Positions 1-64,000 of a stretch of 64,000 nucleotides of DNA are shown here, one piece after another. Both the position numbers and the translations under genes were made by a program. The stretch is taken from assembly GCA_965214485.1 (NCBI GenBank), contig CBDCBW010000015.1, positions 338,000 through 401,999 of the forward strand, in the 5' to 3' direction. Each line of letters starts with the position of its first letter. Position 1 is the first letter of the stretch. The stretch is from Rhodothermales bacterium. GTDB taxonomy: Bacteria; Bacteroidota; Rhodothermia; Rhodothermales; JANQRZ01. The notes under the pieces were generated by a model. That model did not search any database and had not been told where the DNA came from. It saw nothing but the letters and a program-made list of their open reading frames with translations.

Positions 1-9
1 TTCCTTGCC

Positions 10-72
10 ATTCCCCCCATTCCCCCCATTCCCCCCATTCCCCCCATTCCCCCCATTCCCCCCATTCCCCCC
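10..72. repeat. 9-bp tandem repeat (ATTCCCCCC) x7 upstream of a lipoprotein gene
   Basis: Read directly: seven perfect head-to-tail copies at 10-72, then a degenerate AATTCCCT. The repeat ends 16 nt before the ATG at 88. Confidence 0.95.
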
Positions 73-87
73 AATTCCCTCTCTTCC

Positions 88-438
88 ATGAGAGCACGCC
101 CCCTTTCGCTCGCCCTCCTCCTGGTCCTCGTCGCCGGGTGCGGCGGTGAGCAGACCGCGCTCGACGCCCACGTCGAGGGGTTCCGGCTCGTCCGAGAGGA
201 GGACGGGCGGCAGGTCGTCACCGGCTACCTCGTCAACCCGACCGACCGGGCGCTCGCCAGCGCGGTGGTCAACGTGGACCTCTACGACCAGCCGGTCGAG
301 CCGGGCGTCGAGCCGGTCGAGACGATGCGGGTGGAGGTGCGCGAGATCGCGCCGGGCGAGCGCAAGCGGTTCCGGCAGACGGTGGACACGCAGCTCACGC
401 TCAGCGGCGCGCGCTCCGGGCGCATCGTCGTGCGGTGA
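88..438 (+). CDS. Small lipoprotein, function unknown
   Basis: 116-aa ORF. N-terminus MRARPLSLALLLVLVAGCGG is a signal peptide plus lipobox (LVAGC). Confidence 0.7.
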   Translation: MRARPLSLALLLVLVAGCGGEQTALDAHVEGFRLVREEDGRQVVTGYLVNPTDRALASAVVNVDLYDQPVEPGVEPVETMRVEVREIAPGERKRFRQTVDTQLTLSGARSGRIVVR

Positions 439-520
439 AGCAGAGGGCGGTACGTCAGCAATCAGCGTCGTGGGCACGGAGCGCCACGGCTTACCTCGTC
501 CGGTTTTATTCCCCCTCCCC

Positions 521-1264
521 TCACGCCGTCGCCGCGAGCACTGTCATCAGCTTGTTGGCGATCGTCTCCATCTCGGCGGGCTTGACGAGGTAGCCCTCGC
601 TGCTGACGCTGAGGGCCTTGAGGACTGTGTCGGTGTCGTCCTCCGCCGTCAGGAACACCACCGGCACGTCCTTCAGCCGAGCGTCCTCGCACATCAGCCG
701 GGTCGCCTCCAGGCCGTTCATCCTCGGCATTTGGATGTCCATCAGGATGATGTCGGGCGGGCGCTGCGTCGCCGTCGCCACGGCCTCCTCGCCGTCGGCG
801 GCGGAGACGGAGCGGAAGCCGACCTGCTCGAGGTAAAACCGGACCGCGTCGCGGACCGGCTGCTCGTCGTCGACGACGAGCACGAGCGCCTGATCGTAGC
901 CGGCGTCGGTGTGGGTCGGCGGCTCGTGCTTCGGGAGGACGTCCTGCGCCTCCTCCCCGGACCGGACCAGCATCGCCACCCTCTCGCCGAGCCGCTCGCG
1001 CCACGCGTCGAGACCGTCCCGGCTCCCGAAGAACGACGACAGCGCCACGTCGAGCAGGCCGGCCGCCTCGCTGACGCGGGCGAAGCCGTACATCCCGGCG
1101 CTGCCGCGCAGCTTGTGGACCTGCCCGTGGAGCTCCCGGAGATCGCCCTCGCCCGTCGCCCGGTCCCACAGCGTCTGGACCTCCGTCAGGCGGCCGCCGA
1201 GGTCGCGGGCATAGGCACCGCGCTGGGCTTGCATCTGCGCGTGGAAAGTGTGGAGGTCAGACAT
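521..1264 (-). CDS. Hpt-domain / receiver-domain phosphotransfer protein
   Basis: C-terminal 247 aa of track ORF 521..6061, starting at ATG 1264 (MSDLHTFHAQ). Hpt motif HKLRGSAGMYGF. REC motifs LVVDDE and DIILMDIQMPRMNG...KP. Confidence 0.85.
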   Translation of the reverse strand: MSDLHTFHAQMQAQRGAYARDLGGRLTEVQTLWDRATGEGDLRELHGQVHKLRGSAGMYGFARVSEAAGLLDVALSSFFGSRDGLDAWRERLGERVAMLVRSGEEAQDVLPKHEPPTHTDAGYDQALVLVVDDEQPVRDAVRFYLEQVGFRSVSAADGEEAVATATQRPPDIILMDIQMPRMNGLEATRLMCEDARLKDVPVVFLTAEDDTDTVLKALSVSSEGYLVKPAEMETIANKLMTVLAATA

Positions 1265-1431
1265 AGCGGTAGAGGGGCTGATTCGTAGGTGAGGCAGGGG
1301 TGAAGAACGGCGGACCGGGCGGGGACTGAGTCCCGGAGGGCTGGGCGGTGCAAGGAGGGGGGCGAGGGGTTGCGTGGCCGAGGCAAGGCCGGGGCGAACC
1401 CAGGCGCACGCACACCCACGGGCGCTGCGCG

Positions 1432-1821
1432 CTAGGCGTAGCGGTAGCTCCAGATGGCGCGGACCCGCTCCGGCAGGGCGACGGGGTCGAACGGCTTCTG
1501 GATGACCTCGGCGATGCCGAGGGTCTGGTAGTGGTTGACCTCGTGGAGCTGCGCCTTCGCGGTGAGGAAGACCACCGGCGTCGCCGTCAGCGCGGGCCGC
1601 TTGCGCAGCTCGAGGAGCGTCGTCGGGCCGTCCATCTCGGGCATCATCACGTCGAGCAGGATGAGGTCCGGCGTGAACGCGTCGAGGCGGTCGAGGGCCT
1701 CGACGCCGTTTGAGGCGGTCTCGACGTCGAAGCCGCCGATCGTGTCGAGCGACAGGTGGATGATCGAGCGGATGTCCGGGTCGTCTTCGACGACGAGGAT
1801 GCGCTGGAGGGCGTGGGGCAT
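1432..1821 (-). CDS. Single-domain (CheY-like) response regulator
   Basis: 129 aa. Motifs ILVVEDDPDIR, DLILLDVMMPEMDG, FLTAK and KPF. Confidence 0.9.
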   Translation of the reverse strand: MPHALQRILVVEDDPDIRSIIHLSLDTIGGFDVETASNGVEALDRLDAFTPDLILLDVMMPEMDGPTTLLELRKRPALTATPVVFLTAKAQLHEVNHYQTLGIAEVIQKPFDPVALPERVRAIWSYRYA

Positions 1822-1833
1822 GGGGGGCGAGGG

Positions 1834-4800
1834 TTAAGCGGAAACAGGGGGGCCCGGCTCGGGCTCGGCGGGCTCGGTCTCGTCCGGTGCGGTGTGGCCG
1901 ATGGCGCTGCAGACGGCGTAGAGCAGCTCGGCGTGGTCCACGGGGCCCTTGACGAGGTGGCCGACGGCGCGCTGCGCGGCCTCGGCGTCGGTGGCGCGGG
2001 CCGAGCAGATAGCGACGGGCGTCTCGGTCTCCTTGAGGAGCGGGAGCAGGTCTAGGCCGTCGCCGTCGGGGAGGCCGAGGTCGAGGATGGCGAGGTCGAA
2101 GCGCTGCGCCGCGAGGGCGGCGCGGGCCTCGGCAAGCGTGCCGACCTGCACCACCGCGCCGACCTGCGCCAGGAGGGTTGCCGTGACCTCCGCGCAGTCG
2201 AGGTCGTCCTCGACGTGGAGGATGCGCGCGGCGGGCGACGCGGCGACGCGCTGCACGGTGTCGAGGAGCTGGTCCTCGCTGAACGGCTTGTCGAACCAGT
2301 CGGCGACGGGGAGTGCGCCGCCGCGCCAGCCGTCGCCCGAGGCGGTGCCGTCGCCGGCGAGCGCCTCGTCGCCGAGGGCGCTGCGGCGCTCGCTGGCCTC
2401 CACCGAGACCACGATGACGGGAAAGTCGCAGTCGCCCCACTCGCGCAGCAGCTCGACGCCGTCGGCGTCGGGCAGGCGGAGGTCGAGCGTCGCGGCGACG
2501 TAGGCGCGCTCGGCGACGCGGGCGCGCGCCTGCCGCGCGCTCGAGGCGATGTCCACGCGGAAGCCGTTCTGGGTGAGCAGCTCGTTGAGCAGGTGCGCCA
2601 CGTCGAAGTTGTCCTCGACCACCAGCACGGCGGGCCGCCGGTCGTGGGCTGGATGCAGCGCGGGCACCGCCGCTGCCGGCGGCAGCTCGACGAAGAACGT
2701 CGTCCCCTCGCCGAGCTCGGTCTCGAAGCGGAGCGTCCCGCCGTGGAGCTCCACAAGCGACTTGGTCAGGGCGAGGCCCAGCCCGGAGCCGTCCTTCTTG
2801 CGCGTGTCCGAGCTGTCGGCCTGCGCGAACTTGTCGAAGAGGCGCGCCCGGAACGCCTCGGGGATGCCCTCGCCGTGGTCGGTGACGGCGATGCGGACGA
2901 GGCCGTCCTGCTCCTCGGCGACGACCTCGACGGACCCCTCGGGGGGCGAGAACTTGACCGCGTTCGAGATCAGGTTCGCCATGATCTGCATGAAGCGGTC
3001 CGGGTCCACGACGACGTGGGCGTCCGGGGCGGCCTGCCGGAGGCAGAGCACCACGCCGCGCCGCGCGCCGTAGCCCTCGTTGGCCTCGACGGCGGCGTCG
3101 AGCAGCGCGCCGAGCGGCAGCGTGCCGAGCTCGAGCTCCATCTTGCCGGCCTCGATCCTCTGGACGTCGAGCAGGTCGTTGATGAGGCGGACGAGGCGGT
3201 CCGAGTTGCGGCCCGCGATGTCGAGCAGCCGGAGCGTCGGCGCGGGGACCTCGCCCGTCGCCTGCGCCGAGATCAGGCGGAGCGAGCCGGCGATCGAGGT
3301 GAGCGGCGTCCGCAGTTCGTGGCTGACCATCGAGATGAAATCGTTCTTGATCTGGTCGGCCTGCTTGCGCGCGGTGATGTCGACGACCTCGGCGACGAGG
3401 TGCTCGACGGCCCCGTCGGTGCCGGTGACGGCGGCGACGCTGAACAGGCTCCACACGGGGTGGCCGTCGCGGTGGAGGTAGCGCTTCTCGACGGCGAAGC
3501 TGTCGATTGCGCCCGAGAGGAGGTCCTCCAGGCGCGCCTCGCTGCACCTGAGGTCGTCCGGGTGGGTCATCTCCTGAAACGAGCGGGCGAGCAGTTCCTC
3601 TTCGCCGTAGCCGAGGAGGCCGCAGAGCGCGGGGTTGACGCGGAGGAAGCGCCCGGCCGTGTCGAGCAGGCCCTTGCCGATGGCGGCGTTTTTGAACGCA
3701 CTGCGGAAGCGGCTCTCGCTCGCGCGCAGCGCCTCCCCCGCCCGCCGGCGCTCCACCGCGTGGGTGACCCACAGCCCGAGGAGGCGGACGAAGTCGCGGT
3801 CCTGCTCGCTGAAGGGCGTGCCGGGCGGCTCGGCGCTGGAGAAGTTCAGCGTGCCGTAGACCTCGCCGTCGACGCACACCGGGATGCCGAGGTAGGCCTC
3901 GAGCCCGAAGGCCTCGTAGCACGGGTGCCCGCGGTGCTCCGAGCGCTCCATGTGGTCGATGGCGACGACATCGTCGCAGTCGAGCGTGATGGCGCAGTAG
4001 GTCTGGCCGAGGTCGAACGTCTGGCCCGGCGCGAGGTCGGTGCCGGGCGCGTAGACGTTTTCGACGGCGTAGGTCTCCCCCTCGACGCGGCTGAGAATGC
4101 CGATGTCGAGGCCGAGCAGGCGGGTAGTGAGCGAGAGGGTGTTGTGGATCTGCGCGCTGAGGCTTTCCGAGCTGTCCGAGGTCGCCTGGAGCAAAAGCTG
4201 GAGGCGCTCGGCGCTTTCTTGCACCTCCGCCTCGGTCTGTTTGCGCACGGTGATGTCCTGCACCTCGGCGATGAGGTGGAGCACCTGCCCGTCGGCCCCG
4301 ACCTGGCGCGCGACCGAGAGCAGGCCCCACACGACGTGGCCGTCGCGGTGGAGGTAGCGCTTCTCGAGCTCGTAGCTCTTGATCTCGCCCGCGGTGAGCT
4401 GCATGAACTGCTCGACGTCGAGGTCGATGTCCTCGCGGTGGGTGAACTCCGTGAAGTCCATCCCGAGCATCTCGGCCTCGGTGTAGCCGAGCATCGCGCA
4501 CAGCGTCTGGTTGACCTGGAGCGGCTGGCCCTCGGGCCCGACGAGGGCCTTGCCGATGGCGGCGTCCTCGAAGGCGGTGCGGAACAGCTCCTGGCTCTCG
4601 TGCAGCGCCGCCTCGGCGGCCTTGCGCTCGGTGATGTCGCGGATGATGCCGGTGTAGAAGGGCTCGTCGCCCTCGGTCCACGACGAGAGGGCGAGCTCCA
4701 GGGGGAACTCTTCCCCGCTGCGGCGCAGCCCCGTCAGCTCCACGGGCGTGCCGATCACGCGGCTCTCGCCGGTCTGCCGGCGGCGCGCCATGCCGAGCGC

Positions 4801-5733
4801 GTGGCCTTCGCGGAGGCGCTCCGGCATGAGGCGCTCGAGCGCCGTCCCGAGGGCCTCCTCGCGGGCGAGGCCGAAGAGCGCTTCCGCCCCCTGATTCCAG
4901 TCGATGATCCGCCCCTCCGCGTCCGAGAGGATGATCGCGTCGGGGGCCGAGTCGGTGATGTTGCGCAGCCGGGCCTCGCTCCGGCGCAGCGCGTGCTCGG
5001 TGGTCTTGTAGGCCGTCACGTCCCGGAACGTGACGGCGAACCCGTCGCCGCGCCGGACGGCGGTGTTCTCGAAATAGGCCGTGATGCCGTCGTAGTCGTA
5101 GAAGAAGCTGCCGTGGTAGGGGTCGCCGGTTTCGACGACGCCGCAGTAGGCGTCGAACAGGCCTTCCTTCTTGTTGCCCGGCAGCTCGTCCAGCATCCGC
5201 TTGCCGAGCAGGTCGTCCGCCGAGCGCCCAACGACGGCCTCCGCCGCCGGGTTGACCGCCTCGAAGGCGAAGTCGATGATGGTGCCGCGGGCGTCGCGGA
5301 CGGCGTCGAAGACCATCATCCCGTCGCGCGAGGAGGTGAGCACGCCGGCGAGCAGGTCCCGGGATTTTTCCAGCGCGCGCGGAGCCGACAGCAGCGCGGC
5401 CAGGCCGCGGTCGATCCGCTGGAAGTTCCACGCCAGCAGGGCCAGCGAGGCGAGGCTGGCCGTGACGAGGACGCCGAGCACGTACATCCCCACCAGGCCG
5501 TCGGCCGGGAGGCCGGCGAAGGTGAGGAAGACGCAGTGGACCGAGGCGAGTGGAATAAACGCCAGCACCAGCAAGGCTTCCAGCGCGTAGGTCCGGCGTA
5601 GCTGCCCGCTCGCCACGAGCGCCCGCGTGCGCCGGAGGTAGAGCGCGAAGCCCAGCGCCGCGATGCCCAGGTACGGCAGCATCACGCCGAAGCCGTGAAG
5701 CCACTCGTAGAGCATAGACGGATCGTGGGGCAT
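1834..5733 (-). CDS. Hybrid sensor histidine kinase (TM region, PAS x3, GAF, PAS, HisKA, HATPase_c, two receiver domains)
   Basis: Track ORF 1834..5793. Likely start is MPHDPSMLYEW at 5733, with an alternative at 5793. H-box SHELRTPL, ATPase motifs DHGEGI and GSGLGL, REC motifs VLVVEDN...LDLRLPDADG and ILHVEDD...LDLGLPDGDG, repeated PAS-like blocks. Confidence 0.9.
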   Translation of the reverse strand: MPHDPSMLYEWLHGFGVMLPYLGIAALGFALYLRRTRALVASGQLRRTYALEALLVLAFIPLASVHCVFLTFAGLPADGLVGMYVLGVLVTASLASLALLAWNFQRIDRGLAALLSAPRALEKSRDLLAGVLTSSRDGMMVFDAVRDARGTIIDFAFEAVNPAAEAVVGRSADDLLGKRMLDELPGNKKEGLFDAYCGVVETGDPYHGSFFYDYDGITAYFENTAVRRGDGFAVTFRDVTAYKTTEHALRRSEARLRNITDSAPDAIILSDAEGRIIDWNQGAEALFGLAREEALGTALERLMPERLREGHALGMARRRQTGESRVIGTPVELTGLRRSGEEFPLELALSSWTEGDEPFYTGIIRDITERKAAEAALHESQELFRTAFEDAAIGKALVGPEGQPLQVNQTLCAMLGYTEAEMLGMDFTEFTHREDIDLDVEQFMQLTAGEIKSYELEKRYLHRDGHVVWGLLSVARQVGADGQVLHLIAEVQDITVRKQTEAEVQESAERLQLLLQATSDSSESLSAQIHNTLSLTTRLLGLDIGILSRVEGETYAVENVYAPGTDLAPGQTFDLGQTYCAITLDCDDVVAIDHMERSEHRGHPCYEAFGLEAYLGIPVCVDGEVYGTLNFSSAEPPGTPFSEQDRDFVRLLGLWVTHAVERRRAGEALRASESRFRSAFKNAAIGKGLLDTAGRFLRVNPALCGLLGYGEEELLARSFQEMTHPDDLRCSEARLEDLLSGAIDSFAVEKRYLHRDGHPVWSLFSVAAVTGTDGAVEHLVAEVVDITARKQADQIKNDFISMVSHELRTPLTSIAGSLRLISAQATGEVPAPTLRLLDIAGRNSDRLVRLINDLLDVQRIEAGKMELELGTLPLGALLDAAVEANEGYGARRGVVLCLRQAAPDAHVVVDPDRFMQIMANLISNAVKFSPPEGSVEVVAEEQDGLVRIAVTDHGEGIPEAFRARLFDKFAQADSSDTRKKDGSGLGLALTKSLVELHGGTLRFETELGEGTTFFVELPPAAAVPALHPAHDRRPAVLVVEDNFDVAHLLNELLTQNGFRVDIASSARQARARVAERAYVAATLDLRLPDADGVELLREWGDCDFPVIVVSVEASERRSALGDEALAGDGTASGDGWRGGALPVADWFDKPFSEDQLLDTVQRVAASPAARILHVEDDLDCAEVTATLLAQVGAVVQVGTLAEARAALAAQRFDLAILDLGLPDGDGLDLLPLLKETETPVAICSARATDAEAAQRAVGHLVKGPVDHAELLYAVCSAIGHTAPDETEPAEPEPGPPVSA

Positions 5734-6099
5734 GGTTTCGTCGTTGGGGCGGGGTCCCGGGCGCGGTGCCCGGCTGCCCCCCGCTCTCCCCACACTGAGC
5801 CGCCGGGAGGCGCGGACCCGGCGGCGCGCTTCGTGCTGCGGCTTTTGTCAAGGCAGCGTTCCAAATCCCGCCAGAGCTCGGGCCGCCTGCCGCCGCTGCC
5901 TCGGCGCGCGAGGGAAGCTTTTTCCGAGGCCCGCTCGCCCTGGTTGCCGCGCGGCTTCGTTTCGGTTTCGTGATGCCTCGGCGCGGGCCCGGCGGCGATG
6001 TTTGTCTGCCCGAGCCGGTGTTCGTTCGGACGAGTATCTTTCCCACCGCACGCTCCCGCACGCTCCCGCTTCGCTCTTTCCACCCTCCCTCCTACCCCG

Positions 6100-6432
6100 A
6101 TGGAAACGTACTACAAGCCCGAAGACCTGGGCAAATTCGGCGACATCGCCGAGGGCAATGAGCCCCTGGCCGCCGCCTTCTTCAGCTACTACGGCCAAGT
6201 CTTCGAGGACGGCGCGCTCTCGGCCCGGGAGAAGGCCCTGATCGCGCTCGCCGTGGCGCACGCCGTCCAGTGCCCCTACTGCATCGACGCCTACACGTCG
6301 GAGTCGCTCGAGAAGGGCGCGGACCTGGAGCAGATGACCGAGGCCGTCCACGTCGCCGCCGCGATCCGGGGCGGGGCCTCGCTCGTCCACGGCGTCCAGA
6401 TGCTCGAGCACGCTAAAGCCAAGATGATGTGA
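6100..6432 (+). CDS. AhpD-like / carboxymuconolactone decarboxylase family protein (arsenosugar-biosynthesis-associated peroxidase-like type)
   Basis: 110 aa from ATG 6100 (METYYKPEDL). CxxC motif VQCPYCIDAYT. Sits next to an ArsS-type radical SAM gene. Confidence 0.75.
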   Translation: METYYKPEDLGKFGDIAEGNEPLAAAFFSYYGQVFEDGALSAREKALIALAVAHAVQCPYCIDAYTSESLEKGADLEQMTEAVHVAAAIRGGASLVHGVQMLEHAKAKMM

Positions 6433-6786
6433 AGCCGAAGCGTAAGGCCTAGTGCTACGACAACTCGATTCTGACAGGCTCTCGGCAGCCCGTGCGCCGC
6501 GCGTCAGCGTTGACCTCGTCGCCCGATGCGGTGCATCTAGCTCCTCGGTCGCCTTGACTCGCAGCACCCGAACACGCCGATCTACCCGTCATTCTGCTCG
6601 TGTCGAAGCACTAGGCCCCGTCGCGTAGGTCGGTCCGTCGGCGAGCGAGGTGGCCCGCGAGCAAGGCCGCCGGCCCTGCTCCACCGCCCGCCGTTGGCTG
6701 AGCACGACCTGAGCACGGGGCGGCCTGGACGCCCCCCGCCGCCAGCTGTATATAGTCCGCCCAAACGATCCCCAACCCTAGCCTCC

Positions 6787-7944
6787 ATGAGCACCGCCGA
6801 CCCCGGCTACATCGACCTCACCGTGCTGAGCCGCGAGCTGCTCCTCGACTCCGAGGCGGCAGGCCCGAAGCGCACGACGAGCCTGCACGCCCGCCGCACC
6901 CCGCTCACCGAGCCCGCCGCGCAGTTCCGCGCGCTCAACGCCGCCGCAGTCTCCGGCGGCCCCACCGGCACCGGCCACTTCGGGGCCGACCTCGCCGCGA
7001 GCGGCTGGCCCGGCCTGAGGCCCGCCCCGCTCGAGGTCTTCCAGATCAACGTCGGCAAGCTGTGCAACATGACGTGCCGCCACTGCCACGTGGACTCGGG
7101 GCCGGACCGCACCGACGAGAACATGGACCGGGCGACGGTCGACGCCTGCCTCGCGGCCATCGACCAGGTCAGGGCGGCACCGGGCAGCGCCCTCCACACC
7201 GTGGACCTCACCGGCGGCGCGCCAGAGCTCAACCCGCACTTCGAGTACCTCGTCGAGGCGTGCGTGGCGCGCGGCCTCCACGTCATCGACCGCTGCAACC
7301 TGACGGTCCTGCTCGTCCGGCGCTACCGGCACCTGCCGGCGTGGCTCGCCGAGCGCGGCGTCGAGGTGGCGTGCTCGCTCCCGCACTACCGCAAGCTCGG
7401 CACCGACGCGCAGCGCGGCGACGGGACCTACGAGAAGTCCCTCGAAGCGCTTCGGCGGCTGAACGAGGCGGGCTACGGGCAGGGCGACGCGCGGCGCGTC
7501 CTCACGCTCGTCACAAACCCCGTCGGCGCGTTCCTCGCCGGCAGCCAGGGCTCGCTCGAAGCCGAGTGGAAGGCGGCCCTCGCGCAGCGCCACGGCGTGA
7601 CGTTCGACCGGCTCTTCGCGCTCAACAACATGCCGATGAGCCGCTACCTCGAGTGGCTGCTCGAAAAGGGCCTGACCGAGGCCTACCTCGAACGCCTGGC
7701 GACGGCCTTCAACCCGGCGACCATCGACGGGCTGATGTGCCGCAACACGGTCTCGGTGAGCTGGGACGGGCGGCTCTTCGACTGCGACTTCAACCAGCAG
7801 CTCGAGATGGACGCCGCCGTCCCCTTCGCCCACGTCTCCGACTTCGACCTCGCGGCGTGGCAGGCGCGCTCCGTCCTCACGGCGCGCCACTGCTACGGCT
7901 GCACCGCCGGGGCCGGCTCCTCCTGCGGCGGAGCCACGGCCTAG
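6787..7944 (+). CDS. arsS: Radical SAM / Cys-rich-domain protein of the arsenosugar biosynthesis ArsS type
   Basis: Start at ATG 6787 (MSTADPGYIDL). Radical-SAM cluster motif CNMTCRHCHV. C-terminal Cys-rich tail CYGCTAGAGSSCGG. Paired with the AhpD-like gene. Confidence 0.75.
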   Translation: MSTADPGYIDLTVLSRELLLDSEAAGPKRTTSLHARRTPLTEPAAQFRALNAAAVSGGPTGTGHFGADLAASGWPGLRPAPLEVFQINVGKLCNMTCRHCHVDSGPDRTDENMDRATVDACLAAIDQVRAAPGSALHTVDLTGGAPELNPHFEYLVEACVARGLHVIDRCNLTVLLVRRYRHLPAWLAERGVEVACSLPHYRKLGTDAQRGDGTYEKSLEALRRLNEAGYGQGDARRVLTLVTNPVGAFLAGSQGSLEAEWKAALAQRHGVTFDRLFALNNMPMSRYLEWLLEKGLTEAYLERLATAFNPATIDGLMCRNTVSVSWDGRLFDCDFNQQLEMDAAVPFAHVSDFDLAAWQARSVLTARHCYGCTAGAGSSCGGATA

Positions 7945-8051
7945 GGTCGTAGTCCTTTGTTCGTGCGCGCCCCCGGCCGTGCGCCCGCTGAGCGCAGCGA
8001 GCTCAGCGGAAGCGGGGATCGCCCACGAGCAACGGTCTTGCACGCTACGAC

Positions 8052-8414
8052 TTAAGACTCGGTCTCTTCGGTCACTTCGACCTGGTAGAGCCGGTCCTCG
8101 ATCTCGTCGGCGACTTCGCGGAGCTGCGCGTCGGAAAGCCCCTTGAGGACGCGGCGGGCGGCGCTCTTGAGCGCCCGGAGCGTCGCCCCCGCCGCCACGT
8201 CGATGACCTTCGTGACGAGCGGGCTGAGGCTGAAGAGCCGGGCTGGGGCGTAGAAGTGCACGTCGATGCCGACGCGGACGAACGCGTAGACGAGGGCGTC
8301 CACGGCACCGACCTTCTCGGCGCGCGGCGCGTCCGACCGGAGGAGCGCCACGACGCGCTCGGCCTCGGCGGCGAGGTCATCGGAGAGCGGGGTGCCGAGG
8401 AGGTGGTGCGTCAC
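8052..8414 (-). CDS. Hypothetical protein
   Basis: 120-aa ORF with non-repetitive, helix-rich composition (MTHHLLGTPLSDDLAAEAERVV...). No recognisable motif. Confidence 0.55.
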   Translation of the reverse strand: MTHHLLGTPLSDDLAAEAERVVALLRSDAPRAEKVGAVDALVYAFVRVGIDVHFYAPARLFSLSPLVTKVIDVAAGATLRALKSAARRVLKGLSDAQLREVADEIEDRLYQVEVTEETES

Positions 8415-8473
8415 GGTCCGGTGGGGCCTCTGCCACGGCGCGGCGGCGCGCGCCTAGGTGGAGCGGTGCGCGC

Positions 8474-9097
8474 CTAGTCGCCGCCGCAGCTCACGCAGCC
8501 CACGCCGGGGGCCTCGCCGGTGGTGCAGGTGCACGAGCACGCGCTCCCGTCGTCGGTCGTCCCGAAGCCGCCGGTGCAGAACAGGCCGAGCTCGCCCGAG
8601 GGCACGTCGCAGACGTCCTGGACGATGTAGCCGGCGAAGGGCCGGTCCGGGCCCTGGTGGCGGGCCGGGACGGAGATGTAGAGCACGTCGCGCTGGCTCG
8701 CGCACTCGGCGACCGCCGCGCCGGGGAGCACGAACCCGACGAGGTACGGCTCGTCGAGCGCCGGCCCGAGGGTCGTGCGCGCGAAGGCGACGGCCTCGGG
8801 GCTGGAGCGCGCGAGGTCGCTCAGCCACGCCTCGACGCCGCTGCGGTTCAGCCGCCGCGCGTCGGTCGTGTTGACCTCGGCGCGGTAGAGGCCGAAGAGG
8901 CCGTCGGTGAAGGCCTGCCGGAGGTCGTCCTCGGTCTCCTCGTAGAGCGGGTCAGGCTCGGGCTCGGGCTCGGGCTGGGTCACGACGGTCGGCCCCTGCG
9001 CCGTGGGCGGGGGCGGAGGCGGCGCGGTGACCGGCTCCGTGGCGGTGCAGGCTGCGAGGAAGAGGAGGGACAGGGCGAGCAGACGAGGGGACAGCAT
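8474..9097 (-). CDS. Lipoprotein with Cys-rich C-terminus, function unknown
   Basis: 207 aa. Signal/lipobox MLSPRLLALSLLFLAACT. C-terminal CxC-rich tail (ACSCTCTTGEAPGVGCVSCGGD). Confidence 0.65.
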   Translation of the reverse strand: MLSPRLLALSLLFLAACTATEPVTAPPPPPPTAQGPTVVTQPEPEPEPDPLYEETEDDLRQAFTDGLFGLYRAEVNTTDARRLNRSGVEAWLSDLARSSPEAVAFARTTLGPALDEPYLVGFVLPGAAVAECASQRDVLYISVPARHQGPDRPFAGYIVQDVCDVPSGELGLFCTGGFGTTDDGSACSCTCTTGEAPGVGCVSCGGD

Positions 9098-9131
9098 GGC
9101 GGGTTCGGCGAGGGAGGGGAAGGAGCGCTGG

Positions 9132-9446
9132 CTAGCGGTGGACGTTCTTCGACGTGTCGCGGACGCCCTCTTTGTAGCGGAGCACCTGGCGGCGGAGCTG
9201 GCGCACGCAGCCGCTGACGGCCTCCCGGTAGGTCGGGGCCGCGTCCTGCGCCGTCAGCGTTCGCCGCGAGACGTGGACCTTGACCTCTGCCCTCTTCCCT
9301 GACCGCCCTGCCTCGTGCCCGTCGAGGATGACGTGGGCGTCGTGGATGCCGTCGTAGTAACGGTCGAGCTTGGAGACGGACTGCTCGATGTGGGCGCGGA
9401 GTCCGTCGGAGAGGTCGGTGTGGCGGGCCGTGATGCGCGTCTGCAT
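9132..9446 (-). CDS. hpf: Ribosome hibernation promoting factor (HPF/RaiA family)
   Basis: 104 aa from ATG 9446. MQTRITARHTDLSDGLRAHIEQSVSKLDRYYDGI is typical of the sigma54-modulation/HPF family. Confidence 0.85.
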   Translation of the reverse strand: MQTRITARHTDLSDGLRAHIEQSVSKLDRYYDGIHDAHVILDGHEAGRSGKRAEVKVHVSRRTLTAQDAAPTYREAVSGCVRQLRRQVLRYKEGVRDTSKNVHR

Positions 9447-9590
9447 GGGGTCCTCCGGGATGTGAGCGAGAAGGCGAGAGGTGCTTCGTTGCACGGGTGC
9501 TTCGTTGAACGGGTGCTTCGTTGAATACGGGCGTGGTGCCCTCTTTGTCAAGTGAATCCGTACGACGGAGCAGGCCGTGCGCCGCGTCCC

Positions 9591-11501
9591 TCAGGCCGGA
9601 TCGGCGAGGCTGCGGGTGGCGCGGCAGGCGGGGAAGCCGGAGCAGCCGTAGAACGCCCCGTGCGGCCCGTCGCGCCGGACCATCGGGCGGCGGCAGCGCG
9701 GGCAGGCCGGGAGCGGCCCTCCGGCGGCGCTCGGCGCGGCGAGGCCTTTGCGCGCCGCCGGCGGCCGGAGCGCCGGGACGAGGTCGCCGTGGTAGAACTG
9801 CTGGAGCACGGGCCGGTACGCCTCGCGCCCCGTCGCCACCGCGTCGAGCGCGGCTTCGAGGCGGGCCGTGAAGTCGAGGGCGAAGAGCGTGGGGAAGCGC
9901 TGGACGAGGAAGCCGCACGCCCGCAGGCCGAGGTCCGTCGGGCGGAGGTGGCCGTCGCAGACGGCGGCGTAGCCGCGTTCGGTGAGGGTGGCGAGCGTCG
10001 AGGCATAGGTGCTGGGCCGCCCAATCCGGTGCGCCTCGAGCGCCCCGACGAGCGCCGCCTCGGTGTAGGGCTCCGGCGGCGCGCGGTGCGTCCGGCAGTG
10101 CCGGGCGGTGCCGAGCGCGAGCGGCTGCCCTTCGGCAAGCGCCGCCGGCAGCGGGGCCTCCTCCGGCGCGGTGTCTCCGAACTGGAGGAAGCCGCGCACC
10201 TGCCACCGCGCGCCCTGGGCTCGGAAGACGAACTGCCCGGCGGCGTCGGCGGCCTGGGCCGTCGTGCGCTCCCGCGTCGCCGCCGCCGCCTGGCTGACCA
10301 CCGCGCGGCGGTAGACGAGGTCGTAGACGCGGTACTGCTCCGGCGAGAGGTACTTGCGGACGCGCTTGGGGGCGCGCCCGAAGTCGGTCGGGCGCAGGGC
10401 TTCGTGCGCCTCCTGCGCCGCGCTCGCCACCTCGCGCCTGTGCCGGTGCGGACGCGGCGGGAGGTACCCCGGCCCGAAGTCCCGCGCCACCACGTCGCGG
10501 GCGGCGGCGAGGGCCGCTTTCGCCAGGTGGACCCCGTCGGTGCGCGGGTACGTGAGCAGGCCCACGCGCTCGTCGTCGTCGAGCTCGACGCCTTCGTAGA
10601 GCTGCTGCGCCACCCGGAGCGCCGGGCCGGGCGCGAGGCCGAGCTCGGACGAGGCGGCCTGCAGAAAGGCCGCCGTGGTGAACGGCGGCGGCGGCTTGAC
10701 CGACTCCGCGGCCTGCTGCACGGAGCGCACGGTGAACGCCCTGTCCTGCAGGGTCTCGGCGAGGTGCCACGCCGCGCCCTCGTCGAGCGCGTCGTCCGTC
10801 AGCGCCTCCCCGAACGCCTCGCAGAGCCGAGCCGAGAACCGCTCCCCCGTGGGGAGCTGGAACGTGGCCTCGACGCCCCACCGCTCGGCCGGGGCGAAGC
10901 CGGCCACCGCGTGCTCGCGCTCGCAGAGCAGCCGGAGCGCCGCCGTCTGCACGCGCCCCGCCGAGAGCGGCCGGGGGCTGTCGACGGCCCGTTGGAGCAC
11001 CGGGCTGACGGCGTAGCCGACGAGCCGGTCCACGACCCGCCGCGCCTGCTGCGCCGCCACGAGGTCGGCGTCCACGGGCCGGGGCTTCTCGAGCGCGGCG
11101 CGCACCGCCGGAGCCGTCACCTCGCCGAACGAGACCCGCGCCGCGGCGACGCCGGTGCGGGCGAGCGCGTCGGCGAGGTGCTGCGCGAGGGCCTCGCCCT
11201 CGCGGTCGGGGTCGGTGGCGAGCCAGATGCGGTCGCAGCCCTCGGCGTCGCGCCGCAGCCCGGCGAGGAGGGCTCGCTTGCCCTTCGCCGTCGTCCACGC
11301 CGCGTCGAACGTCTCCTCGGTGTCGACGCCCAGCGCGTCCTGCGGCAGGTCCAGAACGTGCCCTTCGGTGGCCCGGACGCGGTAGCCTTCGCCGAGCCAC
11401 CGCGCGAGCGTCTCGGCCTTCGTCGGAGACTCTACGATGAGGAGCTGCACGGGGTCAGGAGCGGAAGCGAGGACGAGCGGAAGCGCGCAAGATAGGGACA
11501 C
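9591..11501 (-). CDS. Type IA DNA topoisomerase (Toprim + Topo IA core + one C-terminal zinc ribbon)
   Basis: 636 aa. Toprim LLIVESPTKA and DPDREGE. Active-site region LTYPRTDG. Zinc ribbon CPRCRRPM...YGCSGFPAC. An alternative GTG start lies at 11450. Confidence 0.9.
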   Translation of the reverse strand: MSLSCALPLVLASAPDPVQLLIVESPTKAETLARWLGEGYRVRATEGHVLDLPQDALGVDTEETFDAAWTTAKGKRALLAGLRRDAEGCDRIWLATDPDREGEALAQHLADALARTGVAAARVSFGEVTAPAVRAALEKPRPVDADLVAAQQARRVVDRLVGYAVSPVLQRAVDSPRPLSAGRVQTAALRLLCEREHAVAGFAPAERWGVEATFQLPTGERFSARLCEAFGEALTDDALDEGAAWHLAETLQDRAFTVRSVQQAAESVKPPPPFTTAAFLQAASSELGLAPGPALRVAQQLYEGVELDDDERVGLLTYPRTDGVHLAKAALAAARDVVARDFGPGYLPPRPHRHRREVASAAQEAHEALRPTDFGRAPKRVRKYLSPEQYRVYDLVYRRAVVSQAAAATRERTTAQAADAAGQFVFRAQGARWQVRGFLQFGDTAPEEAPLPAALAEGQPLALGTARHCRTHRAPPEPYTEAALVGALEAHRIGRPSTYASTLATLTERGYAAVCDGHLRPTDLGLRACGFLVQRFPTLFALDFTARLEAALDAVATGREAYRPVLQQFYHGDLVPALRPPAARKGLAAPSAAGGPLPACPRCRRPMVRRDGPHGAFYGCSGFPACRATRSLADPA

Positions 11502-11513
11502 CTGAACGCAGGG

Positions 11514-12044
11514 CTACCCCTCTTCCGCTCTTCCTTCGCTCCGCTCTTCCGCCCCCAAATACTTGTCTTCGAGCCGCCGCATCGCCGCGCGCTCGGCGTC
11601 GGTCGCGTCGTCGTAGCCCAGCAGGTGGAGGACGCCGTGGAGCACGTAGCGCCGGGCCTCGGCCTCGAACGTCCCGCCGAACTCCGGGGCCCGCTCGGCG
11701 GCGGTGTCGAGGTCCACGTACACCTCCCCGTCGACCCTCCGCTCCGCCAGCGCGCCCTCGTCGAGGCTGAACGAGAGCACGTCGGTCGGGTAGTCGTGGC
11801 CGAGGAACTCGCGGTTGAGCCGGTGGACCGTCGCCCGGTCCGCAAGCACGACGCCGAGCGCATCGACCGTGAACCCCTCGGCTTGGACCATCCGCTCGAC
11901 GAGCGCCCCGAGCGCGGCGGCGTTGAGGTGCCGGGACGGATGGGCGAGGGAGACCTCGATTTCAGGGTTCCGATCTTGGATGTCGGACTTCACTGATGCG
12001 CTCGCGTGCTCATCCACCTTCCCCATTCCACCCTCCCCGCTCAT
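11514..12044 (-). CDS. ybeY: rRNA maturation endoribonuclease YbeY
   Basis: HGVLHLLGYDD metal-binding motif. Start is ambiguous (ATG 12044 or 12026); the track ORF start at 12077 lies inside a repeat element. Confidence 0.85.
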   Translation of the reverse strand: MSGEGGMGKVDEHASASVKSDIQDRNPEIEVSLAHPSRHLNAAALGALVERMVQAEGFTVDALGVVLADRATVHRLNREFLGHDYPTDVLSFSLDEGALAERRVDGEVYVDLDTAAERAPEFGGTFEAEARRYVLHGVLHLLGYDDATDAERAAMRRLEDKYLGAEERSEGRAEEG

Positions 12045-12188
12045 ACCCAATCGCTGAGTTTGTGCGCCCTCCTCCACGTCAAGTCATCCCCGCGAAGGCG
12101 GGAAACCAGGCGAGGGTTGAGCCACGCGCCCTCGCCGTATGGATTCCCGCCTGCGCGGGAAGGACTCAGTCATTCAGAGAAATGGTAT
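12043..12188. repeat. MITE-like ~146-bp element, copy 1 (second copy at 40853..41012)
   Basis: About 90% identical by eye to 40853-41012. Terminal inverted repeats ATACCnAATCGCTGA / TCAGAGAAATGGTAT. Internal hairpins CCCGCGAAGGCGGG and TCCCGCCTGCGCGGGA. Confidence 0.8.
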
Positions 12189-12205
12189 CAGAGTGTGTCT
12201 GTCTC

Positions 12206-12664
12206 TCAGGGCATGTCCCCGAAGAGCGTCTCGCTCATCGAGAGGGCGACGGAGCTCATCATGATCTCGGCCGGGAGCTGGGTGAAGTCCGTCTGGAGGA
12301 GTCGGTCGTCGACGTTGGCGTAGAGTGAGCACCCCGCCCCGCGCTCGACGACCAGGCCGTTCGTGACGCCGCCCCGGCGGGCGAAGAAGATGACCTCGCC
12401 CAGCTCCTCCGAGGCGAGGTAGCCGGTACAGCCCTGGAGTTGGAGGAAGGCGTTCATGCCGTAGACCGAGATCAGCCCCGTCGGCGTCTCGGCGTCGGCG
12501 ACGGCCTCGGGAAGCGTCACCGCCGGGTGGACCTCGAGGACGAGCCGCCGCCCGCTCTCGGCGTCTTCGAGCTCGAACCGGACGAGGGCCCCGTCGCGCA
12601 CCGGCTCCGCGCCAAAGGCGGCGGCGAGCCGGTCGAAGTCAGCATCCGAGAAGGCGAAGGGCAT
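12206..12664 (-). CDS. Hypothetical protein
   Basis: 152-aa ORF (MPFAFSDADFDRLAAAFG...) with balanced composition. No recognised motif. Confidence 0.6.
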   Translation of the reverse strand: MPFAFSDADFDRLAAAFGAEPVRDGALVRFELEDAESGRRLVLEVHPAVTLPEAVADAETPTGLISVYGMNAFLQLQGCTGYLASEELGEVIFFARRGGVTNGLVVERGAGCSLYANVDDRLLQTDFTQLPAEIMMSSVALSMSETLFGDMP

Positions 12665-12781
12665 GGCGAGGGGGGCGGGGCAGGAGAGAAGATAGGCACG
12701 CGAGCAGAGAGGGAAAAGCCCGAGGAGAGGGGGGCGCTCTTTTCCCGCCCGTCTTCCTCCGGCCCCTCCTCCCGTGTACCC

Positions 12782-15664
12782 TCACCCCTGCTCCGCCGGG
12801 GGCGGCTCCTCGGCGGCGGGCGGCGGCGGGCGTGGGGTTTGGTAGAGCTCGCGCAGCTCCTCCGCCGACTGCCGGAACGCCTCGTCGCCGAGCCGCTCGG
12901 CGATGGTGCCGCTGAAGGCCGCGGCCTCGTCGAAGGCTCCGTTTTCGAGGTAGATCGACTGGACCGTCCGGTAGTACTGCACGGCGAGGTTGATCGCGCG
13001 CTGCGAGCCAGCGGTTTCGAGCTGGCGGAGCGCGAGCGGCTCGGCCTCGCGCATGAGCGCCACGGCGCGCTCGCGGTCGCCGAGCGCGGTGTAGGCCTCG
13101 GCGAGGACGTAGAGCGAGATGAAGTCCGCCGGCACGGTCCCGAGCGGGACCTCCTCCTCGACCCGGGCCAGGAGCGCCCGCGCGGCGTCCGGCCTTCCCT
13201 GCTCGGCGAGCGCCTCGGCGGCCGGGCCGAAGACCGACGAGCGGTAGTTGTCGACCATGTTGCGGACGTTCTCGTCGAAGTACACGTCGGGGTCGTCGAG
13301 GTTGGTCAGGCGGAACTTCGAGAGCCGGTCGAGGAGGACCTCGGGGACGACGCGCCCGCCGGGGCGGTCGCTCGGGATCGGGACGACGCGCGTCGCGAGG
13401 CCCTCGGCCTGCATGTAGCCGCCGAGGCTCACCTGGCTGTCCTGCGCCGCCGTCGTCGCGAAGTAGACCGGGCGCTCCCACCCCCGCCGGGCGTTCTCGA
13501 TGAGGATGTCGAGCACGACGCGGTCGTTGACGTAGATCACGTTCCGGCCCTGGGCGTAGGGCCGCCCCTCGACGGTCCACGCCATCGACGGCGGAAGCGC
13601 GGTCGGGTTGCCCCACGCCTGCCGCGTCTCGGCGGACACGTTCTCGACCGGGAGCTCGACCTCGCGCGGCTCCCAGAGCGACGGCTGGAGCGCGTCGATC
13701 TGCTGGTCGGTGAGCGAGATCGGCAGCGGCGCGGACTCGCGCGAGGCCTGGTTCTTGAGCTGCTTGATGTACCACGGCGTCTGGAGCAGCGACAGGTTCG
13801 CCACGCGCACGTCGCGCCGGACGCCCTCGACCTCCTGGAGGTACCACAGCGGGAAGGTGTCGTTGTCGCCGTTGGTGAAGAGGATCGCGTTCGGGGCGAG
13901 GCTCTGGAGCATGTTGTACGCGAAGTCCGGCGCGACGTAGCGCCCGCTCCGGTCGTGGTCGTCGTAGTTCTGGACGAGCATCCAGCCGGGGACCGCGGCG
14001 AAGAGCAGCGCCGCCGCCGCCGCCGCCAGCCCGAGCCGCAGCCCGCTCGACTTCTCGGCGAGCGCCTCGGCCGTGAGCGCGACCAGCCCCGTCGCCCCGA
14101 TCCCGACCCAGAGGCTGTAGGCGAAGAAGCTCGCGACGTAGGAATAGTCCCGCTCGCGCGGCTGCATCGGGTTCTGGTTGAGGTAGAGGATGATCCCCAC
14201 CCCGGTGATCAGGAACAGCACGGCCACGGCGAACGCCCGCCGCCAGTCCTGCACGAAGTGGAACGCCATCCCGATGAGCCCCAGCAGCAGCGGCAGCCAG
14301 AAGTAGACGTTCATCCCCGCCCGCTCGCTCGGCGTCCGCGCCTCAGCGGTGCCGACCGTCCGCACGACCCCGTCGGCCCAGCCGGCGTCCTGCGTGTCGG
14401 CCGCCTTGCCGACGAAGTTCCACAGGAAGTAGCGCAGGTACATGTGCCCGACCTGGTACTTCCAGAAGAACTCCAGGTCGGAGTCGTACTGCGCGTAGAC
14501 CTGGGCGTGCTGCGGCACCGGCGACCAGCGGCGCGGGAAGAACTTGTCGTCGCGCGTGAAGCGGCGCGTCGCGTCGTCGAAGGTCGGCCCCTTGAGCAGC
14601 GGCGTCGCGCCGTACTGCTCGCGCTTGAGGTAGGAGACGATGGCCTCGGTCGTCTCCGGGTCGTTCTCGTCGATCGGCGGGTCCGCCGCCGAGCGGATGA
14701 AGATCAGCGCGTAGCTCGAATACCCGACGAGCAGCATCAGCACCGAGAGCGCGACGAGGTTGCCGACGGGCCGCCGCCGCGTCTGCGTCCACCACACCGC
14801 CCCGACGACCGCGCCGAAGACGACCAGGAGGGTCATCGTCAGACTGCCCAGCGACTCGGCGAGGCTCGGCAGGCCCTGGATCAGGCCGGGGTAGATGAAG
14901 AGGAAGATCACCGAGGCCACGGCCCCCGCCACGACCACCCCGAGCCACCGCTTCGCGGGGGTCCAGTCCGCCCGGTCGAAGTCGGCGAAGTAGACCACGA
15001 GCGCGATGAAGAACAGCGTCAGCACATTGAGCAGGTGCACCCCGATGGCGAGGCCGAAGAGGTAGGCGATCAGCACGAGGTAGCGGTCGCTCTTGAGGCC
15101 GAACGGGTGGTCCCCCTGCGCGCGGAGCGCGGCCTCCTCCTCGAGCTTCTCCTCGCGCCACCGCAGGATCAGCCACACCACGATGGCCGTGAAGAACATA
15201 CTCATCGCGTAGACCTCGGCCTCGACCGCGTTGAACCAGAACGAGTCCGTCACGGCGAACGTCAGCGCCCCGACGACGCCGCCGCCGAGCGCGGCCAGGC
15301 GGTCCGTCGCCGTCCACACGTCCGGCGTGCCCTGCCAGATGCGGACGAGGCGGACGATCACGAGGTGCGTCAGCACGATCGTCAGCGCACTCGCCAGCAC
15401 GCTCACCAGGTTGATCGCCACCGCCGTCGCCCCCGACGCCATGAAGAGGCCGAGCACCGGCCCGAAGACCATCGAGAAGAGCCGCCCGACGAGCATGTAG
15501 AACGGCGCGCCCGGCGGGTGGGACACCTGCAGCCCGTCGGCGATCGCGATGAACTCGCCCGCGTCCCAGAACGACGCCGTCGGCGCGACGGTCATCAGGT
15601 AGAGCACGAGCGAGAAGACGAAGACGCCGGCTGCGACGAGCCGGTCAACCGTGGTTCCTTTCAT
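12782..15664 (-). CDS. DUF2723-family polytopic membrane protein (glycosyltransferase-like) with C-terminal TPR-like region
   Basis: Start MKGTTVDRLV at 15664 (track ORF reaches 15697). N-terminal motif SFWDAGEFIA...HPPGAPFY, many TM segments, and a helical-repeat C-terminus. Confidence 0.8.
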   Translation of the reverse strand: MKGTTVDRLVAAGVFVFSLVLYLMTVAPTASFWDAGEFIAIADGLQVSHPPGAPFYMLVGRLFSMVFGPVLGLFMASGATAVAINLVSVLASALTIVLTHLVIVRLVRIWQGTPDVWTATDRLAALGGGVVGALTFAVTDSFWFNAVEAEVYAMSMFFTAIVVWLILRWREEKLEEEAALRAQGDHPFGLKSDRYLVLIAYLFGLAIGVHLLNVLTLFFIALVVYFADFDRADWTPAKRWLGVVVAGAVASVIFLFIYPGLIQGLPSLAESLGSLTMTLLVVFGAVVGAVWWTQTRRRPVGNLVALSVLMLLVGYSSYALIFIRSAADPPIDENDPETTEAIVSYLKREQYGATPLLKGPTFDDATRRFTRDDKFFPRRWSPVPQHAQVYAQYDSDLEFFWKYQVGHMYLRYFLWNFVGKAADTQDAGWADGVVRTVGTAEARTPSERAGMNVYFWLPLLLGLIGMAFHFVQDWRRAFAVAVLFLITGVGIILYLNQNPMQPRERDYSYVASFFAYSLWVGIGATGLVALTAEALAEKSSGLRLGLAAAAAALLFAAVPGWMLVQNYDDHDRSGRYVAPDFAYNMLQSLAPNAILFTNGDNDTFPLWYLQEVEGVRRDVRVANLSLLQTPWYIKQLKNQASRESAPLPISLTDQQIDALQPSLWEPREVELPVENVSAETRQAWGNPTALPPSMAWTVEGRPYAQGRNVIYVNDRVVLDILIENARRGWERPVYFATTAAQDSQVSLGGYMQAEGLATRVVPIPSDRPGGRVVPEVLLDRLSKFRLTNLDDPDVYFDENVRNMVDNYRSSVFGPAAEALAEQGRPDAARALLARVEEEVPLGTVPADFISLYVLAEAYTALGDRERAVALMREAEPLALRQLETAGSQRAINLAVQYYRTVQSIYLENGAFDEAAAFSGTIAERLGDEAFRQSAEELRELYQTPRPPPPAAEEPPPAEQG

Positions 15665-15770
15665 ACTGGCGGGCGGGTCCGGGAAGAGCGGAGACACAAA
15701 GCGGGAAGATACGCCCGCACCAACGGCCTAGCCCGGCCTGGATTGCTCTCCTATGCAGATGCCCATCTCG

Positions 15771-16244
15771 TTATCGGGATGCCTCTACTTGCACTATGGC
15801 CGTGCCCTGGTCTTGACCGAATGTTGGACTACGCCCACTATATACCATGTAGTTAAATAGGAAAAACCCTGGTTCAGGACCTGTGTCGAAGGTGACAATA
15901 CCCTCGTCGTTGCTATCAGTAATCTCTCCCAGCGCTGTTCCAGTGACAGCAGCGATCCCACCCAAATACAGGGTGTCGCCATTCGCATCGTTATCGTTGG
16001 CAAGAACATCCACAGAGACTGCCCTGTTGACGGTTGCTCTCACATAGTCAGGTTGAGCTCTGGGAGGACTGGGAGGTGCCTCCTTCGAATCACTAGCAGA
16101 TTCTCCACCGAGTGGAAGTATCCCAATTCTTAGTTGAGCGAGACCTACGAGCAGACCAAGTACCCCAACTGGAAGACCCAGAGCCGTATGCGTGCTAGGT
16201 AGCGACCATCTCAGCCATTGCTTACGAGAGGGGATTGAACTCAT
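15771..16244 (-). CDS. Membrane-anchored protein with a cadherin/VCBS-like Ig domain
   Basis: Start MSSIPSRKQW at 16244, one TM helix, and VSVDVLANDNDANGDTL, a motif typical of VCBS/cadherin-like repeats. The local sequence has visibly lower GC. Confidence 0.55.
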   Translation of the reverse strand: MSSIPSRKQWLRWSLPSTHTALGLPVGVLGLLVGLAQLRIGILPLGGESASDSKEAPPSPPRAQPDYVRATVNRAVSVDVLANDNDANGDTLYLGGIAAVTGTALGEITDSNDEGIVTFDTGPEPGFFLFNYMVYSGRSPTFGQDQGTAIVQVEASR

Positions 16245-16260
16245 ACGCGCAGGAGATACG

Positions 16261-16449
16261 TTATCGCTTGCCGGTCGCCCCCGTACCGGAGACTCCCGCC
16301 GCTCTCGGCTTGAGTTGCACAACGTTCCGCCCGTCCTCATCTTGCCTCTTGCGAAGGTCCCGGCAGATCGCTTTCACGTCAAAACCGAATCGTGCAGCGT
16401 ACTCCTCGCGGGCCTCACGCACCTCGGCAACAATGGGATCATCTTTCAT
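16261..16449 (-). CDS. Small protein downstream of a PIN gene (possible antitoxin partner)
   Basis: 62 aa from ATG 16449 (MKDDPIVAEVREAREEYAARFGFD). Lies 5 nt downstream of the PIN-domain gene stop. Confidence 0.45.
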   Translation of the reverse strand: MKDDPIVAEVREAREEYAARFGFDVKAICRDLRKRQDEDGRNVVQLKPRAAGVSGTGATGKR

Positions 16450-16453
16450 AGGG

Positions 16454-16927
16454 CTACGCCTCCAAGAGTTCTTCGGGGGTGCATAGGATGGGCGGTTCGC
16501 ATCCACTTGAACGGCACACCCACTCTATCTTGTTTCGCATCGCGGCGTTGGCGATGTGCTTGCAGTTCCACGTCAACAAATACTCCATGCCGTGGATGGC
16601 AGCTGTAGCGATGTGGACCGCATCCAGGGCCGCTTTTTGCGGAAGAGGCCCTTCGCGGAGCAGGCGTTCAGCGATCTCTTCTACGTCTTCGGCGATGTCG
16701 AGGAGCGGCAGAAGAGAGAGTGCCGTAAGCCTAGACTCGGCTGCTGTCTTGTCTCCCCGACCGGCCTCATCGAGAACTGGTTTTGAGGTGTAAAGCGTGA
16801 AGTCCCCACGCCTGTCATGCCACCACCGGTCCGTGATCTGCTGATGGGCCGCGACAATGAGGTCCGCACTGGGTCGAGACGTGAGGTAGCCAACGACACT
16901 GGTTTCGATGTAGACCTTCGGCTTCAT
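16454..16927 (-). CDS. PIN-domain protein (VapC-like toxin)
   Basis: 157 aa from ATG 16927. MKPKVYIETSVVGYL has a conserved acidic residue; DAVHIATAAIHGMEYLLTWNCKHI is typical of PIN domains. Confidence 0.7.
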   Translation of the reverse strand: MKPKVYIETSVVGYLTSRPSADLIVAAHQQITDRWWHDRRGDFTLYTSKPVLDEAGRGDKTAAESRLTALSLLPLLDIAEDVEEIAERLLREGPLPQKAALDAVHIATAAIHGMEYLLTWNCKHIANAAMRNKIEWVCRSSGCEPPILCTPEELLEA

Positions 16928-17001
16928 AAACCAAAGGTACTCAGGTTCAGGGCGCGCGGTCTCGGTAGCTTGCGGCCCCTCGCCTCCGACACCCGCCCCC
17001 G

Positions 17002-18639
17002 ATGCGCCTCCTCCTTGTCTCTCTCCTTCTGCTCCCCTTCCTTCTGCTCCCCGTCGCCGTGTCCGCCGTCGCACAGCCCGCGCCTGCCGATCCCGTCGGC
17101 CCTGCCGGCTACCGCCCCGGCGTCGACGCCGAGCGCTACACGTTCCGGCTCGGCCTCACCGACGCCTCGGACCGGATCGAGGGCGAGGCCGACGTCGCGG
17201 TCCGCTTCACCGCCGCCGGCCTCCCCGCGCTCGTGCTCGACCTCGTCGGGCCGAGGGCGGACGGCACCGGGATGACCGTCGGGCGCGTCACCGAGGACGG
17301 CCGGCCGGTGGCCTTCGAGCAGACCGACACCGCGCTGCGGATTCCGCTCGCCACGCCGCCGGCACCCGACGAGCGGCGGACCTACACCGTGGGCTACGCC
17401 GGGGTCCCCGCCGACGGCCTCGTCATCGCCACGAATCGCCACGGCGACCGGACGTTCTTCGGCGACAACTGGCCCAACCGCGCCCGCCACTGGCTCCCGA
17501 CGGTCGATCACCCCTCGGACAAGGCCCTCATCGAGTGGGCCGTCACCGCGCCCGACCACTACCAGGTCGTGGCGAACGGGCGGCTGCGCGAAGAGACCGA
17601 CGTGGGCGGCGGCCTCCGCCTGACGCGGTGGGCCTCGACCGCCCCGCTCGCCACCAAGATCGCGGTCGTCGGCGTGGCCCGATTCGCCGTGGACTACGTC
17701 GACGAGGTCGGCGGGGTGCCCGTCGCGTCGTGGGTCTATCCGCAGGACCGCGAGGCCGGGTTCTTCGACTACGCCCGCGCCGAGCGGGTGCTGGAGGTGT
17801 TCACCCTGCTCCTCGGCCCCTACCCCTTCGCCAAGCTCGCGAACGTGCAGTCCACGACGCGCTACGGCGGGATGGAGAACGCGAGCGCGATCTTCTACGA
17901 CGAGAACTCGGTCACCGGCACGCGCTCGTCGGAGAGCCTGATCGCGCACGAGGTGGCGCACCAGTGGTTCGGCAACGCCGTCACCGAGCGCGACTGGCCG
18001 CACCTGTGGCTGAGCGAGGGCTTCGCGACCTACCTCACCCACGTCTACCACGAGTTCACCTACGGCCGCGACGCCCTCGAAGCCCGCCTCCGCGCCGACC
18101 GCGACCGCGTCGTCGCCTTTGCCCAGGCGCAGCCGACCCGCCCGCTCGTGGACACGACCTACGCCGCCCCGACCGACCTCCTCAACCCGAACTCGTACCA
18201 GAAGGGCGGGTGGGTGCTCCACCTGCTCCGCCGGCATGTCGGCGACGAGGCGTTCTTCGACGGGCTGCGCGCGTTCTACGACCGGCACCGGGGCGAGAAC
18301 GTGACCACCGCCGACTTCCGCCGCATCATGGAGGACGTCTCCGGGCAGGACCTCGGGACCTTCTTCGCGCAGTGGACCGAGCGCCCCGGCGTCCCCCGCC
18401 TCGACGCAACCTGGAGCTGGGGCGACGGCACCCTCAGCCTCGACCTCCGGCAGGGCGGCGAGGTGTGGGCCTTCCCGCTCGACGTCGGGATCGTGACGGC
18501 AGAGGGCGTGCGCGTTGAAACTGTGACGGTAGATGAATTGACGGAGACCGTGGCGATACCGCTCGACGCACCGCCGCAGGACATCGTTCTCGATCCGAAC
18601 GTGAACCTGCTGGCCGCGCTCTCGCTCCGTGCGGAATGA
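17002..18639 (+). CDS. Secreted M1-family zinc metallopeptidase (aminopeptidase N-like)
   Basis: 545 aa. Signal peptide, GMEN exopeptidase motif (YGGMENAS), HEVAHQWFG zinc motif and WLSEGFATY. Confidence 0.9.
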   Translation: MRLLLVSLLLLPFLLLPVAVSAVAQPAPADPVGPAGYRPGVDAERYTFRLGLTDASDRIEGEADVAVRFTAAGLPALVLDLVGPRADGTGMTVGRVTEDGRPVAFEQTDTALRIPLATPPAPDERRTYTVGYAGVPADGLVIATNRHGDRTFFGDNWPNRARHWLPTVDHPSDKALIEWAVTAPDHYQVVANGRLREETDVGGGLRLTRWASTAPLATKIAVVGVARFAVDYVDEVGGVPVASWVYPQDREAGFFDYARAERVLEVFTLLLGPYPFAKLANVQSTTRYGGMENASAIFYDENSVTGTRSSESLIAHEVAHQWFGNAVTERDWPHLWLSEGFATYLTHVYHEFTYGRDALEARLRADRDRVVAFAQAQPTRPLVDTTYAAPTDLLNPNSYQKGGWVLHLLRRHVGDEAFFDGLRAFYDRHRGENVTTADFRRIMEDVSGQDLGTFFAQWTERPGVPRLDATWSWGDGTLSLDLRQGGEVWAFPLDVGIVTAEGVRVETVTVDELTETVAIPLDAPPQDIVLDPNVNLLAALSLRAE

Positions 18640-18748
18640 CGTTCATGGCAAAGCCCGGACCCGCTGACGCAAACGCGCAGCAGGACCTGGCTTTGCCGTT
18701 CGGGTAGGGGCAGGTTTCAAACCCGCCCCTACAACGCTTCCATCAACC

Positions 18749-18905
18749 TCACGCGATCAGCGGGGCGATCACGAGCGCGACGACCGCGATGAGCTTGAGC
18801 AGACGCCCACTCGGACCCAAGGCGTCCTTGCCGTAGGCGACACCGTCGAAGGGCACACGCCGCCCTCGATGCGCCCCGCGTTGTCCCACACGCCGCCGGA
18901 AACCC
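18749..18905 (-). pseudogene. Degenerate remnant of the hppA 3' end (copy 1, internally deleted)
   Basis: TCACGCGATCAGCGGGGCGATCACGAG... aligns with the real hppA end at 29898 onward. It is followed by a similar GTAGGGGC...GCCCCTAC hairpin as the real gene. Confidence 0.75.
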
Positions 18906-18966
18906 CCGGCACTCCCCCTCGTTGATCGCTATCAAAGTGATAGCACCCACCATCCGGTTTTCCCTT

Positions 18967-19203
18967 ATGGCTCAACTCCTGATCCGTGGTCTTGAAGACG
19001 CGACGGTCGAGCGCCTCAAGGCCCGGGCACGGGCGCGCAACCGCTCGCTCCAAGCCGAGACCCGCCGCATCCTCGAACAGGCCGCCGCCACCGACCCCGA
19101 CAGCTTTTGGTCGCAGGCTGATGCGTTCCGCCGTCATCTCGCAGCGAAGGGCGGTCCCGTGACAGACACCACGGCCGACCTCCGAGAGGACCGAGACCGG
19201 TGA
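18967..19203 (+). CDS. RHH-type antitoxin (FitA/VapB-like)
   Basis: 78 aa from ATG 18967 (MAQLLIRGLEDATVERLKARARARNRSLQAE). Its stop overlaps the start of the PIN gene. Confidence 0.8.
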   Translation: MAQLLIRGLEDATVERLKARARARNRSLQAETRRILEQAAATDPDSFWSQADAFRRHLAAKGGPVTDTTADLREDRDR

Positions 19204-19622
19204 GGCCGCTCATCGTCGATGCGAGCGTGGCCGCGAAGTGGCTCTTCGAGGAAGAGCACAGCGAGGCCGCCGGTCGGCTCCGGGCCTACGCCTTCGACCT
19301 CCATGCTCCCGACTTCGTGCGGGTCGAGTTGGTGAACGTCGTCGCCAAGCACGAGCGGCGGGGTGCCCTCACCACGGCTGAGGCCCTGGAGGCGTCCCGC
19401 CTCATTCTCGCGCTCCCGCTCCAGCTTCATGCGTGGCAGGACCTGCTCGGCCCGGCCTTCGACCTAGCCCTGGAGACGAAACGGAGCGTGTATGACTGCC
19501 TTTACCTCGTCCTCGCCGTTGCTCTCGATGGGACCCTCGTGACCGCGGACCGGAAGTTTCACGCCACGCTCCCTGGAGCTCATGCTGCCCGCCTGCTCTG
19601 GGTCGAGGACATTCCGGCCTGA
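19200..19622 (+). CDS. vapC: PIN-domain toxin VapC
   Basis: 140 aa. GTG start overlaps the antitoxin stop (GTGA). Motifs LIVDASVAAKW and YDCLYLVLA...LVTADRKF. Confidence 0.85.
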   Translation: MRPLIVDASVAAKWLFEEEHSEAAGRLRAYAFDLHAPDFVRVELVNVVAKHERRGALTTAEALEASRLILALPLQLHAWQDLLGPAFDLALETKRSVYDCLYLVLAVALDGTLVTADRKFHATLPGAHAARLLWVEDIPA

Positions 19623-19744
19623 CGCACACGCTGCGCCCGCAGCAGAAAGCCCGGCCCCGCCAACGCAACTGCGCAGCAGGACCGGGCTTTGCCGTTCAGG
19701 TAGGGGCGAGTTTCAAACCTGCCCCTACAACGCTTCCATCAACC

Positions 19745-19995
19745 TCACGCGATCAGCGGGGCGATGACGAGGGCCACCACCGCGATCAGCTTCACCAGGA
19801 TGTTCAGGCTCGGGCCCGAGGTGTCCTTGAGCGGGTCGCCCACGGTGTCGCCGACGACGGCGGCCTTGTGGACCTCGGTGCCCTTGCCGTAGGTGACCCC
19901 GCCGAAGGTCACGCCGCCCTCGATGCGCTTCTTGGCGTTGTCCCACGCACCCCCGGTGTTCGACTGGAAGATCGCGGGGCACGCCCGAGACCGCC
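19745..19995 (-). pseudogene. Remnant of the hppA 3' end (copy 2, about the last 78 codons)
   Basis: Track ORF 19745..20014 translates to ...[69 protein letters not shown]. This is near-identical to the HppA C-terminus encoded at 29898-30130. There is no N-terminal body. Confidence 0.9.
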
Positions 19996-20015
19996 CGCCC
20001 CGATGAGATAGCAAG

Positions 20016-20049
20016 AGGCCCTGCCGACGGCGAAGAGTCGGCAGGGCCT
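20016..20049 (-). terminator. Hairpin terminator downstream of the subtilase-like gene
   Basis: AGGCCCTGCCGAC-n8-GTCGGCAGGGCCT. The same hairpin recurs at 24725-24758. Confidence 0.7.
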
Positions 20050-20091
20050 CTGAGTCAGGACACCTGCTGGGTCAGAGCATCTGCTCCCGCC

Positions 20092-22551
20092 TTAGCGCAG
20101 CAGCGTCACCCGCTCTGTGCCGACGAAGTCCCCCGCCGTGAGGCGCACGACGTAGACCCCGCTCGGGAGGCTGCGCCCGTCGAAGCGCGCCGTGTGATGA
20201 CCGGCCTCGTGTGGTCCCTCGGCGAGGCGGGCGACCTCGCGCCCGACGAGGTCGTAGACGGTGAGCCGGACCTCGGCGGCCTCGGGCAGCGCAAAGCGGA
20301 CCGTGGCTCCATCGCGGAACGGGTTCGGGGCTGCGCCCGAGAGCGCGTACGCTGCTGGCAGTGACGGTTCGGCACGCGCCGCCGCCGTCTCTCCAGTTCC
20401 AATATCCTCTCCGTTTATGCCAGTGCCTTTGCCGCTGACGAGGTAGATGGTCCGTGTGGCTGAGGCTGTCGTGCCGTCGCTGTCGGTGACCCTGACGCGG
20501 AGTCGGAAGGTGGGGGGGCTGGTCTCCGAGATGCGGAAGGAGAGTTGGGAGCCGGTACCGGCCGCCCTCCAGATTCCACATATAGGATTGTCTGGGCCTC
20601 GGCTGGCTATTGCACCGCTCCCGAGGTGCTGAAGTCTCGTGGGCAGGCGATGGGGCAGCGGAGTCGCCGCTGATGCCGCAGCCTCCACGCCTGTGTCCCC
20701 GCTGCGGCAATAGGGGTTGCTGCCGGTGCAATCATCGTCGTCGCACTCGTAGAGATATTCCCAGATGTAATCGCGGTAAGACGGTTCCCCTCCACTAAGG
20801 CGAGCCGTCCAGGTGTAATGCTGGCTTCTGACGACCTCGGCCGGGCCTTCGATACGCACGCTCAACGGCGGTCGCGGGGTTACCATCGTGTAGGCCACCT
20901 CGTAGGTCTGGGGGGACCGGGGGAGGTCTCCATACTCTATGATCCGCCCCAGGGCGTCGTAGAAAGTAGCCCTCCAGTAGTAGCCCTCAACGTTGAACCC
21001 TGAAGCGTCCACCGAGGTGACGCTGAGCGACTTGAGGAGAAAGTCGTTCACGCTCTCGTAATGGTTGTCCTCGGCAACGATTCGCGTATCCGTCCCGTCG
21101 CTCTCCGCCCAGCGGGCCCACACGTCGGGGGCGCTCGACGGGGAGATGTCGCCGAAGTTGACGCGTCCGGTAAAGCGCTTGAGTTGCCCGGTCGCTCTGG
21201 CGAACGCACGCCCTTGCGGAGTGAAGTTGCCCCAGTTCGTGAGCGTGACCGTGCGCGAGTCCGCCGTCTGCGTGCTGACGTTCGAGACACCCGTAGCCGT
21301 TTTGTGCCGGAACACGTTGGCTTTGGCGTAGCGGAGCGCGCGTCCGGCGTCCACGACTCCGAAGCCCGTGGCGTCGTCGAAGCCCGCCGTGCCTACGTCG
21401 CGGGCCGTCCGCTGCAAGACCTGCTCAATGTCCTCGCCGGTGAGGTGAAAGCGCCTGGCTTTGATGAGCGAGGCGACACCCGCCGTGATGGAGGCCGCCG
21501 CGACGGTCCCGCCGAAGTCCGTCCGGTAAGCCGAGTTGGATTCGCCCGACGTAGCGACGACGTCCTTCGCCATCGCCGCCACATCCACGTAGGGCCGCCG
21601 CACTGTCTGATCCCAGACAACAGGTTGGTTGGCTTGGTTTAGCTCTACACCGCCGACGGTGACGACGTAGCGGTCGCTGAGCGCGGGAGCGTAGCTGATC
21701 CCGTCGGAGTACGGGCCGTGGTCCCCCATCGGCGCGACGACTACGTCCCCGTCCACGGTCACGGCGCTGGCCGTCTCAACCTGGAAGGCGCGGAATGGTG
21801 TCGGTGGGCTGGAACAGCCGCTCCCGAAGCAGAGGTCTCGGAAGAGCGTGCCGATGGATTCGCTAAGGCTGTTGACCGCGGGCTGAGGTGGATTCGTAGT
21901 GGGGAACTGCTGTGGGAGAGGGTTGGGCGGTGGGAAGTTCTCGGCGGCTATACCGGAGACGGCTCCTTGGCTGAGGTAGTCGTTGAAGAGGCCCGATGGG
22001 ATACTGTAGGTGATAAGGTGTACCTCCACACTGTGATCCTGTCGGGCCTGCGCCATGCGCTCGGCAAGCACCCCCTCACGGAAGCGAAACGTCTCGGAGC
22101 CAAGGTTGAGGAGGTGGCACTCGTCGTCGCCTGAGCTGCACCCCCCTGACTCCAGCAGGCTATACGTCCGTATGCCAGTCTGCCGAGCGACGCCCGCCAT
22201 ACCGAGGGCATTGTTGGTACGGGCTCCGGCGATGCCGGCTGCTTCGGTGGCGTAGCCGAGGCCGGGACGGTCCACGCCGTTGTCTCCGGAAGGCGGTAAC
22301 GCGCGCCCGTCGAGGTCTTCGTGCCCATAGCGGATGCCGGTGAGCGACTGTACGCCGATGCGGGCGTAGGGCGAGCCTTGCGTCACCGCCCACGCCTCGT
22401 CTACGTGGTGGACGTCGAAGAGGTAGTCCTGATCGCCGGAGATGACAAAGGGATCGTTCGTCTGGCCGTAAGCGACGCCCGTCGAGAGACAGAGCGCGAG
22501 AAGGAGGAGAACCGCGTGGCGGTAGCTGGAGTATGGATGTGATCGTGTCAT
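20092..22551 (-). CDS. Subtilase-fold (S8-like) secreted protein lacking the catalytic triad, with a Cys-containing Ig/PKD-like region and a T9SS C-terminal sorting domain
   Basis: 819 aa from ATG 22551 (MTRSHPYSSYRHAVLLLLALCLSTGVAYGQ). Aligns with paralog 24801..27344, but D->Q (IGVQSLTG vs AIIDSGVD), H->Y (GYATEAAG vs GHGTPVAG) and S->V (GGTVAAAS vs GGTSNASP). C-terminus ...VYVVRLTAGDFVGTERVTLLR is a T9SS CTD. Confidence 0.85.
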   Translation of the reverse strand: MTRSHPYSSYRHAVLLLLALCLSTGVAYGQTNDPFVISGDQDYLFDVHHVDEAWAVTQGSPYARIGVQSLTGIRYGHEDLDGRALPPSGDNGVDRPGLGYATEAAGIAGARTNNALGMAGVARQTGIRTYSLLESGGCSSGDDECHLLNLGSETFRFREGVLAERMAQARQDHSVEVHLITYSIPSGLFNDYLSQGAVSGIAAENFPPPNPLPQQFPTTNPPQPAVNSLSESIGTLFRDLCFGSGCSSPPTPFRAFQVETASAVTVDGDVVVAPMGDHGPYSDGISYAPALSDRYVVTVGGVELNQANQPVVWDQTVRRPYVDVAAMAKDVVATSGESNSAYRTDFGGTVAAASITAGVASLIKARRFHLTGEDIEQVLQRTARDVGTAGFDDATGFGVVDAGRALRYAKANVFRHKTATGVSNVSTQTADSRTVTLTNWGNFTPQGRAFARATGQLKRFTGRVNFGDISPSSAPDVWARWAESDGTDTRIVAEDNHYESVNDFLLKSLSVTSVDASGFNVEGYYWRATFYDALGRIIEYGDLPRSPQTYEVAYTMVTPRPPLSVRIEGPAEVVRSQHYTWTARLSGGEPSYRDYIWEYLYECDDDDCTGSNPYCRSGDTGVEAAASAATPLPHRLPTRLQHLGSGAIASRGPDNPICGIWRAAGTGSQLSFRISETSPPTFRLRVRVTDSDGTTASATRTIYLVSGKGTGINGEDIGTGETAAARAEPSLPAAYALSGAAPNPFRDGATVRFALPEAAEVRLTVYDLVGREVARLAEGPHEAGHHTARFDGRSLPSGVYVVRLTAGDFVGTERVTLLR

Positions 22552-22729
22552 GGTGGTACCTGGTCTGGAATAGCAGGGGACATCGTGGCATGTGGCCTCC
22601 GCTCCCACTGAGGCCGGGGCCGCCGCGGCAACGGCGTGCTCCGGTCGGGATCGGGGGCCTCGTTGGTTCAGGCGTGCGTGGGTCTCGTCATAGGCAACGA
22701 GTGGTTGGTTGGAAAGAGATGAAGCCGAC

Positions 22730-23800
22730 TCAGTAACCGAGACGGCCTCCGCTGGGCGGAGGGAGAGGCGGGAACACCGGTACCGAGTCCGGCAGCGCGG
22801 GCCACAGCACGCGCTCCTGCCCCGAGCCGAGGTCGTAGGCGAAGGGGATCCAGCGCGCTCCCGGTCCCCGGTCCACGTCCCGGATGAAGAAGAACGAGGA
22901 GCCGTCGGCGGCCCAGCGCGGAACGTTGCCGCCGAACTCCGTGATGCGCCGCACATCGCCCCCGTCGCTGTTCATCAGGAACAACTGGTCGGCGTTCTCG
23001 ACCTCGCGCTGGAGCACGACCGTCTCGCTGACCGGACTCGGCACAGCAAAAATGGTGTAGATGGAGTCGCTCGGCACGTTGGTGATGTAGCGCCACGCGC
23101 CGGTCGCGAGGTCGTAGCGCGCCCAGTTGCCGTCGTACTCCTCGAAGAGCGGGTCCTCCCGGTAGACAAACTTTTGTCCGGTAACGTAAGTCTCATTTCC
23201 ACCGAGATACGTTGCCTGCATCAGTTCGAGGAGCGGCCCCTCGATCTCACCCGTCTCGGTGTCGAGGATGTAGAGGCCCCGCGCGTAGGCCTGCTGATAG
23301 CCTGTCGAAGCCACTGAGACCAGCAGCCGTCGCCCGTCGGCAAACCACCCGCCCCAGGCAGCGTTCTCGAAGTTGAAGAACAGGCTGTCCGCTCCCGACC
23401 ACTGCCGCGTCTGGCGCGTCTCCAGGTCCAGCGTGTAGAGGTAGACGTTCAGCCCAACCACAACGTTGACGGCGAGGCGTTCCTCACTCGGGTGCCAGAA
23501 GACGCTGCCGGTGTTGACGCCGATGAACTCGGGGTCGCTGCCGTCGGCGTCGACGATCCAGAGCTGCCTGCGCGGGCTGAGTTGCTCGTCCGGCGTGCGC
23601 TGCCGCACGAGGGCGATGCGGCTGCCGTCGGGACTCGGCGCGAACTGCGTCAAGTGCTCGGTGCCAGGGAGGGCGTCGCCGCCGTAGTCGCCCGGCGCGA
23701 AGAGCGGCTCCTCCTCCGGCGGCGGAGCCACGGGCGAGGAGCATCCAGCCACTAGCAGGGGCACAGTGATGAAGCAAAGGAGAGACGGAAGAAGACGCAT
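22730..23800 (-). CDS. PD40/TolB-like beta-propeller lipoprotein
   Basis: 356 aa from ATG 23800 (MRLLPSLLCFITVPLLVAGCSS lipobox). Repeated SPDG/ADG-type blades (SPDGSRIALV, WAADGSSFFF). Confidence 0.75.
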   Translation of the reverse strand: MRLLPSLLCFITVPLLVAGCSSPVAPPPEEEPLFAPGDYGGDALPGTEHLTQFAPSPDGSRIALVRQRTPDEQLSPRRQLWIVDADGSDPEFIGVNTGSVFWHPSEERLAVNVVVGLNVYLYTLDLETRQTRQWSGADSLFFNFENAAWGGWFADGRRLLVSVASTGYQQAYARGLYILDTETGEIEGPLLELMQATYLGGNETYVTGQKFVYREDPLFEEYDGNWARYDLATGAWRYITNVPSDSIYTIFAVPSPVSETVVLQREVENADQLFLMNSDGGDVRRITEFGGNVPRWAADGSSFFFIRDVDRGPGARWIPFAYDLGSGQERVLWPALPDSVPVFPPLPPPSGGRLGY

Positions 23801-23909
23801 ATGGATCAGCGGGGGGGTAGGCGGAGCACACAACTTACCCATGTTCTACAGCGAAGTCCACCGAAAAACTTGGCATTTCCGGGCACCCTTTCCCACCGAA
23901 AGTCCGTGA
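23801..23909 (-). promoter_or_regulatory. Conserved intergenic region between the AraC-like and propeller genes (duplicate at 28417..28530)
   Basis: Nearly identical to 28417-28530 by eye. On the minus strand it contains TGGGTAAGTTGTGTG about 25 nt before the ATG, resembling a Bacteroidota -7 element (TAnnTTTG). Confidence 0.45.
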
Positions 23910-24263
23910 CTAACGCCCCTGCACCCGCCGTCGGTACGCCCGCATCGAGCACCCCACCTCCCGCTTGAAGGCCCGCGCCCCGCTGTCGGCTCGCGCCCAC
24001 CCCACCGCTCGACATACTTCGGCGATCCGCAGGTTCGTCTTGGCCAGTAACCGCTTCGCTTGCTTGACGCGTACCCGCCGGAGGTGGTCGATCAGCGCCA
24101 CCCCGGCCTCCTGTCGGAAGACCCGCTGCAGCGTCCCGACCGGTACCCCGAACGCCTCCGCTATGCCCTCCGGCCCCATGATCCGAGCGTAGTGGCGCTC
24201 TACGTAGACTTGAACTTCTCGAATATCGACGGACACGGCAACCAGGGTTTCTCCAAGAGGCAA
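23910..24263 (-). CDS. AraC-family HTH-only transcriptional regulator
   Basis: 117 aa. Two HTH units (GPEGIAEAFGVPVGTLQRVFRQ, IAEVCRAVGWARADSGARAFKREVG). No ligand-binding domain. Paralog at 28531..28884. Confidence 0.8.
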   Translation of the reverse strand: MPLGETLVAVSVDIREVQVYVERHYARIMGPEGIAEAFGVPVGTLQRVFRQEAGVALIDHLRRVRVKQAKRLLAKTNLRIAEVCRAVGWARADSGARAFKREVGCSMRAYRRRVQGR

Positions 24264-24453
24264 CCCTCATAGACACCCGAAGCCTGCAGACATAACCCTA
24301 TTAACGCAGATGTACAAAGCCCGGCCCTGCCGACGCGACTGCGCAGCAGGACCGGTCTTTTCCAGAAGACGGAGGACAGTAGACGAGAAACGGTGGTGCA
24401 GAGTCCGGCGACCGAGGTAGCTTTCCCAGCTTCGCCTGTCCTCTGTCCTCTGG

Positions 24454-24705
24454 TCAGGCGATCAGCGGCGCAATGACGAGCGCGACGACGGCGATGAGCT
24501 TGACCAAGATGTTCAGGCTCGGACCCGACGTGTCCTTGAGCGGGTCGCCCACGGCGAAGGCCGACGACGGCGGCTTTCGCTGATCGGAGATCAGCGTGGA
24601 CCTCGGTACCCTTGCCGTAGGTCACGCCGCCTTCGATGCGCCCCGCGTTGTCCCACGCGCCGCCCGCGTTGCTCTGGAAGATCGCGGGGCACGCCAGAGA
24701 CCGCC
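24454..24705 (-). pseudogene. Remnant of the hppA 3' end (copy 3, with indels/frameshift)
   Basis: TCAGGCGATCAGCGGCGCAATGACGAG...GGTCGCCCACGG aligns with the hppA end. A foreign insert lies around 24555-24600. It has the same upstream junction (CTGGAAGATCGCGGGGCACGCC) as copy 2. Confidence 0.8.
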
Positions 24706-24724
24706 CAAGCCGACGAATTGGAAA

Positions 24725-24758
24725 AGGCCCTGCCGACTTTTCGCTGTCGGCAGGGCCT
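24725..24758 (-). terminator. Hairpin terminator downstream of the S8 peptidase gene
   Basis: AGGCCCTGCCGAC-n8-GTCGGCAGGGCCT, a duplicate of 20016-20049. Confidence 0.7.
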
Positions 24759-24800
24759 CTGGGTCAGGACACCTGATGGGTCAGAGCATCTGCTCCCGCC

Positions 24801-27344
24801 TTAGCGCAGCAGCGTCACGCGCGAGGTCCCGACGAAGTCTCCGGCGGTGAGGCGCACGACGTAAACCCCGCTCGGGAGGCTCCGCCCGTCGAACCGCGCC
24901 GTGTGCCACCCGGCTTCGCGTGGTCCCTCGGCCAAGTGGGCGACCTCGCGCCCGACGAGGTCGTAGACGGTGAGCGTCACTTCGGCGGGCTCAGGAAGCG
25001 CAAAGCGGACCGTAGCTTCATCGCGGAAGGGGTTCGGGGCTGCGCCGTCGAGCGCGTAAGCCTCCGGGATTGAGGTCCCGCTCCGAGCCTCGGTTCCGTT
25101 TGCAACGGTTGCCCCACCGGAGCCGCCCCTCCCGCCGCTTACGAGATAGATCGTCTTGATGACGGTCTTTGTCGTGCCGCCAGCATCGGTAACGGTGAGG
25201 CGGAGCTTGAACGTATACACCTCGCTGCTGGGAACACGAAACGAGAGAGCCTGCCCACTTCCTGCGAACTTCCAGGTGCCGCAGTCAGGGACGTCTGGCC
25301 CTCGGCTGGAGATAACCGAAGCCGGGAGCCTCTCGGCGACGGAGGACTCCAGCGCCGGGGTCTTACCCCCGCCCGCATCGCGGCAGTAAGGGTTGCTCCC
25401 AGTGCATGAGTCGATGTCGCAATCGTAGTAGTACTCCCAGTGATAGGAGTAGGGCGCGGCCCCGCCGCTAGCGATGCCCGTCCAGGTGTAGCGCCGCCCA
25501 GCGGTGACCTCGGCCGGGCCGGAGATGCTCGCACTCAGCGGAGCCAGCCGCCCTACGACGGTAAAACCGAAGTCAACATCATCTGGAGCCGACGGATAGT
25601 ATGCGTTAATCTGTCGGCCTTGACTGTCACTCGTGACCCAGTAGACGTAGGTCTCGTAGTCGAACCCGGCAGTCGTAACGTTGGTGATGTTGATCCACGG
25701 TTCTTGGTAGAGAGGGTTGCTGTCATCCCACCCCTTAAGACGGCTCATCTTCGCCCAGACCTGGGGCGGCGTCTGGTACGCCCTCGAGAACGAGACGTGA
25801 CCGCTAACGCGGTACTGCCGCACGCCGTAGTATACACCGTTAGCGAGCGGACCACCCCCTGCGGCCCGGTAGAACGTGTGGGAGTGATTCCCCCATGTCT
25901 GCTCTACGGTTCCATCTGTTCGGGTGAAGTGCGTCACCGTGTTGGGAGCTTGGACGAATCGGAGCGCCTCGTAGGCGTTGACCCGGCCATCGCCGTACTC
26001 CGGGTGAAAGTCCTGTCCACCCATCGCCTGCACGTTGTCTGCCGTGCGACGGATGATCTCGCGGAGATCGTCGCCGGTGAGACCGAGGTTCCGGTCCCGG
26101 CTCTCGGAGAGCAGAAGTCCGGCGACGCCTGCCGTCATCGGAGACGCATTGGACGTGCCGCCGAACGACTCCACACCTCCGCCCATCCTGGTGGACGAAT
26201 ATCCTGTACCCGGCGCGACGACGTCGAGCGAGTTGCCATAAGCGGAGAAATCTGTTTTCCGGTCGTCTCGGTTACTTGCGCCGACGGCCATGACCATGTG
26301 GTAGCTGGCCGGTGGTTCGACGTAATAATCGTCATCGAGCCCGTTGTTGCCCGCCGACGCGACAATGAGGACCCCGCTCCGCCACGCGTTCGTGATCGGC
26401 TCTACAATCATGGAGCGGGGGTTACCATTGTAATCATAGGGGTCAGGGAAGATCGGATCGTCAGAGTCCGGGAAGGAGAGGCTTATGTTGATGATGTCAG
26501 CCCCCTCTTGGCGAGCGTAGTCGAAGCCTTGTGCCACATCGCTGAAAAGGTGCTGCCCGCTACAAGGACCTACGCGCACCGGCATCAGTTGGACATCCCA
26601 CATCACGCCGGCTACGTCGCGGTCGTTGTCGGTGATCGCCCCAACCACACCGGCGACGGGGGTGCCGTGACCTTTGCAGTCGTCTGGGTCATCATCGTCT
26701 TGGAAGAAATCGTAGCCCTGGATGACGCGGCTGCGGTCGCCGGGGTCGAGGTCGGGGTGCTCGTAGTCCACGCCGCTGTCGATGATGGCGACGACGACGT
26801 CGCTTCGCCCGGTCTGAATGTCCCACGCTTGCGGAGCGTGGATGTCGTTCCCCGGCGTCTGGAAGTTGTACAACCCCCACTGGTTGTCCGCTTCAAACTC
26901 GGGGTCGTCGGGGAAAGTCGCATTGGAATACATGTAGTAGTCCGGCGACGCAGCGAGAACCTCAGGTGCCGCCATCAGCTTTTCAGCGAGCGCTTCGATG
27001 TCAGTGCCAGCCTCCACTTCCAGGCGATACCACCGCGAGAGGTCTATGAGGTCTACCGTCTCCTCACGCTTCGAGGTGAAGAGGGTATCCTGCGGCATGA
27101 AGTCGCGGAACAGCTTGGTACCTGCGGTGAAGCGCGCCTGCCCAAGCGCCTGCCGAGCGGCGGGTACTGAGGAGAGGTCGGCGGCAGTGAGCGATGGCTT
27201 GACCTGGGGGAGCGCCTCCGGGGCGAGCTTCACGAGGACCACGCCGGGGGCGTAGCGCTCGCTGGAGGGCGTGGGTTGGGCGTAGGCGCTGGCTCCGAGG
27301 ATCATCAGGAGGCACAGCACCGTTGGAAGGGTCGTTCTCAACAT
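24801..27344 (-). CDS. Secreted S8 (subtilisin-family) serine peptidase with propeptide-like N-terminus, Cys-containing Ig/PKD-like region and T9SS C-terminal sorting domain
   Basis: 847 aa from ATG 27344 (MLRTTLPTVLCLLMILGASAYAQ). Intact triad motifs AIIDSGVDYEHPDL, GHGTPVAG, SAGNNG and GGTSNASPMTAG. T9SS CTD ...VYVVRLTAGDFVGTSRVTLLR. Confidence 0.9.
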   Translation of the reverse strand: MLRTTLPTVLCLLMILGASAYAQPTPSSERYAPGVVLVKLAPEALPQVKPSLTAADLSSVPAARQALGQARFTAGTKLFRDFMPQDTLFTSKREETVDLIDLSRWYRLEVEAGTDIEALAEKLMAAPEVLAASPDYYMYSNATFPDDPEFEADNQWGLYNFQTPGNDIHAPQAWDIQTGRSDVVVAIIDSGVDYEHPDLDPGDRSRVIQGYDFFQDDDDPDDCKGHGTPVAGVVGAITDNDRDVAGVMWDVQLMPVRVGPCSGQHLFSDVAQGFDYARQEGADIINISLSFPDSDDPIFPDPYDYNGNPRSMIVEPITNAWRSGVLIVASAGNNGLDDDYYVEPPASYHMVMAVGASNRDDRKTDFSAYGNSLDVVAPGTGYSSTRMGGGVESFGGTSNASPMTAGVAGLLLSESRDRNLGLTGDDLREIIRRTADNVQAMGGQDFHPEYGDGRVNAYEALRFVQAPNTVTHFTRTDGTVEQTWGNHSHTFYRAAGGGPLANGVYYGVRQYRVSGHVSFSRAYQTPPQVWAKMSRLKGWDDSNPLYQEPWINITNVTTAGFDYETYVYWVTSDSQGRQINAYYPSAPDDVDFGFTVVGRLAPLSASISGPAEVTAGRRYTWTGIASGGAAPYSYHWEYYYDCDIDSCTGSNPYCRDAGGGKTPALESSVAERLPASVISSRGPDVPDCGTWKFAGSGQALSFRVPSSEVYTFKLRLTVTDAGGTTKTVIKTIYLVSGGRGGSGGATVANGTEARSGTSIPEAYALDGAAPNPFRDEATVRFALPEPAEVTLTVYDLVGREVAHLAEGPREAGWHTARFDGRSLPSGVYVVRLTAGDFVGTSRVTLLR

Positions 27345-27513
27345 GAGTAGGTTTGGGTTGGTAGACCGAAGTCTGCTTGAGAGAGCATGAGACCCCGGCA
27401 GGCGGTGCGGCAGCGCGAGCGGTCCTGGCAGATCAGACTCGCGCAGTGACACCGGGCCTGTCGGGGGTTTTTTGTTGATGCGATAGGTACCTCGGGACCC
27501 GTAGGTGGTACGG

Positions 27514-28416
27514 TCAGAAGGTGAGTTGCTGTCGGTCGGAGCCGTTGGGAGCGATGCTCCAGAGCACCAAGCGGTCCTGTTCCGGCGCGAGCGCTTGGAA
27601 GACGATCCGCTGCCCGTCGGGCGTCCACGCCGGGTACGCCCCCCCACGCGCGAGCCGCACCAAGCGGCGCTGCGCCGAGCCGTCGGCGCGCATCAGCCAG
27701 AGCGCGAGCCGACCGTCGCCCTCCTGCGCCGCCCACGCGATGTGCTCGCCGCCAGGGCTGAGCGCCGGGTCACGGTTGTAGCGGAAGTCGTTGGCGGTGA
27801 GCTGCACGGGGTTCGCTCTGCTCGTGTCCGAGCGCCAGAGCTGGCCGAGGCCGTCGCCCTGTTCGTCCAGGAAGCCGAAGACGATCTCGTCCCCGTCGGG
27901 GAACCAGTCGGCGGGGCTGGCCCCGAAGCCGAACTTGGTGCGCGTGGTGTCGGCCACATTGATGAACCACAGGCCCACCTCTTCTTGGTTGCCCGAGCGT
28001 CCATAGGAGATCGTCTCGCCCGAGGGCGACCAGCGGGGGAAGAAGGCGCTGCCGTGGTCGGTGAGGTAGCGGAAGTCGCTCCCGTCGGGGCGCACCACGG
28101 CGATGCCGCCCGCCTTCACCGCCAGCCGCTCCCCATCGGGACTCCAGTCGGGACTCCACACCCCACCAGACTTCACGAGACTGCGCTCCCCGCTTGCGAG
28201 GTCGAACACGTAGAGGCCCGTCGGGTAGGCCTCCTCGCGCTCCGGCTCCGCTTCGTAGTGCCAGTAGGCGAGGCTCTTCCCGTCGGGGCTGACGGCAGGG
28301 TAAGCGTCTTCGGGAATGATGGGTGGCGCGGGCGTGGGGCCCCCGCCGCTGTCGCAGCCCATCGGGAGTAACAAGGCAGCAGCGACCGCACAGAAAAGAG
28401 CTAGACGAAAACGCAT
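27514..28416 (-). CDS. PD40/TolB-like beta-propeller lipoprotein
   Basis: 300 aa from ATG 28416 (MRFRLALFCAVAAALLLPMGC lipobox). Blades VSPDGKSLAYW, WSPDGERLAV, WSPSGETISY, WFPDGDEIVF, LSPGGEHIAWA and WTPDGQRIVF. Confidence 0.8.
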   Translation of the reverse strand: MRFRLALFCAVAAALLLPMGCDSGGGPTPAPPIIPEDAYPAVSPDGKSLAYWHYEAEPEREEAYPTGLYVFDLASGERSLVKSGGVWSPDWSPDGERLAVKAGGIAVVRPDGSDFRYLTDHGSAFFPRWSPSGETISYGRSGNQEEVGLWFINVADTTRTKFGFGASPADWFPDGDEIVFGFLDEQGDGLGQLWRSDTSRANPVQLTANDFRYNRDPALSPGGEHIAWAAQEGDGRLALWLMRADGSAQRRLVRLARGGAYPAWTPDGQRIVFQALAPEQDRLVLWSIAPNGSDRQQLTF

Positions 28417-28530
28417 ATTGACCGATCGGGGGGGGGTTAGGCGGAGCACACAACTTACCCATGCCCTGCAGCGAAGTCCACCGAAAAAACTTGGCATTTC
28501 CGGGCACCCTTTCCCACCGAAAGACCGTGA

Positions 28531-28884
28531 CTAACGCCCTTGCACCCGCCGTCGGTACGCCCGCATCGAGCATCCCATCTCCCGCTTGAACGCTCGCGTT
28601 CCACTGTCGGCTCGCCTCCACCCGACAGCCCGACACACCTCGGACACCTGCAACTCTGTCTCGGCCAAAAGCTGCTTTGCCCGCTCGACGCGCACCTGCC
28701 GGAGGTAGTCCGTCAGCGCCACCCCAACTTCCCACCGGAAGCTCCTGCGCAGCGTCTCGACCGGCACACCGAATGCTTCGGCGACCGCCTCCGGCCCCGT
28801 GATCCGAGCGTAGCGGCGCTCTACGTAGACTTGAACTTCTCGAATATCGACGGACACGGCAACCAGGGTTTCTCCAAGAGGCAA
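28531..28884 (-). CDS. AraC-family HTH-only transcriptional regulator
   Basis: 117 aa. Close paralog of 23910..24263, with the same first 22 residues (MPLGETLVAVSVDIREVQVYVE). Confidence 0.8.
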   Translation of the reverse strand: MPLGETLVAVSVDIREVQVYVERRYARITGPEAVAEAFGVPVETLRRSFRWEVGVALTDYLRQVRVERAKQLLAETELQVSEVCRAVGWRRADSGTRAFKREMGCSMRAYRRRVQGR

Positions 28885-29020
28885 CCCTCATAGACACCCG
28901 AAGCCTGCAGACATAACCTCAGCGATGCAGATAAAAAAGCCTGGCCCCGCACGTAGCGAGACCGGGCCTCGTCCAGCGAACCGCCCGCCGGGCTCGCGCG
29001 GTGAGCGAGAGGGGCACTCT

Positions 29021-29503
29021 TTACTCCCCCGCCAGGCGCAGCACCTCCCGCACCAGAGCGATGTCCACGCGGAACCCCACCGCTTGAAGCTCCTCGACCA
29101 GCGGCCCTACAGCCTCGACGAGGCCGCTTCGCTTGGCGCGGACGAGGAGGCCGAGTGTGCCGACGGTCCGGACCCCAAGCGCCTCTGCGCACCGCCGGGC
29201 ACCTCGGTCGTCCAGCACGGCCGTAGCTTCCGGGTGCTCCAGCACGTAGGCCAGCACCGCGCTCTCACCGGCCCCTACGTCCCAGGCTGCTATTCGCTGC
29301 GGGACCGGACGCGGCGGCTCGACCTCCAGGGCCGCCGCGTCGAGCCACCGCCGCGCGGGGTCCGCCGGTGGAGCCGCTGCGACCTCTTCGGCCACGGCCG
29401 CCGGGACGACGAGTTGCTCCCCCAGCTCCAGCATTAGATCGGCCCGCCCGATGTGCGCGAGCACGATCAGCGGCGAGGCGTCGGCGACGTAGCGCTCAGC
29501 CAC
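29021..29503 (-). CDS. DUF3368-type PIN-like toxin
   Basis: GTG start at 29503 overlaps the antitoxin stop by 8 nt ([19 protein letters not shown]...). C-terminal [15 protein letters not shown] motif is typical of DUF3368. Confidence 0.7.
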
Positions 29504-29750
29504 CGTCCACCTCGCGCCGCAGCTCCTCCGGTGTCGCCTGGAACGGGGAGACGCCGAAGCGGGCGAGGGAGTGGAGGAACGCGGCACGCGTGAGCCCGGC
29601 TAGCTCGGCGGCTCTCGCCTGCGACAGCCGCCCCTGCCCGTACCACGCCGCCGCCGCTGCGAGCCGCATCTCGGCGGCGAGCTCAGCCGGGCTGCTCCGC
29701 AGCGCGGCAACGGCGTCCTCGGGCAGGTCGATGTGGATGCGGACGGGCAT
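29496..29750 (-). CDS. UPF0175-family antitoxin
   Basis: 84 aa. [11 protein letters not shown]...[35 protein letters not shown] matches the UPF0175 pattern. Confidence 0.7.
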
Positions 29751-29856
29751 GGCGGCGGCCTGTGGAGGGAGAGTGGTACCGCCCTTTGCTGCTCCGGGTC
29801 CCGACGACGAAGCCCGGTCCTGCGGTGCACAGGTCCGGGCTTCGCCGCTCAGGACT

Positions 29857-29884
29857 GTAGGGGCGAGGCATGCCTCGCCCCTAC
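29857..29884 (-). terminator. hppA terminator hairpin
   Basis: Perfect palindrome GTAGGGGCGAGGCA/TGCCTCGCCCCTAC, 14 nt after the hppA stop. Related hairpins follow hppA remnants 1 and 2. Confidence 0.75.
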
Positions 29885-29897
29885 ACGCTTCCGCCGC

Positions 29898-32012
<2,115 letters not shown>

Positions 32013-32061
32013 GAGAAAAAGAGGGTGGGTGAGGGGGGGTTGGGTGAGAGGGTAGAGGGAA

Positions 32062-32106
32062 GGGGTTTGAGGCGGCAGGGGCGCGAAACCCCCACCCTCA
32101 AACCCC
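32062..32106 (-). terminator. Hairpin downstream of pth
   Basis: GGGGTTTGAGG...CCTCAAACCCC stem, located 8 nt after the pth stop. Confidence 0.55.
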
Positions 32107-32113
32107 GGACGTC

Positions 32114-32689
32114 TTACCGTCTGTTGTACCGGTTCATGGCGGTCGCCAGGCCCTCACGCACGAACGTGAGCGCCGCCTCGGCCGCCGTCTCCACCGCCGC
32201 CTCGATCGCGGGCTGCTCCTCGGCGTCGAAGGGCGCGAGCACGTAGTCGACTTGGCGGCTAGGCGGGAAGCTAGACCCGATGCCGACCCGCAGACGGGGG
32301 AAATTCGACGAATTGAGCCGGTCGATGAGGTCCTGCACGCCGTTGTGCCCGCCGGCCGAACCGCCGGGCCGGAGCCGGATTTGCCCGAGGTCCAGCGCGA
32401 GGTCGTCGTAGACCACGAGGAGGTCGTCGGTCTCGACCCGGGCCAGCGCGACGAGCTTCGCCGCCGCCGTCCCGCTGCGGTTCATGAAGTCCAGCGGCTT
32501 GGCGACGCCGAGCGGCGTCCCCCGGTGGCTGCCCCACGCGCTCGCGAACGGCCCGCCGCCGGTCTCGAACGCGAGGCCCGCCTTGCGCGCCACCGCGTCG
32601 GCAACCATGAACCCGGCGTTGTGGCGGGTGCCCTCGTAGTCCGGCCCGGGGTTGCCCAGCCCGATGATGATCCGTTTGGCACGTGCCAT
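32114..32689 (-). CDS. pth: Peptidyl-tRNA hydrolase
   Basis: 191 aa from ATG 32689. [20 protein letters not shown] and GGHNGVQD motifs. Confidence 0.95.
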
Positions 32690-32773
32690 CGTGAGTGACG
32701 AGGTACGAACGCCGAGCGGCGAACGGTCACCCCGCAACCGTTCGTCACTCGGCGTTCGTCGTTCGCAGTTCGG

Positions 32774-33448
32774 CTAGCCTTCGTCGTCGGACTCGCCCTC
32801 GGCCCCGGCGTCTGCGGCGGCTTCGCCCTCTTCGCCCTCGGGCAGCTCGCCCTCGGCGAGCTCGCCTTCGAGCAGGAGGCCTTCGTCCTCCTCGGGCTCC
32901 TCCTCGGCGCGGGGCACGGTGATCGTCACGACCGTCCGGGCCGGGTCGGTCAGGATCTCGACGTTCTCGACCTCGAGGTCCGAGACGTGGAGCGAGTCGC
33001 CGATCTCCATCTCGCCGACGTTGACCTCGATCTGCCCGGGGATGTCCTTCGGCAGGCAGCGGACCTCGAGCTCGTTGAGCGGCTGCGAGAGCAGGCCGCC
33101 GGCCTTGACGCCGGGCGCGATGCCGACGGTGACGACCGGGATCACCATGTCGAGCGTCTCCCCGGCCGTGAGGGCGAGGAAGTCGAGATGGATCGGCACG
33201 TCGGTGACCGGGTGGAAGTCGATGTGCTTGACGATGGCCTCGTAGTCCTCGCCGCCGAGCGTGAGCGCGACGACGTGGGTCTCGGCGGTGTAGATCAGCG
33301 AGCGCAGGTCGAGGATCGGCACGCGGAAATGGACCGGGTCGGTGTGCTGCCCGTAGAGCACGCAGGGCACCTCTTCGGCGCGGCGGATGGCTTTGGTGGC
33401 ACGTTTGCCGGTGTCGCGCGGCTGCGCGTCGAGCGTGATGGCGTCCAT
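32774..33448 (-). CDS. rplY: 50S ribosomal protein L25 / general stress protein Ctc, with acidic tail
   Basis: 224 aa. L25/Ctc N- and C-domains (RRAEEVPCVLYG..., IEVNVGEMEIGDSLHVSDL). Conserved pth-ctc-prs gene order. Confidence 0.9.
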   Translation of the reverse strand: MDAITLDAQPRDTGKRATKAIRRAEEVPCVLYGQHTDPVHFRVPILDLRSLIYTAETHVVALTLGGEDYEAIVKHIDFHPVTDVPIHLDFLALTAGETLDMVIPVVTVGIAPGVKAGGLLSQPLNELEVRCLPKDIPGQIEVNVGEMEIGDSLHVSDLEVENVEILTDPARTVVTITVPRAEEEPEEDEGLLLEGELAEGELPEGEEGEAAADAGAEGESDDEG

Positions 33449-33558
33449 GAGGGATGCAGGGTTCGGTCGGATAGGGACTAAAACGTACGGCGTAAAACGT
33501 AAAGGTGCCCGAAGCGGAGCGTCGGCGCAACGCGCCTTTACGTTTTACGCTTCACGTT

Positions 33559-34500
33559 TTACGGGATGAAGAGCGTCGAGACGGACTCGTCGGCGTAGAT
33601 GCGGTGGATGGCGTCGGCGAAGTGGTCGGCGACGGAGATCACCTCGATCTTGTCCGAGGTCCGCTTGAGTGGGACGGTATCGGTGACGAGGAGGCGGCGG
33701 ATCGGCGAGGCCTCGAGGCGGTCGTAGGCCGGGCCGGAGAGCAGGGCGTGCGTCGCGGCGGCCTCGATGCTGAGCGCGCCGGCGTCGGACAGCGCTTCGG
33801 CGGCGGAGACGAGCGTCCCGGCGGTGTCCACCATGTCGTCGAGCAGGAGCACGTCGCGCCCGCGCACATCGCCGATGATGTGCATCACCTCGGCCACGTT
33901 CTGGCGGGGCCGCCGCTTGTCGATCAGCGCGAGCTCCGAGTGGAGCCGCTTAGCGTAGGCGCGGGCGAGCTTGAGCGAGCCCACGTCCGGGGCAACGACG
34001 ACGAGGTTGTCGTCGGCCTGCTCGCGCAGGTGCTCGATGAGGACCGCCGAGCCGTAGAGGTGATCGACGGGGATGTCGAAGAAGCCCTGGAGCTGCGAGG
34101 CGTGGAGGTCCATCGTCAGCACCCGGTCGACGCCGACGGTCGTGAGGACGTTGGCGAGGGCCTTCGAGGCGATCGAGACGCGGGGCTGGTCCTTGCGGTC
34201 CTGCCGGGCGTAGCCGAAGTACGGCATGACCGCCGTGACCCGGGACGCGCTCGCGCGCTTCGCCGCGTCGATCAGGAAGAGCAGCTCGAGCCAGTTCTCC
34301 GCCGGCGGCGGCGTCGTCTGGATGATGAAGAGGTCGGTCCCGCGAATCGACTCGTCGTAGCGGACGTAGATCTCCCCGTCCGAGAAGTCGCGGATCGTGA
34401 CGCCGCCGAGCTCCTGTCCGTAGGCGCGGGCCACCGCCTGCGCGAGCGCGGGGTGGGAGCGCCCGGCGAAGAGCGAGATCGGGAGGTCGTTGGAGAGCAC
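33559..34500 (-). CDS. prs: Ribose-phosphate pyrophosphokinase
   Basis: 313 aa from GTG 34500 (VLSNDLPISLFAG). Motifs FSDGE, MPYFGYARQDRK and LLLDDMVDTAGT. The longer track ORF would run up against the tRNA gene. Confidence 0.9.
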   Translation of the reverse strand: MLSNDLPISLFAGRSHPALAQAVARAYGQELGGVTIRDFSDGEIYVRYDESIRGTDLFIIQTTPPPAENWLELLFLIDAAKRASASRVTAVMPYFGYARQDRKDQPRVSIASKALANVLTTVGVDRVLTMDLHASQLQGFFDIPVDHLYGSAVLIEHLREQADDNLVVVAPDVGSLKLARAYAKRLHSELALIDKRRPRQNVAEVMHIIGDVRGRDVLLLDDMVDTAGTLVSAAEALSDAGALSIEAAATHALLSGPAYDRLEASPIRRLLVTDTVPLKRTSDKIEVISVADHFADAIHRIYADESVSTLFIP

Positions 34501-34591
34501 GGGGCAGGGGTTGGGTGAGCAACCGGAGCGGAGAAACGGGCAACGTCCACCCGTGAGAGGCGGCGCTGGAGGGGAACCCCTCAACGGGGGA

Positions 34592-34662
34592 TCCCTCGAC
34601 GTTGCCCGGGGAGGACTCGAACCCCCACTAACAGGACCAAAACCTGCTGTGCTGCCATTACA
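34592..34662 (-). tRNA. tRNA-Gln (anticodon TTG)
   Basis: Minus-strand sequence TGCCCGGTGGTGTAATGGCAGCACAGCAGGTTTTGGTCCTGTTAGTGGGGGTTCGAGTCCTCCCCGGGCA folds as a cloverleaf. Acceptor TGCCCGG/CCGGGCA, anticodon loop TTTTGGT, T-loop GGTTCGAGTCC. CCA is not encoded. Confidence 0.9.
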
Positions 34663-34906
34663 CCACCGGGCAGGGTGCGGATAAGCGTGCGCCGTGCGGC
34701 GGCAGAGGTCTCACCCGGACAGAAGGGCAAAAATAGCGCTCCGCCCCGCCCGCTGTCAACGACGCAGGGCGGCCCGAAGGAACGCGCGCGCGGCCTGCGT
34801 CGTGCCACCCGCCCGCTGAGGCCCGCACGGGGAGCTACTGCGCCTCTCGCCCGCGACGCCGGGCGCGCGCTTCGCCCCGTCCTCGCCCCGATTTCGCGAG
34901 GCCTTC

Positions 34907-35755
34907 ATGCCCTCGTCTCCCGCTTCTCTCCCCCCGATGGACGACCGCAACGCGATCGACGAACGCAGCGCGATCGGCGTCGTCGGCGGGCTCGGACCCT
35001 ACGCCGGGCTGGACCTCGTCAAGAAGGTCTTCGACAACACCGCCGCCTCGACCGATCAGGAGCACCTCCCGGTCGTGCTGATCTCGTACCCCGGCCATTT
35101 CCCCGACCGTTCGACCTACATCGCGGACCCGTCGAAGCCGAACCCGGTCCCGGCTCTCGCCGAGGTGCTCCGGCGGCTGGACGACGCGGGCTGTGCCGTC
35201 GCCGGGATGCCGTGCAACACGGCCCACGCGCCGGTGATCTTCGACGTGCTCCGCGAGAGGATGCAGCGCGAGGGACGGACCATCCGGCTCCTCAGCATCA
35301 TCGACGCCTGCGCCGAAGCGGCCCTGCGGCGCGACGCCGCCATCCGCCGCGTCGGCGTCCTCGCCACGAACTCGTCGCTGAAGACTCGGCTTCACTCCAT
35401 CGCGCTGGAGAAGGTCGGGCTGGAGGGGGTACAGCCGGACTGGACCTTCCAGAACGAGGTCATCAACCCGGTGATCTTCGACGAGACGTGGGGCCTGAAG
35501 GCGCAGAGCGACCCGCCGACCGAGGAGTCGCGCCACCGCCTCCTGGCCGGCATCCGCCACCTCCGCGAGCGCGGGGCCGACGCCGTGGTGCTCGGCTGCA
35601 CCGAGCTTCCGCTCGCCGTGCCCGAGCCGGAGTTCGAGGGCACCCCCCTCATCGACTCGACGAACGCGCTCGCCCGGGCGCTCATCCGGGCGGGGCACGC
35701 GGACAAGCTCAAGCCGCTCCCCGAAGCGCTCGCGGAGAAGGCCGGGGGGGCGTGA
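34907..35755 (+). CDS. Aspartate/glutamate racemase family protein
   Basis: 282 aa. The two catalytic-Cys motifs are MPCNTAH and LGCTELP. Confidence 0.85.
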   Translation: MPSSPASLPPMDDRNAIDERSAIGVVGGLGPYAGLDLVKKVFDNTAASTDQEHLPVVLISYPGHFPDRSTYIADPSKPNPVPALAEVLRRLDDAGCAVAGMPCNTAHAPVIFDVLRERMQREGRTIRLLSIIDACAEAALRRDAAIRRVGVLATNSSLKTRLHSIALEKVGLEGVQPDWTFQNEVINPVIFDETWGLKAQSDPPTEESRHRLLAGIRHLRERGADAVVLGCTELPLAVPEPEFEGTPLIDSTNALARALIRAGHADKLKPLPEALAEKAGGA

Positions 35756-35836
35756 GGAAGGGGCACCGAGAGCGGGAGATTCTGCGCTTCAACGCCAGGC
35801 CCTTCTTCCGCTCTTTCCCGCTTCCGCTCCTCCGCT

Positions 35837-35887
35837 CTTCAGAGGGCGAATCTCTTCAGAGGGCGAATCTATTCAGAGGGCGAATCC
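35837..35887. repeat. 17-bp tandem repeat x3 (CTTCAGAGGGCGAATCT) upstream of the sugar-transferase gene
   Basis: Read directly: two perfect copies plus one copy with two changes, about 140 nt upstream of the ATG at 36030. Confidence 0.9.
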
Positions 35888-36029
35888 ACAGACCCTTTCT
35901 CAACGAACCGCGCGGCGGGGTTATATTTCCGCATTGTTTCCCCGCGCTCAACCGTTCCCCGTCGGCCCTGCCTATGCTGAGATTGGCTACTGCACGCTGC
36001 TAACCTGTCTCTTCTACCGACGCTGACTG

Positions 36030-37424
36030 ATGCTGAAAGAGCGCAGCCGCCTGCTCCAGCGGCTCCTGTTCGCCGCCGACCTGGGCCTGATCGCCCTGGC
36101 GTGGGCGCTGGCGTGGATCATCCGGTTCGAGATGCTCACGCCGCCGGAGTGGATCCCGCCGGGCCGCTACCTCGGTTTTCTGCCTTTCGTGCTCGTGGTC
36201 TGGGGCGCGGTGTTTCTGCTCTCCGGGCTGTACCAGACGCGGCGCGCGCAGCGGCTGCCGCTCGTCGTGTTCGCGGTGGCGCGGGCGGTGACGCTCGGGC
36301 TTTTCGCGTCGATCGCGGCGGTGTTCTTCTACCGCGAGTTCTCGTTCTCGCGGCTGCACATGCTGCTCTTCGGGGTGCTGAGCTCGGCGTTCCTCGTCCT
36401 GCTCCGGCTTACGATCTACGCCGGGCTGCGGCGGGCGCGGCAGCGCGGCCAGAACCTCCGGCGCGTGCTCGTGGTCGGGGCCGGGCGGGCGGGGCAGCGG
36501 CTGGCGAACGCCTTCCGGCAGTACCCGTGGATGGGCTTCGAGGTCGTCGGGTTCCTCGACGACGAGAAGGCCGGCGAGGACGGCGTGCTCGGCAGCGTGG
36601 ACGATTTTGTGCCGGTGATGGACAGCCTCTCGGCGACGGGGCGCGCGGTCGACCTGGTGTACATCTGCCTGCCGTCGTGGGCGGCGGGCAAGATCGAGCA
36701 GCTCATCGACGACGCGGCGACGCGCTTGGCGCACGTCTGCTTGGTTCCGGACCTGTTCCAGTTCGAGATGATCCTCAACAGCCGGGTCTCGGACATCGAC
36801 GGGCTGCCGGTGATCCACCTGATCGACGAGACGCCGTTCGACTTCCGGCGCATCGTCAAGCGCGGGGCGGACATCGCGTTCTCGCTCGCGGTGCTGGTCT
36901 TCCTCGCGCCGGTCTTCCTCGCGATTGCCCTCGCCGTCAAGCTCTCGTCGCCGGGGCCGGTGTTCTACCGGCAGGAGCGGATGGGGCTCAACGGGCGCTG
37001 CTTCAACATGCTCAAGTTCCGCTCGATGCCGGTGAATGCCGAGGCGCAGAGCGGCGCGGTGTGGGCCTCGCCGGGCGAGGACCGGGCGACGCCGGTCGGC
37101 GCGTTCCTCCGGCGGACGAGCCTCGACGAGCTGCCGCAGTTCCTCAACGTGCTCCGGGGCGACATGTCGGTCGTCGGCCCCCGCCCCGAGCGGCCCGTCT
37201 TCATCGCCGACTTCAAGGACCGGGTGCCGCACTACATGCTCCGCCACAAGGTCAAGGCCGGGATCACCGGCTGGGCGCAGGTCAACGGCTGGCGCGGCGA
37301 CACGTCGATCGAGAAGCGGATCGAGTTCGACCTCTACTACATCCAACATTGGTCGCTGTGGCTCGACGTGAAGATCGTCTTCCTGACGCTCTTCAAGGGG
37401 TTCGTCCACGAGAACGCCTACTAG
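36030..37424 (+). CDS. Undecaprenyl-phosphate hexose-1-phosphate transferase (WcaJ/EpsB-type initiating sugar transferase)
   Basis: 464 aa. N-terminal TM segments. C-terminal bacterial sugar-transferase domain (KRGADIAFS, MLKFRSM, LDELPQFLNVLRGDMSVVGPRP). Confidence 0.9.
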   Translation: MLKERSRLLQRLLFAADLGLIALAWALAWIIRFEMLTPPEWIPPGRYLGFLPFVLVVWGAVFLLSGLYQTRRAQRLPLVVFAVARAVTLGLFASIAAVFFYREFSFSRLHMLLFGVLSSAFLVLLRLTIYAGLRRARQRGQNLRRVLVVGAGRAGQRLANAFRQYPWMGFEVVGFLDDEKAGEDGVLGSVDDFVPVMDSLSATGRAVDLVYICLPSWAAGKIEQLIDDAATRLAHVCLVPDLFQFEMILNSRVSDIDGLPVIHLIDETPFDFRRIVKRGADIAFSLAVLVFLAPVFLAIALAVKLSSPGPVFYRQERMGLNGRCFNMLKFRSMPVNAEAQSGAVWASPGEDRATPVGAFLRRTSLDELPQFLNVLRGDMSVVGPRPERPVFIADFKDRVPHYMLRHKVKAGITGWAQVNGWRGDTSIEKRIEFDLYYIQHWSLWLDVKIVFLTLFKGFVHENAY

Positions 37425-37543
37425 GCGTGGACGAGCGGAGGCACGAGCGAGCGGGAGAGTCCAGGGTGCACCGCCGAGCCCTTCCTCCCCGCTTCCACTC
37501 GCCGGTTTGCTCCTCCTTCCGGTCGTCGGTCTTCCGGTCGTCG

Positions 37544-38619
37544 GTGGCGCTGGCGGCGGTGGGGGCCGCGTTCGTGCTGAAGTACGGGGCCGAGGTCAGT
37601 CCGCTGGCGGGTGTCGCCGCGCTCGCGTTCGGGACCGCGTACGTCGCCGCCGTGTGGGCGGCGCGGCGCGTCGAGGCGGAGGCAGCGGCGCGGGGAGCCC
37701 TCGTGCTGGAGGTGCTGCTCGTCGGGGGCGCGCTGGCGCTGGCGCTCGTCAGCCCGCTGGAGAACGAGGTCGCCCGCCTCCCCGCCCTCGACGTGTGGCT
37801 GGACCGGATTGCCGCGGGGGCGTACCCCTACGGCTCGCCAGTCCGGCCGTCGGGCTTCCCCGGCCTGTTCCTCGCTGCGCTCCCGTTCTGGGCGCTCGGC
37901 CTGCTCCGCCTGCTTCCGGTCGTCGGTCTCGTCGTCTTCCTCGCCCTCCTGCGCCGGGCCGAGGTCGGTCGCCGGCTCGCGGTGCTCGTCGGCCTCGCGC
38001 TGCTGCCGCCGGTCTATTACGAAGTGGTGGTCCACAGCGAGCTGTTTCTGAACAGCACCCTCGCGCTCGGGTCGCTCGTCGTCGTCGAGCGAGCGCGGCG
38101 GCGCGGCGAGGCGCTGCTGCTGGTCGGCGTCCTGGCGGGGCTCGTGCTCTCGACGCGGCTCTACGTCGGCGTAGTCTACGCGGTGTACGGCGCGTATGCC
38201 TTCCGCCCAGCCTGGGCGCGCGGCGCGGCGTTCGCGGGCGTCGCCCTCGCGGTGTGGGCCGCGACGTGGCTTCCCTTCTGGGCGTGGGACCCGCAGCGCT
38301 TCGGTACCTTCGGGCCGTTCGCGGTGCAGACCCTCTACCTCCCGGGGGGGGTCGCGGCGCTGACGGTGCCGGCGGCGCTCGCGTTGGGATGGTGGGCGCG
38401 GGACCTCGCAGCCGTGATCGCCCGTACCGGGTGGCTGCTGTTCGGCCTCGTCGCCTTCGCCGGCATCGTGTCCGTGGACCGGGCGCTGCCCCTGGCGGCG
38501 TTCGCCGGATTCGACGTAGCCTACCTGATCGTGCCGGTCCCCTTCCTGCTCCTCTCCCTGAGCCGACGGCCTCGCTCCGCATCCGTTCGTCGCTCGACCC
38601 TCGTAGCTCGACCCTCCAG

Positions 38620-38623
<4 letters not shown>
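37544..38623 (+). CDS. Polytopic membrane protein of unknown function (possibly a glycosyltransferase/polymerase-type partner of the upstream gene)
   Basis: Tail of track ORF 36101..38623. Candidate GTG starts at 37544 or 37427. About 9-10 hydrophobic segments. Its stop overlaps the ABC-F start (ATGA). Confidence 0.5.
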
Positions 38624-40713
<2,090 letters not shown>

Positions 40714-40852
40714 CGTTCTCAGCCGCGCACCGCTTCCCAGAACTCGCGTGCAGCGGCGGGTAATCTGCACCCGTCAGGGCTCCCTGCGAAGGAGCCGATC
40801 CTACCCCATCCGTTTGATCCGCGCGCGATTGTTTATACCAACGCGATTGCTT

Positions 40853-41012
40853 ATACCAAATCGCTGAGTTTGTGCGCCCTCCTCCACGTCAAGTCATCCC
40901 CTTCAAGTCATCCCCGCGAAGGCGGGGAACCCTGCGAGGGATGAGCCCCGCGCCCTCGCCGCATGGATCCCCGCCTGCGCGGCAAGGACTCAGTCATTCA
41001 GAGAAATGGTAT
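40853..41012. repeat. MITE-like element, copy 2 (with a 14-bp internal duplication)
   Basis: Aligns with 12043-12188. Carries an extra TTCAAGTCATCCCC. Its left flank carries an 18-bp direct duplication (CGCGATTGYTTATACCAA). Confidence 0.8.
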
Positions 41013-41039
41013 TAGCGACCCCACACCCCCCAATGCGTA

Positions 41040-41125
41040 GGGAGAGGGTATGGGGCGTGCCCTTCTACGACCGGCTGCTGGCGCGCTTCGACGAACGGGA
41101 CTTCAAGCTGCGTGCGTAAACTGTC
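41040..41125 (+). mobile_element. Remnant of the 3' end of an IS481-family transposase gene
   Basis: Translates as FYDRLLARFDERDFKLRA*, parallel to the C-terminus LYFYDRLLARLDERSGLRLRP* of the IS481-like transposase at 46800-46878. Confidence 0.6.
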
Positions 41126-41405
41126 ACCCCCCAGCCCAGTCCGATCCCACGGCATCACGATGCGAAGTACGCAAGGCCCGCGACCAGGAAGCAGAACAAC
41201 CACTGACCGAGCACCAAGTAGCGGCGCTCTACGCCTCGCCCGACCACGGACACCGTAGCGAACCAAGCCAACCCGCACAAAGCGAAGTAGGCGCTGAGTA
41301 TGAGGAGGATGGACGGCTCCTCTGGGACTACGTCCGTGAACCCGATTAAGAGAAAGAGGAGGGCGGCAGCGAGCAAGCTGACCAAAACCCAATGCCAACC
41401 ACTCA

Positions 41406-42259
41406 GAGGCTGACTACGAATGGAGTGTGATGGGACGTTGAGCCCGTCCCCCTCGACCGATCGCACGCATGGCACACAGGCCGTACTCGACAGACCTCAC
41501 CGACGCCCAGTGGGCCATCGTCGCCCCGCTGCTGCCCCCGCCCCGCCCGCGCGGTCGCCGACCGACCGTCGACCGCCGCCGCGTCCTTGACGCCATCTTC
41601 TACCAAGCCAAGAACGCCTGCACATGGCGCGACCTCCCGCGCGACTTCCCCAACCACAAGACGGTCTACGCCTATTTCGAGCGGTGGCGCGACGACGGCA
41701 CCCTCGCCTCGGTCTACGAGGCGCTCCACCGCCGGTGGCGTCGGGAGAACGGGCGCGACGAGGACCCGTCGGCCGGGTCCGTCGACAGCCGGAGCGTCCA
41801 GGCTGCGCCCGAGGCCGCCGAGCGGGGGAAGGACCCGAACAAGAAAGTCGTCGGTCGCAAGCAGCACCTGTGCGTCGACACCGAGGGGCTCCCGATCTCG
41901 GTCAGGGTCACCGTCGCCTCAGCCAACGACAAGGCAGCGGCCTACGACCTCATCGACGCGGCGGCCGAGCGGAGCCCGCGGCTGAAGAAGCTGTGGGCCG
42001 ACGGGGCCTATGTGAGCGGCCCGCTCGCCGACCACGCCGCCGAGAAGGAGATCGACTTCGAAGTCGTGAGCCAGCAGAAGGGGCCGTTCGCGCCGATCCC
42101 GCGCCGGTGGGTCGTCGAGCGGACGTTCGCCTGGCTGAAGCGGTACCGCCGGCTGGTGCTCGACTTCGAGCGTCTCGCGCGGACGGTCGAGGCGTTCATC
42201 TACCTCGCGCTGACGCGGCTCCTGCTCAACCGCTTGGCCCCACGTTCATAGTCAGCCTC
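41406..42259 (+). mobile_element. IS5-family (IS427/IS1031-like) insertion sequence, 854 bp
   Basis: Imperfect terminal inverted repeats GAGGCTGACTACGAATG / CGTTCATAGTCAGCCTC. Flanked by a 3-bp direct repeat TCA (41403-41405 and 42260-42262). Single transposase ORF. Confidence 0.85.
41469..42251 (+). CDS. IS5-family DDE transposase
   Basis: 260 aa. N-terminal DLTDAQWAIVAPLLPP motif, DSRSVQA, LWADGAYVS, and the C-terminal VERTFAWLKRYRRL motif typical of the IS5/IS427 group. Confidence 0.9.
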   Translation: MAHRPYSTDLTDAQWAIVAPLLPPPRPRGRRPTVDRRRVLDAIFYQAKNACTWRDLPRDFPNHKTVYAYFERWRDDGTLASVYEALHRRWRRENGRDEDPSAGSVDSRSVQAAPEAAERGKDPNKKVVGRKQHLCVDTEGLPISVRVTVASANDKAAAYDLIDAAAERSPRLKKLWADGAYVSGPLADHAAEKEIDFEVVSQQKGPFAPIPRRWVVERTFAWLKRYRRLVLDFERLARTVEAFIYLALTRLLLNRLAPRS

Positions 42260-42423
42260 TCAGCGCCTGAACCCATGCCGTCCGAGGTTTCCCCGCGTCG
42301 GGGTTGGGAGCGAATTCCTGGAACTCCCGCGCTCCGACGACGGCGTGAGCGCCGAAGGCGAGGAGGGTGAGGGTACCGGCGATGACGGCGAGGACATTCA
42401 TTCCTCAGTTAAAGGTTTCAAGG

Positions 42424-42553
42424 CCGTATACCAAAGGGCCGCTCACCCACGCGGGGAAAACAGGATGATGGTCGGACGAAGCTGCGGAAGCGGTGGAGTT
42501 CGGACGAGGCAAGACCGTGTAGCCCTTCGTCGGCGTGCAGCGGCGGGTTAGGC
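42424..42553 (-). repeat. attC-like site A1
   Basis: Left box degenerate (GTATACC). Inner arms GGGCCGCTCACCC / GTGCAGCGGCGG. Right box GTTAGGC. Confidence 0.65.
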
Positions 42554-42561
42554 AGCCGTGG

Positions 42562-43179
42562 CTACCCACTCACGCCCTGGAACACTTTCAGCACCTCGCT
42601 CTCCGGCACCTGGTTGCTCCGTGGCAACAGGTCTTTGCCCGCGAGCGCCGCTGCCACGCGCGCTACCGACGCCCCATGCTGCCGCCCGCCTTCCAGGGCC
42701 TCGTCCTGGACTCCAACTGGCTCCATGCGCCGCCCGCCCGTCCGCGCGTGAGGCCCCCACCGCGAGCCGGTCGTCTCGCTCCCCGGCGACGACTTCGGAA
42801 ACGGAACCAAAATCATCCCGCACTCCGCCAGTGGGCCGAGCATGGCGAGTTGAGTCAGCTCGCTCCCGCTCCCAGCGTCGCCGTACCCGCCCCCGGTCGT
42901 GAACGCAGCTGCGACCTTCCCGACAAGCTCGTCCGTGAGCCAGAGGTGGTACACGGCGGCGTCGATGAACCGCTTGACGCGCCAATCGAGCATCCCCATG
43001 TGGACCGGCGAACCGAGGATGAGGGCGTCGCAAGCACGTACCTCTTTCTCTGTCGCCTCCTCGACGCCCCGCATTACGACCTCAGTACCGGAGACGGAAC
43101 CCGCGCCCTCACCGACGGCTTCGGCCAGCTTCTTCGTGTTCTCGAAGAGGGTGGTGTAGACGATCAGGACGTTTGCCAT
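42562..43179 (-). CDS. Flavodoxin-fold NAD(P)H-dependent oxidoreductase (WrbA-like); cassette 12
   Basis: 205 aa. MANVLIVYTTLFENTKKLAEAV...LILGSPVHMGMLDWRVKRFID is typical of the flavodoxin-like fold. Stop lies 8 nt from A1. Confidence 0.7.
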   Translation of the reverse strand: MANVLIVYTTLFENTKKLAEAVGEGAGSVSGTEVVMRGVEEATEKEVRACDALILGSPVHMGMLDWRVKRFIDAAVYHLWLTDELVGKVAAAFTTGGGYGDAGSGSELTQLAMLGPLAECGMILVPFPKSSPGSETTGSRWGPHARTGGRRMEPVGVQDEALEGGRQHGASVARVAAALAGKDLLPRSNQVPESEVLKVFQGVSG

Positions 43180-43235
43180 GTCGGTAGGGCCTCGTTTGGT
43201 TATGATACGGTGGAGTTGGCTACGCTGTCACGGGG

Positions 43236-43366
43236 CCGCCTAACAGATTGCCACTCAGCCGCGAAGGGCTGACGGCACGGTGGTAGAACGGAGCGAAAGT
43301 AGCGCCGACGCTCAGGCGAGCCGAGAACGCTGACGCCCTTCGTCGGCTTGCGGCGGCGGGTTATGC
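43236..43366 (-). repeat. attC-like site A2
   Basis: Plus-strand boxes GCCTAAC ... GTTATGC. Arms TGCCACTCAGCC / TGCGGCGGCGG. Confidence 0.75.
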
Positions 43367-43684
43367 CGCAACGATATACGAGCGGCCCGGACGTACCGAC
43401 GGCAAGAGCGCGTTCAACTTCGGTAGTAGCGGTTCGAGGTCTGCCAGGTCTGAACTCGGCGCTCGGACGACGATTACCGCGAGGTCGAGTGCTGCCACGT
43501 TCTGTTGGTACTGCAAGTTGGAGTCGAGCGTCACGAAGACGTCGAACTCTGCCGCTGCGGCTCGAAGCAACTCCCCGTTCTTCTTCCCGCTCCATCCTCG
43601 GTACTTCACCGTCACGACGTCGTGGGCTGCGTCGAAGCCTCGCCGGAGCCGCCAGTCGAGGTTCTCATCCAGGAGCACCCGCAT
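43361..43684 (-). CDS. DUF5615-type PIN-like toxin; cassette 11
   Basis: 107 aa (MRVLLDENLDWRLRRGF...). Paralog of 44856..45176. Its TAA stop lies inside the GCATAAC box of A2. Confidence 0.7.
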   Translation of the reverse strand: MRVLLDENLDWRLRRGFDAAHDVVTVKYRGWSGKKNGELLRAAAAEFDVFVTLDSNLQYQQNVAALDLAVIVVRAPSSDLADLEPLLPKLNALLPSVRPGRSYIVAA

Positions 43685-43702
43685 CAGGCAGGAGCACTCG
43701 CA

Positions 43703-43915
43703 TCAGGTGGTCGCGAGGACGGCGTCCTTCGCCAACGCCAGAAATGCAACCGCCTGCTCACGGCTGACGCTGGGAAACCCTTCTAAGAAGTAATCGAGCG
43801 GTCGGCCTGCCGCGAGATAGTCGAGGAGGTTCTGAACGGGGACGCGCGTGCCTTGAAAGACAGGCGTGCCTCCCAAGATGTCGGGGTCGGAATGGTAAAC
43901 TTGGTGCCTTTCCAT
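43703..43915 (-). CDS. DUF433-type antitoxin; cassette 11
   Basis: 70 aa from ATG 43915 (MERHQVYHSDPDILGGTPVFQGTRVPVQNLLDYL). The ILGG.PVF.GTRVP motif is typical of DUF433. Confidence 0.75.
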   Translation of the reverse strand: MERHQVYHSDPDILGGTPVFQGTRVPVQNLLDYLAAGRPLDYFLEGFPSVSREQAVAFLALAKDAVLATT

Positions 43916-44002
43916 CGGGTCTACGTGGCTGGCGGGTCTACGTGGCTGTTCGGAGAATCGAACGCCTTCTGCCACCTTTCCGATCCAGCACCGGCGCAGT
44001 TG

Positions 44003-44122
44003 CGGCATAACAGGGGGCCGCTCAGCCGCACAGCGCGGCGATTGAACGAGACAAAGTAGGTGGCAAGGTTCGGACGAGGCAAGACGGCGGAGCGCCGTGT
44101 CGGCCTGCAGCGGCGGTTATAC
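44003..44122 (-). repeat. attC-like site A3
   Basis: Boxes GCATAAC ... GTTATAC. Arms GGCCGCTCAGCC / CTGCAGCGGCG. Confidence 0.75.
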
Positions 44123-44130
44123 AGCCGGGG

Positions 44131-44724
44131 CTACATGCCGTCCTGATCCAGCCGGTACGCGAACACCCCGTTCATCTCACAGATGAAGGCGACGTACCGC
44201 TCGTCCGGCGAGAGCGTCAGGCTGTGACAGTTCTCAAACCCGCTCGTCCAGAGCGTCTCCGGTTCCGCGCCGGTCCGAGTTATCACGAACGCGGTGCTCA
44301 TGCCCTCCTGGTGTAGCTCGACGGAGGTACCCCCTTTGGTACGCATGGAGCGAGGGGCAAAGTTCGCGGCCTCCTGCCAGGCAGTGGCTTCGGGTGCTTC
44401 CGCGACAGACTCGCCCGACTGGAGGGCACCGAGCGGAAGATCACCCCGCCATGTCGCCCCGACAAGGGCAAGAGAGTCGAGGCGAACCGAATACCAAATC
44501 CCGGCTACGTTCGCAGCGAGCCGTGAGCCGTCTGGCGACCAGACCGGGAACTCGTCCACAGCTTGGGAGGGGACAATCAGCGCGGTGCTCGCTCCGAGGC
44601 GGGTGAGTTCAGCATCGAGGGATTGAAGAGTGTAGGAGGTGTCAGGCGGTGCATCAGCCTCCTTCTCTTGCGCAAAGGATGGGCTGGCAGCCAAGAGCAG
44701 TAGAGGGAGAACGAGTCTGTACAT
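44131..44724 (-). CDS. Secreted protein with PD40-like motifs; cassette 10
   Basis: 197 aa from ATG 44724 (MYRLVLPLLLLAASPSFAQ signal peptide). Motifs WSPDGSRLAA and LSPDERYVAF. The longer track ORF start would lie inside attC A4. Confidence 0.6.
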   Translation of the reverse strand: MYRLVLPLLLLAASPSFAQEKEADAPPDTSYTLQSLDAELTRLGASTALIVPSQAVDEFPVWSPDGSRLAANVAGIWYSVRLDSLALVGATWRGDLPLGALQSGESVAEAPEATAWQEAANFAPRSMRTKGGTSVELHQEGMSTAFVITRTGAEPETLWTSGFENCHSLTLSPDERYVAFICEMNGVFAYRLDQDGM

Positions 44725-44730
44725 TGGGAG

Positions 44731-44861
44731 GCTGTATAGCAGAGGGCTGCTCATCCGCCTAGGGCAAGCAGCACGAGGGTGGAACGAGGCAGTGTAAGCG
44801 GCGCAGGTTGCACGAGGCAAGACCGTGCAGCCCTTCGTCCGCCTGCAGCGGCGGGTTATAA
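44731..44861 (-). repeat. attC-like site A4
   Basis: Left box degenerate (GTATAGC), right box GTTATAA. Arms GGGCTGCTCATCC / CTGCAGCGGCGG. Confidence 0.65.
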
Positions 44862-45176
44862 TGCCACGCGGATTACGCGCCCCGGAGCCGCCTCCTGCAA
44901 CGCTGCGTTGATCGACGCCACCAACGGGAGCAGGTCATCGATGTCGTTGCTCACGGCCGAGAGCACGATCAGACACAGCTCGATCCCCGTCAGGTTCTGC
45001 TGATACTCGATCCCCCGGTCTATCGTCAGCAGCACGTCGAACTCCAAGGCCGCCAGCCGGAGCAGTGGGCCGTTCTTGATGCCGCCCCACCCACGCTCGG
45101 GCACCGTCAGCGCCTCCGCCTCCAGCGAGCACTTCAGCTTGCGCGGCAGGTTCTCGTCGAGCAGGACCCGGATCAC
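44856..45176 (-). CDS. DUF5615-type PIN-like toxin; cassette 9
   Basis: 106 aa. GTG start overlaps the antitoxin stop (GTGA). Sequence IRVLLDENLPRKLK. Its TAA stop lies inside the TTATAAC box of A4. Confidence 0.7.
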   Translation of the reverse strand: MIRVLLDENLPRKLKCSLEAEALTVPERGWGGIKNGPLLRLAALEFDVLLTIDRGIEYQQNLTGIELCLIVLSAVSNDIDDLLPLVASINAALQEAAPGRVIRVAL

Positions 45177-45385
45177 GCCTCAGCCACCAACTCCTGCTCA
45201 GCCAACTCGAGCAAGGCTTCGGCCTGCTCCCGGCTGACCGTGGGGAAATCGTCACGGAAGTCCTCGATCCGCTTCCCCTTGCGGAGGTAGACGAGCAGCG
45301 TGTCAATAGGCACGCGGGTGCCGGTGAAGACCGGCGTGCCGCCGAGGATTTCGGGATCGGAGTGGTAAACGTCAGTGCGCTTCAT
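45173..45385 (-). CDS. DUF433-type antitoxin; cassette 9
   Basis: 70 aa (MKRTDVYHSDPEILGGTPVFTGTRVPIDTLLVYL). Confidence 0.75.
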   Translation of the reverse strand: MKRTDVYHSDPEILGGTPVFTGTRVPIDTLLVYLRKGKRIEDFRDDFPTVSREQAEALLELAEQELVAEA

Positions 45386-45465
45386 CGCTTCGGCTCATAT
45401 CGTTTCAGGTTGCTCGCCTGACTTCAAACGCCCCTGCTCCCGTTCGGATTCAGCGCGTCGGGAGT

Positions 45466-45598
45466 GGCCGTATAACAGATGGCCGCTCACCCGCGCAGGG
45501 CAAGCAGCACGATGGTCGGACGAAGCTACGGAAACGCAGACGTTCGGACGAGCCGAAAACGCTCGCGCCCTGCGTCGGCGTGCAGCGGCGGGTTATGT
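45466..45598 (-). repeat. attC-like site A5
   Basis: Boxes GTATAAC ... GTTATGT. Arms GGCCGCTCACCC / GTGCAGCGGCGG. The IS481-like element is inserted about 17 nt beyond its right box. Confidence 0.8.
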
Positions 45599-45680
45599 GC
45601 ACGGGCGGTACAGACCGGGCTGATGGTTTACACAATAGTCCAGGCACATGGTTTACACGGACACCCTTCCGTGAGTTGCC

Positions 45681-46878
45681 ATGCCCTTCCAGACTACCGA
45701 CCCGCCTATGGAGCGCGCCCGCCTCGTCGCCGCTCACCTCGACGGCCTCTACTCTGTCGCCGAACTCGCCGACCGCTTCTCGGTCTCCCGGCCCACCGTT
45801 TCTCGGTCTCCCGGCCCACCGTTTCTCGGTCTCCCGGCCCACCGTCTACAAGTGGATCGAGCGATACGCTGAGGGTGGCACCGAGGCGCTCCTCGACCGT
45901 AGCCGAGCCCGACATACCCAGCACGCTAAGACCGACCCGGAGGCGGAGCGCCTGCTCATTGAGGCCCGGCGGGCGCACCCCACCTGGGGCGCACGCAAGC
46001 TGCTGCCCTACCTCGCCCGGCGGCACGAGGGCGTCCGCTGGCCTGCGCCGTCTACGGCAGCGGCCATCCTCCAGCGCCACGGGCTGACGAAGACGCGCCG
46101 CAAGCGCCGGGTGCCGAAGCACCCCGGCTCCGCCCCGCTGGTGACGACGGCCCCCAACGAGGTCTGGACGGCCGACTTCAAAGGCCAGTTCAAGACCCGC
46201 GACGGGGTGTACTGCTACCCGCTGACGGTCTGCGACGCCCACTCGCGCTTTGTGCTCGGCTGCACCGGCCTGCCATCGGTCAAGCAGAAGGGCGCGAAGG
46301 ATCAGTTCGAGCGCCTGTTCCAGAAGTACGGCCTGCCCGAGGCGATCCGTAGCGACAACGGCGTACCGTTCGCCACGCAGGCGCTCTGCGGCCTGAGTCG
46401 GCTGAACGTGTGGGGGCTCAAGCTCGGAATCGGGCACGACCGGATCGCACCAGGGCAGCCTCAACAGAACGGACGCCACGAGCGGATGCACAAGACCCTG
46501 AAGGCCGAGACGGCACGACCACCCGAGCGTGAGATGGCACGGCAGCAGGTGCGCTTCGACGGCTGGCGCACGGAGTTCAACGACGAGCGCCCGCACGAGG
46601 CCCTCAGCTATGAGACTCCCGCTTCACTCTACGTGGCCTCGCCCCGCGCAATGCCCGACGTGCTCCCGAAGCCGGAGTACCCCGGCCACTTCGAGGTGCG
46701 CTGGCTCTCGAAGAGCGGCAACATCAAGTGGAAGCGGCAGCAGCTCTTCGTCAGTCAGGCGCTGGCGCACGAGTGGGTCGGGCTCGAGGAAGTCGCCGAC
46801 GGGGTGTGGAGCTTGTACTTCTACGACCGGCTGTTGGCGCGGCTTGACGAGCGCTCGGGGCTAAGGCTTCGGCCGTGA
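45681..46878 (+). pseudogene. IS481-family transposase (HTH + rve integrase core), frameshifted by a 23-bp tandem triplication
   Basis: MPFQTTDPPMERARLVAAHLDGLYSVAELADRFSVSRPTV (frame of 45681) continues as YKWIERYAEGGTEALLDRSR... only in the +1 frame after 45844. The core contains WTADF...D...RSDNGVPF...E. Confidence 0.8.
45776..45844 (+). repeat. Perfect 23-bp tandem repeat x3 (TTCTCGGTCTCCCGGCCCACCGT) inside the transposase gene
   Basis: Read directly at 45776-45798, 45799-45821 and 45822-45844. Two extra units add 46 bp, which shifts the frame by +1. Confidence 0.95.
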
Positions 46879-46935
46879 GGGGTGTAAACGATGTGGTCAG
46901 ACAAAACTGTAAAGGAACTGACCGGCTCCTACAGG

Positions 46936-47769
46936 TCAGACTTCGTACAGATCGTGGAGGAGTTGTATGGTGTCCCGTGCGAACTCTCGGGCCTCAGACT
47001 TCGATACAGTTCGGTTCCCGTGTACGATGCGGCTCAGGTCAGCGTAGAGATCGCTGATCGGCCCCCGGAATTTCTTGAAGTGATTGCTCCTGTCCAACAG
47101 CGCCCGGAGGTCGGCAGGTTGCATCTGATAATCCTCAGGAATGCGGAAACTCCGGTTCTGCTCTCGCGCTTTTCGCTCGTAGTACGACTTGGTGATGCCG
47201 TAATTCTGGTGCTCAGGGTCGAAGAAGCCTTCGAGTTGACACAGGTGGCGCAGCGCAATCTCAATCACCGTTCGGCAAAGGACGCAAACGGCGAGGTACT
47301 GCTCGAAGGCGTAGCACTGCCGCATCTCCTGCAAGAAGGAGCCGAACTCGGTGGGGGTGTCGTCAGCGCGAGCTACAAGCGCGCCCACTTCCAACATGCC
47401 GGAGACGTATTCGTAGTGGCTGTACCACGGGAAGAAGTGCTCCTCCGCAAGCTCGTCCAACTCGTCGAAGGTGTGCTCGTCATCGAAGAGGTCTGAGAGT
47501 GGAGTGTCCGAGACTACCTCTTCCAGAGGGAGCTTCTTGCCGAGCACGATCCTCTGGACGGTCGCTCGCACATCCCGCGACGCATCATCGGGCAGGAGCG
47601 CAGCCGGTGAATCGAGGAAGTGCTGTTTGATCGAGCGCTTGATCTGACCGTGCTCCTCGACCAGCGCACCGAGCGGCTTGAAGTCCTTCTTGTCGAACGC
47701 CAGAGACAGTGCGTCCGGGAACTCCTGCTCAATCTGCCGGAGGCGTTCGATCTGCTCAGCGAAGTCCAT
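46936..47769 (-). CDS. Hypothetical protein with a DUF4145/HEPN-like C-terminal region; cassette 8
   Basis: 277 aa. The helical C-terminus (CRTVIEIALRHLC ... LYADLSRIVHGNRTVSKSEAREF) is reminiscent of DUF4145/Abi-type HEPN. This is a recall-level assignment only. Confidence 0.5.
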   Translation of the reverse strand: MDFAEQIERLRQIEQEFPDALSLAFDKKDFKPLGALVEEHGQIKRSIKQHFLDSPAALLPDDASRDVRATVQRIVLGKKLPLEEVVSDTPLSDLFDDEHTFDELDELAEEHFFPWYSHYEYVSGMLEVGALVARADDTPTEFGSFLQEMRQCYAFEQYLAVCVLCRTVIEIALRHLCQLEGFFDPEHQNYGITKSYYERKAREQNRSFRIPEDYQMQPADLRALLDRSNHFKKFRGPISDLYADLSRIVHGNRTVSKSEAREFARDTIQLLHDLYEV

Positions 47770-47791
47770 CAGTGGGCACGGTGGGAAGGAA

Positions 47792-47914
47792 GCATAACAG
47801 GTTGCGCTTCAGCCGCGCCGGAACGCGACCGTGGAGTGGAAAGCTACGATGAGTGCTAGCACACCGACGGCAAAACCGCACAGCCCGGCGTCGGTCTGCA
47901 AGCGCGGGTTATAC
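47792..47914 (-). repeat. attC-like site A6 (divergent arms)
   Basis: Boxes GCATAAC ... GTTATAC. Arms GTTGCGCTTCAGCC / GGTCTGCAAGCGCGG still pair, so the structure is conserved rather than the sequence. Confidence 0.7.
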
Positions 47915-48472
47915 CGCCGGGCTTGGCAGTTTTTGTATAGCAAGACCTCGTCCTGATACCCAATCAACGTATTCCCCCCATCCCCCCACTTGAAATACAA
48001 CCTCCACTTGGTCCATTCTCGATAGGTAATTAAGCACGTTCCGATGTTCCGGCTTGTCAGCGAAGCGGATAGACATCCTCGTCACGGACCAAGGAATTCG
48101 AGAGGAATCCTGGTGGTAGATAGCAGATAGCTTCACCTCACCAGCAAAGGTGCTGATGTCATCAACAACCATCTTCGCGGCGGTAACAGGATTAGAAAGG
48201 TCGCAATTATCGCCTGTCAGCGGGTAATCATTCGCCCGAATTGAAGTCATACTGGAATGCCTCTCAGATATGTCGAGTAGTTCTTGCAGCAGTTCAGGAG
48301 CAGGTCGAAAATCATTGCCAGTGGAGATCGTCAAGGCAACCAACCGATCCTTCTCCCTTTGTTGAATGTCCTTCAGTCGTTTGGTTTCGGAGCGCGCCTT
48401 CCGAGTCGCTAACGCTTGCAGATAAAAGGCTAACGCTATACTGGCAACTAAAATAGTTAGGAAAAAGAGCAT
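47909..48472 (-). CDS. Membrane-anchored orphan protein; cassette 7
   Basis: 187 aa. N-terminal TM helix MLFFLTILVASIALAFYLQAL. Lower-GC sequence. Its TAA stop lies inside the GTATAAC box of A6. Confidence 0.6.
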   Translation of the reverse strand: MLFFLTILVASIALAFYLQALATRKARSETKRLKDIQQREKDRLVALTISTGNDFRPAPELLQELLDISERHSSMTSIRANDYPLTGDNCDLSNPVTAAKMVVDDISTFAGEVKLSAIYHQDSSRIPWSVTRMSIRFADKPEHRNVLNYLSRMDQVEVVFQVGGWGEYVDWVSGRGLAIQKLPSPAV

Positions 48473-48487
48473 AGATCAGGACGCGAG

Positions 48488-48619
48488 GCGGTATAACAGA
48501 CGGCCGCTCACCCACGCAGGGCAAGCAGCACAATGGTTGGACGGGGCAACGTAGACACCGATGCTCGGACGAGCCCAGAACGCTTGCGCCCTGCGTCGGC
48601 GTGCAGCGGCGGGTTATAC
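48488..48619 (-). repeat. attC-like site A7
   Basis: Boxes GTATAAC ... GTTATAC. Arms GGCCGCTCACCC / GTGCAGCGGCGG. A second stem is CGCAGGGCAAGC / GCTTGCGCCCTGCG. Confidence 0.8.
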
Positions 48620-48674
48620 AGAATCATTCTTGGTACCTCTGTTCAGGCTAAATAATATTTGATATTTAAGGCTT

Positions 48675-49727
48675 CTAAAATAGCGTAGTCTGCTCAACTG
48701 ACACTTCTGTTTCCGTTGCGCCGTCACCCGAAATAGCCGGGTCAAGCTCATCAAAGCGGAACCGGGAGCTTTCGAGGTACTCTTCCTCAAGCTCGAAGGC
48801 GAGGTAACGGCGGCCCATTTCCTGCGCCACCTCGCCGGTCGTGTTGCTCCCGGCGAAGGGATCAAGCACGAGATTACCTTCTTCAGTAGTAAGGCCGATG
48901 ATGAACTCGGGGAGCGCCTTCGGGAAGCGGGCAGGATGCCGCTTGGCTCCGGTCTCGCGGCACCGCCGCTGATAGCGGTCGTTGCTGGACGTGTTCGACG
49001 CCGCTACGACATTGACGGGGACGGGTTCACCGATCTCGTGCTCAAAGGCGTCATCCTCTAGGATGTTTGGCGGAATCGCGCCGCCGTTGTTCTTTCCGAA
49101 CTTGTCTGAGATGTCGTGTTCGCTCGGGCGGAGCTTCGGCGTGTAGCCGTTCTTCATCAGGTGCTTCTGCGCCTTGCTGTAAGGCTTCAGCACACTCCGG
49201 TTCGTCACTTTCCCGTCCTTCTCATCAACGACGGCAGAGGGGCGAAGCCACCAAACGGTGTTGACTGCATCCTTGACACGGATGCGGCGGACGGTCACCC
49301 ACTCGGCAGGCGTCGGCAGCTTGGCCGGATTGTACCAGTAGAGTTCTTGCGCGAGGAAGAAACCGAACTCCCCGCCTTCCTCGACTGGCTTGCACAGCCG
49401 AAGCAGAAACTCGTAATGGTAGAGGCTGCGATACGGTAGCCCTTTGATCCACGTACCGCCTAAGTCAATGACGAGCGAACCGTCGGGTTTAAGGATGCGC
49501 TTGAACTGCTCTGCAAAGGGTCTAAACCACTCGACGTACTTCTCAGACGTGACGTTGCCGTAGCCTTTCTGTCGGAGTAGCGCAAACGGCGGCGACGTGC
49601 AGATGAGGTCCACGGACTCATCGCCAAGCTGCTTCATCAGTTCCACGCTGTCGCCGAGGTAGGCCGCGCCAGCTTCCGTGGTGTAGTAAGGCTGGGCGTC
49701 GCCGAGGGTTGGGAGCGGCATGGGCAC
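48675..49727 (-). CDS. Beta-class DNA methyltransferase (N4-cytosine or N6-adenine); cassette 6
   Basis: 350 aa. Motif IV TSPPF lies near the N-terminus and motif I DPFAGSNTTG near the C-terminus. The first ATG is at 49721; the track start at 49727 is GTG. Confidence 0.85.
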   Translation of the reverse strand: MPMPLPTLGDAQPYYTTEAGAAYLGDSVELMKQLGDESVDLICTSPPFALLRQKGYGNVTSEKYVEWFRPFAEQFKRILKPDGSLVIDLGGTWIKGLPYRSLYHYEFLLRLCKPVEEGGEFGFFLAQELYWYNPAKLPTPAEWVTVRRIRVKDAVNTVWWLRPSAVVDEKDGKVTNRSVLKPYSKAQKHLMKNGYTPKLRPSEHDISDKFGKNNGGAIPPNILEDDAFEHEIGEPVPVNVVAASNTSSNDRYQRRCRETGAKRHPARFPKALPEFIIGLTTEEGNLVLDPFAGSNTTGEVAQEMGRRYLAFELEEEYLESSRFRFDELDPAISGDGATETEVSVEQTTLF

Positions 49728-49756
49728 CTCTTTAGATTGATTGCGCGATGGAAAGG

Positions 49757-49882
49757 CTTGACAACGTCAAGCGGGGAGCGCTACGTTAACGGCAATTTAT
49801 GCGCTCGCGCCAAAGGGTAGGGCATCTACCTTCGGGCCGAGCGCGCTGAACCATACTACGACAACGCCTTGACTAAGTCAAG
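49757..49882. promoter_or_regulatory. Divergent R-M control region with two copies of the palindrome CTTGAC-n3-GTCAAG
   Basis: CTTGACAACGTCAAG at 49757-49771 and CTTGACTAAGTCAAG at 49868-49882. The second copy overlaps the putative TTG start of the HTH gene. Confidence 0.6.
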
Positions 49883-50111
49883 CAGTTTTTCGCCAGAGGA
49901 CTTCAAGCCGGACGATTGGGTTTCGCAATCGGAGGCAGCGGACATCCGCGGCGTCTCTCGACAGGCGATCCACCAACTCGTGCAGAAGGGCCGGTTCCGC
50001 ACCTACGCTGTGGCCGGACGGACGCTCGTGCTACGGGAGGATGTGGTACAGTACGAACCGGACAAGGGAGGGCGTCCGCCCACCTCGGACGAGACCGAAC
50101 AAGGGGCATAG
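49869..50111 (+). CDS. Small HTH DNA-binding protein (excisionase/MerR-like HTH; candidate controller of the R-M unit); cassette 6
   Basis: 80 aa. WVSQSEAADIRGVSRQAIHQLVQKGRF reads as an HTH. The only in-frame start is TTG at 49869. Confidence 0.55.
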   Translation: MTKSSSFSPEDFKPDDWVSQSEAADIRGVSRQAIHQLVQKGRFRTYAVAGRTLVLREDVVQYEPDKGGRPPTSDETEQGA

Positions 50112-50112
50112 C

Positions 50113-51567
50113 GTGGCATCTGCAAAGAAGGAGAGCCAAATCCCCGTCGGCACGGGCTTCAGCCCCGATCTCGTGAGCCTGCCAGACTACGTTCGCGCCG
50201 CCGTTCGGCACAGCGGGGATTTGGACGCGCTGGAAGAAGCGCTCAACACACCGCCCGTCTGGATCGGCAAGAAGCTGAGGACGACGCGGCGCACCCGCCG
50301 CCACCCGATGGAAGCGGGGGCGCAGTACGGACTGCTCACGCCGGGGAGCTACGAAGCAACCGACCTCACGCGAAAGCTCGCCCGGCTGAGCGAGGACGAT
50401 TTGTACCAAGCGTTTGCGCGGCACATCGTTCTGAACGTCGGTGGTCTCCGTGTCGTGGAGGGAGCGCAGGAGATGCATCTTGACGGGCGGAAGGTCACCG
50501 GCGACTCGCTCGCGCAGTACCTCTCGGATCAGGGCTTCCGGGTCAGCGTCCACAACACCGCGATCAACACGATGCGGATGTGGCTGGCGAAAGCAAAGCT
50601 GTTCCCCGAAAGCGGGCGTGGGGCAGGAGCATGGCGACCGGACCCGGCGGTAAAGGAGCAACTTGTGGGGATGGACGACGATGCTATCGCGGCGCTGGCA
50701 GCATTGACGCCCGAACAGGTCGCGTTTGCTAAAACGCTCGCTCGCCTCGACCCGGACGACTGGACACCGGCGGCAGAGGTACGGGACCTTGCCGAAGCCG
50801 CTGAGGGCGTGCGGATTGGTCGCGGCTCGTTGCCGAACGAAGTGCTCCGTCCATTGGAGGCAGCGGGGCTGATCGAGTACCGAACGGGCGGCACCAGCAG
50901 CGGGAAGACTTCGGAGTTGAGAACGACGGAGGCGTTTCGGGCCGAGGTGCTGGAGCCGTTTCTGGAGCGGACGCTGAAAGACCTCGACCCGGCACTGACG
51001 GCCTACTACCGCACCCGGCCCGCCGACATTTACACTGCTCTCGGCTCGAAGGACAAGCACGAAAAGGGGCAGGCGCTTGAAGCGTTCGCCGTGATGGTGA
51101 TGCGTCTGCTCGGACTCCGGTTCGTCGGCTGGCGGCGGCGGGCCGAGGAAACCGGATACAGCGAAGTGGACGTGCTGATGGCCGGGCTGTTTGGGGCGGT
51201 GCCTACGACGTGGCAGGTGCAGTGCAAAAACACGCCGTCGGGACAGGTCCGCTTGGAGGATGTAGCGAAGGAAGTCGGGCTGATCCCGCTTATGCGGGCA
51301 ACGCACATCCTCGTGCTGGCAAACGCGCCGTTCACCCGCGATGCCCGGCGCTACGCCGACGCGATCATGCAGAACTCGTCGGTTACGGTTTTTCTGCTGG
51401 ACCGGACGGACTTCGAAGCAATTCGGGAGAGTCCCGCTAACCTGGGTCGCATTCTTCAGGCACAGGCCGAGCGCATCCGCGATCTCAAGATGGCAACGCC
51501 GGTATGGCGAGAAGGCGATGCACGCGGGGGACCGGATCAACCCTCGCTCGGTCTACCGCTGGGCTGA
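50113..51567 (+). CDS. Restriction endonuclease-like protein with a C-terminal Mrr-type PD-(D/E)xK domain; cassette 6
   Basis: Likely GTG start at 50113, just after the HTH gene stop. The C-terminus (GYSEVDVLMAG...WQVQCKNTPSGQV) fits the Mrr_cat D...(E/Q)xK pattern. Its stop abuts attC A8. Confidence 0.65.
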   Translation: MASAKKESQIPVGTGFSPDLVSLPDYVRAAVRHSGDLDALEEALNTPPVWIGKKLRTTRRTRRHPMEAGAQYGLLTPGSYEATDLTRKLARLSEDDLYQAFARHIVLNVGGLRVVEGAQEMHLDGRKVTGDSLAQYLSDQGFRVSVHNTAINTMRMWLAKAKLFPESGRGAGAWRPDPAVKEQLVGMDDDAIAALAALTPEQVAFAKTLARLDPDDWTPAAEVRDLAEAAEGVRIGRGSLPNEVLRPLEAAGLIEYRTGGTSSGKTSELRTTEAFRAEVLEPFLERTLKDLDPALTAYYRTRPADIYTALGSKDKHEKGQALEAFAVMVMRLLGLRFVGWRRRAEETGYSEVDVLMAGLFGAVPTTWQVQCKNTPSGQVRLEDVAKEVGLIPLMRATHILVLANAPFTRDARRYADAIMQNSSVTVFLLDRTDFEAIRESPANLGRILQAQAERIRDLKMATPVWREGDARGGPDQPSLGLPLG

Positions 51568-51568
51568 T

Positions 51569-51695
51569 TCTGTATAACAGAGGGCCGCTCACCCGCAGAG
51601 GGCCGCGCGGCGGTGGGACGAGGCAACGTAGACGCCGAGGTTCGGACGAGGCAAGACCGTGCAGCCCTTCGTCGGCGTGCAGCGGCGGGTTAGGC
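51569..51695 (-). repeat. attC-like site A8
   Basis: Boxes GTATAAC ... GTTAGGC. Arms GGGCCGCTCACCC / GTGCAGCGGCGG. Confidence 0.8.
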
Positions 51696-51713
51696 AGAAT
51701 GCGGGCAGTGGAG

Positions 51714-53066
51714 TTAGTTCAGAGTTGCCCTCAGCGAAGGGAAGAAGGCTGAAACCGGATTGTCTACAGAGTCCGGATCGTCAAGAGCTTTCCGGACCTG
51801 GCTGGCGATCTCAGACTTGTACACCTCAAGCCTTGGCACCAGTGCAAAGATGCTCGAGGTATCAATCTGAATCGTCCTCACTTGATTGAGGTCGAACGGA
51901 ATGTGGTCTGCTGCCCGCATGATCTGGACAGTCGGCAGACGACAGGCGTGCCTCAAGGCCAACTCGTAGAATACGTTGGGGTTATGATAAGACAGATCTG
52001 CGATGACTAACTTTGACTTGAGGATGTACTCGATGATCTGGGCCGTGATGATACCAGGCTCCGCGATATAGTCCGCACGCACCAGCTTCAGTCCAAACGG
52101 CTCCAAGGCGGGCTCGATAATAGAGCCCATGAAGAGATCTGAGTGCTGACGCTGCTCCGATTCCTCATCACCTATCGGCGTGATGTAGAAACAAATATGA
52201 TCGAAGTCAGCGCTTGAACTGGCGGGTTTGGCGCGACCTGTCGCAACTACTCCGTCAGGGGCCGGGCGTCCACCCCGGCTTGGGGCACGAACGGCGCGCT
52301 CCAGTCCTTCAAGGGCGTGGTCGAACGTCAAGAGGCGTTCAGCACCTGAAAGAGTTCTGAGAAGGCCCAGATACCGAGCGTTGACGATGAATATGTCAAC
52401 GCACTCGTTCGATCTCTGCTCTGACATACCGGTCTCACGTAACGCGTCGCGCAAAAGAGAACTCGACGGCATTCGTGAGCCTGCAAATGTCTCATAAAGC
52501 AACTTGAACGGCTCGACACCCATTATCCCAAGCTCAATCCGAGCCTTAGTCCGCTCGTGCTCGGACACGTCGTCGCTGGTCGCCTTGTCACCTTCGGGAG
52601 TCAACTGAAGATGCTCCGCTTTATGACTCCCCTTCACAAGACCGTACTTGCTCGCGTTCGTGAGAAGCTGCCGACTCTGACTACTCTCAGGAGACTTGCC
52701 GAACTCATCGAACAAGGTGAGACGACGGACCTGGTTGCTTCCTGCAGTCTCTTGGATGAACTGCGCAAAGCTCACGACCTCCTCAAAGGAGGCATTAGGG
52801 TAGGGTAGCGGCGTTCGCTGTCTGGGCTTCTTTGCGGCAGGCTTCTTCTTATCAGCAGGCTTCTTCTTCCGTGTCGTCTTCTTCCCAGCATTGGCCTTTG
52901 GCTTCCGGCTGGCGGGTTTCTTAGCCGTAGCCTTTTGAGCCGACTCCGCCTTCTTCGCTGGCTCCGCTGCCTCAGTTGACTGTTCGCCCTCCGACATGGG
53001 CTCGGCGTCAGAGGACTTCGACTCTGATTCCCCGAAGAGGTTGGTGCCATTCGCTCCTACTTCCAT
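51714..53066 (-). CDS. Three-part protein: Lys/Pro/Ala-rich basic tail, two winged-helix-like repeats, and a C-terminal nucleoside 2-deoxyribosyltransferase/TIR-like domain; cassette 5
   Basis: 450 aa. Basic tail KKPASRKPKANAGKKTTRKKKPADKKKPAAKKPRQR. C-terminus CFYITPIGDEESEQ...VRADYI...LVIADLSYHNPNVFYELALRHA matches the NDT-like pattern (recall-level). Confidence 0.6.
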   Translation of the reverse strand: MEVGANGTNLFGESESKSSDAEPMSEGEQSTEAAEPAKKAESAQKATAKKPASRKPKANAGKKTTRKKKPADKKKPAAKKPRQRTPLPYPNASFEEVVSFAQFIQETAGSNQVRRLTLFDEFGKSPESSQSRQLLTNASKYGLVKGSHKAEHLQLTPEGDKATSDDVSEHERTKARIELGIMGVEPFKLLYETFAGSRMPSSSLLRDALRETGMSEQRSNECVDIFIVNARYLGLLRTLSGAERLLTFDHALEGLERAVRAPSRGGRPAPDGVVATGRAKPASSSADFDHICFYITPIGDEESEQRQHSDLFMGSIIEPALEPFGLKLVRADYIAEPGIITAQIIEYILKSKLVIADLSYHNPNVFYELALRHACRLPTVQIMRAADHIPFDLNQVRTIQIDTSSIFALVPRLEVYKSEIASQVRKALDDPDSVDNPVSAFFPSLRATLN

Positions 53067-53131
53067 TGGACTAACCGGTCTGTTTCAAGAGCCTGAACAA
53101 GTTCGCGTAGAAGATACTCGGTCGGGGCATT

Positions 53132-53261
53132 CTGCCTAACAGAGGGCCGCTCACCCGCAGAGGGCCGCGACCAGGATGGACTCGAAGATATGACGGCGTG
53201 GGCGCTCGACCGCAGGCAAGACGACCGAGGCCCTATGTCGGCGTGCAGCGGCGGGTTAGCA
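53132..53261 (-). repeat. attC-like site A9
   Basis: Boxes GCCTAAC ... GTTAGCA. Arms GGGCCGCTCACCC / GTGCAGCGGCGG. Confidence 0.8.
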
Positions 53262-53628
53262 CGCAGGCGTTGAGGGCACACCGTTGGAACTGCGAAGCTT
53301 ACCCCCCTCCTACCTACGACGCGGGTCCGCCCGCCTCGGTGAGACTCTGGACACGGCTGCGTAGCGGCGGTGACCGCACTCGCTCTGGATTGGGTGCCCG
53401 GCTGTGGGGGCCGAGCAGACGGAGGAACTGCGACGCCGAGCTCGCACGGCTGGCAGAACCTCCCGCGACGCTGGTAGGCACCCACGAGCACACGCTCACC
53501 CGAGGCCGCCTCTGCCGGGCCGTGGAGGCGAGCACGGGCCACTCGGTCCACAAGAACACCGAGGCTGGCAAGGGCGCGAGTGGTTCCGCCTTGCAAGGAA
53601 ACGGACTCCGCCCCACGACGAGGGCCTG

Positions 53629-53759
53629 CGTGCTAACAGAGGGCCGCTCACCCGCGCAGGGCAAACAGCACAATGGTCGAACGAAGCTACGGAAGCGCAG
53701 GCGTTCGGACGAGCCGAGAACGCTCACGCCCTGCGTCGGCGTGCAGCGGCGGGTTAGCC
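53629..53759 (-). repeat. attC-like site A10
   Basis: Boxes TGCTAAC ... GTTAGCC. Arms GGGCCGCTCACCC / GTGCAGCGGCGG. Confidence 0.8.
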
Positions 53760-54569
53760 GGACCCGTGGGGCACGGCAGTTGGGGACAGCATCTCTTGAA
53801 CCTCCTCAATCGTGTACGGTGGAGACTTCCGGTGGATTACGGCGTGGCAGTTCGGACAGACTGGACGGAGGTCGTCTACCGGATCTACCTCGTACCGCTC
53901 GCCCAACTCTGACACCGGGCGGAGGTGATGGACGTGGATGAAGCCCTCGGTGGCGGCACCGTAGGCACGGGCGAAGTCGAACCCGCAGACGATGCACGCA
54001 ACGCCGTAGTAGGCAAGGCACCGCCGCCGTGCCTCCGGGTTGCGCTCGTACACGTTGAGGCTGACGGCGCGCGGGGTGCCCTCGTACAGCGGGCGCGGCT
54101 CAGCGCTCCGGTTAGAATCCGGCGGGGAGGCCGAGCCGATGACGGAACCCCACTCCCGTTCCAGCGCTTCCGCAACGTGAGGCGGGATCGAGGTACCCGA
54201 CGCCTGGGTGTTCCAGTAGACGTCAGCGAACTCGGGCGCGTCCAGCCGCTCGCGCGGGAGGATCGGATCAGTCTCGGGATCTTGCAGCGCGTCGAACTCC
54301 ACTTCGACGAACCAGCCTGGCGTGTCGCGCTCCGGGTCCCAATGATCGTCTTGGTACGACGGCGTTGTGACGGAGCCGCTGGCGATGATCCCGCGTGGTT
54401 CGAGACCCTGGCGGAGCAAGAAAACGCGGTCGCCCTGCTCGATCCGTTTCGTGTTTCCGCAACTCCAACGACGGACCAATCGCCCGCGCTCGGCAACCTC
54501 GTTTGCGTCGGCGGCGAGGCCGTCCCACTTCCACCGCTTCGGGTTCCACGTCAGGAGATACGTCGCCAT
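53754..54569 (-). CDS. PUA-like (EVE/ASCH-type) domain fused to an HNH nuclease (candidate modification-dependent restriction enzyme); cassette 3
   Basis: 271 aa. N-terminus YLLTWNPKRWKW...GDRVFLLRQG..GIIASG. C-terminal HNH CIVCGFDF...FIHVHHLRPV...CPNCHAVIH. Its TAA stop lies inside the GGCTAAC box of A10. Confidence 0.75.
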   Translation of the reverse strand: MATYLLTWNPKRWKWDGLAADANEVAERGRLVRRWSCGNTKRIEQGDRVFLLRQGLEPRGIIASGSVTTPSYQDDHWDPERDTPGWFVEVEFDALQDPETDPILPRERLDAPEFADVYWNTQASGTSIPPHVAEALEREWGSVIGSASPPDSNRSAEPRPLYEGTPRAVSLNVYERNPEARRRCLAYYGVACIVCGFDFARAYGAATEGFIHVHHLRPVSELGERYEVDPVDDLRPVCPNCHAVIHRKSPPYTIEEVQEMLSPTAVPHGSG

Positions 54570-54590
54570 AGCACAGCGATTCGGAGGGTA

Positions 54591-54720
54591 CGGCTAACAG
54601 TTGACCGCTCAGCCGCGTGGGGCAAACAGCACGGAAGTTGAACGAAGCGAAGGTAGCGCCGACGCCAGAACGAGCCGAGAACGCTCACGCCTCACGTCGG
54701 CCTGCAGCGGTGGGTTATGT
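54591..54720 (-). repeat. attC-like site A11
   Basis: Boxes GGCTAAC ... GTTATGT. Arms GACCGCTCAGCC / CTGCAGCGGTGG. Confidence 0.75.
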
Positions 54721-54745
54721 GGCGTACAGTAGATGTCCACTCATT

Positions 54746-55441
54746 CTAATGTCCGAACCGATACGAACCTAGGTCGATCAGGTCTAACTCCTCGATTCGA
54801 ATCGCCATCGCCTCGTAGGAGACGCCGAAGAGTTCAGCAATTGGCTTCACGGGGTTCCCGGCGAACATTCCAGCCTTTGCCAAGCGAAGAGAGAGTGGCC
54901 GCATATCGGGACTTGTAGCTAGCAGAGGTCCCAAATCTTTAATCCCGAGGGAGAATGCCGAGTCGTTGGATACGATAAACCGATCAGATCCGAAGATCGC
55001 TCGGAATGCCTCTCTCATCACGGACTCGGGCATCAAGAAGTATGCGGCGAACTTGTCGGCTTCATACTCCACTTGTGGGCGGTGGCCCCGAATCAGCGAG
55101 CCATCAAGGCCACGATCTCTGAACTGTTTGTCTGCTTTGTGGAGAATCGCATGACCAAGCTCATGCGCCGCCGTGAAAGCCTGGACCACTGGTACGAACT
55201 GCTCTGATACGGCAGCGTATCGCTTCGGTTTGTCGATGAACCCAGCCACCTCGGTTACGTCGCCACCATCGATGATCTGTCCCAAGAATGGAGCGCGCTC
55301 AAAAGTGTAGCCGAAAGCATGAAATGCGGAGGGCGGATCAAGAACATCGATGACGCCTCTGTCGGTACCGTCTGTCCATATGTCTGACCTATTTCTCCAA
55401 AGGTCGTTCTGGACGTTTTTAGCGATGGAGTGAACGACCAC
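54746..55441 (-). CDS. ImmA/IrrE-family zinc metallopeptidase; cassette 2
   Basis: 231 aa. HEXXH motif AAHELGHAILH followed by EYEADKFAAYFLMP. The GTG start is embedded in the IS200-like end hairpin, so the true N-terminus is uncertain. Confidence 0.75.
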   Translation of the reverse strand: MVVHSIAKNVQNDLWRNRSDIWTDGTDRGVIDVLDPPSAFHAFGYTFERAPFLGQIIDGGDVTEVAGFIDKPKRYAAVSEQFVPVVQAFTAAHELGHAILHKADKQFRDRGLDGSLIRGHRPQVEYEADKFAAYFLMPESVMREAFRAIFGSDRFIVSNDSAFSLGIKDLGPLLATSPDMRPLSLRLAKAGMFAGNPVKPIAELFGVSYEAMAIRIEELDLIDLGSYRFGH

Positions 55442-56020
55442 CCCCAGAGGGGGTGGCTTCTGTATTCCTCACGGCGACCCCTGAAAGGGGATCGCGCGCT
55501 CACGAGAACAGATCGTAGTTGGCCTGCTGCCGCTCCTGTTTCTTCTCCTCCTGCTCCTGATACTGAACGTAGCGCCGGATCAGATCCTCGTTCAAACCCA
55601 CCGTGTTCACAAAGTACCCTCGCGACCAGAAATGATTGCCCCAATACGGCTTCTTCCGCAGACGGGGGTAGCTCTTGAACAGCTTGATCGCCAGCTTCCC
55701 CTTCAGAAAGCCCATGAACTGCGAGACCGCCAGCTTCGGTGGGATCGAGCAGAGCAGGTGGATGTGGTCGGGCTGCACGCTTAGCTCCATCACCTCGACC
55801 TGCTTCCACGCACACAGCACCCGGATGTCGTGCTCGACGGCCTCTTTGATAGCCCCTTCGAGCACACGGTAGCGGTACTTCGGCGTCCAGACGATGTGGT
55901 AGTTGCACTGGTAGACCGTGTGCGTGAGCTTTCGATACTTCGCGTTGCGCTCTGCCATGCTGCCAGTTTACGGCATAGCCGAACACACATCACCACCGTC
56001 AAAGACGGTGGGTTGCTACG
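55440..56020 (-). mobile_element. IS200/IS605-family element (tnpA only; ends approximate) inside cassette 2
   Basis: The Y1 transposase gene is flanked by subterminal hairpins: CCACCGTCAAAGACGGTGG at 55994-56012, and GACCCCTGAAAGGGGATC and CCACCCCCAGAGGGGGTGG at 55437-55492. Confidence 0.7.
55500..55958 (-). CDS. tnpA: IS200/IS605-family Y1 transposase TnpA
   Basis: 152 aa. YHIVWTPKYRYRVL, the HUH motif (DHIHLL) and the catalytic-Tyr region WSRGYFVNTVG. Confidence 0.9.
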   Translation of the reverse strand: MAERNAKYRKLTHTVYQCNYHIVWTPKYRYRVLEGAIKEAVEHDIRVLCAWKQVEVMELSVQPDHIHLLCSIPPKLAVSQFMGFLKGKLAIKLFKSYPRLRKKPYWGNHFWSRGYFVNTVGLNEDLIRRYVQYQEQEEKKQERQQANYDLFS

Positions 56021-56769
56021 CTAAACTCAATCTCCGAGTCAGTATACTTCGAGTCGATTAGACTCTTGTCTCGAATGAGGTTGATGTCCAATCCGAAGCC
56101 GTCATTCGAAGCTTGTGCGCCAGACCTCAACTCCAAGACTCTGGTTTGCAGTTCAGTGCCGATGAGGCGAGCGCGTTCCTCCAACTTTTCCGCGCGAGCT
56201 AGCAACTCCACGATCTCGCTCTCCCCGTTGAAGCTCTTGAGGTTGAGGTACACGATCGAAATAGCGCCGGTCGCTCCAGACAGGGCGGAGTCGATAGCCA
56301 CCTCCGAGTCGCCTCGGGCAGCCTTAAACCCAATGTCGAATACGGTGACGGCGTGTTCGGCGAGCGCCAAACAGCTCTCAGCTATTTCAAGAGGAATTTC
56401 ACTGGCAACATGCAACTCATCCAAAGCCTGCTTCCCATACCTCCATCTCTGGGCGGGATCGGTCTCGGCGTTTCTTGCAAGTCGCGCCTTGATGACCTTG
56501 TCAAACTGAACTGAGTCCTCGTCGAACGCTTCCCACAGCTTGGGCTCGATGTCATTGGTGATGGACTCCTCGATACTGTTAAGCTCGGCTACGGCTTCTT
56601 CATGTTCATGGCCGCCACGTCGCTTCGAAAGATCGATGACGGTTTTCGTCAGAGCGCACGAGATCAGGCCGAGCAGCGCGGCTGCGCTACCCGAACCGGG
56701 CTTGTGCCCGCCAGCGCCGAACTTCCTCAGAAGCTCGTCTAGGGGAAGCTTTGCTAGATCGACTGCCAT
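55999..56769 (-). CDS. Cyclodeaminase/cyclohydrolase (FTCD C-terminal) family protein; cassette 2. Its C-terminus may be altered by the IS200 insertion.
   Basis: 256 aa. N-terminus LPLDELLRKFGAGGHKPGSGSAAALLGLISCALTKTVIDLS matches the FTCD_C pattern (PGGGSAAAL). The last 7 codons run into the IS end. Confidence 0.6.
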   Translation of the reverse strand: MAVDLAKLPLDELLRKFGAGGHKPGSGSAAALLGLISCALTKTVIDLSKRRGGHEHEEAVAELNSIEESITNDIEPKLWEAFDEDSVQFDKVIKARLARNAETDPAQRWRYGKQALDELHVASEIPLEIAESCLALAEHAVTVFDIGFKAARGDSEVAIDSALSGATGAISIVYLNLKSFNGESEIVELLARAEKLEERARLIGTELQTRVLELRSGAQASNDGFGLDINLIRDKSLIDSKYTDSEIEFSVATHRL

Positions 56770-56837
56770 GCCTCTCTGATCTGTGAACCTCGGGAGCTAA
56801 CGCACGCATCCGTAGCAGGTTGCCTTGTGCTCCCGCT

Positions 56838-56970
56838 AGCCACATAACAGACGGCCGCTCAACCGCGAAGGGCAAACGGCATGATGGTGAATCAGAGCGC
56901 AGGATACGCCGACGGTCGGACAACGCGAAAACGCTGACGCCCTTCGTCGGCTTGCAGCGGCGGGTTATGT
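56838..56970 (-). repeat. attC-like site A12
   Basis: Boxes ACATAAC ... GTTATGT. Arms GGCCGCTCAACC / TTGCAGCGGCGG. Confidence 0.8.
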
Positions 56971-57540
56971 GCACGGCTTGTAGCGCGCGGTGATTACGAT
57001 CTCCTGATCGAAGCGAAAACGACCGATCCCTCGGCTCCGCATCCTCATCCGCATCTCGGAGGTCAAGGGAATACCGTTTACTTGCTCGAACGTGATCTCG
57101 GACTCCACCGGCTCCATCAGGAAGCCCGCTAGTCCCGACAGCTCCGGCGAATGCACGATGACACTCTTCAACTCGGCTGGGTCCTTCTGAAACGTGAAGT
57201 CGGCCCCTGGCACCTCAGCCTCAGCCTCCGAGGGTTTCAGGCGCACCGCGCGGACCCGTAGCTCGTTCGACTGGTGGCTAGGAAGCTCGTGGCGCTTGAA
57301 CTCGTCGCCGCTCAACATGGGGAGGAGGTCTTCTTCCTCCGCGTTGGCTTCGGGATCGTCCAGCCGCTGCTCTCCTTTCTCGACCGAGGACGCAGGACCG
57401 AAAGCGCCGTGCTTGATCTGCTTGGATTCGCTGACGGCACATACGCCCCGGACGGCTTCCTGACGACGCTCGAACTGAGCGACGACTTCGGCGATGATCT
57501 GGCGGGCGCCGCCGCTCAGCAGGGTGTCAGTTTGGCTCAT
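56965..57540 (-). CDS. Orphan acidic protein; cassette 1 (junction-proximal)
   Basis: 191 aa from ATG 57540 (MSQTDTLLSGG), 10 nt after the terminal GTTATGTGCAC box. Its TAA stop lies inside the ACATAAC box of A12. Confidence 0.6.
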   Translation of the reverse strand: MSQTDTLLSGGARQIIAEVVAQFERRQEAVRGVCAVSESKQIKHGAFGPASSVEKGEQRLDDPEANAEEEDLLPMLSGDEFKRHELPSHQSNELRVRAVRLKPSEAEAEVPGADFTFQKDPAELKSVIVHSPELSGLAGFLMEPVESEITFEQVNGIPLTSEMRMRMRSRGIGRFRFDQEIVITARYKPCT

Positions 57541-57546
57541 AGGTGA

Positions 57547-57557
57547 GTGCACATAAC
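57547..57557 (-). other. Terminal cassette junction (half-site GTGCACATAAC; minus strand GTTATGTGCAC)
   Basis: Perfect 11-bp reverse complement of the right box of A12 (GTTATGTGCAC at 56964). No attC arms follow it, so this is the candidate attI-side junction of the first cassette. Confidence 0.6.
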
Positions 57558-57714
57558 CAGTGATTGAGCGGAAGCGCGCGGCATAGCGTGTGTCGGCGAA
57601 AGCCGAACCGTTCGGCATAGCATAACGCGATCTGCAAAAAGACGCAAGACTACTGCCTTTCCTCCGTGCTATGCCGACTCAGGCCCGCGCTATGCCGAAA
57701 CAAGGTCGCCCTCG

Positions 57715-58746
57715 CTATTCGTTCCACCCGGAGCGTGGCTGCGGGTCGCGGCGCTCGCCGTAGGGGTGAGTCGCGGTCTGCGTCTCCTCGCCCTGCTCCT
57801 CCTTGCCGGCACCCTCGTCGGTGGAGGGCGTCGCGGCCTCGCGTACGACCTTCTCGGTCTCGACGACCCGCACGGCGTCCTCGTCCGGGCGGATGTGTGC
57901 GCCATAGCGCTGCGCCCAGATTTGCGTAAACTCGGCCCCGACGAGCAGGATCAGAGCCGTGTAGTAGATCCACACGAGGATCACGACGATGGAGCCGGCA
58001 GCCCCGAACGCCTCGCCGGGGTCCGAGCGCCCGAGGTAGAACCCGATCAGAAACTTCCCGAGCACGAACAGCAGCGCCGTCACGAGACCGCCCACCCACA
58101 CGTCGCGCCACGTGATCTGCGCGTCGGGCAGCACCTTGAAGATCGCGGCGAAGAGGAACGTGAACAAAGCGAGGCTGACGGCGATTTCGCCGACCCACGC
58201 GAACGCCGCCCCGACCGGCCCGAGCGAGGCCTCGATCTGACCGAACAGCCCCGAGAGCAGCGCGCTCGCCGCGAGCGAGACGATGAGGAAGAACGCGATC
58301 GTGAGCACCATCCCGAACGAGAGCACGCGCTTCGTGAGGAAGTTGACGACCCCGCTCCCGGATTCGTCGGGCCTGACCTCCCAGGCGCGGTTGAGCGACT
58401 GCTGAAGCTGGACGAACGCCCCCGTCGCGCCGAAGAGCAGCGCGAGCAGCCCGAACAGTTTGCCCACCAGCGATCCCCCGCCGAGGTCGCCCGCGTTCTC
58501 GATCATCGTCCGAATCTCCTCTGCGCCCCGCTCGCCGAGGAGGCCGCCGACCTGCCCCGTGATCTGCTCCTGCACGGTCTCCGCCCCGAAGACCGCGCCG
58601 GCTACGCCGACGAGGATGGCGAGCAGCGGCGGGAGCGAGAGCAGCGTGTAGTAGGCAATGGCCGCGCTCATGCTGGTGCAGTTGTCGTCGGCGACCTCTT
58701 GGCCGGTCTGTTTGACGAGGGCGAGGGCGTTGGAGAACGAAATCAT
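57715..58746 (-). CDS. YihY/BrkB-family membrane protein
   Basis: 343 aa from ATG 58744-58746 (MISFSNALALVKQTG). SAAIAYYTLLSLPPLL and six TM segments are typical of YihY. Confidence 0.8.
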   Translation of the reverse strand: MISFSNALALVKQTGQEVADDNCTSMSAAIAYYTLLSLPPLLAILVGVAGAVFGAETVQEQITGQVGGLLGERGAEEIRTMIENAGDLGGGSLVGKLFGLLALLFGATGAFVQLQQSLNRAWEVRPDESGSGVVNFLTKRVLSFGMVLTIAFFLIVSLAASALLSGLFGQIEASLGPVGAAFAWVGEIAVSLALFTFLFAAIFKVLPDAQITWRDVWVGGLVTALLFVLGKFLIGFYLGRSDPGEAFGAAGSIVVILVWIYYTALILLVGAEFTQIWAQRYGAHIRPDEDAVRVVETEKVVREAATPSTDEGAGKEEQGEETQTATHPYGERRDPQPRSGWNE

Positions 58747-58842
58747 GGCGGGGGAGGCGAAGGGGAGGGAACGTGGACGCTCCGAACTCTTTTCTACAGA
58801 CGTGAATCTAAGCACCCCTACCGACGCGCTTCCGTTCCGCCG

Positions 58843-59166
58843 ATGCCCCGCCTCTCCGACGACGGCACGACCGTTACCCTCGACCTCCACGGCGCGCACG
58901 TGGACGACGCGCTCGACCTCGCCTGCCGCACGGCGGCGCTCGCCGCCCGGCGCGGGCGCTCGGCGCTCCGCCTTATCCACGGCACCTCGACCTCCGACCC
59001 GTGCGCGCGCAACCGCACCATCAAGCACGCCCTCTACGACCTCCTCGACGACGGCGACCTGCCCGAAGCACAAAGCGCCGTCCGGCTCGGAGGCGAGACG
59101 CTCGTTAGCCTTCCGCTCGGCGCACGCCCCGATGCCACCCCGATCCGCCTTTCCGATGTCTCCTGA
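58843..59166 (+). CDS. Smr-domain protein
   Basis: 107 aa (MPRLSDDGTTVTLDLHGAHVDDALD...LRLIHGTS). LDLHG...IHG is the Smr signature. Confidence 0.7.
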   Translation: MPRLSDDGTTVTLDLHGAHVDDALDLACRTAALAARRGRSALRLIHGTSTSDPCARNRTIKHALYDLLDDGDLPEAQSAVRLGGETLVSLPLGARPDATPIRLSDVS

Positions 59167-59248
59167 GGACGGTGGACAGTCAACTCCGGCACGAGGGCAC
59201 GCTGCGCCACGGTCTCGGTAGCTTTGCAGGTTTCCTCCCCCTCCTCCC

Positions 59249-59935
59249 ATGCGTCCACGCATCGGCATCACGACCTCGCTCAACGACGGCGAGCAGCGGC
59301 TCGACCGGCGCTACGTGCTCGCAGTGGAGCGCGCGGGCGGCCTGCCGCTCATCGTCCCGATGCTGGAGACGGACGCGGCGGCGGCGGCCTTCGCCGCGCT
59401 GCTCGGCGGCCTCGTGGTGACCGGCGGCCCGGCGATCACCCGGGGCCTGCTCGGCGAACTTCCGCCGGAGATTGAAGAAACAGCGGAGGCCCGTCTCGCG
59501 TCTGATACGCGGCTTCTTTCCTCGTTCCTCGCGGCTCGACGTCCCGTGCTCGGCATCTGCTACGGTATGCAACTCGGCAACGCCCTCGCGGGCGGGACGC
59601 TCTATGCCGACGTGCAGGCACAGCTCGGCGGCGCGGCGGTCCACAGCCAAGAGCGCGGCGCGACGGAGCACTCCGTCCGCGTCGAGCCCGGCACGTACCT
59701 GAGCCGGCTCCTCCCCGAACACGTTGCCGTCAACACCCGCCACCTGCAGGCGGTGGAGCGGCCCGGCGCGGGCCTCCGCGTGGCAGCCCGCGCGCCGGAC
59801 GGCGTCGTCGAGGCCGTCGAGAGCGAAGACGGGCGGTTCGTCGGCGTGCAGTGGCACCCGGAGCGGATGGACGCTGCGATGGAGCCGCTCTTCCGTGATC
59901 TCGTTGAGAGGGCGGCGCGGGCTTCACCGGTGTGA
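59249..59935 (+). CDS. Class I glutamine amidotransferase / gamma-glutamyl-GABA hydrolase (peptidase C26) family
   Basis: 228 aa. Nucleophile motif LGICYGMQL and VGVQWHPE. Confidence 0.85.
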   Translation: MRPRIGITTSLNDGEQRLDRRYVLAVERAGGLPLIVPMLETDAAAAAFAALLGGLVVTGGPAITRGLLGELPPEIEETAEARLASDTRLLSSFLAARRPVLGICYGMQLGNALAGGTLYADVQAQLGGAAVHSQERGATEHSVRVEPGTYLSRLLPEHVAVNTRHLQAVERPGAGLRVAARAPDGVVEAVESEDGRFVGVQWHPERMDAAMEPLFRDLVERAARASPV

Positions 59936-60016
59936 TTTTTGATGCCCTAGCGCCCGACTGTCCTGCCTTCGCTCGTTGTACTTTTCGTCTCCCTTTTCCA
60001 GCACGGCTTTCTCCCC

Positions 60017-61852
60017 ATGGCTGACCTCCCTTCCGAACCGCCCCGCCCCGAACGCCGGTCGCTCGCCGAGTACCTCACCGACCCGAGCGCCCGCCGCATC
60101 GAGTGGCTCGCGCTGCTGTTCATCGTCGCTTTCGGCGTGTTCGCTCTCGTGATCACGCGGGCCGACCTCGTCGCGCAGGGCGTCCCCCCGGAGACGGCCG
60201 CTGAGGCCGAGACCGAGCCGGAGCCGGCCCAGCCGGAGGCTCCGCGCGGGCCGTACACGTTCGCCGCGCTCGACATCCACCCGGACCGGACCTACGCGGC
60301 GTACCTCTCGGACGCCTTCATGCAGTCGGCGGACGCCGACTCGGCCGCCTCGGACGTGACGCTCGATGACTTCCGCGCGCAGCTCGACATCTACGAGAAG
60401 CGGCAGGGCGTCGACGACAACTTCTCGATCCGCGTGCTCGACAACCGGACGGCGAAGACGCTTGAGGTGTTTACGCTCCGCGCCCAGCGCGAGCGCTACC
60501 AGGAGACGGGCGAGGCCAACTGGGACCACGTGGACCAGGACCGCCGCGGTGCCACCAACCAACTCATCCGCAAGTGGATCGCCCGCGGCGTCCCGAAGCC
60601 TGCCGTCTCGATCCGCTGGGGCCGTGCCAACCAGGTGGCCGAAGCGCGTGAGCGCGACCTCCCGACGATCGAGTATGAGGTCCGCTTCGCCCGCCAGCTC
60701 GGGCTGAGCCTGCTCGCCACCGAGATCGGGACGGTCGAGACGTTCAACCAGGATTGGATGGTCTCGCCGGCTGGGGCGAAGGGGCGGTACCAGATGATGC
60801 CGGACATCCTCGACCTGTTCGACGTGAACACGTACGCGCTCCCGGCGCAGTCGGGGGCGGTACAGGTGCGCGAGGAGCTGCACCCGCTGCTCTCGCTCCA
60901 GGGGTCGTTCCTCCTCGTGCGCGGCTACGCGAACTCGGTCGGCCACGAGATTCCCGGCATCTCGGCCTACCACACGGGGCCGGGCAACATCTTCCACCTC
61001 TACCAGACCTTCCTCCGTGCCAACGCCGCGGACGAGAACCTGGGGAGCAAGACCGTCACCGACGCCTACATGTGGGGCGTGACCGACGGGTTCGAGCGCG
61101 TCCGCAAGCAGTCGTCCTTCGGGCCGCACTCGCGGGCCTACGTGCTCCAGGCCTACGGCTCGCTCCGCGCGGTCGAGGACAAGGAGATCGACCCGGACGA
61201 GACGCTGCGCACCGAGCAGGTGGCCCTCAAGCCCGGCACGTCGGTCTCGCTCAGCGCGCTCCTGAACGCCCTCGAGCCGCACGACGCCCGCCTCGACTGG
61301 GGGCCGGACAACGACCACGCGAACCTCTACAGCCGCTTCTGCGCGCTCAACCCTCACATGAAGCTCGCGGTCTCGGGCAGCGACGAGCGGGTGGGCGTGC
61401 CCGCCGCGGGCGACGTCACGCTTACGCGGTCCGTGGACGGCAAGCGCGTCCGCTTCTTCCTCCCCTACGGGGCCTCCGAGGTCCTCGCGCAGATCGGCAC
61501 CGACCTCCTCGACCCTGGTGCCCTCGTCCGCTTCGACGAGGACGCCTTTGCGGACCCGGCCAAGACCGGCGAGCAGACGCAGTACGACCGCGCCTACGAC
61601 CGGCTCATCCAAGACATCGGGCGTTTCGGGTTCAACAACGCCAACAAGCGCCGCCTCGACGCGCTCTACACCAAGTTCCAGGAGCTCGCCGAGGAGCAGC
61701 CGACGCCGTACCGCATCGCGCAGTTGAAGATCATCACGATCCACCGGCGGACGTGGGGCACGGCGGCGTTCCGCGAGCTTGCCGGGACCGTGCAGAACGT
61801 CCTCGCCTCGCGGGCGGCCCCCGCCTCGGCCACGAGCGGGACGGCGTCGTAG
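60017..61852 (+). CDS. Membrane-anchored protein with a lytic-transglycosylase (SLT)-like region
   Basis: 611 aa. N-terminal TM helix WLALLFIVAFGVFALVI. ATEIGTVETFNQDWMVSPAGAKGRYQMMPD resembles the E...S.AGA.G..Q.MP motif of SLT domains. Confidence 0.55.
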   Translation: MADLPSEPPRPERRSLAEYLTDPSARRIEWLALLFIVAFGVFALVITRADLVAQGVPPETAAEAETEPEPAQPEAPRGPYTFAALDIHPDRTYAAYLSDAFMQSADADSAASDVTLDDFRAQLDIYEKRQGVDDNFSIRVLDNRTAKTLEVFTLRAQRERYQETGEANWDHVDQDRRGATNQLIRKWIARGVPKPAVSIRWGRANQVAEARERDLPTIEYEVRFARQLGLSLLATEIGTVETFNQDWMVSPAGAKGRYQMMPDILDLFDVNTYALPAQSGAVQVREELHPLLSLQGSFLLVRGYANSVGHEIPGISAYHTGPGNIFHLYQTFLRANAADENLGSKTVTDAYMWGVTDGFERVRKQSSFGPHSRAYVLQAYGSLRAVEDKEIDPDETLRTEQVALKPGTSVSLSALLNALEPHDARLDWGPDNDHANLYSRFCALNPHMKLAVSGSDERVGVPAAGDVTLTRSVDGKRVRFFLPYGASEVLAQIGTDLLDPGALVRFDEDAFADPAKTGEQTQYDRAYDRLIQDIGRFGFNNANKRRLDALYTKFQELAEEQPTPYRIAQLKIITIHRRTWGTAAFRELAGTVQNVLASRAAPASATSGTAS

Positions 61853-62102
61853 GGTCCGGACAGGCCTCAACCTCTCCCTGGACGGGGAGTCCCCGGACGG
61901 AGAGAAGGGCGACAGCACACGAGCAACCCGCCTCGACCCTAGGCTCTGTCACGTAGGGCGGTCCGTCGGCGAGCGAGAGACCCTGGAGGGACCCGGCCAG
62001 GCGTCCGACGAGCCAGATGCCGTAGCATCGGGCGAGGAGGACAACGCCGCAGGGCGCTTCAGGGGCCCCGCCGAGCCAGGAGCCGGATTAACGGGACGGG
62101 GC

Positions 62103-62801
62103 CTAGAGCCGGGAGGCCCTGCGCCCCGAGACCACCGCGACGGCCCCGGCGGTGATCACGCTCATCACCGCAAGCTCGCCGCCGTCCTCCACGACGAGCA
62201 GGAAGAAGCTCAGCCCCCACACCGTCTGGAGCGCTTGGTGCAGCAGATCCACGCCTACGCCCAGCCCGGCGAGCACCACCACTGCCCCCGCCGTGTAACG
62301 CGCGACCCTCCGAGCGGCCTCGTCACTGCGGCGGTACGTCGCCACCCCGAGGCCGAGCGCTACCGCTCCCACCCCGCCGGCGAACAGCACCTCACCGACG
62401 TCTCGGGCACGCAGAGGGGGAAGAGCCCCCAGCCCCCATGCAGCCGCGAGGTACTCCCCGGCCAACTCGTGGAGGGTTAGGGAGTCGTCGAGCAGAAAGA
62501 AGCAGAAGAGGGCACTCAGGACGAGGTAGACCGGCTGCCGGGTCTTCCACAGCAGGAGGGCGAAGCAGAACCCTATGGCGAACTCCTTGACGTACTGGAA
62601 CACCTCGGAGTACCCCTGGTCGTGAGCGAGGGAGAACGCAGGGTTTTCCAGCCACCCCACCTTCAGCCCGAAGGAGAGCCCGACGAAGAGCACATCGGCG
62701 GCGAGCAGGGGAACCAGGAGGAGGAGCGGATCAACGCCCCACGTTCGGCGCTGGAGAAGGGGATGCGCGCCCAGGTGCGACGCGCCAGAGAGGGGTCTCA
62801 C
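62103..62801 (-). CDS. Polytopic membrane protein, unknown function
   Basis: 232-aa ORF with about 6 hydrophobic segments. The start is uncertain. Confidence 0.55.
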   Translation of the reverse strand: MRPLSGASHLGAHPLLQRRTWGVDPLLLLVPLLAADVLFVGLSFGLKVGWLENPAFSLAHDQGYSEVFQYVKEFAIGFCFALLLWKTRQPVYLVLSALFCFFLLDDSLTLHELAGEYLAAAWGLGALPPLRARDVGEVLFAGGVGAVALGLGVATYRRSDEAARRVARYTAGAVVVLAGLGVGVDLLHQALQTVWGLSFFLLVVEDGGELAVMSVITAGAVAVVSGRRASRL

Positions 62802-62955
62802 GGAGGGGAAGGGATGGGTTGGAAGACAGAAGTGCCAGCCCCCACCTCGCCGAATCTATACGAGGTCGGTGCGCCGAGCCGGACGGACGGGTCGAAAGAT
62901 GACCCAGGGGGCCTCGGGCCGAACGGGCCGGGCCGGTCCGGTCTTCGGCCTCGCC

Positions 62956-64000
62956 CTACGCCAACTTGGGCTTGACGAAGCTCAGCCAGCCGCTCTCCTC
63001 CTTGTAGCCCTCGACGACCTCGGCGAGCTTGCTCTGGCGGACGGTGCTCATGATGCCCTCGACGTCTTGCTTGAGCGTCGTGAGAGCGTTCGAGACCAGG
63101 TCGCCGCGGAAGCCGCGCGTGCCGAGCTCGATCGTGAGGTCCATCGAGACGACGCGGCTGAGGGCCTGGCCGAGCTCGACGAGCTTGCGCTGCGGAAGCT
63201 GCGCGTCGAGCTCGAAGTCGAGCGCGTCGCGGAGGTACTCGGCGGCGCGGGCCGTGAGGTCGTCCTGCTTGAGGTACTGGTAGAGGTTGGTCTCCTTGAT
63301 GCGGCGCATCCCCTTCATCACGGCCTCGGTGACCTGCTGGTAGAGGATGTCGTTGGAGCCTTCGAAGATCTGGAACGGGCGGCTGTCGACGAAGCTGCGC
63401 CCGGCGATGTGGTCGAGGCGGTAGCCCTTGGCACCGGTGAGCTGGAGGAGCGAGTTGGCCGCGCTCTGCATCATGTCCGAGCAGATCGACTTGATGGCGT
63501 TGGCCTGCACCGCGTCCTTCGAGAGGTCGCGGTCGATGCCGGCGTTTTCGCTCGCGTAGAGGCACATCGCCGAGGCGGTGGTATACTGCGCCTGCATCCG
63601 GGCGATGCGCGCGCGGACCTGGTCGTAGTCGAAGAGCGGGCGGTTGCTGACGAGGCGCTCCTTGCAGTGGCCGAGGGCCTCGTCGAGCATCCGCTTGATG
63701 AAGCCCATGCCCATGCCGGGGAACTGGGTCCGGCTGCGGTGCAGCGTGTCGAGCATCATCTTGATGCCGGTCGTCGTCGGGACGAGGCGGTGCGATTGGG
63801 GGACTCGGGCGTCGATGCGGTTGCGCCCGTAGCGGATCATGTAGAGGCCGAGGTTCTCGTAGAACTCCTCGACCGTGATGCCCTGCTCAGGGACGTTCTC
63901 GTCGCAGAGGAAAAAGTCGATGTCGCGGCTGAGCTCGCCGGTCTCGTCGCGGCGGCGGGCGGTGACGAGCCAGAAGTCCGCCCAGCCGGTGAGGCCGCCC
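62956..64000 (-). CDS. Acyl-CoA dehydrogenase family protein (5' end outside the window)
   Basis: C-terminal ACAD domain (FEGSNDILYQQV, RIARMQAQY). The reading frame stays open upstream of track start 63840 to the window edge (…GLTGWADFWLVTARRRDETG…). Confidence 0.85.
   Translation of the reverse strand, partial: GGLTGWADFWLVTARRRDETGELSRDIDFFLCDENVPEQGITVEEFYENLGLYMIRYGRNRIDARVPQSHRLVPTTTGIKMMLDTLHRSRTQFPGMGMGFIKRMLDEALGHCKERLVSNRPLFDYDQVRARIARMQAQYTTASAMCLYASENAGIDRDLSKDAVQANAIKSICSDMMQSAANSLLQLTGAKGYRLDHIAGRSFVDSRPFQIFEGSNDILYQQVTEAVMKGMRRIKETNLYQYLKQDDLTARAAEYLRDALDFELDAQLPQRKLVELGQALSRVVSMDLTIELGTRGFRGDLVSNALTTLKQDVEGIMSTVRQSKLAEVVEGYKEESGWLSFVKPKLA

Follow-up and report, generated by a model that had tools for sequence, protein, structure and literature searches.

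The window analysed here, a 64-kb stretch of Rhodothermales DNA, carries four accessory cassettes of 0.74 to 4.7 kb between the convergent genes hppA and M1 peptidase, and these cassettes are bounded by partial copies of the hppA 3' end while hppA itself is full length. We put at roughly one in two the probability that this array was built by recombination in the gap between the two genes, through single-crossover insertions together with unequal homologous exchange. The evidence supports a reading of the copies as recombination scars, left when foreign cargo was inserted behind hppA without loss of the intact gene. The exchange was most likely homologous (RecA-type) and independent of a dedicated integrase; the conserved hppA end and its strong terminator hairpin would have supplied portable homology.

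Copies of the hppA 3' end behind the intact gene

The hppA gene has a GC3 of 0.98, and its protein shares 92-94% amino acid identity with those of the Rhodothermales loci L001, L025 and L011; the M1 peptidase gene at the other side of the tract is also the tract boundary in L025 and L001 (tblastn synteny). The native flank of hppA, with its two hairpins, looks like a bidirectional terminator. Positions within the copies are given as negative numbers counted toward the stop, with about -292 as the start of the last ~292 nt of the gene. The genes, the flank and the repeats are as follows.

29898-32012, minus strand: intact hppA, H+-translocating pyrophosphatase, 704 aa (Pfam H_PPase, E = 3e-267)
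29898-30189, minus strand: repeat R0, the last ~292 nt of hppA
29805-29897, minus strand: native hppA downstream flank with two hairpins (RNA fold -81 kcal/mol, z = -8.4; alignment)
~29857-29884, minus strand: hairpin 1 of the native flank, GTAGGGGC...GCCCCTAC
29811-29841, minus strand: hairpin 2 of the native flank, GAAGCCCGG...CCGGGCTTC
28930-28970, minus strand: R4, a fifth repeat, a hairpin-2-type terminator only (hairpin ~28938-28968), 3' of the DUF3368 gene (terminator scan; fold; L025 alignment)
24316-24722, minus strand: repeat R3, a decayed hppA end (24454-24722), a long L002-type hairpin (~24365-24453) and hairpin 2 (24318-24358) (fold z = -5.1)
19646-20012, minus strand: repeat R2, the hppA end from ~-292 to the stop (19745-20012), hairpin 1 (19700-19728) and hairpin 2 (19648-19688)
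18650-18905, minus strand: repeat R1, the most decayed hppA end (18749-18905, from ~-213), hairpin 1 (18704-18732) and hairpin 2 (18652-18692) (fold z = -7.3)
17002-18639, plus strand: M1 peptidase gene, the core gene bounding the tract, convergent with hppA (Pfam; tblastn synteny)

The preliminary description of this DNA had reported three partial copies of the hppA 3' end downstream of the intact gene, and self-BLAST and alignment return all three at the same positions (R1, R2 and R3). The best preserved is R2, which matches the gene at 88.5% over 322 nt (19677-19991 against 29830-30146, E = 8e-110) and is crossed by an 89-aa ORF (19745-20014) that matches positions 579-645 of the 645 in Pfam H_PPase (E = 1.5e-32). 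The in-frame end with its stop, put earlier at about 78 codons, stands, and by alignment 76 codons are retained after a 2-nt deletion. Over these codons 11 synonymous and 2 non-synonymous changes separate R2 from R0, and on this ground R2 is taken to have been part of a working gene recently. R3 (24458-24716 against 29902-30160) matches at 80.5% (E = 2e-59) and, as had been noticed, carries indels, which the alignment resolves into deletions of 3 and 15 nt and insertions of 18 and 1 nt. The hairpin that follows its stop differs from hairpin 1 and finds its match in the native hppA flank of L002, a different lineage. R1, which adjoins the M1 peptidase gene, was likewise correctly called internally deleted: self-BLAST finds it as two matches (18681-18830 against 29830-29982, 77%, E = 8e-21; 18826-18897 against 30035-30107, 84%), and the alignment places a deletion of ~65 nt inside it. 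The fourth downstream repeat, R4, is orthologous by alignment to a 168-nt hppA remnant plus hairpin that stands after the same toxin-antitoxin (TA) pair in L025, and its hppA-derived part has been deleted.

The repeats in the tract range from 100 to 390 nt, and all copies of the hppA end share the last ~100 nt of the gene together with hairpin 2. A terminator hairpin had been noted with two of the copies, which is right for hairpin 1 (present after R0, R2 and R1 and absent after R3), but a second hairpin at every copy had been overlooked: hairpin 2, the stronger (AAAGCCCGG...CCGGGCTTT), follows all four of R0 to R3. Homology ends sharply just past hairpin 2 at a point common to all copies, whereas the 5' limits vary, lying at ~-292 in R2 and R3, at ~-213 in R1, and at ~-171 and ~-101 in the copies of L025. 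The breakpoint between CTGGAAGATCGC and GGGGCACGCC that R2 and R3 were thought to share is actually the 2-nt deletion, which both carry; their homology to hppA runs ~45 nt further and ends in both at one and the same junction beside a subtilase terminator hairpin (20014-20049 for R2, 24725-24760 for R3).

Cargo of the four cassettes

29021-29750, minus strand: cassette 1, UPF0175 antitoxin-like gene (29496-29750) and DUF3368 PIN-like toxin gene (29021-29506) (Pfam E = 3.6e-24 and 6e-14)
24801-28884, minus strand: cassette 2 (module A), AraC-type HTH (28531-28884), PD40 beta-propeller lipoprotein (27514-28497), S8 subtilase with T9SS C-terminal domain (24801-27647) (Pfam)
24725-24760, minus strand: module A subtilase terminator hairpin, GGCCCTGCCGAC...GTCGGCAGGGCC (inverted repeat; alignment)
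20092-24263, minus strand: cassette 3 (module B), AraC-type HTH (23910-24263), PD40 propeller (22730-23842), S8-like protein with T9SS C-terminal domain (20092-22956) (Pfam)
20014-20049, minus strand: module B subtilase terminator hairpin, beside the R2 junction (inverted repeat)
18906-19645, plus strand: cassette 4, FitA-like RHH antitoxin (ORF 18922-19203) and PIN toxin (19200-19622) (Pfam E = 3e-13 and 1.3e-11)

The earlier annotation of the cargo as TA pairs and AraC/propeller/subtilase modules agrees with Pfam. The cassettes, in mixed orientation, are bounded by R0, R3, R2 and R1 together with the hairpin-only R4, such that each cargo block has a repeat junction after it and not before it; cassette 1 is followed by R4, and the R3 junction lies just downstream of the module A subtilase terminator. 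Cargo GC3 is 0.73-0.85 (0.74-0.84 in module A) against 0.94-0.98 in the flanking core genes, and the codon usage of the cargo is foreign.

Cassettes 1 and 4 each encode a putative type II TA pair, with adjacent or overlapping small genes that carry antitoxin and toxin domains, and the DUF433/DUF5615 pairs of L025 and L007 are organised likewise. Cassette 1 also matches the PADLOC candidate defence system PDC-S70 (E = 5e-50). In cassette 4 the real start of the antitoxin gene is at ~18965, inside its ORF, and a palindrome read from the alignment at ~18925-18944, GCTATCACTTTGATAGC, is likely the operator of the pair. The subtilase of module A probably starts further in than its ORF, and the catalytic domain of the S8-like gene in module B is matched only in part. 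Modules A and B repeat with a period of ~4.7 kb; they are 78-90% identical at their ends, and their interiors, at ~40% nucleotide identity, are essentially unalignable. Their AraC proteins are 80% identical, their propellers ~25% and their subtilases 42% over the C-terminal 592 aligned residues. Conserved ends around unrelated interiors would be expected of modules whose ends serve as recombination anchors.

The same site in relatives

The site is polymorphic among close relatives, and the survey for alternative cargo that had been suggested finds it in three of them. In L025 the order is hppA, UPF0175/DUF3368, remnant, DUF433/DUF5615, remnant, M1 peptidase; in L001 it is hppA, a T9SS-domain protein, cytochrome c, M1 peptidase, with no hppA remnant; and in L011 the UPF0175/DUF3368 pair, which also stands directly behind hppA in the window and in L025, comes first and other genes follow. 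Remnants of hppA were found only in the window and in L025, with none in the 33 other loci examined, and a strictly empty junction of hppA with M1 peptidase was found in none of the relatives' loci examined. Rubrivirga L007 has an n+1 architecture of the same kind but lacks hppA remnants: terminators follow hppA and each of two AraC/protease modules, and a terminator precedes a DUF433/DUF5615 pair.

Mosaic alleles and exchange points

The hppA ends differ in allele along their length. From -252 to -201, R0 equals its nearest relative L011, with which it has a derived AGC codon in common, and R2 has another allele (TCG); from -200 to -71, R0 and R2 differ at only 1 of 130 positions; from -70 to -4 the relation reverses, with 1 difference from L011 in 67 nt for R2 and 6 in 67 for R0. 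This reciprocal mosaic (Fisher p = 0.0066) is what a single crossover between diverged alleles would be expected to leave. Allele switches occur also in R3, at ~-195, and in L25_a, one of the two hppA remnants of L025 (L25_a and L25_b), at ~-95, its two sides showing 3 differences in 76 nt and 18 in 92 nt. The alignment of hppA ends that was proposed as a means to define an att-like core does yield a common part, the last ~100 nt plus hairpin 2, but the switches lie at differing positions. Since the exchange points differ between copies, homologous exchange fits better than one fixed core, although later gene conversion could blur an original core.

The decayed copies also share derived changes: CCTGAAC has become GGGC in the window's R1 and in both L025 remnants, and a 3-nt deletion is common to R1 and R3 of the window. 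Because decayed copies in two genomes have derived indels in common, copies must have been propagated from an already decayed copy and converted among themselves. R3 and L25_a each combine a fresh 5' part with an old 3' part.

A proposed single-crossover scheme and its alternatives

In the scheme that we favour, incoming DNA made of a partial hppA end, its terminator and cargo, possibly a circle that had come out of another array or of a relative's chromosome, would recombine with the resident hppA end by one Campbell-type crossover. The gene would thereby be complete, with the cargo behind it and, beyond that, a truncated gene end and its terminator; repeated insertion, unequal crossing-over and gene conversion among the direct repeats would add, duplicate, swap and delete cassettes. 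A junction after each cargo block, variable 5' limits and a common end after hairpin 2 speak for this scheme, being precisely what one crossover with a partial gene end should leave. Several points weigh against it. No circle, vacant site or donor arrangement was seen directly in the sequences examined. The mosaics could also stem from gene conversion that followed an integrase-mediated insertion, a recombinase may be encoded outside the 64-kb window, and the sharp common boundary at the hairpin would suit a site-specific core there as well. The first junction of cargo with an internal part of hppA needs an illegitimate event that the scheme leaves unexplained, and the fresh 5' and old 3' parts of R3 and L25_a are not predicted by the simplest Campbell scheme and call for extra conversion events. 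The support is also drawn from two remnant-bearing genomes, a very small sample.

Integrase-mediated accretion is possible, if doubtful: elements with a tyrosine or serine recombinase targeting the hppA 3' end or its terminator would have inserted in tandem, each with a replacement gene end, and would then have lost their recombination genes to become CIME-type (cis-mobilizable) remnants, or would always have been mobilised in trans. A full gene followed by elements between gene-end direct repeats fits such a history, as do the sharp distal boundary at an inverted repeat (hairpin 2) in all copies and the polymorphism of the site, and a three-step scheme of integration, decay to a CIME and further integration is known for integrative elements (PMC5704250). 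Yet Pfam finds no recombinase domain in any tract ORF, as the preliminary description had said of integrases, and an Xer-like HMM finds nothing in the window or in the ~20-kb hppA loci of eight relatives (L025, L001, L011, L002, L003, L032, L006 and L007), where the suggested search for an integrase-bearing element at the hppA 3' end also came up empty. In 12 more distant genomes a tyrosine recombinase does lie near hppA, but it is conserved and syntenic, and hppA is not duplicated in those genomes; a bare hppA end was on no phage, plasmid or viral contig searched; and cassettes of 0.74 kb that hold only a TA pair would be hard to obtain by decay independently in two genomes. Of the earlier proposal of serial site-specific integration we keep the recombination scars, given the polymorphism, the GC3 of the cargo, the synonymous changes in R2 and the mosaic. 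The qualifiers "serial" and "site-specific" find no support: R3 lies nearer to hppA yet is far more decayed than R2, the decayed copies share derived indels, the exchange points vary, modules A and B agree only at their ends, and no integrase was found in the tract, the window or the eight loci. It is extremely improbable that the TA pairs and modules are integron cassettes, with the hairpins serving an integron integrase as attC sites. Integrons do typically carry TA pairs, hairpins bound every cassette of the tract, and an attC-like array that includes DUF433/DUF5615 TA cassettes does lie in the same window at 42.4-57 kb, 12 kb from the tract. Nevertheless, a covariance model built from 11 attC-like repeats, which detects 12 sites at 42.4-57 kb and a single one in L025, returns none in 18.6-30 kb, where its best match has E = 4.2; hairpin 2 lacks RYYYAAC/GTTRRRY boxes and resembles a GC-rich terminator; attC sites have no counterpart to the hppA coding remnants; and neither IntI nor another tyrosine recombinase was detected in the window.

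Purely local tandem duplications, each with its left breakpoint in hppA and its right one past the cargo, are an unlikely origin, even if the extra cargo copies later diverged or were deleted or replaced. They would account for paralogous modules A and B with their regular period, for the junction and 2-nt deletion that R2 and R3 share, for the derived indels common to decayed copies and for the two tandem modules in L007. They predict a last unit followed by the original downstream DNA, however, and here a copy follows every cargo block; the four blocks are mutually unrelated except for the two modules; the 3' part of R2 is an L011-type allele and not the resident one; the R3 flank belongs to the L002 lineage; and the cargo has foreign codon usage. 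The simple form, one islet duplicated in tandem as the preliminary description had allowed, calls for units alignable throughout with roughly uniform divergence, and we reject it given the module ends at 78-90% around unalignable interiors. An assembly artefact, in which a metagenome assembler joined strain variants of the region downstream of hppA, is very improbable. The source may be a metagenome-assembled genome and R2 resembles the intact allele of a related strain, but R1 and R3, decayed by indels, cannot be live alleles, R2 and R3 share their junction with a subtilase terminator, and another species, L025, independently has this architecture, with other cargo, on a 3.5-Mb contig.

Discussion

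A displaced gene end serves as a standard sign of an integrated element, and in almost all well-studied cases, to our knowledge, an integrase and a short core accompany it. In tRNA and tmRNA genes a displaced 3' fragment marks the far end of an island, and tandem islands leave several (Islander-type logic); the hppA tract differs in its target, a protein-coding gene for a membrane pump, in its longer fragments and in that no integrase was found. Phage 21 and e14 integrate in the 3' end of icd in E. coli with a replacement gene end of more than 100 nt, so that the gene stays intact and a pseudo-end is displaced to the far side. The likeness to hppA lies in a replacement end in a protein-coding gene with a displaced pseudo-end, but the icd case involves one prophage, which has an integrase of its own and a defined core, whereas the hppA tract is an array of small cassettes. 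SCC and pseudo-SCC composite islands at the 3' end of rlmH (orfX) in staphylococci are serial elements, some without recombinase genes, that likewise accumulate at one gene's 3' end with repeats containing the gene end; they differ in their repeats of ~15-20 bp, in movement by Ccr serine recombinases, and in cargo and phylum. Integron arrays, and attC clusters without an integrase, share with the tract small, mostly promoterless, TA-rich cassettes with a hairpin-forming repeat at their bounds and a content that varies between relatives, but the hppA tract has gene-end and terminator copies instead of attC, mixed orientation and no IntI that we could find.

ICESt1-related elements of Streptococcus thermophilus integrate at the fda 3' end. 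A review of the tandem accretion of ICEs, IMEs and CIMEs, which cites Pavlovic et al. 2004 on these elements, is available (PMC5704250). As in the hppA tract, accretion gives tandem elements behind an intact protein-coding gene, with internal elements that lack integration genes and composite units that can move together. It relies on short att sites and a known tyrosine integrase in at least one partner, whereas the hppA tract has mosaic repeats of 100-390 nt, variable 5' limits and no integrase found, and some of its cassettes are bare TA pairs of 0.74 kb. Two further sources (PMC8409611, PMC9035990) describe SGI1-type and other islands at the ends of trmE, dusA or yicC; these resemble the tract in using a conserved housekeeping gene end, in occurring as tandem arrays and in carrying TA genes, but they encode an integrase and mobilisation functions themselves and far exceed the hppA cassettes in size. 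The type of scar is known, then, and the target gene is apparently unreported, a limited literature search having found no account of hppA as an integration target.

The array sits in a little-studied group, the Rhodothermales, with bare TA pairs as its smallest units and long mosaic repeats between them. If an integrase were found after all, hppA would become one more protein-gene target. If homologous exchange through a conserved gene end suffices, it would help to explain how cassettes are gained and swapped at hotspots without mobile-element genes, and how TA pairs spread. More tentatively, the tract may point to cassette capture without an integrase, in which the end of a conserved housekeeping gene and its bidirectional terminator form a portable homology block and small circles are excised, exchanged between related species and re-inserted by homologous recombination. 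This would amount to an integron-like variable array without attC or IntI, with cargo that spans bare 0.74-kb TA pairs to 4.7-kb regulator/protease modules, and it would offer one concrete route by which chromosomal TA pairs could move.

Partial copies of the hppA end downstream of the intact gene

The accessory tract lies between the intact hppA gene and a convergent M1 peptidase gene, and its features follow one another as listed here.

Features of the tract (coordinates, strand, content), numbered in order downstream of hppA
29898-32012, minus strand: intact hppA, 704 aa (Pfam H_PPase, E = 3e-267)
(1) 29805-30189, minus strand: R0, the native gene end with hairpin 1 and hairpin 2
(2) 29021-29750: UPF0175/DUF3368 TA pair
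(3) about 28938-28968: R4, a terminator of the hairpin-2 type and nothing else
(4) 24801-28884: module A (AraC-HTH, PD40 propeller, S8 subtilase with T9SS C-terminal domain)
(5) 24725-24760: subtilase terminator hairpin of module A
(6) 24316-24722: R3, partial hppA end
(7) 20092-24263: module B, with the same three gene types as module A
(8) 20014-20049: subtilase terminator hairpin of module B
(9) 19646-20012: R2, partial hppA end
(10) 18906-19645, plus strand: FitA-RHH/PIN TA pair
(11) 18650-18905: R1, partial hppA end
(12) 17002-18639: M1 peptidase gene, convergent

The repeats named in the preliminary description are real: in BLAST against R0 the matches of R2 (E = 8e-110), R3 (E = 2e-59) and R1 (E = 8e-21) are far beyond chance, and the R2 open reading frame matches the final 67 positions of the H_PPase model (E = 1.5e-32). 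Alignment also bears out the state ascribed to each copy, with R1 internally deleted, R2 largely intact in its codons and R3 carrying indels. What had been taken for a breakpoint shared by R2 and R3 is actually a 2-nt deletion; in both copies the hppA homology continues to about -292 (counted back along the gene end) and stops beside the subtilase terminator. A terminator had been seen repeated with two of the copies, and hairpin 1 is indeed present at R2 and R1 besides R0; further, hairpin 2 follows every copy, and homology stops just beyond it. Its stem of 13-17 bp is GC-rich and flanked by an A-tract and a T-tract, the appearance of a bidirectional terminator lying between convergent genes. 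In R4, a fifth copy, the coding part is deleted. R3 is distinguished by a different, long hairpin that separates its stop codon from hairpin 2. The intact hppA of another lineage, L002, has a native flank homologous to both hairpins and to about 70 nt of the AraC upstream region. Hairpin 2 was also considered as a genome-wide REP-like repeat and rejected, since the strict motif occurs five times in 64 kb, two of them in the tract, and a looser pattern gave noise.

In L002 (5140-5317) this stretch of about 70 nt comes after the hppA terminator. The open reading frame that follows starts MAAFSLDFRQRILDA... and by eye resembles the N-terminus of an IS630-type transposase; the contig ends there, as contigs often do at repeated IS copies.

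Cargo of the tract

The GC3 of tract genes is 0.73-0.85 against 0.91-0.98 for hppA, pth, L25, the M1 peptidase and the TMEM260-like gene, which marks the cargo as foreign in composition. Rfam and tRNA scans of the tract gave no match. Modules A and B encode AraC proteins of 80% identity and subtilases about 88% identical in their final ~110 aa, whereas the propellers are about 25% and the interior DNA about 40% identical. With like ends and unlike interiors, the modules have conserved ends and exchangeable interiors and are no recent duplication, which tells against tandem duplication, the alternative offered earlier, in its simple form. The module A subtilase matches the whole Peptidase_S8 model (E = 3e-50) and that of module B (20092-22956) only its C-terminal half (positions 148-288, E = 7e-9); the module B product may be a protease homologue without activity.

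Homologues of the AraC protein were found only in the window's own genome, and homologues of the DUF3368 protein above 52% identity only there and in the related locus L025. Exact-protein look-ups for the window's hppA, UPF0175, AraC and P0001 products returned no record. The UPF0175/DUF3368 pair (29021-29750) matches the PADLOC candidate phage-defence system PDC-S70 (E = 5e-50 and 5e-10). The alignment also has a perfect palindrome, GCTATCA-CTT-TGATAGC (18925-18944), on the margin of the FitA/PIN cassette, with R1 on one side and the antitoxin start on the other; it is probably the operator of the TA promoter. Between the TMEM260-like and M1 peptidase genes, a low-GC stretch (15771-17074; 0.57-0.60) encodes a Big_9/cadherin-like protein and a 206-aa PIN-domain protein (GC3 0.64), a homologue of which (58% identical) stands at the matching place in L025.

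The same site in related genomes

We compared 39 genome loci retrieved with hppA as query. The window hppA product is 92-94% identical to those of L001, L025 and L011, and close relatives have the gene order L25, pth, hppA ... M1 peptidase, TMEM260-like. In L025 (93%), hppA with its hairpin is followed by UPF0175/DUF3368, an hppA remnant from -168 with hairpin, a DUF433/DUF5615 TA pair on the opposite strand, a second remnant from -101 with hairpin, and the M1 peptidase gene. As read from this order, the architecture is the same as the window's, with partly different cargo. L001 (92%) has genes for a T9SS-domain protein and a dihaem cytochrome c in the gap from hppA to the M1 peptidase and lacks an hppA remnant, but the cargo gene again ends in a hairpin-2-type terminator. 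L011 (94%) shares the first TA pair, after which come a truncated T9SS-domain gene and other, unrelated genes; it carries no remnant. Rubrivirga L007 (84%) has two tandem modules (AraC, an unknown protein, and an M12B protease with T9SS domain) and then a DUF433/DUF5615 pair, the hppA terminator being repeated after hppA and after each module, with no coding remnants. L025, L001 and L011 thus differ from the window at this site, and the arrangement fixed in all relatives that would have counted against the preliminary description is not what they have.

None of the remaining fetched loci has an hppA remnant. A metagenome scan with the M1 peptidase alignment gave a best match of 58% identity and no locus with hppA nearby; the patterns TFFGDNW and HEVAHQW were too general.

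Mosaic and decay among the copies

In 76 codons R2 differs from R0 by 11 synonymous and 2 non-synonymous changes; because the changes are mainly synonymous, most of the divergence arose while both were ends of working genes. Site-by-site comparison with L011 divides the gene end into three segments.

Differences per positions compared, by segment of the hppA end
-252 to -201: R2 vs R0, 11 substitutions and 2 gaps in 52; R0 vs L011, 3 in 52; R2 vs L011, 10 substitutions and 2 gaps in 52
-200 to -71: R2 vs R0, 1 in 130; R0 vs L011, 6 in 130; R2 vs L011, 7 in 130
-70 to -4: R2 vs R0, 6 in 67; R0 vs L011, 6 in 67; R2 vs L011, 1 in 67

R0 and L011 also have in common a derived AGC codon in the segment -252 to -201, where R2 has TCG, as do L025, L002 and L032. 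The reciprocal pattern (Fisher p = 0.0066) is the trace expected from one crossover between two diverged hppA-end alleles, and it is the best single support for the idea, put forward in the preliminary description, of a replacement gene end. It is seen by site-by-site comparison only; sliding windows missed it, and an imported 3' end of hppA, sought by sliding-window comparison with relatives, was rejected since identity does not drop there.

Although R3 is closer to the gene than R2, it has decayed much further (80% identity and several indels), R2 being 94% identical over 229 nt of coding sequence and in frame. R3 is almost identical to R0 over its first ~40 nt and old beyond them, and the L025 remnant L25_a has 3 differences in 76 nt of its 5' part vs 18 in 92 nt of its 3' part; switch points therefore vary between copies. 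The change CCTGAAC to GGGC is common to R1 of the window and both L025 remnants (L25_a, L25_b), and a 3-nt deletion to R1 and R3, so copying or conversion has occurred among decayed copies across two species. The position and decay of R3, the varying switch points and the shared decay marks do not fit simple serial site-specific insertion.

Recombinases and attC-like repeats

As the preliminary description had stated, the tract holds no integrase: Pfam finds no recombinase domain in any tract open reading frame. Phage_integrase matches do occur in 12 reading frames downstream of hppA in more distant Rhodothermales loci (L014, L019, L022, L024, L027, L030, L034, L037, L039, L017, L008 and L010), all of them one orthologous gene. 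The order hppA, 2-oxoacid dehydrogenase E2 acyltransferase, recombinase is kept in 10 of the 12, and hppA is duplicated in none; conserved order and absence of duplication rule these Xer-like recombinases out as island integrases. An HMM built from the 12 proteins has no match in the window or in eight close loci (L025, L001, L011, L002, L003, L032, L006 and L007). A bare hppA end, sought in viral contigs, GenBank phages and plasmids, gave full-length hppA genes only, in giant-virus bins, a likely contaminant and megaplasmids. This Xer-like tyrosine recombinase gene is kept 2-6 kb downstream of hppA in the distant genomes and is absent from the hppA neighbourhood in the window, L025 and L001.

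Elsewhere in the window, a repeat of ~130 nt occurs in 12 copies at 42421-56976 (plus 47789-47916). Its features are those of integron attC sites: the ends have the form (G)CCTAAC/ATAAC ... GTTAT/GTTAGG, and the long stem is bulged and has 6 covarying pairs. The intervening cassettes are small and of low GC3 (flavodoxin-like, two DUF433/DUF5615 TA pairs, PD40 protein, DNA methylase, Mrr, HNH-EVE, M78 peptidase, IS200-like Y1 transposase, FTCD_C), and an rve transposase has inserted among them; IntI was not found. The region 42.4-57 kb of this Rhodothermales genome has the look of a chromosomal attC array that lacks its integrase. L025 has a strong match to the attC model at 288-416 (minus strand; 69 bits, E = 3.5e-16), about 9.6 kb upstream of hppA, so this related species shares the attC array. 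An IS4/5 transposase lies nearby at 41469-42251. A ~150-nt repeat at 12039-12191 and 40849-41015 (85% identical, with internal inverted repeats TCATCCCCGCGAAGGCGGGAAACC ... GGATTCCCGCCTGCGCGGGAAGGA) looks like a MITE, its second copy sitting just before the array. An apparently different repeat, with GTCATCCTGAGCGGAGCGAAGGATCTCAGCAC, stands upstream of each AraC gene in L007.

Origin of the tract

We favour homologous exchange, at a probability of about 0.5. A single crossover between the resident hppA end and a circular DNA with a partial gene end, terminator and cargo would give the observed layout. Circles would arise whenever two direct repeats recombine and could re-insert at any copy, in any relative with a sufficiently similar hppA end, and unequal exchange between copies would duplicate or delete cassettes. 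Such a model would explain why the 5' limits vary, with one per cargo type, while the 3' limit stays at the end of the shared terminator. It would also cover the mosaics, the decay marks that copies have in common, the differing cassettes of window and L025 and the absence of an integrase; the first joining of cargo to an internal hppA position and the passage of DNA between cells lie outside its account.

Phage 21/e14 at icd and SCC elements at rlmH have outcomes close to that of the hppA tract. Accretion by an integrase since lost, or supplied in trans, is the rival we take most seriously, as a possible though doubtful origin; with no recombinase found in it, the tract departs in that one feature from integrase-driven element families. 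The closest described behaviour is tandem accretion of integrative elements with integrase-less remnants (PMC5704250). Local duplication would leave repeated modules with similar AraC proteins and subtilase ends, but the unlike interiors make it improbable. That the repeats are an assembly artefact is very unlikely; the L025 locus, with remnants of its own, lies on a 3.5-Mb contig. Least probable is an integron, for all that the window has an attC-like array: a covariance model of its repeats recovers the 12 sites at 42.4-57 kb but places none in the tract, which is therefore not an integron array.

The preliminary interpretation holds in part. Its core, gene-end-replacing insertion of foreign cargo, is supported; its terms "serial" and "site-specific" are not. 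In a limited literature search, no paper connected hppA to attB or an integrase. Scars of this type are known; the tract is a variant in a little-studied group and at a target gene, hppA, new to the literature covered by that search.

Follow-up and report, generated by a model that had tools for sequence, protein, structure and literature searches.

Within the window (the whole 64,000-nt stretch of DNA that was analyzed), two colinear modules lie on the minus strand, each made up of an AraC regulator gene, a PD40 lipoprotein gene and a gene for a subtilase carrying a type IX secretion system (T9SS) sorting domain. With ORF positions as given in an earlier note on this DNA, module 1 comprised AraC-1 (24263..23910), propeller-1 (23842..22730) and an S8 gene encoding 819 aa (22551..20092), and module 2 comprised AraC-2 (28884..28531), propeller-2 (28497..27514) and an S8 gene encoding 847 aa (27344..24801). 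The likely starts of the two propellers are at 23800 (lipobox LVAGC, signal peptide MRLLPSLLCFITVPLLVAGC) and 28416 (MRFRL..., lipobox LLLPMGC), respectively. Pfam searches identified HTH_18 in both AraC proteins, PD40 in both propellers, and Peptidase_S8 together with Por_Secre_tail in both subtilases. The features of the locus, with hppA' denoting partial copies of hppA, were:

18650..18901, minus: most degenerate hppA' copy with both hairpins (tblastn 42% over residues 631-704; repeat families D6, D7, D11)
18922..19622, plus: toxin-antitoxin cassette, FitA-like RHH antitoxin and PIN toxin (PF22513, 49.9 bits; PF01850, 45.6 bits)
19646..19728, minus: two hairpins after an hppA' copy, GTAGGGGC...GCCCCTAC and AAAGCCCGG...CCGGGCTTT (repeat families D6, D7)
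19745..20013, minus: hppA' fragment, near-intact codons 629-704 (tblastn 97% amino acid identity over 76 residues; D3, 94% over 229 nt)
20014..20051, minus: hairpin downstream of the dead S8 gene (alignment)
20092..22551, minus: pseudo-subtilase, 819 aa (PF00082, 36.4 bits, cut-off 21.8; Por_Secre_tail; TIGR04183)
22730..23800, minus: propeller-1, TolB-like PD40 lipoprotein, prop1 type (AF2, Foldseek, PD40)
23910..24263, minus: AraC-1, 117-aa HTH-only protein (PF12833, 70 bits, residues 34-113)
24316..24363, minus: copy of the hairpin trailing the older hppA ends, AAAGCCCGG...CCGGGCTTT (repeat family D7)
24454..24716, minus: hppA' fragment, codons 629-704 with indels (tblastn residues 629-678 and 673-704; repeat families D4, D8)
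24725..24760, minus: hairpin downstream of the active S8 gene, AGAGGCCCTGCCGAC...GTCGGCAGGGCCT (aligned with the hairpin at 20014-20051)
24801..27344, minus: active T9SS subtilase, 847 aa (PF00082, 171.7 bits; weak Fervidolysin_NPro-like match; Por_Secre_tail; TIGR04183)
27514..28416, minus: propeller-2, PD40 lipoprotein, prop2 type (PF07676 PD40, 55 bits; TolB model, 93 bits, below cut-off)
28531..28884, minus: AraC-2, 117-aa HTH-only protein of MarA/SoxS size (PF12833 HTH_18, 71 bits, residues 35-113)
29021..29750, minus: UPF0175 antitoxin and DUF3368 (PIN-like) cassette (PF03683, 84.7 bits; PF11848, 52.1 bits)
29898..32012, minus: functional hppA, H+-translocating pyrophosphatase, 704 aa (ORF; the repeat corresponds to its last 76 codons)

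The colinear three-gene blocks described earlier were confirmed by the ORFs, by direct repeats (20037-20336/24746-25045, 89%, spacing 4709 nt; 23864-24163/28485-28784, 81%, spacing 4621 nt) and by a global alignment of the modules evaluated in 100-nt windows. Similar ends and diverged cores, also reported before, were reproduced: nucleotide identity was 74-94% across the AraC gene and its flanks, ~40% in the propellers and catalytic domains, which is noise at the local G+C, 57-65% in the C-terminal half of the S8 genes, and 84-88% over the sorting domain and the DNA downstream. One of the like ends spans the AraC gene and the lipoprotein signal peptide, the other the sorting domain and the hppA 3' end copy, and the repeat unit reaches past the block originally delimited, taking in a copy of the last 76 hppA codons. 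The propeller and S8 genes do not overlap, with gaps of 169-178 nt in the window and 130-220 nt at other loci.

The array at the hppA 3' end

The modules are cassettes of an array that has accreted at the hppA 3' end and also contains two PIN-type toxin-antitoxin cassettes. All hppA fragments, both in the window and at locus L003, where Pfam H_PPase matches the equivalent fragments, start at hppA residue 629. The UPF0175/DUF3368 cassette is placed between the end of functional hppA and AraC-2, and the FitA-like/PIN cassette is flanked by the hppA' copy at 19745-20013 and the degenerate copy at ~18752-18901. The former differs from the functional end at 14 nt, of which 11 fall in synonymous codons and 3 in two nonsynonymous ones; the region of the latter holds a hairpin at 18704-18732 and abuts a convergent M1 aminopeptidase gene (17002..18639). 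The D7 repeat occurs in three copies, at 18650, 19646 and 24316, and the 76-78 nt 3' of the two S8 genes are identical at 66 of 78 positions. GC3 is 0.74-0.86 in the cassettes vs. 0.94-0.98 in hppA and the M1 gene. At L091/L092, a related cassette of a prop1-type propeller and a dead S8 gene, together with an MNT/HEPN cassette, is enclosed by repeats of the ileS 5' end that are 88-92% identical.

This organization resembles the tandem accretion of tycheposon islands (bioRxiv 10.1101/2020.12.28.424599), with cargo cassettes in series, every one of them delimited by an incomplete copy of the target gene, and with the copies furthest from the intact gene most degraded. However, the targets here are the ends of protein-coding genes (hppA 3', ileS 5') and not tRNAs; no integrase was found in or adjoining the hppA array, nor any integrase or replication module in or near the arrays examined.

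A family of triad-less subtilases

The 847-aa subtilase is ordered as signal peptide, prodomain, S8 domain, C-terminal extension and type A sorting domain (TIGR04183, 32.9 bits vs. a cut-off of 23), and its orthologue in L003 (P0011) is 49-53% identical. The S8 triad that it had been said to keep was recovered by alignment, with IIDSG, GHGT, SAGNNG and GTSNASP all present and D/H/N/S intact.

The 819-aa protein comprises a signal peptide, an S8-fold domain, a C-terminal extension and a type A T9SS sorting domain. Its ORF is intact, as claimed together with its signal peptide and sorting domain, and the protein is matched by Por_Secre_tail and TIGR04183 (33.7 bits vs. a cut-off of 23), with the PF00082 match covering only the C-terminal half of the model. 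The protein carries a ~70-aa insertion with an LCxGxGCxSPP motif, and neither Pfam nor the family alignment revealed an N-terminal prodomain, a point missed by the earlier note. BLASTP against the 847-aa S8 protein (E = 3e-108) placed Y, D and V opposite His, Asn and Ser, MAFFT placed Ser69 (IGVQ[S]LTG) opposite the catalytic Asp, and a profile alignment with the subtilase structures of mirolase (8ehe) and thermitase (1thm) returned the identical four substitutions, S69/Y100/D277/V350 where D/H/N/S are expected. The three alignments agree that the triad and the oxyanion Asn are all lost, as had been proposed, but the Asp position is occupied by Ser69, the Gln originally assigned to it being one residue off. 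AF2 modelled the dead catalytic domain poorly (pLDDT 41). Among solved structures, the dead family matches mirolase, a KLIKK subtilase, best.

The dead family comprises ~20 clusters at 50% identity, and a full HMMER scan matched 17 representatives at E<1e-30, each in one stretch from residue ~10. In every aligned member the signal peptide is followed at once by QTNDPL, the start point of mature thermitase, and prodomain loss and the changes D to S, H to a hydrophobic residue, N to D and S to A/V are common to all of them. Comparison of the window with L001, whose orthologue retains the identical four substitutions, gave a dN/dS (NG86) of 0.24 for the pseudo-subtilase and 0.12 for codons 260-400, and a second, independent pair (L092 vs. 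L097) gave 0.22 for the dead S8 gene and 0.096 for the pseudo-catalytic domain. These ratios uphold the earlier pseudo-protease reading and, with the alignments, support the view that the 819-aa protein is an intact, secreted, triad-less pseudo-protease and not the product of a decaying gene. Dead-S8 genes are truncated or frameshifted in L002, L005 and L097, suggesting that some lineages can do without the family.

Subtilase-fold proteins with a mutated triad are known from Clostridioides difficile, where CspC and CspA are selected non-catalytic signalling/binding proteins encoded beside the active subtilase CspB (PMC7200643, PMC6636752, PMC12880746). A triad-less subtilase fold is kept under selection in both cases; however, the Csp proteins are Firmicute spore proteins with neither T9SS secretion nor a propeller partner, the NCBIfam CspC/CspBA models match the active paralogue alone, with scores far under their cut-off, and the dead family of the window does not consistently have an active subtilase next to it. 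Inactivated protease homologues are already recognized T9SS cargo, as in NF052323 (T9SS-dependent M6-like inactivated metalloprotease), although that family differs in fold and clan and its similarity is limited to the sorting domain (23 bits vs. a cut-off of 600).

Propeller-subtilase pairing and its possible function

The claimed coupling of the pseudo-subtilase to its own propeller extended well beyond the window, with a prop1-type propeller directly upstream of the dead S8 gene on the same strand at 12 of 12 loci (the window, L001, L002, L004, L005, L011, L012, L013, L092, L094, L095 and L097). Prop2-type propellers were found upstream of S8 genes keeping the catalytic Asp and His (L003, L020, L046, L053) and also upstream of two diverged, truncated S8 ORFs without the Asp (L015, L016); L093 and L096 have propellers without any S8. 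The suggestion that the pseudo-protease works beside an active enzyme did not generalize, since in other genomes the dead S8 gene has an M36 metalloprotease or M14 peptidase gene as its neighbor, or lacks a protease neighbor altogether; in the Roseithermus array, the M36 and dead S8 genes each have an upstream propeller. Nor is the mini-AraC, previously counted as a component of each module, part of the core: it was found only in the window and as a 60-aa remnant, the product of an in-frame deletion in the AraC-1 counterpart, in L001. The NCBIfam SoxS/RamA/MarA models align end to end on AraC-2 with scores below their cut-offs. The conserved core is a two-gene unit, a propeller lipoprotein followed by a subtilase-fold protein.

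The AF2 model of propeller-1 was all-beta (mean pLDDT 87.3, pTM 0.82), and Foldseek returned TolB propellers first (E ~1e-11, TMq 0.50-0.57), followed by the propellers of S9 peptidases, tricorn and trilobed protease. Relatives of prop1 form ~50 clusters at 90% identity and are 37-100% identical, and dN/dS of propeller-1 vs. L001 was 0.19. Propeller-2 shares 59% identity with the propeller that precedes the active S8 gene of L003 and 30% with propeller-1. The TolB propeller is a protein/peptide-binding platform, but the window propellers score 43 and 93 bits vs. a TolB model cut-off of 343, and propeller-1 is lipid-anchored by its lipobox and lies beside protease-like genes, not tol-pal genes. 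It apparently lacks the N-terminal domain as well, its 356-aa model being predicted as a signal helix followed by beta-strands, compared with ~400 aa for TolB.

The propeller and pseudo-subtilase module was not found in the literature searched, in line with the statement that it was not a described system, but its architecture has a close precedent in the KLIKK-peptidase/potempin system (PMC4404884, PMC9890683). The KLIKK peptidases of Tannerella forsythia belong to several catalytic classes yet have near-identical sorting domains, each of their genes is preceded by a lipoprotein inhibitor (potempin) gene, and the potempins resemble one another much more closely in their signal peptides than in their mature parts (PMC4404884, PMC9890683). 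Both systems have arrays of T9SS peptidase genes with unrelated catalytic domains and nearly identical paralogue sorting domains, and a same-strand lipoprotein gene before each peptidase gene; in the window, the intergenic region and signal peptide are identical at 135 of 175 nt vs. 30% amino acid identity of the mature propellers. They differ in that potempin and KLIKK genes overlap whereas the window-type genes are 130-220 nt apart, the window sorting domain ends in VTLLR and not KLIKK, one window partner is catalytically dead, inhibition in the window system is putative, and the hosts are environmental Rhodothermales-like bacteria. The propellers of the window are TolB-like and 300-350 aa in length, whereas potempins are OB or eight-stranded barrels of 98-132 aa, and this contrast of beta-propeller and beta-barrel, like the gaps between the genes, speaks against a cognate complex on the potempin model. 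Separately, if a propeller were purely a protease inhibitor, its pairing would be expected not to outlast the loss of catalysis.

Considering what was shown, namely the anatomy of the locus, the dead family and its purifying selection, the synteny and the array, the best explanation, which we regard as reasonably probable, is that the window holds two cassettes of a conserved unit of propeller and T9SS subtilase-fold protein whose members would form a cognate complex. Each unit supplies a lipid-anchored TolB-like propeller and then a T9SS-exported subtilase-fold protein, in this lineage with a MarA/SoxS-sized AraC before it and a copy of the last 76 hppA codons after it, and by analogy with the potempins the two proteins would associate at the outer membrane. 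For the active pair, such a complex may guard the protease or hold it in position. For the dead pair, the subtilase scaffold may have been retained as a non-catalytic binding module that partners the propeller at the cell surface, in which case that partnership, and not proteolysis, would be the selected function.

An unlikely alternative is that each unit encodes a protease or effector with its inhibitor or immunity lipoprotein, potempin-like or polymorphic-toxin-like, in which the propeller would occlude its partner's active site and thereby shield the envelope of the producer, with the dead pair as a relic 'orphan' of immunity or decoy value. The position of a lipoprotein gene directly upstream of each T9SS protease-like gene, the mixed catalytic classes within arrays whose trafficking domains are homogenized and whose heads vary (PMC9890683), and the toxin-antitoxin cassettes sharing the arrays would all fit. 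Relic status does not, because the dead subtilase itself, and not the propeller alone, is under strong purifying selection across an old family; the gene spacing is also unlike that of potempins. Moreover, we know of no beta-propeller protease inhibitor.

More doubtful is a two-component extracellular machine for peptide processing or capture, with the propeller gating or binding substrate as the fused propellers of S9 peptidases and tricorn do and the dead version acting as a peptide/protein receptor that feeds uptake. The structural likeness to S9 peptidase, tricorn and trilobed protease propellers that would suggest it is generic for PD40 propellers (TM 0.4-0.57, 12-20% identity), and no consistently linked transporter gene was found, although Pfam gives Tricorn_N and DPPIV_N matches and an M14 or M36 peptidase adjoins the pair at some loci.

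That the dead scaffold has become a new enzyme, with a catalytic set drawn from Ser69, His77-Glu78-Asp79, Glu103 and Asp277, is very improbable: within the family Ser69 is invariant and Asp277 nearly so, both at former catalytic positions, and purifying selection is strongest around residues 260-400, but the Ser221 position (A, V or H) offers no conserved nucleophile, the His64 position holds variable hydrophobic residues, and of the other invariant residues (His77-Glu78-Asp79 and Glu103) the HEDL motif is likewise kept by active relatives, mirolase among them, and hence is taken to be structural.

Origin of the two cores

In protein sequence the module cores share only 30% (prop1/prop2) and 31% (catalytic domains) identity, and each core has a closer orthologue elsewhere; the dead S8 shares 43% with its Roseithermus counterpart and the active S8 53% with that of L003. 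The C-terminal 260 aa behave in the opposite manner to these N-terminal domains, being closer within than between genomes: their identity is 64% for the S8 pair of the window (89% in the sorting domain) and 89% for the pair of L003 (94% in the sorting domain), vs. ~53% between genomes. Taken together, these comparisons indicate that the cassette ends alone have been homogenized via within-genome recombination (concerted evolution) and that the two cores represent two old, separate lineages and not a recent duplicate pair. Recent horizontal transfer of the window gene as the source of the 'orthologues' is excluded by identities of 31-71%.

The pseudo-subtilase had been regarded as a neighboring copy that lost D, H and S after duplication, a view contradicted by the closer orthologues in other genomes and by a triad loss common to ~20 clusters. 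A recent in-situ tandem duplication of one AraC-propeller-S8 module, in which one subtilase lost its triad and is now drifting, is just as improbable as the new enzyme, since the colinearity of the modules, their 4.6-4.7 kb period, the 74-94% identity of their ends and the hppA' fragment inside the repeat unit are outweighed by cores at nucleotide noise level (30-31% identical in protein), a closer orthologue of each core in another genome, the four substitutions and prodomain loss shared across the family, and a dN/dS of 0.10-0.24 on the dead S8 gene. AraC-1 and AraC-2 share 81% amino acid identity, with dS of 0 over the first 30 codons and 0.82 mid-gene.

Gene content and mosaic ends of the two modules

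Each module comprises an AraC gene, a PD40 propeller gene and a subtilase gene, all on the minus strand, and the ORF placements proposed in the earlier note were borne out for both.

Genes of the two modules (positions in the window)
24263..23910, minus strand: module 1 AraC (AraC-1), ORF with HTH_18
23842..22730, minus strand: module 1 PD40 protein (propeller-1); the likeliest lipoprotein start is the ATG at 23800, giving MRLLPSLLCFITVPLLVAGC
22551..20092, minus strand: module 1 subtilase (dead), 819 aa, Peptidase_S8 and Por_Secre_tail
28884..28531, minus strand: module 2 AraC (AraC-2), ORF with HTH_18
28497..27514, minus strand: module 2 PD40 protein (propeller-2); likely start at 28416, lipobox PMGC
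27344..24801, minus strand: module 2 subtilase (active), 847 aa, Peptidase_S8 and Por_Secre_tail

Pfam placed HTH_18 at residues 34-113 of both 117-aa regulators and PD40 in the middle gene of each module. MarA/SoxS-type AraC regulators consist entirely of a two-HTH domain of ~110-130 aa and have no ligand or dimerisation domain; the AraC proteins are of this type in that the DNA-binding domain fills nearly the whole 117 aa, and the SoxS, RamA and MarA models align to them over their full length with scores below the equivalog cut-offs. The dead and active subtilases scored 36.4 and 171.7 bits, respectively, against PF00082 (cut-off 21.8), and 33.7 and 32.9 bits against the T9SS type A domain, TIGR04183 (curated cut-off 23). 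Against PF18962 (cut-off 27) the full-length dead protein scored 28.4 bits and the active protein 26.2 bits at full length and 28.1 bits for its C-terminal part. No T9SS core genes were identified within the 64-kb window. Propeller and subtilase genes are separated by 178 nt in module 1 (22730 to 22551) and 169 nt in module 2 (27514 to 27344), and the lipoboxes LVAGC, PMGC, SGC and AGC are visible in the propellers compared. A sigma-70 promoter scan gave no match, and a terminator scan gave no more matches than in shuffled sequences.

A repeat finder returned 300-nt repeats spaced 4709 and 4621 nt. When a global alignment of the modules was read in 100-nt windows, nucleotide identity was 74-94% across the AraC gene, the 72 nt upstream of it, the spacer between AraC and propeller and the signal peptide of the lipoprotein, ~40% (noise at 65% G+C) across the mature propellers and catalytic domains, 57-65% across the C-terminal half of the subtilases, and 84-88% from the sorting domain onward, the similarity running into non-coding DNA at an equal level. 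The C-terminal 260 residues are 64% identical within the window pair (sorting domain 89%) and 89% within the pair of L003, a relative's metagenome contig (sorting domain 94%), and ~53% identical between genomes. The N-terminal domains of the subtilases show the reverse pattern, with 31-35% identity within a genome and 43-53% between orthologues. Additionally, dS between AraC-1 and AraC-2 is 0 over the first 30 codons, 0.82 in the middle and 0.36 over the last 26 codons. Taken together, the within-genome likeness of the ends, their continuation into non-coding DNA and the uneven dS argue that cassette ends have been exchanged repeatedly. The reading of a duplicated module is therefore abandoned, since only the ends are alike and the cores are closer to orthologues elsewhere than to each other; from these comparisons the cores appear to be old, with mosaic ends that reflect recombination, not ancestry.

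The pseudo-subtilase family and its propeller partner

A BLASTP alignment of the two subtilases (E = 3e-108) set GYAT, PMGDHG and GGTVAAAS of the 819-aa protein against GHGT, SAGNNG and GGTSNASP of its paralogue, and MAFFT placed Ser69 of IGVQSLTG in the catalytic Asp column. The 819-aa protein has Ser, Tyr and Val at the Asp, His and Ser columns and Asp at the oxyanion Asn column, whereas the 847-aa protein retains D, H, S and N. The family profile matched 124 solved subtilase sequences, best among them mirolase (8ehe, E = 2e-23), and its alignment to mirolase and thermitase gave the same substitutions. Of the Q, Y and V proposed earlier for the triad, Tyr (His) and Val (Ser) stand, but the Asp column holds Ser69 and not Gln; PMGDHG at the oxyanion Asn, with Asp opposite Asn, was recovered by BLASTP, MAFFT and the profile alike.

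The prodomain is also absent from the dead protein, in which QTNDPF directly follows the signal peptide and aligns with the N-terminus of mature thermitase; the active paralogue has ~150 extra residues at this position, with a weak Fervidolysin_NPro-like match. An N-terminal propeptide that acts as intramolecular chaperone and inhibitor is typical of secreted subtilases. Because self-cleavage would be impossible in the dead protein, a prodomain could not be removed, and the losses of triad and prodomain would thus fit together. With 10 aligned family sequences, AF2 reached a pLDDT of 41 for the dead catalytic domain, and this model was set aside.

Among 1.84 billion representatives, a full HMMER scan identified 17 proteins at E<1e-30, with the dead domain matched as one stretch from near residue 10. 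All family members in the alignment have a signal peptide followed by QTNDPL. The Asp column holds Ser (in the remotest members Ala or Gly), the His column Tyr, Phe, Val, Ile or Leu, the oxyanion Asn column Asp with two exceptions, and the catalytic Ser column Ala, Val, Gln or His. Motifs particular to the family are YLFDVH, LCxGxGCxSPPxP, VVVAPAGD and YVDVAA; a T9SS sorting domain forms the C-terminus of most members. It was the full HMMER scan that revealed the family, a word-index protein search with the dead N-terminal domain as query having given two relatives only. A scan of genome contigs gave two true relatives (Roseithermus and one MAG contig) and three generic S8 matches. A metagenome scan gave mostly generic subtilases, and its dead-family loci were L011, L012 and L013. 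The dead subtilase of the window was not itself among the matches of a 5.8-billion-protein search (best 71%); the same collection holds its same-contig neighbours P0282 (propeller-1) and P0010 (active S8).

The nearest relative of the dead subtilase, the protein entry P0001 from MAG GCA_038232935.1, is 71% identical to it and keeps all four substitutions. NG86 dN/dS for this pair is 0.24 overall and 0.12 in codons 260-400; for an independent pair, from the comparison loci L092 and L097, it is 0.22 overall and 0.096 in the pseudo-catalytic domain. These values argue against relaxed selection and agree with the earlier suggestion of an intact pseudo-protease; judged by them, the dead subtilase is evidently not a product of recent decay. 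The gene is dispensable in some lineages, being truncated or frameshifted in L002, L005 and L097 and absent from L096 beside an 81-83% identical prop1-type (propeller-1-like) propeller. In L005 (318-2029) it ends after ~178 residues with a prop2-type (propeller-2-like) propeller directly next, and in L002 (534-2590) a frameshift adds to the loss of its N-terminal third; both contigs are short and of metagenome or MAG origin, and assembly error could account for the broken genes.

That each subtilase has its own propeller lipoprotein, as first noticed in the two modules, extends well beyond the window. In 12 of 12 dead-family loci with upstream sequence (the window, L001, L002, L004/L009, L005, L011, L012, L013, L091/L092, L094, L095 and L097), the gene is immediately preceded on the same strand by a prop1-type propeller with 41-84% identity to propeller-1. 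Propellers of the prop2 type precede S8 genes with catalytic Asp and His in L003, L020, L046 and L053, as well as two diverged, truncated S8 ORFs without Asp in L015 and L016; apart from L003, these adjoining pairs came from the metagenome scan. Propeller-1 and propeller-2 are only 30% identical, whereas propeller-1 is 53% identical to its Roseithermus orthologue and propeller-2 59% identical to that of L003. AF2 modelled propeller-1 (43 sequences) as all-beta with a mean pLDDT of 87, and the best structural matches were TolB propellers, followed by those of S9 peptidase, tricorn and trilobed protease. Prop1-type propellers lack a subtilase in two loci, L093 and L096, which makes the pairing strong, not absolute.

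Tandem prop1-type propellers precede a single dead S8 in L094 (3-2118) and L095 (6183-8415). L093 (8663-11080) has a prop1 pair and no subtilase, with an IS200-type transposase gene 1.7 kb downstream. In L096 (2032-4559), from a close relative, a prop2-type propeller (55%) is followed by a prop1-type propeller (81-83%) without either subtilase, next to an E1 dehydrogenase gene, an arrangement that suggests deletion through recombination between cassette ends.

The AraC gene had been taken for a component of the module. Outside the window it turned up only in L001, as a product shortened to 60 aa by an in-frame deletion; it is a lineage-specific addition, not part of the core module. In L001 the 60-aa gene (171-353) lies upstream of the propeller/dead-S8 pair, and the deletion fuses the FRxEVG/FKREVG motifs.

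Comparison across loci establishes a conserved gene pair, the first product with a predicted lipid anchor signal and the second with a predicted Sec signal and T9SS sorting domain, and one old clade without any catalytic residue or prodomain, with purifying selection evident on this clade and its propeller. We consider this descriptive account of pair, family and selection, as a whole, very probably correct.

Precedents and possible function of the pair

The best precedent is the KLIKK system of Tannerella forsythia, in which six T9SS peptidases of different classes have near-identical sorting domains and each is preceded by the gene of a lipoprotein, a potempin, that binds and inhibits the peptidase on the outer membrane (PMC4404884; PMC9890683). 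Potempins resemble one another far more in their signal peptides than in their mature parts (PMC4404884; PMC9890683, sections 2.1 and 2.12). The architectural features of this system are all found here as well, among them a lipoprotein gene immediately upstream on the same strand in both modules and all 12 dead-S8 loci, and sorting domains that are 89% (window) or 94% (L003) identical against 31-35% for the catalytic domains. However, the window lipoproteins are of 300-356 aa with a TolB-like beta-propeller (AF2), whereas potempins are beta-barrels (OB or eight-stranded) of 98-132 residues; the gaps of 178 and 169 nt differ from the bicistronic potempin operon, in which the stop overlaps the peptidase start or lies <=5 bp from it; and the tail motif of the window subtilases is another. 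By lipoprotein fold and size, gene spacing and tail motif, the pairs are not members of the KLIKK/potempin system. A lipoprotein plus T9SS-protease array logic described as unique to T. forsythia appears here in free-living Rhodothermales-like bacteria with another lipoprotein fold, which suggests that such arrays are a more general way of organising secreted proteases.

Catalytically dead subtilases are already known in CspC and CspA of C. difficile (PMC7200643, PMC6636752). The CspC/CspBA family models NF040808 and NF040809 do not match the dead subtilase; they match the active paralogue only, with 18-25 bits where the cut-offs are 675 and 1250. NCBIfam already names one inactivated T9SS metalloprotease. 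In the literature searched we found nothing specific on a propeller-lipoprotein/T9SS-subtilase operon, and no description of a conserved prodomain-less T9SS-type pseudo-subtilase family, of a near-obligate pairing of pseudo-subtilase and TolB-like propeller lipoprotein, or of such pairs as cassettes between rebuilt housekeeping-gene ends. The family would add a second bacterial subtilase-pseudoenzyme family, and the first that is T9SS-exported (by its sorting domain), beside the single well-studied Csp case. Its useful properties are purifying selection as a signature of function, coherent prodomain loss and a near-obligate gene partner.

On the model of the potempins, the propeller and subtilase-fold products would come together at the outer membrane as a cognate complex. 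In the dead pair the subtilase scaffold would serve, together with the propeller, as a binding module and not as half of a relic inhibitor-target pair, a role favoured because the pairing has outlived catalysis and constraint on the protein is strongest in the dead domain. We regard this mechanism, which leans on the potempin analogy, as a serious candidate that falls a little short of an even chance. A strict inhibitor or immunity logic would follow the potempin precedent most closely, and it is this logic that the outliving of catalysis speaks against in the dead pair. The propeller might instead gate proteolysis or peptide capture; protease propellers do occur among the structural matches of propeller-1, ranking after TolB. 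A third rival, that the dead protein is a neo-enzyme, would accord with the constraint on its domain and would have to do without all four canonical catalytic positions.

Cassettes between rebuilt hppA and ileS ends

The repeat unit continues past the boundaries drawn in the earlier note, into a hairpin and a partial copy of the H+-translocating pyrophosphatase gene, hppA (704 aa). On the 3' side of each subtilase gene a conserved hairpin is followed by a copy of hppA codons 629-704 (hppA') with that gene's trailing hairpins.

Order of the array, from hppA
1: intact hppA, 32012..29898, minus strand, just upstream of the array
2: UPF0175/DUF3368 toxin-antitoxin pair
3: module 2
4: hppA' copy
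5: module 1
6: hppA' copy
7: FitA/PIN toxin-antitoxin pair
8: degenerate hppA' copy
9: convergent M1 aminopeptidase gene

The window thus has four occurrences of the final 76 hppA codons and their trailing hairpins (within 18650-20013, 24316-24716 and 29898-30128), which bound two protease-type and two toxin-antitoxin cassettes. Every hppA' copy, in the window and in L003, starts at residue 629, a common breakpoint. Between the best-kept copy and the functional end there are 14 nt differences, 11 of them in codons that stay synonymous, which suggests that both versions evolved as parts of working hppA genes, as expected if an incoming element carries its own gene end. GC3 is 0.74-0.86 in the cassette genes (20092-28884) vs 0.94-0.98 in hppA (29898-32012) and the M1 gene (17002-18639), which sets the cassettes apart in composition from the core genes on either side. 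The GTAGGGGC...GCCCCTAC hairpin is not REP-like, as a pattern search found two copies only, both within hppA' units; a shorter-looped version lies 3' of the functional hppA stop.

Comparable arrays occur elsewhere. L003 has the layout of the window, with propeller, active S8 and H_PPase fragment twice in succession, and ends in a DUF433/DUF5615 pair and an M1 peptidase. In L091/L092 two cassettes, one with prop1 and a dead S8 and the other an MNT/HEPN toxin-antitoxin pair, are each enclosed by 88-92% identical repeats of the ileS 5' end (first ~85 codons and ~80 nt upstream), ahead of an intact ileS-lspA region.

Repeats of the ileS 5' end (ileS')
L092, 9248-9553, 13612-13866 and 15217 onward; same in L091

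After each ileS' repeat the opposite strand carries a small CarboxypepD_reg-like gene, of which the longer version is lipoprotein-like. Roseithermus sacchariphilus CP030158 (~4.42-4.43 Mb; L009 1-10923) has three units adjoining gyrA. One consists of a T9SS protein; the other two pair a propeller with either an M36 T9SS metalloprotease, broken into several ORFs, or a dead S8. Every unit has a Uma2-family gene of 158-159 aa after it on the opposite strand, and the M36 protease and the dead S8 have a common T9SS tail.

The hppA/ileS array pattern resembles that of tycheposon islands, for which serial integration at a single attachment site has been described (bioRxiv 10.1101/2020.12.28.424599). 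No recombinase was found between 16.4 and 32 kb of the window, and no integrase or recombinase was called in the L003, L091/L092 or L009 arrays; repeated homologous recombination may also have formed the array. The rebuilt housekeeping-gene ends around the cassettes point to a cassette-accretion process in this group that is worth study in its own right. The most far-reaching hypothesis would make the pair a dedicated cell-surface receptor/adhesion complex of Rhodothermales-like Bacteroidota, with a prodomain-independent subtilase scaffold as ligand-binding subunit held by a TolB-like lipoprotein, and would have the pair and the toxin-antitoxin cassettes carried by an as yet unrecognised integrative system, moved in trans, that targets housekeeping-gene ends (hppA 3', ileS 5') and rebuilds them with its own copy. 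Both halves together we judge unlikely. The proposed role of the propeller/pseudo-subtilase pair is directly testable, since the cultured Roseithermus sacchariphilus MEBiC09517 carries the pair.

Transposase-type genes in the window are confined to IS elements at 41-47 kb. A stretch of lower G+C (0.56-0.65) at 41469-54569 holds an IS4/5-type DDE transposase, an rve-type IS transposase, an N6/N4 DNA methylase, an Mrr-like endonuclease and an EVE-HNH protein, and is a separate mobile or defence (restriction-modification) island, unlinked to the array. On the other side of the array, a PIN-domain ORF (16454-17074, minus strand) overlaps the start of the M1 aminopeptidase gene region and brings the PIN-type genes within 13 kb to three.

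Follow-up and report, generated by a model that had tools for sequence, protein, structure and literature searches.

A probable chromosomal integron cassette array headed by an attI module, without an intI gene, in a Rhodothermales-type bacterium

In the window analysed here, a stretch of 64,000 nt, positions 40714-57696 probably (at a rough probability of 0.8) represent a chromosomal integron cassette array of a Rhodothermales-type bacterium, in which no intI is present and an attI module lies at the head. The array's 13 cassettes come with 12 intact attC sites and a terminal attC that has decayed. Since attI has been kept and no integrase gene is adjacent, we regard it as a fresh example of a known system, one organisational feature of which is possibly new. 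An earlier note, based on the letters of the window, had proposed a sedentary chromosomal integron, and this architecture was supported by structure model hits, co-oriented arrays in relatives, IntI linkage and modular units. The note had set the array at 42424-57557; its sites and terminal junction held (ACATAAC was found at 57551-57557), but the left end reaches 40714 and the right end carries the attI module to 57696. The positions that it gave for YihY (57715) and the end of ABC-F (40713) were borne out, and both flanks of the array are core genes:

37507-40713, plus strand: ABC-F ATPase gene, chromosomal flank, with its stop codon inside the outer box of the terminal attC
57715-59283, minus strand: YihY/BrkB-family membrane protein gene, chromosomal flank, with its stop codon 19 nt from the attI module

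The host GC content is ~70%. The lower GC previously remarked on was also seen, with values of 0.54-0.67 across window 43-58 kb, compared with about 0.69-0.73 in the flanks.

The 12 recurrent imperfect palindromes were all present, with lengths of 118-130 nt and on one strand only. A covariance model built from the window's own 12 attC sites matched exactly these sites in the 64 kb, all on the plus strand (89-144 bits, E 1e-22 to 1e-38). These very strong matches of a structure-aware model fell only inside the array, and no further copy was found in the 49 kb of flanking sequence. The 22-nt 3' consensus occurred 11 times at no more than three mismatches, against 0.02 expected. The sites, each delimited by its outermost 7-mer boxes, are as follows:

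42426-42553, plus strand: attC site 1, 120.7 bits, AAC mutated to ACC
43238-43366, plus strand: attC site 2, 128 bits
44005-44122, plus strand: attC site 3, 97.7 bits
44734-44861, plus strand: attC site 4, 116.1 bits, AAC mutated to AGC
45470-45598, plus strand: attC site 5, 144.1 bits
47792-47914, plus strand: attC site 6, 89.1 bits, compensatory L-box changes
48491-48619, plus strand: attC site 7, 139.9 bits
51572-51695, plus strand: attC site 8, 118.2 bits
53134-53261, plus strand: attC site 9, 104.5 bits
53631-53759, plus strand: attC site 10, 144.4 bits
54592-54720, plus strand: attC site 11, 130.9 bits
56842-56970, plus strand: attC site 12, 133.6 bits

The RYYYAAC and GTTRRRY boxes described earlier were recovered, with GTT in 12/12 sites and AAC in all except sites 1 and 4; the fraction of intact AAC triplets (10/12) did not differ from that of relatives (188/209). 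Pairing was kept in 92.9% of cells, against 31-50% in slid-partner-column controls, and 11 pairs had changed on both sides. Among 150 members of the attC family the value was 93.0%, with 441 cells changed on both sides. Site 6 had been singled out as keeping its pairing with a different sequence, which agrees with its compensatory changes. The inner arms, however, do not carry one unpaired base as had been claimed, but three single-base bulges per site. These extrahelical bases, all C, lie at positions 16/20/23 from the 3' end of the bottom strand, in the arm opposite AAC. The register is that of canonical attC bottom strands, in which the extrahelical bases are usually G and T and the unpaired spacer is 5-6 nt on both arms (PMC5027507), whereas the spacer in the window is asymmetric, its two arms contributing 5 nt and 2 nt. 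On the plus strand the hairpin runs from a 7-bp R box through the asymmetric spacer and a 6-bp L box to the three extrahelical C and a long stem whose tip varies.

The minus strand of the window serves as the cassette (top) strand, and the recombinogenic hairpin is formed by the plus strand as the bottom strand; this assignment is absent from the earlier reading. When both strands were folded, the plus strand was more stable in 10 of the 12 sites, and intI in relatives lies on the side that the assignment predicts. A cassette signature was also observed: the outer extension of the 3' box of one site pairs with the 5' box of the next at 10-14 of 14 positions, compared with 7/14 at the IS-bearing unit and 5-10/14 within a single site. 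The ORFs were confirmed to point almost all to the minus strand, and the five stops (43361, 44856, 47909, 53754 and 56965) that had been placed in a TAAC box all lie in the GTTA box, within its TTA.

At the left end the array closes with a decayed 13th attC and a split 13th cassette:

40714-40766, plus strand: terminal (13th) attC, decayed and internally deleted, GCCTGAC ... GTGCAGCGGCGGGTAAT, abutting the ABC-F stop codon
41046-41097, plus strand: 3'-end remnant of an IS481-family transposase gene, 81% identical to window 46802-46853
41155-42401, minus strand: 13th cassette, in which an IS5-family insertion divides a small membrane-protein gene into 42252-42401 and 41155-41475

The terminal attC gave a weak covariance-model match (40713-40766), and its 3' arm matches site 5 at 92%. 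At the equivalent ABC-F junction of a related genome (L035, 81% identical in ABC-F) there is a full-length attC. The IS5-family transposase that splits the 13th cassette lies at 41469-42251 on the plus strand (NF033580, 227 bits), and the two halves share 71-78% protein identity with one continuous ORF, which L022 carries as a cassette of its complete integron. The array is chromosomal and old, as judged from the core-gene flanks, the ABC-F junction in common with L035 and the 13th cassette gene in L022. Neither the decayed attC, the disrupted cassette nor the three IS elements in the array had been recorded in the earlier reading.

The cargo had been described as two toxin-antitoxin pairs, a restriction-modification unit and orphan ORFs, and this was confirmed: both pairs are of DUF433/DUF5615 (PIN-like) type, the restriction-modification unit combines an N6_N4 methylase and an Mrr-type nuclease, and the orphan ORFs are present:

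42562-43179, minus strand: flavodoxin/FMN-reductase-like ORF (cassette 42432-43243)
43361-44008, minus strand: toxin-antitoxin cassette, DUF5615/PIN-like 43361-43684 and DUF433 43703-44008
44131-44820, minus strand: secreted protein ORF, weak PD40 repeat match
44856-45385, minus strand: second toxin-antitoxin cassette, DUF5615-like 44856-45176 and DUF433 45173-45385
45608-46934, plus strand: IS481-family insertion sequence, transposase listed as 45580-46878, with rve, rve_3, HTH_32 and LZ_Tnp_IS481 domains
46936-47769, minus strand: cassette ORF, 277 aa, no family match
47909-48472, minus strand: cassette ORF, 187 aa, no family match
48675-51567, mixed strands: restriction-modification cassette, type II N6/N4 methyltransferase 48675-49727 (minus) and Mrr_cat nuclease 50041-51567 (plus)
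51714-53066, minus strand: cassette ORF, 450 aa, weak TIR-effector-like stretch (E 3.3e-9), no Pfam match
53140-53636: 497-bp cassette preceding attC site 10, small orphan ORF or none
53754-54569, minus strand: EVE-HNH nuclease ORF resembling a type IV methyl-directed restriction enzyme
54746-56769, minus strand: 2250-bp cassette, M78/ImmA-like peptidase 54746-55441, IS200-type Y1 transposase 55500-55958 and FTCD_C-domain protein 55999-56769
56965-57540, minus strand: first (attI-proximal) cassette ORF, 191 aa, no family match (cassette 56848-57556)

Homologues of the first toxin-antitoxin cassette are found in many related arrays, and the second is 83% identical in nucleotides to L012 over the entire cassette. 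Three IS elements (IS5, IS481-family and IS200-type) interrupt the array. The IS481-family element has its insertion point 12 nt past the GGGTTA of attC site 5 and carries 26-nt inverted repeats at its ends; no target duplication was seen at it. Its distance and orientation relative to attC were fixed in 10 of the 11 copies examined. In this it resembles two kinds of mobile element with attC sites as their targets, the IS1111-attC insertion sequences and the group IIC-attC introns. However, it inserts 12 nt outside attC and not within it, and it differs from IS1111-attC in having a DDE (rve) and not a DEDD transposase.

As judged by alignment, the right end of the array (57551-57696) forms an attI module that shares homology with the intI-attI spacer in the complete integrons of relatives. 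It had gone unrecognised in the earlier reading.

57551-57628, minus strand: attI core, with the crossover box GTTATGT (crossover point after its first G), two direct GGCATAGC repeats (57580-57587, 57614-57621) and a GCCGAAC/GTTCGGC palindrome
57665-57696, plus strand: distal part of the module, with two inverted repeat copies, GCTATGCC, at 57668-57675 and 57689-57696

In L039 and L068 the core can be aligned to the stretch that separates intI from the first cassette, and it also aligns with five copies that lack intI; against a profile of the intI-attI junction region, window 57551-57628 scored E 1.4e-21. Neither the GGCATAG repeats nor the AAC crossover varied among 8 attI copies, and repeat motif enrichment supports both the core and the distal part. 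No sigma-70-type promoter was found in the module. The first inverted repeat copy sits in CGTGCTATGCCGAC (57665-57678); in L039 the start codon of intI falls within this motif, and in the window no intI coding sequence follows it.

Within the 64 kb of the 508,734-bp contig that the integrase search covered, no tyrosine recombinase was detectable (best IntI tblastn E = 0.057), in line with the earlier proposal that the array is a CALIN or else belongs to an integron with its intI lost or located elsewhere. In Rhodothermales/Rubrivirga genomes the same attC family forms co-oriented arrays, and it is not dispersed as single copies, with complete co-orientation in 73 of 74 related loci. IntI homologues, 50-53% identical to IntI1, adjoin such arrays in eight loci, being full-length in L068, L039, L057, L046, L022, L071 and L074 and frameshifted in L055; the three scanned with TIGR02249 (L039, L068 and L022) all passed, with 413-448 bits against a cutoff of 265. 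Homology to other genomes ends at attC boundaries, and exact cassette-sized duplicates occur between the arrays of one genome. In two related chromosomes, five further attI modules without intI stand at the head of arrays; related chromosomes retain one intI together with several modules of this kind, and there are several separate arrays per chromosome in relatives. Importantly, the first cassette at an intI-less attI (L036 4026-5010) is 100% identical over 985 nt to the second cassette of an intI-linked array (L068 7012-7996), and the identity begins and stops at GTT boxes. This exact copy points to use of attI in trans in the related chromosome.

By analogy, we slightly favour the reading that an L039/L068-type IntI, encoded at another place in the genome, acts or until recently acted in trans on the window array; the support for the in-trans step comes only from the related chromosome, in the exact copy at its intI-less attI. 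Each cassette would have entered as a circle, via an IntI-catalysed crossover, at the point between G and TT, of its attC with attI.

A frozen relic is possible but distinctly less probable: intI would have been deleted in place in a genome without another integron integrase, and the array would be decaying, its cassettes no longer gained, lost or shuffled. One recognised way in which CALINs arise is the loss of intI (PMC4889954), and the retained start-codon motif with nothing IntI-like after it is consistent with such a deletion. The AAC mutations in 2/12 sites, the internally deleted terminal attC and the three IS elements would also fit a frozen array. However, the attI core is as conserved as the intI-linked copies, while the neighbouring spacer has diverged beyond alignment, and intact AAC triplets are no rarer than in relatives. 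Moreover, 4 of the 6 intI-less modules end at the same motif, which independent random deletions of a 1.07-kb gene would not produce, and the related chromosomes combine one intI and several intI-less modules with a recent insertion at one of them.

Much less probable still is a detached fragment or secondary-site cluster. Rearrangements that split a larger integron and IntI insertion at non-att chromosomal sites have both been described for CALINs (PMC4889954); IS elements able to mediate rearrangement are present, and relatives have several separate arrays per chromosome. Yet the attI module makes the array the head end of an integron platform, and together with the conserved chromosomal junction at the tail it therefore marks a whole platform-to-terminus array and not an internal piece. 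A generic REP/MITE-type repeat unrelated to integrons, which intergenic palindromes of about 125 nt, numerous in related genomes, might suggest, is refuted by the lack of copies in the 49 kb of flanks, the co-orientation, the single repeat in each gene-sized unit, the complementarity of boxes in trans, the linked IntI genes and the GTT-bounded exact duplicates.

The array resembles the Vibrio cholerae superintegron (VCR attC) in being chromosomal, in having attC repeats that are long (about 125 nt), homogeneous and specific to a species group and that show three bottom-strand extrahelical bases in a 16/20/23-24 register, and in its co-oriented promoterless cassettes, toxin-antitoxin and defence-type cargo and R''-box stop codons. 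It differs in lacking an adjacent intI, in having only 13 sites and a high-GC Rhodothermales host, in its all-C extrahelical bases and unpaired spacer of 5 nt against 2 nt, and in that its relatives carry several attI-headed arrays per chromosome. Xanthomonas chromosomal integrons with degraded intI share a fixed chromosomal locus and lost integrase function; in these an intI pseudogene reportedly usually remains, whereas the window array has no detectable intI coding remnant beyond the start-codon motif. As in CALINs, whose formation a 2022 bioRxiv preprint is likewise said to treat, there are no resistance cassettes and the cargo is mostly unknown. The CALIN definition, however, ignores attI, which is unknown for most integrons, whereas the window array has a recognisable attI head, and this narrows its origin and possible function.

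Integrons were already known in Rhodothermales sensu lato, as the complete integron of Salinibacter ruber M1 was the first reported in Bacteroidetes (IntegronFinder 2.0, PMC9024848). The likeness to M1, which has intI, is one of order-level lineage; a Salinibacteraceae MAG (L020, L067) does carry the attC family of the window. The relatives suggest that intI-less arrays headed by attI still gain cassettes from an integrase encoded elsewhere.

An earlier note, made from sequence alone, had read the region between 42424 and 57557 as an integron cassette array without an integrase. This interpretation proved right, with the array running from 40714 to 57696: we found an array with cassette boundaries, a putative attI at its head, a fixed tail, and no intI in the window, and we put the probability that it is an integron cassette array at roughly 0.8. 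The twelve imperfect palindromes that the note had located were all present, with lengths of 118–130 nt, within the 57–141 nt range used for attC membership. Across the 64-kb window, the most conserved 22 nt of the repeat, GTCGGCNTGCRGCGGYGGGTTA, gave 11 matches with three or fewer mismatches (0.02 expected from shuffles), all on the plus strand and all inside the array. A covariance model, built from the 12 window copies with a structure that we specified, returned exactly those 12 sites over the 64 kb, with scores of 89–144 bits and E values of 1e-22 to 5e-38. No other match in the 64 kb was significant; the two best others had E values of ~0.5, and one of them proved meaningful as a decayed terminal attC at 40714–40766. 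The Rfam search returned only a tRNA and no family covering the attC sites. The mean column identity among the 12 sites was 79%.

On the plus strand, the 5′ half of a site consists of an RYYYAAC-type 7-mer, 5 unpaired bases, GCCGCT, CAC, CC, a longer stem, and a variable tip, and the 3′ half consists of the returning stem with three 1-base bulges, AGCGGC, 2 unpaired bases, and a GTTRRRY-type 7-mer. The terminal boxes RYYYAAC...GTTRRRY carried AAC in 10 and GTT in all of the 12 window sites; in related genomes, the counts were 188 and 203 of 209 sites, respectively. Mutated AAC triplets were thus no more frequent here (2/12) than in the relatives (21/209), and the idea of visibly decaying sites was therefore dropped.

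In a plain MAFFT alignment of the 12 sites, 92.9% of the cells formed standard pairs, versus 31–50% when the 3′ partners were slid by 1–3 columns (n = 12), and both-sided changes occurred in 11 of the 27 pairs, including the compensatory changes already described for the L box of site 6. For 150 family members from other genomes, 93.0% of the cells were paired versus 31–47% in the slid controls, with 441 doubly changed cells and both-sided changes in 17 of the 27 pairs, although this alignment was fitted to the model and so leans towards the structure. The inner arms had been credited with one unpaired base, but each site actually contains three bulges, at positions 16, 20, and 23 of the plus strand counted from the 3′ end, all of them C. 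In the bottom strand of a canonical attC, two or three extrahelical bases lie on the arm facing AAC at positions 16, 20, and 23/24 and are usually G...T (PMC5027507), and the central spacer is unpaired over about 5–6 nt on each arm. The window sites differ from this pattern in detail only: the extrahelical base is C rather than G/T, 5 paired bases instead of the canonical 6 separate the first bulge from the last, and the unpaired spacer is asymmetric (AAC arm, 5 nt; opposite arm, 2 nt), which still keeps the R and L boxes apart.

Within a site, the two 7-mers paired poorly at their outer three positions. When the 14 nt from the 3′ box of one site were compared with the 14 nt up to the 5′ box of the next, 10–14 positions were complementary (7 at the IS-bearing unit), versus 5–10 within a single site, as expected for units that were once circles with a complete site of their own. 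Because this pattern is symmetric, strand assignment required other features. On the plus strand, the arm facing the AAC triplet carries the bulged bases, which is the geometry of an attC bottom strand (PMC5027507). In 10 of the 12 sites, the plus strand also forms the more stable fold, with a mean advantage of ~1.6 kcal/mol over its complement, the direction reported for bottom strands (PMC5027507). As had been observed, the cassette ORFs lie on the minus strand, and five of them stop with a TAA inside ...TAAC. In related loci, intI is located on the side predicted by this orientation. Together, these features indicate that the minus strand is the top (coding) strand, so that the array has its head at the right and its cassettes are read leftwards. 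Cassette lengths were computed with the crossover between A and C of the plus-strand AAC.

Cassettes of the window array, numbered from the head, with length and content (family scans)
Cassette 1, 709 bp: orphan ORF of 191 aa
Cassette 2, 2250 bp: M78/ImmA-type peptidase and FTCD_C-domain protein, separated by an IS200-type Y1 transposase
Cassette 3, 961 bp: EVE-HNH nuclease, with weak likeness to type IV methyl-directed restriction enzymes
Cassette 4, 497 bp: small orphan ORF at most
Cassette 5, 1562 bp: 450-aa protein with a weak TIR-like stretch
Cassette 6, 3081 bp: type II methyltransferase and convergent Mrr-type nuclease
Cassette 7, 699 bp: orphan ORF of 187 aa
Cassette 8, 2322 bp: orphan ORF of 277 aa and IS481-family element
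Cassette 9, 736 bp: DUF433/DUF5615 pair
Cassette 10, 729 bp: secreted protein with a weak PD40 match
Cassette 11, 767 bp: second DUF433/DUF5615 pair
Cassette 12, 812 bp: flavodoxin-like protein

The GC content was 0.54–0.67 across 43–58 kb versus ~0.69–0.73 in the flanks, in line with the lower values noted before for several units. With its restriction-modification genes, EVE-HNH nuclease, TIR-like protein, and toxin-antitoxin pairs, the cargo adds to the picture in which chromosomal integrons serve as reservoirs of defence genes. The left end of the IS481-family element (45608–46934) lies exactly 12 nt past the GGGTTA of an attC. The same distance and a constant orientation were found in 10 of the 11 copies (the window, L002, L015, L018, L025, L026, L027, L049, L051, and L073, and L016), with six different 12-mers in between; as these loci of related genomes were collected for containing attC, the share of copies near an attC is biased, and the fixed distance is unbiased. 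There was no target-site duplication at the five copies with both ends present. The element may be an IS that targets attC, a habit for which its family is not known. Three tandem copies of the 23-nt unit GCCCACCGTTTCTCGGTCTCCCG occupy 45768–45845, close to the 5′ end of the transposase ORF.

Elsewhere in the window, two minus-strand ORFs (16261–17074), one small and one of 206 aa, lie ~24 kb from the array in an island with a GC content of 0.58–0.64, and the low-GC stretch containing them spans 15–17 kb. Positions 16342–16703 resemble sequence in two cassette-array loci of relatives (L001 and L070) at 68–71% identity, and the covariance model, run over the 64 kb, placed no attC next to this region. 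Two adjacent gene triplets of similar arrangement were also seen at 20092–24263 and 24801–28884. In the first, the only one scanned, a PD40-repeat protein and an AraC-type regulator accompany a subtilase whose T9SS sorting tail is consistent with a Bacteroidota/Rhodothermota host.

Scanning one genome per species with an exact pattern yielded 74 attC-bearing stretches (571 kb in total), mostly from Rhodothermales, Rubrivirga, Rubricoccaceae, Rhodothermaceae, and Salinibacteraceae, with several separate attC places on each complete chromosome. The covariance model detected 235 attC sites in the 571 kb, and an independent profile search gave 240 matches in the 74 loci and the window, co-oriented in 73 of 74 sources. 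By tblastn with IntI1 as the query, full-length IntI homologues 50–53% identical to IntI1 were found at seven loci and a frameshifted one at an eighth. Three of these proteins were then validated independently against NCBIfam: they scored 413–448 bits on TIGR02249 'integron integrase' (cutoff 265) in end-to-end alignment and hold a stretch matching the IntI-specific insertion (LPQALAKKYP...GWQYLFPS vs LPDALERKYP...WPWFWVFAQ of IntI1). The attC family is physically associated with an IntI-type integrase at these eight related loci (tblastn), and not in the window.

In the complete genome of Rubrivirga sp. IMCC45206 (L055, 4507–5465), the intI beside the array appeared as two tblastn pieces in different frames, so the gene of this cultured strain is probably a pseudogene with a frameshift. 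Members of the attC family also occurred in MAGs labelled Chloroflexales, Acidobacteriota, Trueperaceae, Myxococcales, Longimicrobiales, and Saprospiraceae (L010, L024, L034, L056, L043, L023, L060, and L047), with 15 model matches in 6.7 kb at L047. These would reflect either horizontal cassette spread or binning errors.

At the tail, the array continues left of site 1 with a small gene split by an IS5-family element. Its halves, 42252–42401 and 41155–41475, match one continuous ORF in the complete integron locus L022, where the homologue is itself a cassette with attC on both sides. Further left lie a remnant of an IS481-type transposase gene (41046–41097) and, directly after the ABC-F stop codon, the internally deleted attC at 40714–40766, with the stop inside the outer box GCCTGAC. 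The flanking frame, 37507–40713, was a clear ABC-F in the family scan, which bears out its earlier label. In the related locus L035, an ABC-F gene with 81% nucleotide identity has the same junction with a full-length attC, indicating that the array tail is an old, fixed chromosomal junction, common to the window and CBDCCX010000006.1. L035 also shows, at ~4650–5400 on the reverse strand, a duplication of ~30 nt of the ABC-F 3′ end, including the stop, around a ~700-nt insert; the second copy runs directly into the full-length attC. Between the decayed attC and the IS481 remnant, window positions 40800–40920 contain two direct repeats of GCGATTG(T/C)TTATACCAA and two of CAAGTCATCCCC.

At the head, the junction ACATAAC lies at 57551–57557 (top strand, GTTATGT), and the ~70 nt after it can be aligned with the intI-to-first-cassette interval of L039 and L068, two loci with attI next to intI. 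The attI-block profile matched the window at 57551–57628 (E 1.4e-21), and this homology points to a candidate attI of the kind that a complete integron carries. Within the block, a short palindrome accompanies two direct GGCATAGC repeats, and two inverted copies of the repeat follow 45–75 nt further; four of the seven window matches to GGCATAGC fall within the 117-nt attI module, versus 1.2 expected for the whole window. The first inverted copy sits in CGTGCTATGCCGAC, which in L039 holds the intI start codon (ATG CCG ACT = MPT...), and nothing IntI-like lies downstream of CGTGCTATGCCGAC in the window. A gap of 19 nt separates the second inverted copy from the stop codon of the convergent yihY gene. 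For a possible Pc promoter upstream of the first cassette, a scan of 57400–57800 that covered sigma-70-type promoters showed no consensus site, and a terminator scan of the attI module found none. Metagenome scans with strict and relaxed patterns of the attI core gave no match.

The window encodes no tyrosine recombinase, in agreement with the earlier note, since the best tblastn match of the relatives' IntIs over the 64 kb had an E value of 0.057; IntI1 had no tblastn match in the window. On the head side, the 6.3 kb next to the array contained no intI, nor did the 40 kb on the tail side, and the intI that a complete integron has within or adjacent to the element is absent from the window. 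With 12 intact sites, the array is a CALIN by the IntegronFinder definitions (PMC4889954), and intI loss is one proposed origin of CALINs (PMC4889954). It works like a sedentary chromosomal integron, with core-gene flanks, a locus common to a relative, and homogeneous attC sites, but its 13 sites fall short of the size part of the operational rule for that class (>19 attC sites, or presence in all genomes of the species; PMC4889954).

An integron usually possesses a single attI near its integrase, and attI sites other than those of class 1 are poorly described (IntegronFinder 2.0, PMC9024848). In the relatives, besides the copy in L037, the attI profile detected four more copies that, like it, had no intI beside them, each heading a co-oriented attC array.

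attI modules without intI in related genomes (attI profile)
L037, 7573–7651
L052, 3373–3454
L003, 4598–4673
L036, 3957–4032
L069, 6053–6129

No intI was present within the 3.3–6 kb of sequence at hand around the modules of L052, L003, L036, and L069; for L037, this sequence covers only 350 nt. The tally, with the window's module included, is six intI-less and two intI-linked copies. Two complete chromosomes carry both kinds, CBDCCX010000006.1 one intI-linked and three intI-less modules, and OZ244038.1 one and two. As only one copy is intI-linked, a single integrase may serve several landing pads in trans. A module consists of the crossover box, two direct GGCATAGC repeats, and then one or two inverted copies. 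The crossover AAC and the GGCATAG repeats do not vary among the eight attI copies, and the spacer beyond the core is unalignable. The first cassette is different at every module.

By established integron biology, attC × attC recombination of folded bottom strands would excise cassettes, and attI × attC recombination at G|TT would insert them at attI (PMC5027507, PMC4889954). On OZ244038.1, the first cassette at the intI-less attI (L036, 4026–5010) is 100% identical over 985 nt to L068, 7012–7996, which is the second cassette of the intI-linked array, and the identity runs from the G of one GTT box into the next. The simplest reading of this exact cassette is a recent IntI-mediated insertion at an attI without its own integrase. 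On the same chromosome, two other arrays share a 729-nt toxin-antitoxin cassette (L006, 5413–6141, and L052, 6137–6865), 100% identical and bounded by GTT boxes. By analogy with these relatives, the window array may be serviceable in trans, and we give its current mobilisation in this way slightly better than even odds. A broader reading is offered tentatively, at somewhat below even odds: the lineage may have a distributed integron, with attI modules of ~115–200 bp, several per chromosome, each heading its own array, and one integrase loading all of them in trans. The window array would then be a satellite platform and not a broken integron.

The main rival, which we consider unlikely, is that the genome has no remaining integrase and the array is a frozen relic. 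Such a relic would fit the three IS insertions in the array, the mutation of two AAC triplets, and the decay of the terminal attC; however, intact AAC triplets are no rarer than in the relatives, and conservation of the attI core equals that in the intI-linked copies. Four of the six intI-less modules, the window's counted, are kept up to the intI start-codon motif and no further, and random deletions of the 1.07-kb gene would not yield a common end there. The modules could also be leftovers of repeated integron duplication and then loss. For the reading in which one integrase serves several modules, we found no earlier description of multiple attI modules per integrase, nor of Rubrivirga or Rhodothermales integrons beyond that of Salinibacter ruber M1, reported as the first complete integron in Bacteroidetes (PMC9024848); as the literature search was incomplete, this absence is weak evidence.

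To our knowledge, integrons outside Proteobacteria are poorly described and attI is almost unknown beyond the clinical classes, so the origin of a CALIN is usually unknown. Here, the attI is recognisable through relatives, and the array spans the whole platform from the insertion site to the chromosomal terminus, with only the integrase missing. It thus provides a CALIN with an origin legible in its own sequence, an attI defined by homology for a non-proteobacterial integron, and a lead that attI modules lacking intI may function as satellite platforms. Should cassettes really enter such modules in trans, many CALINs may prove to be functional components of distributed integrons and not debris.
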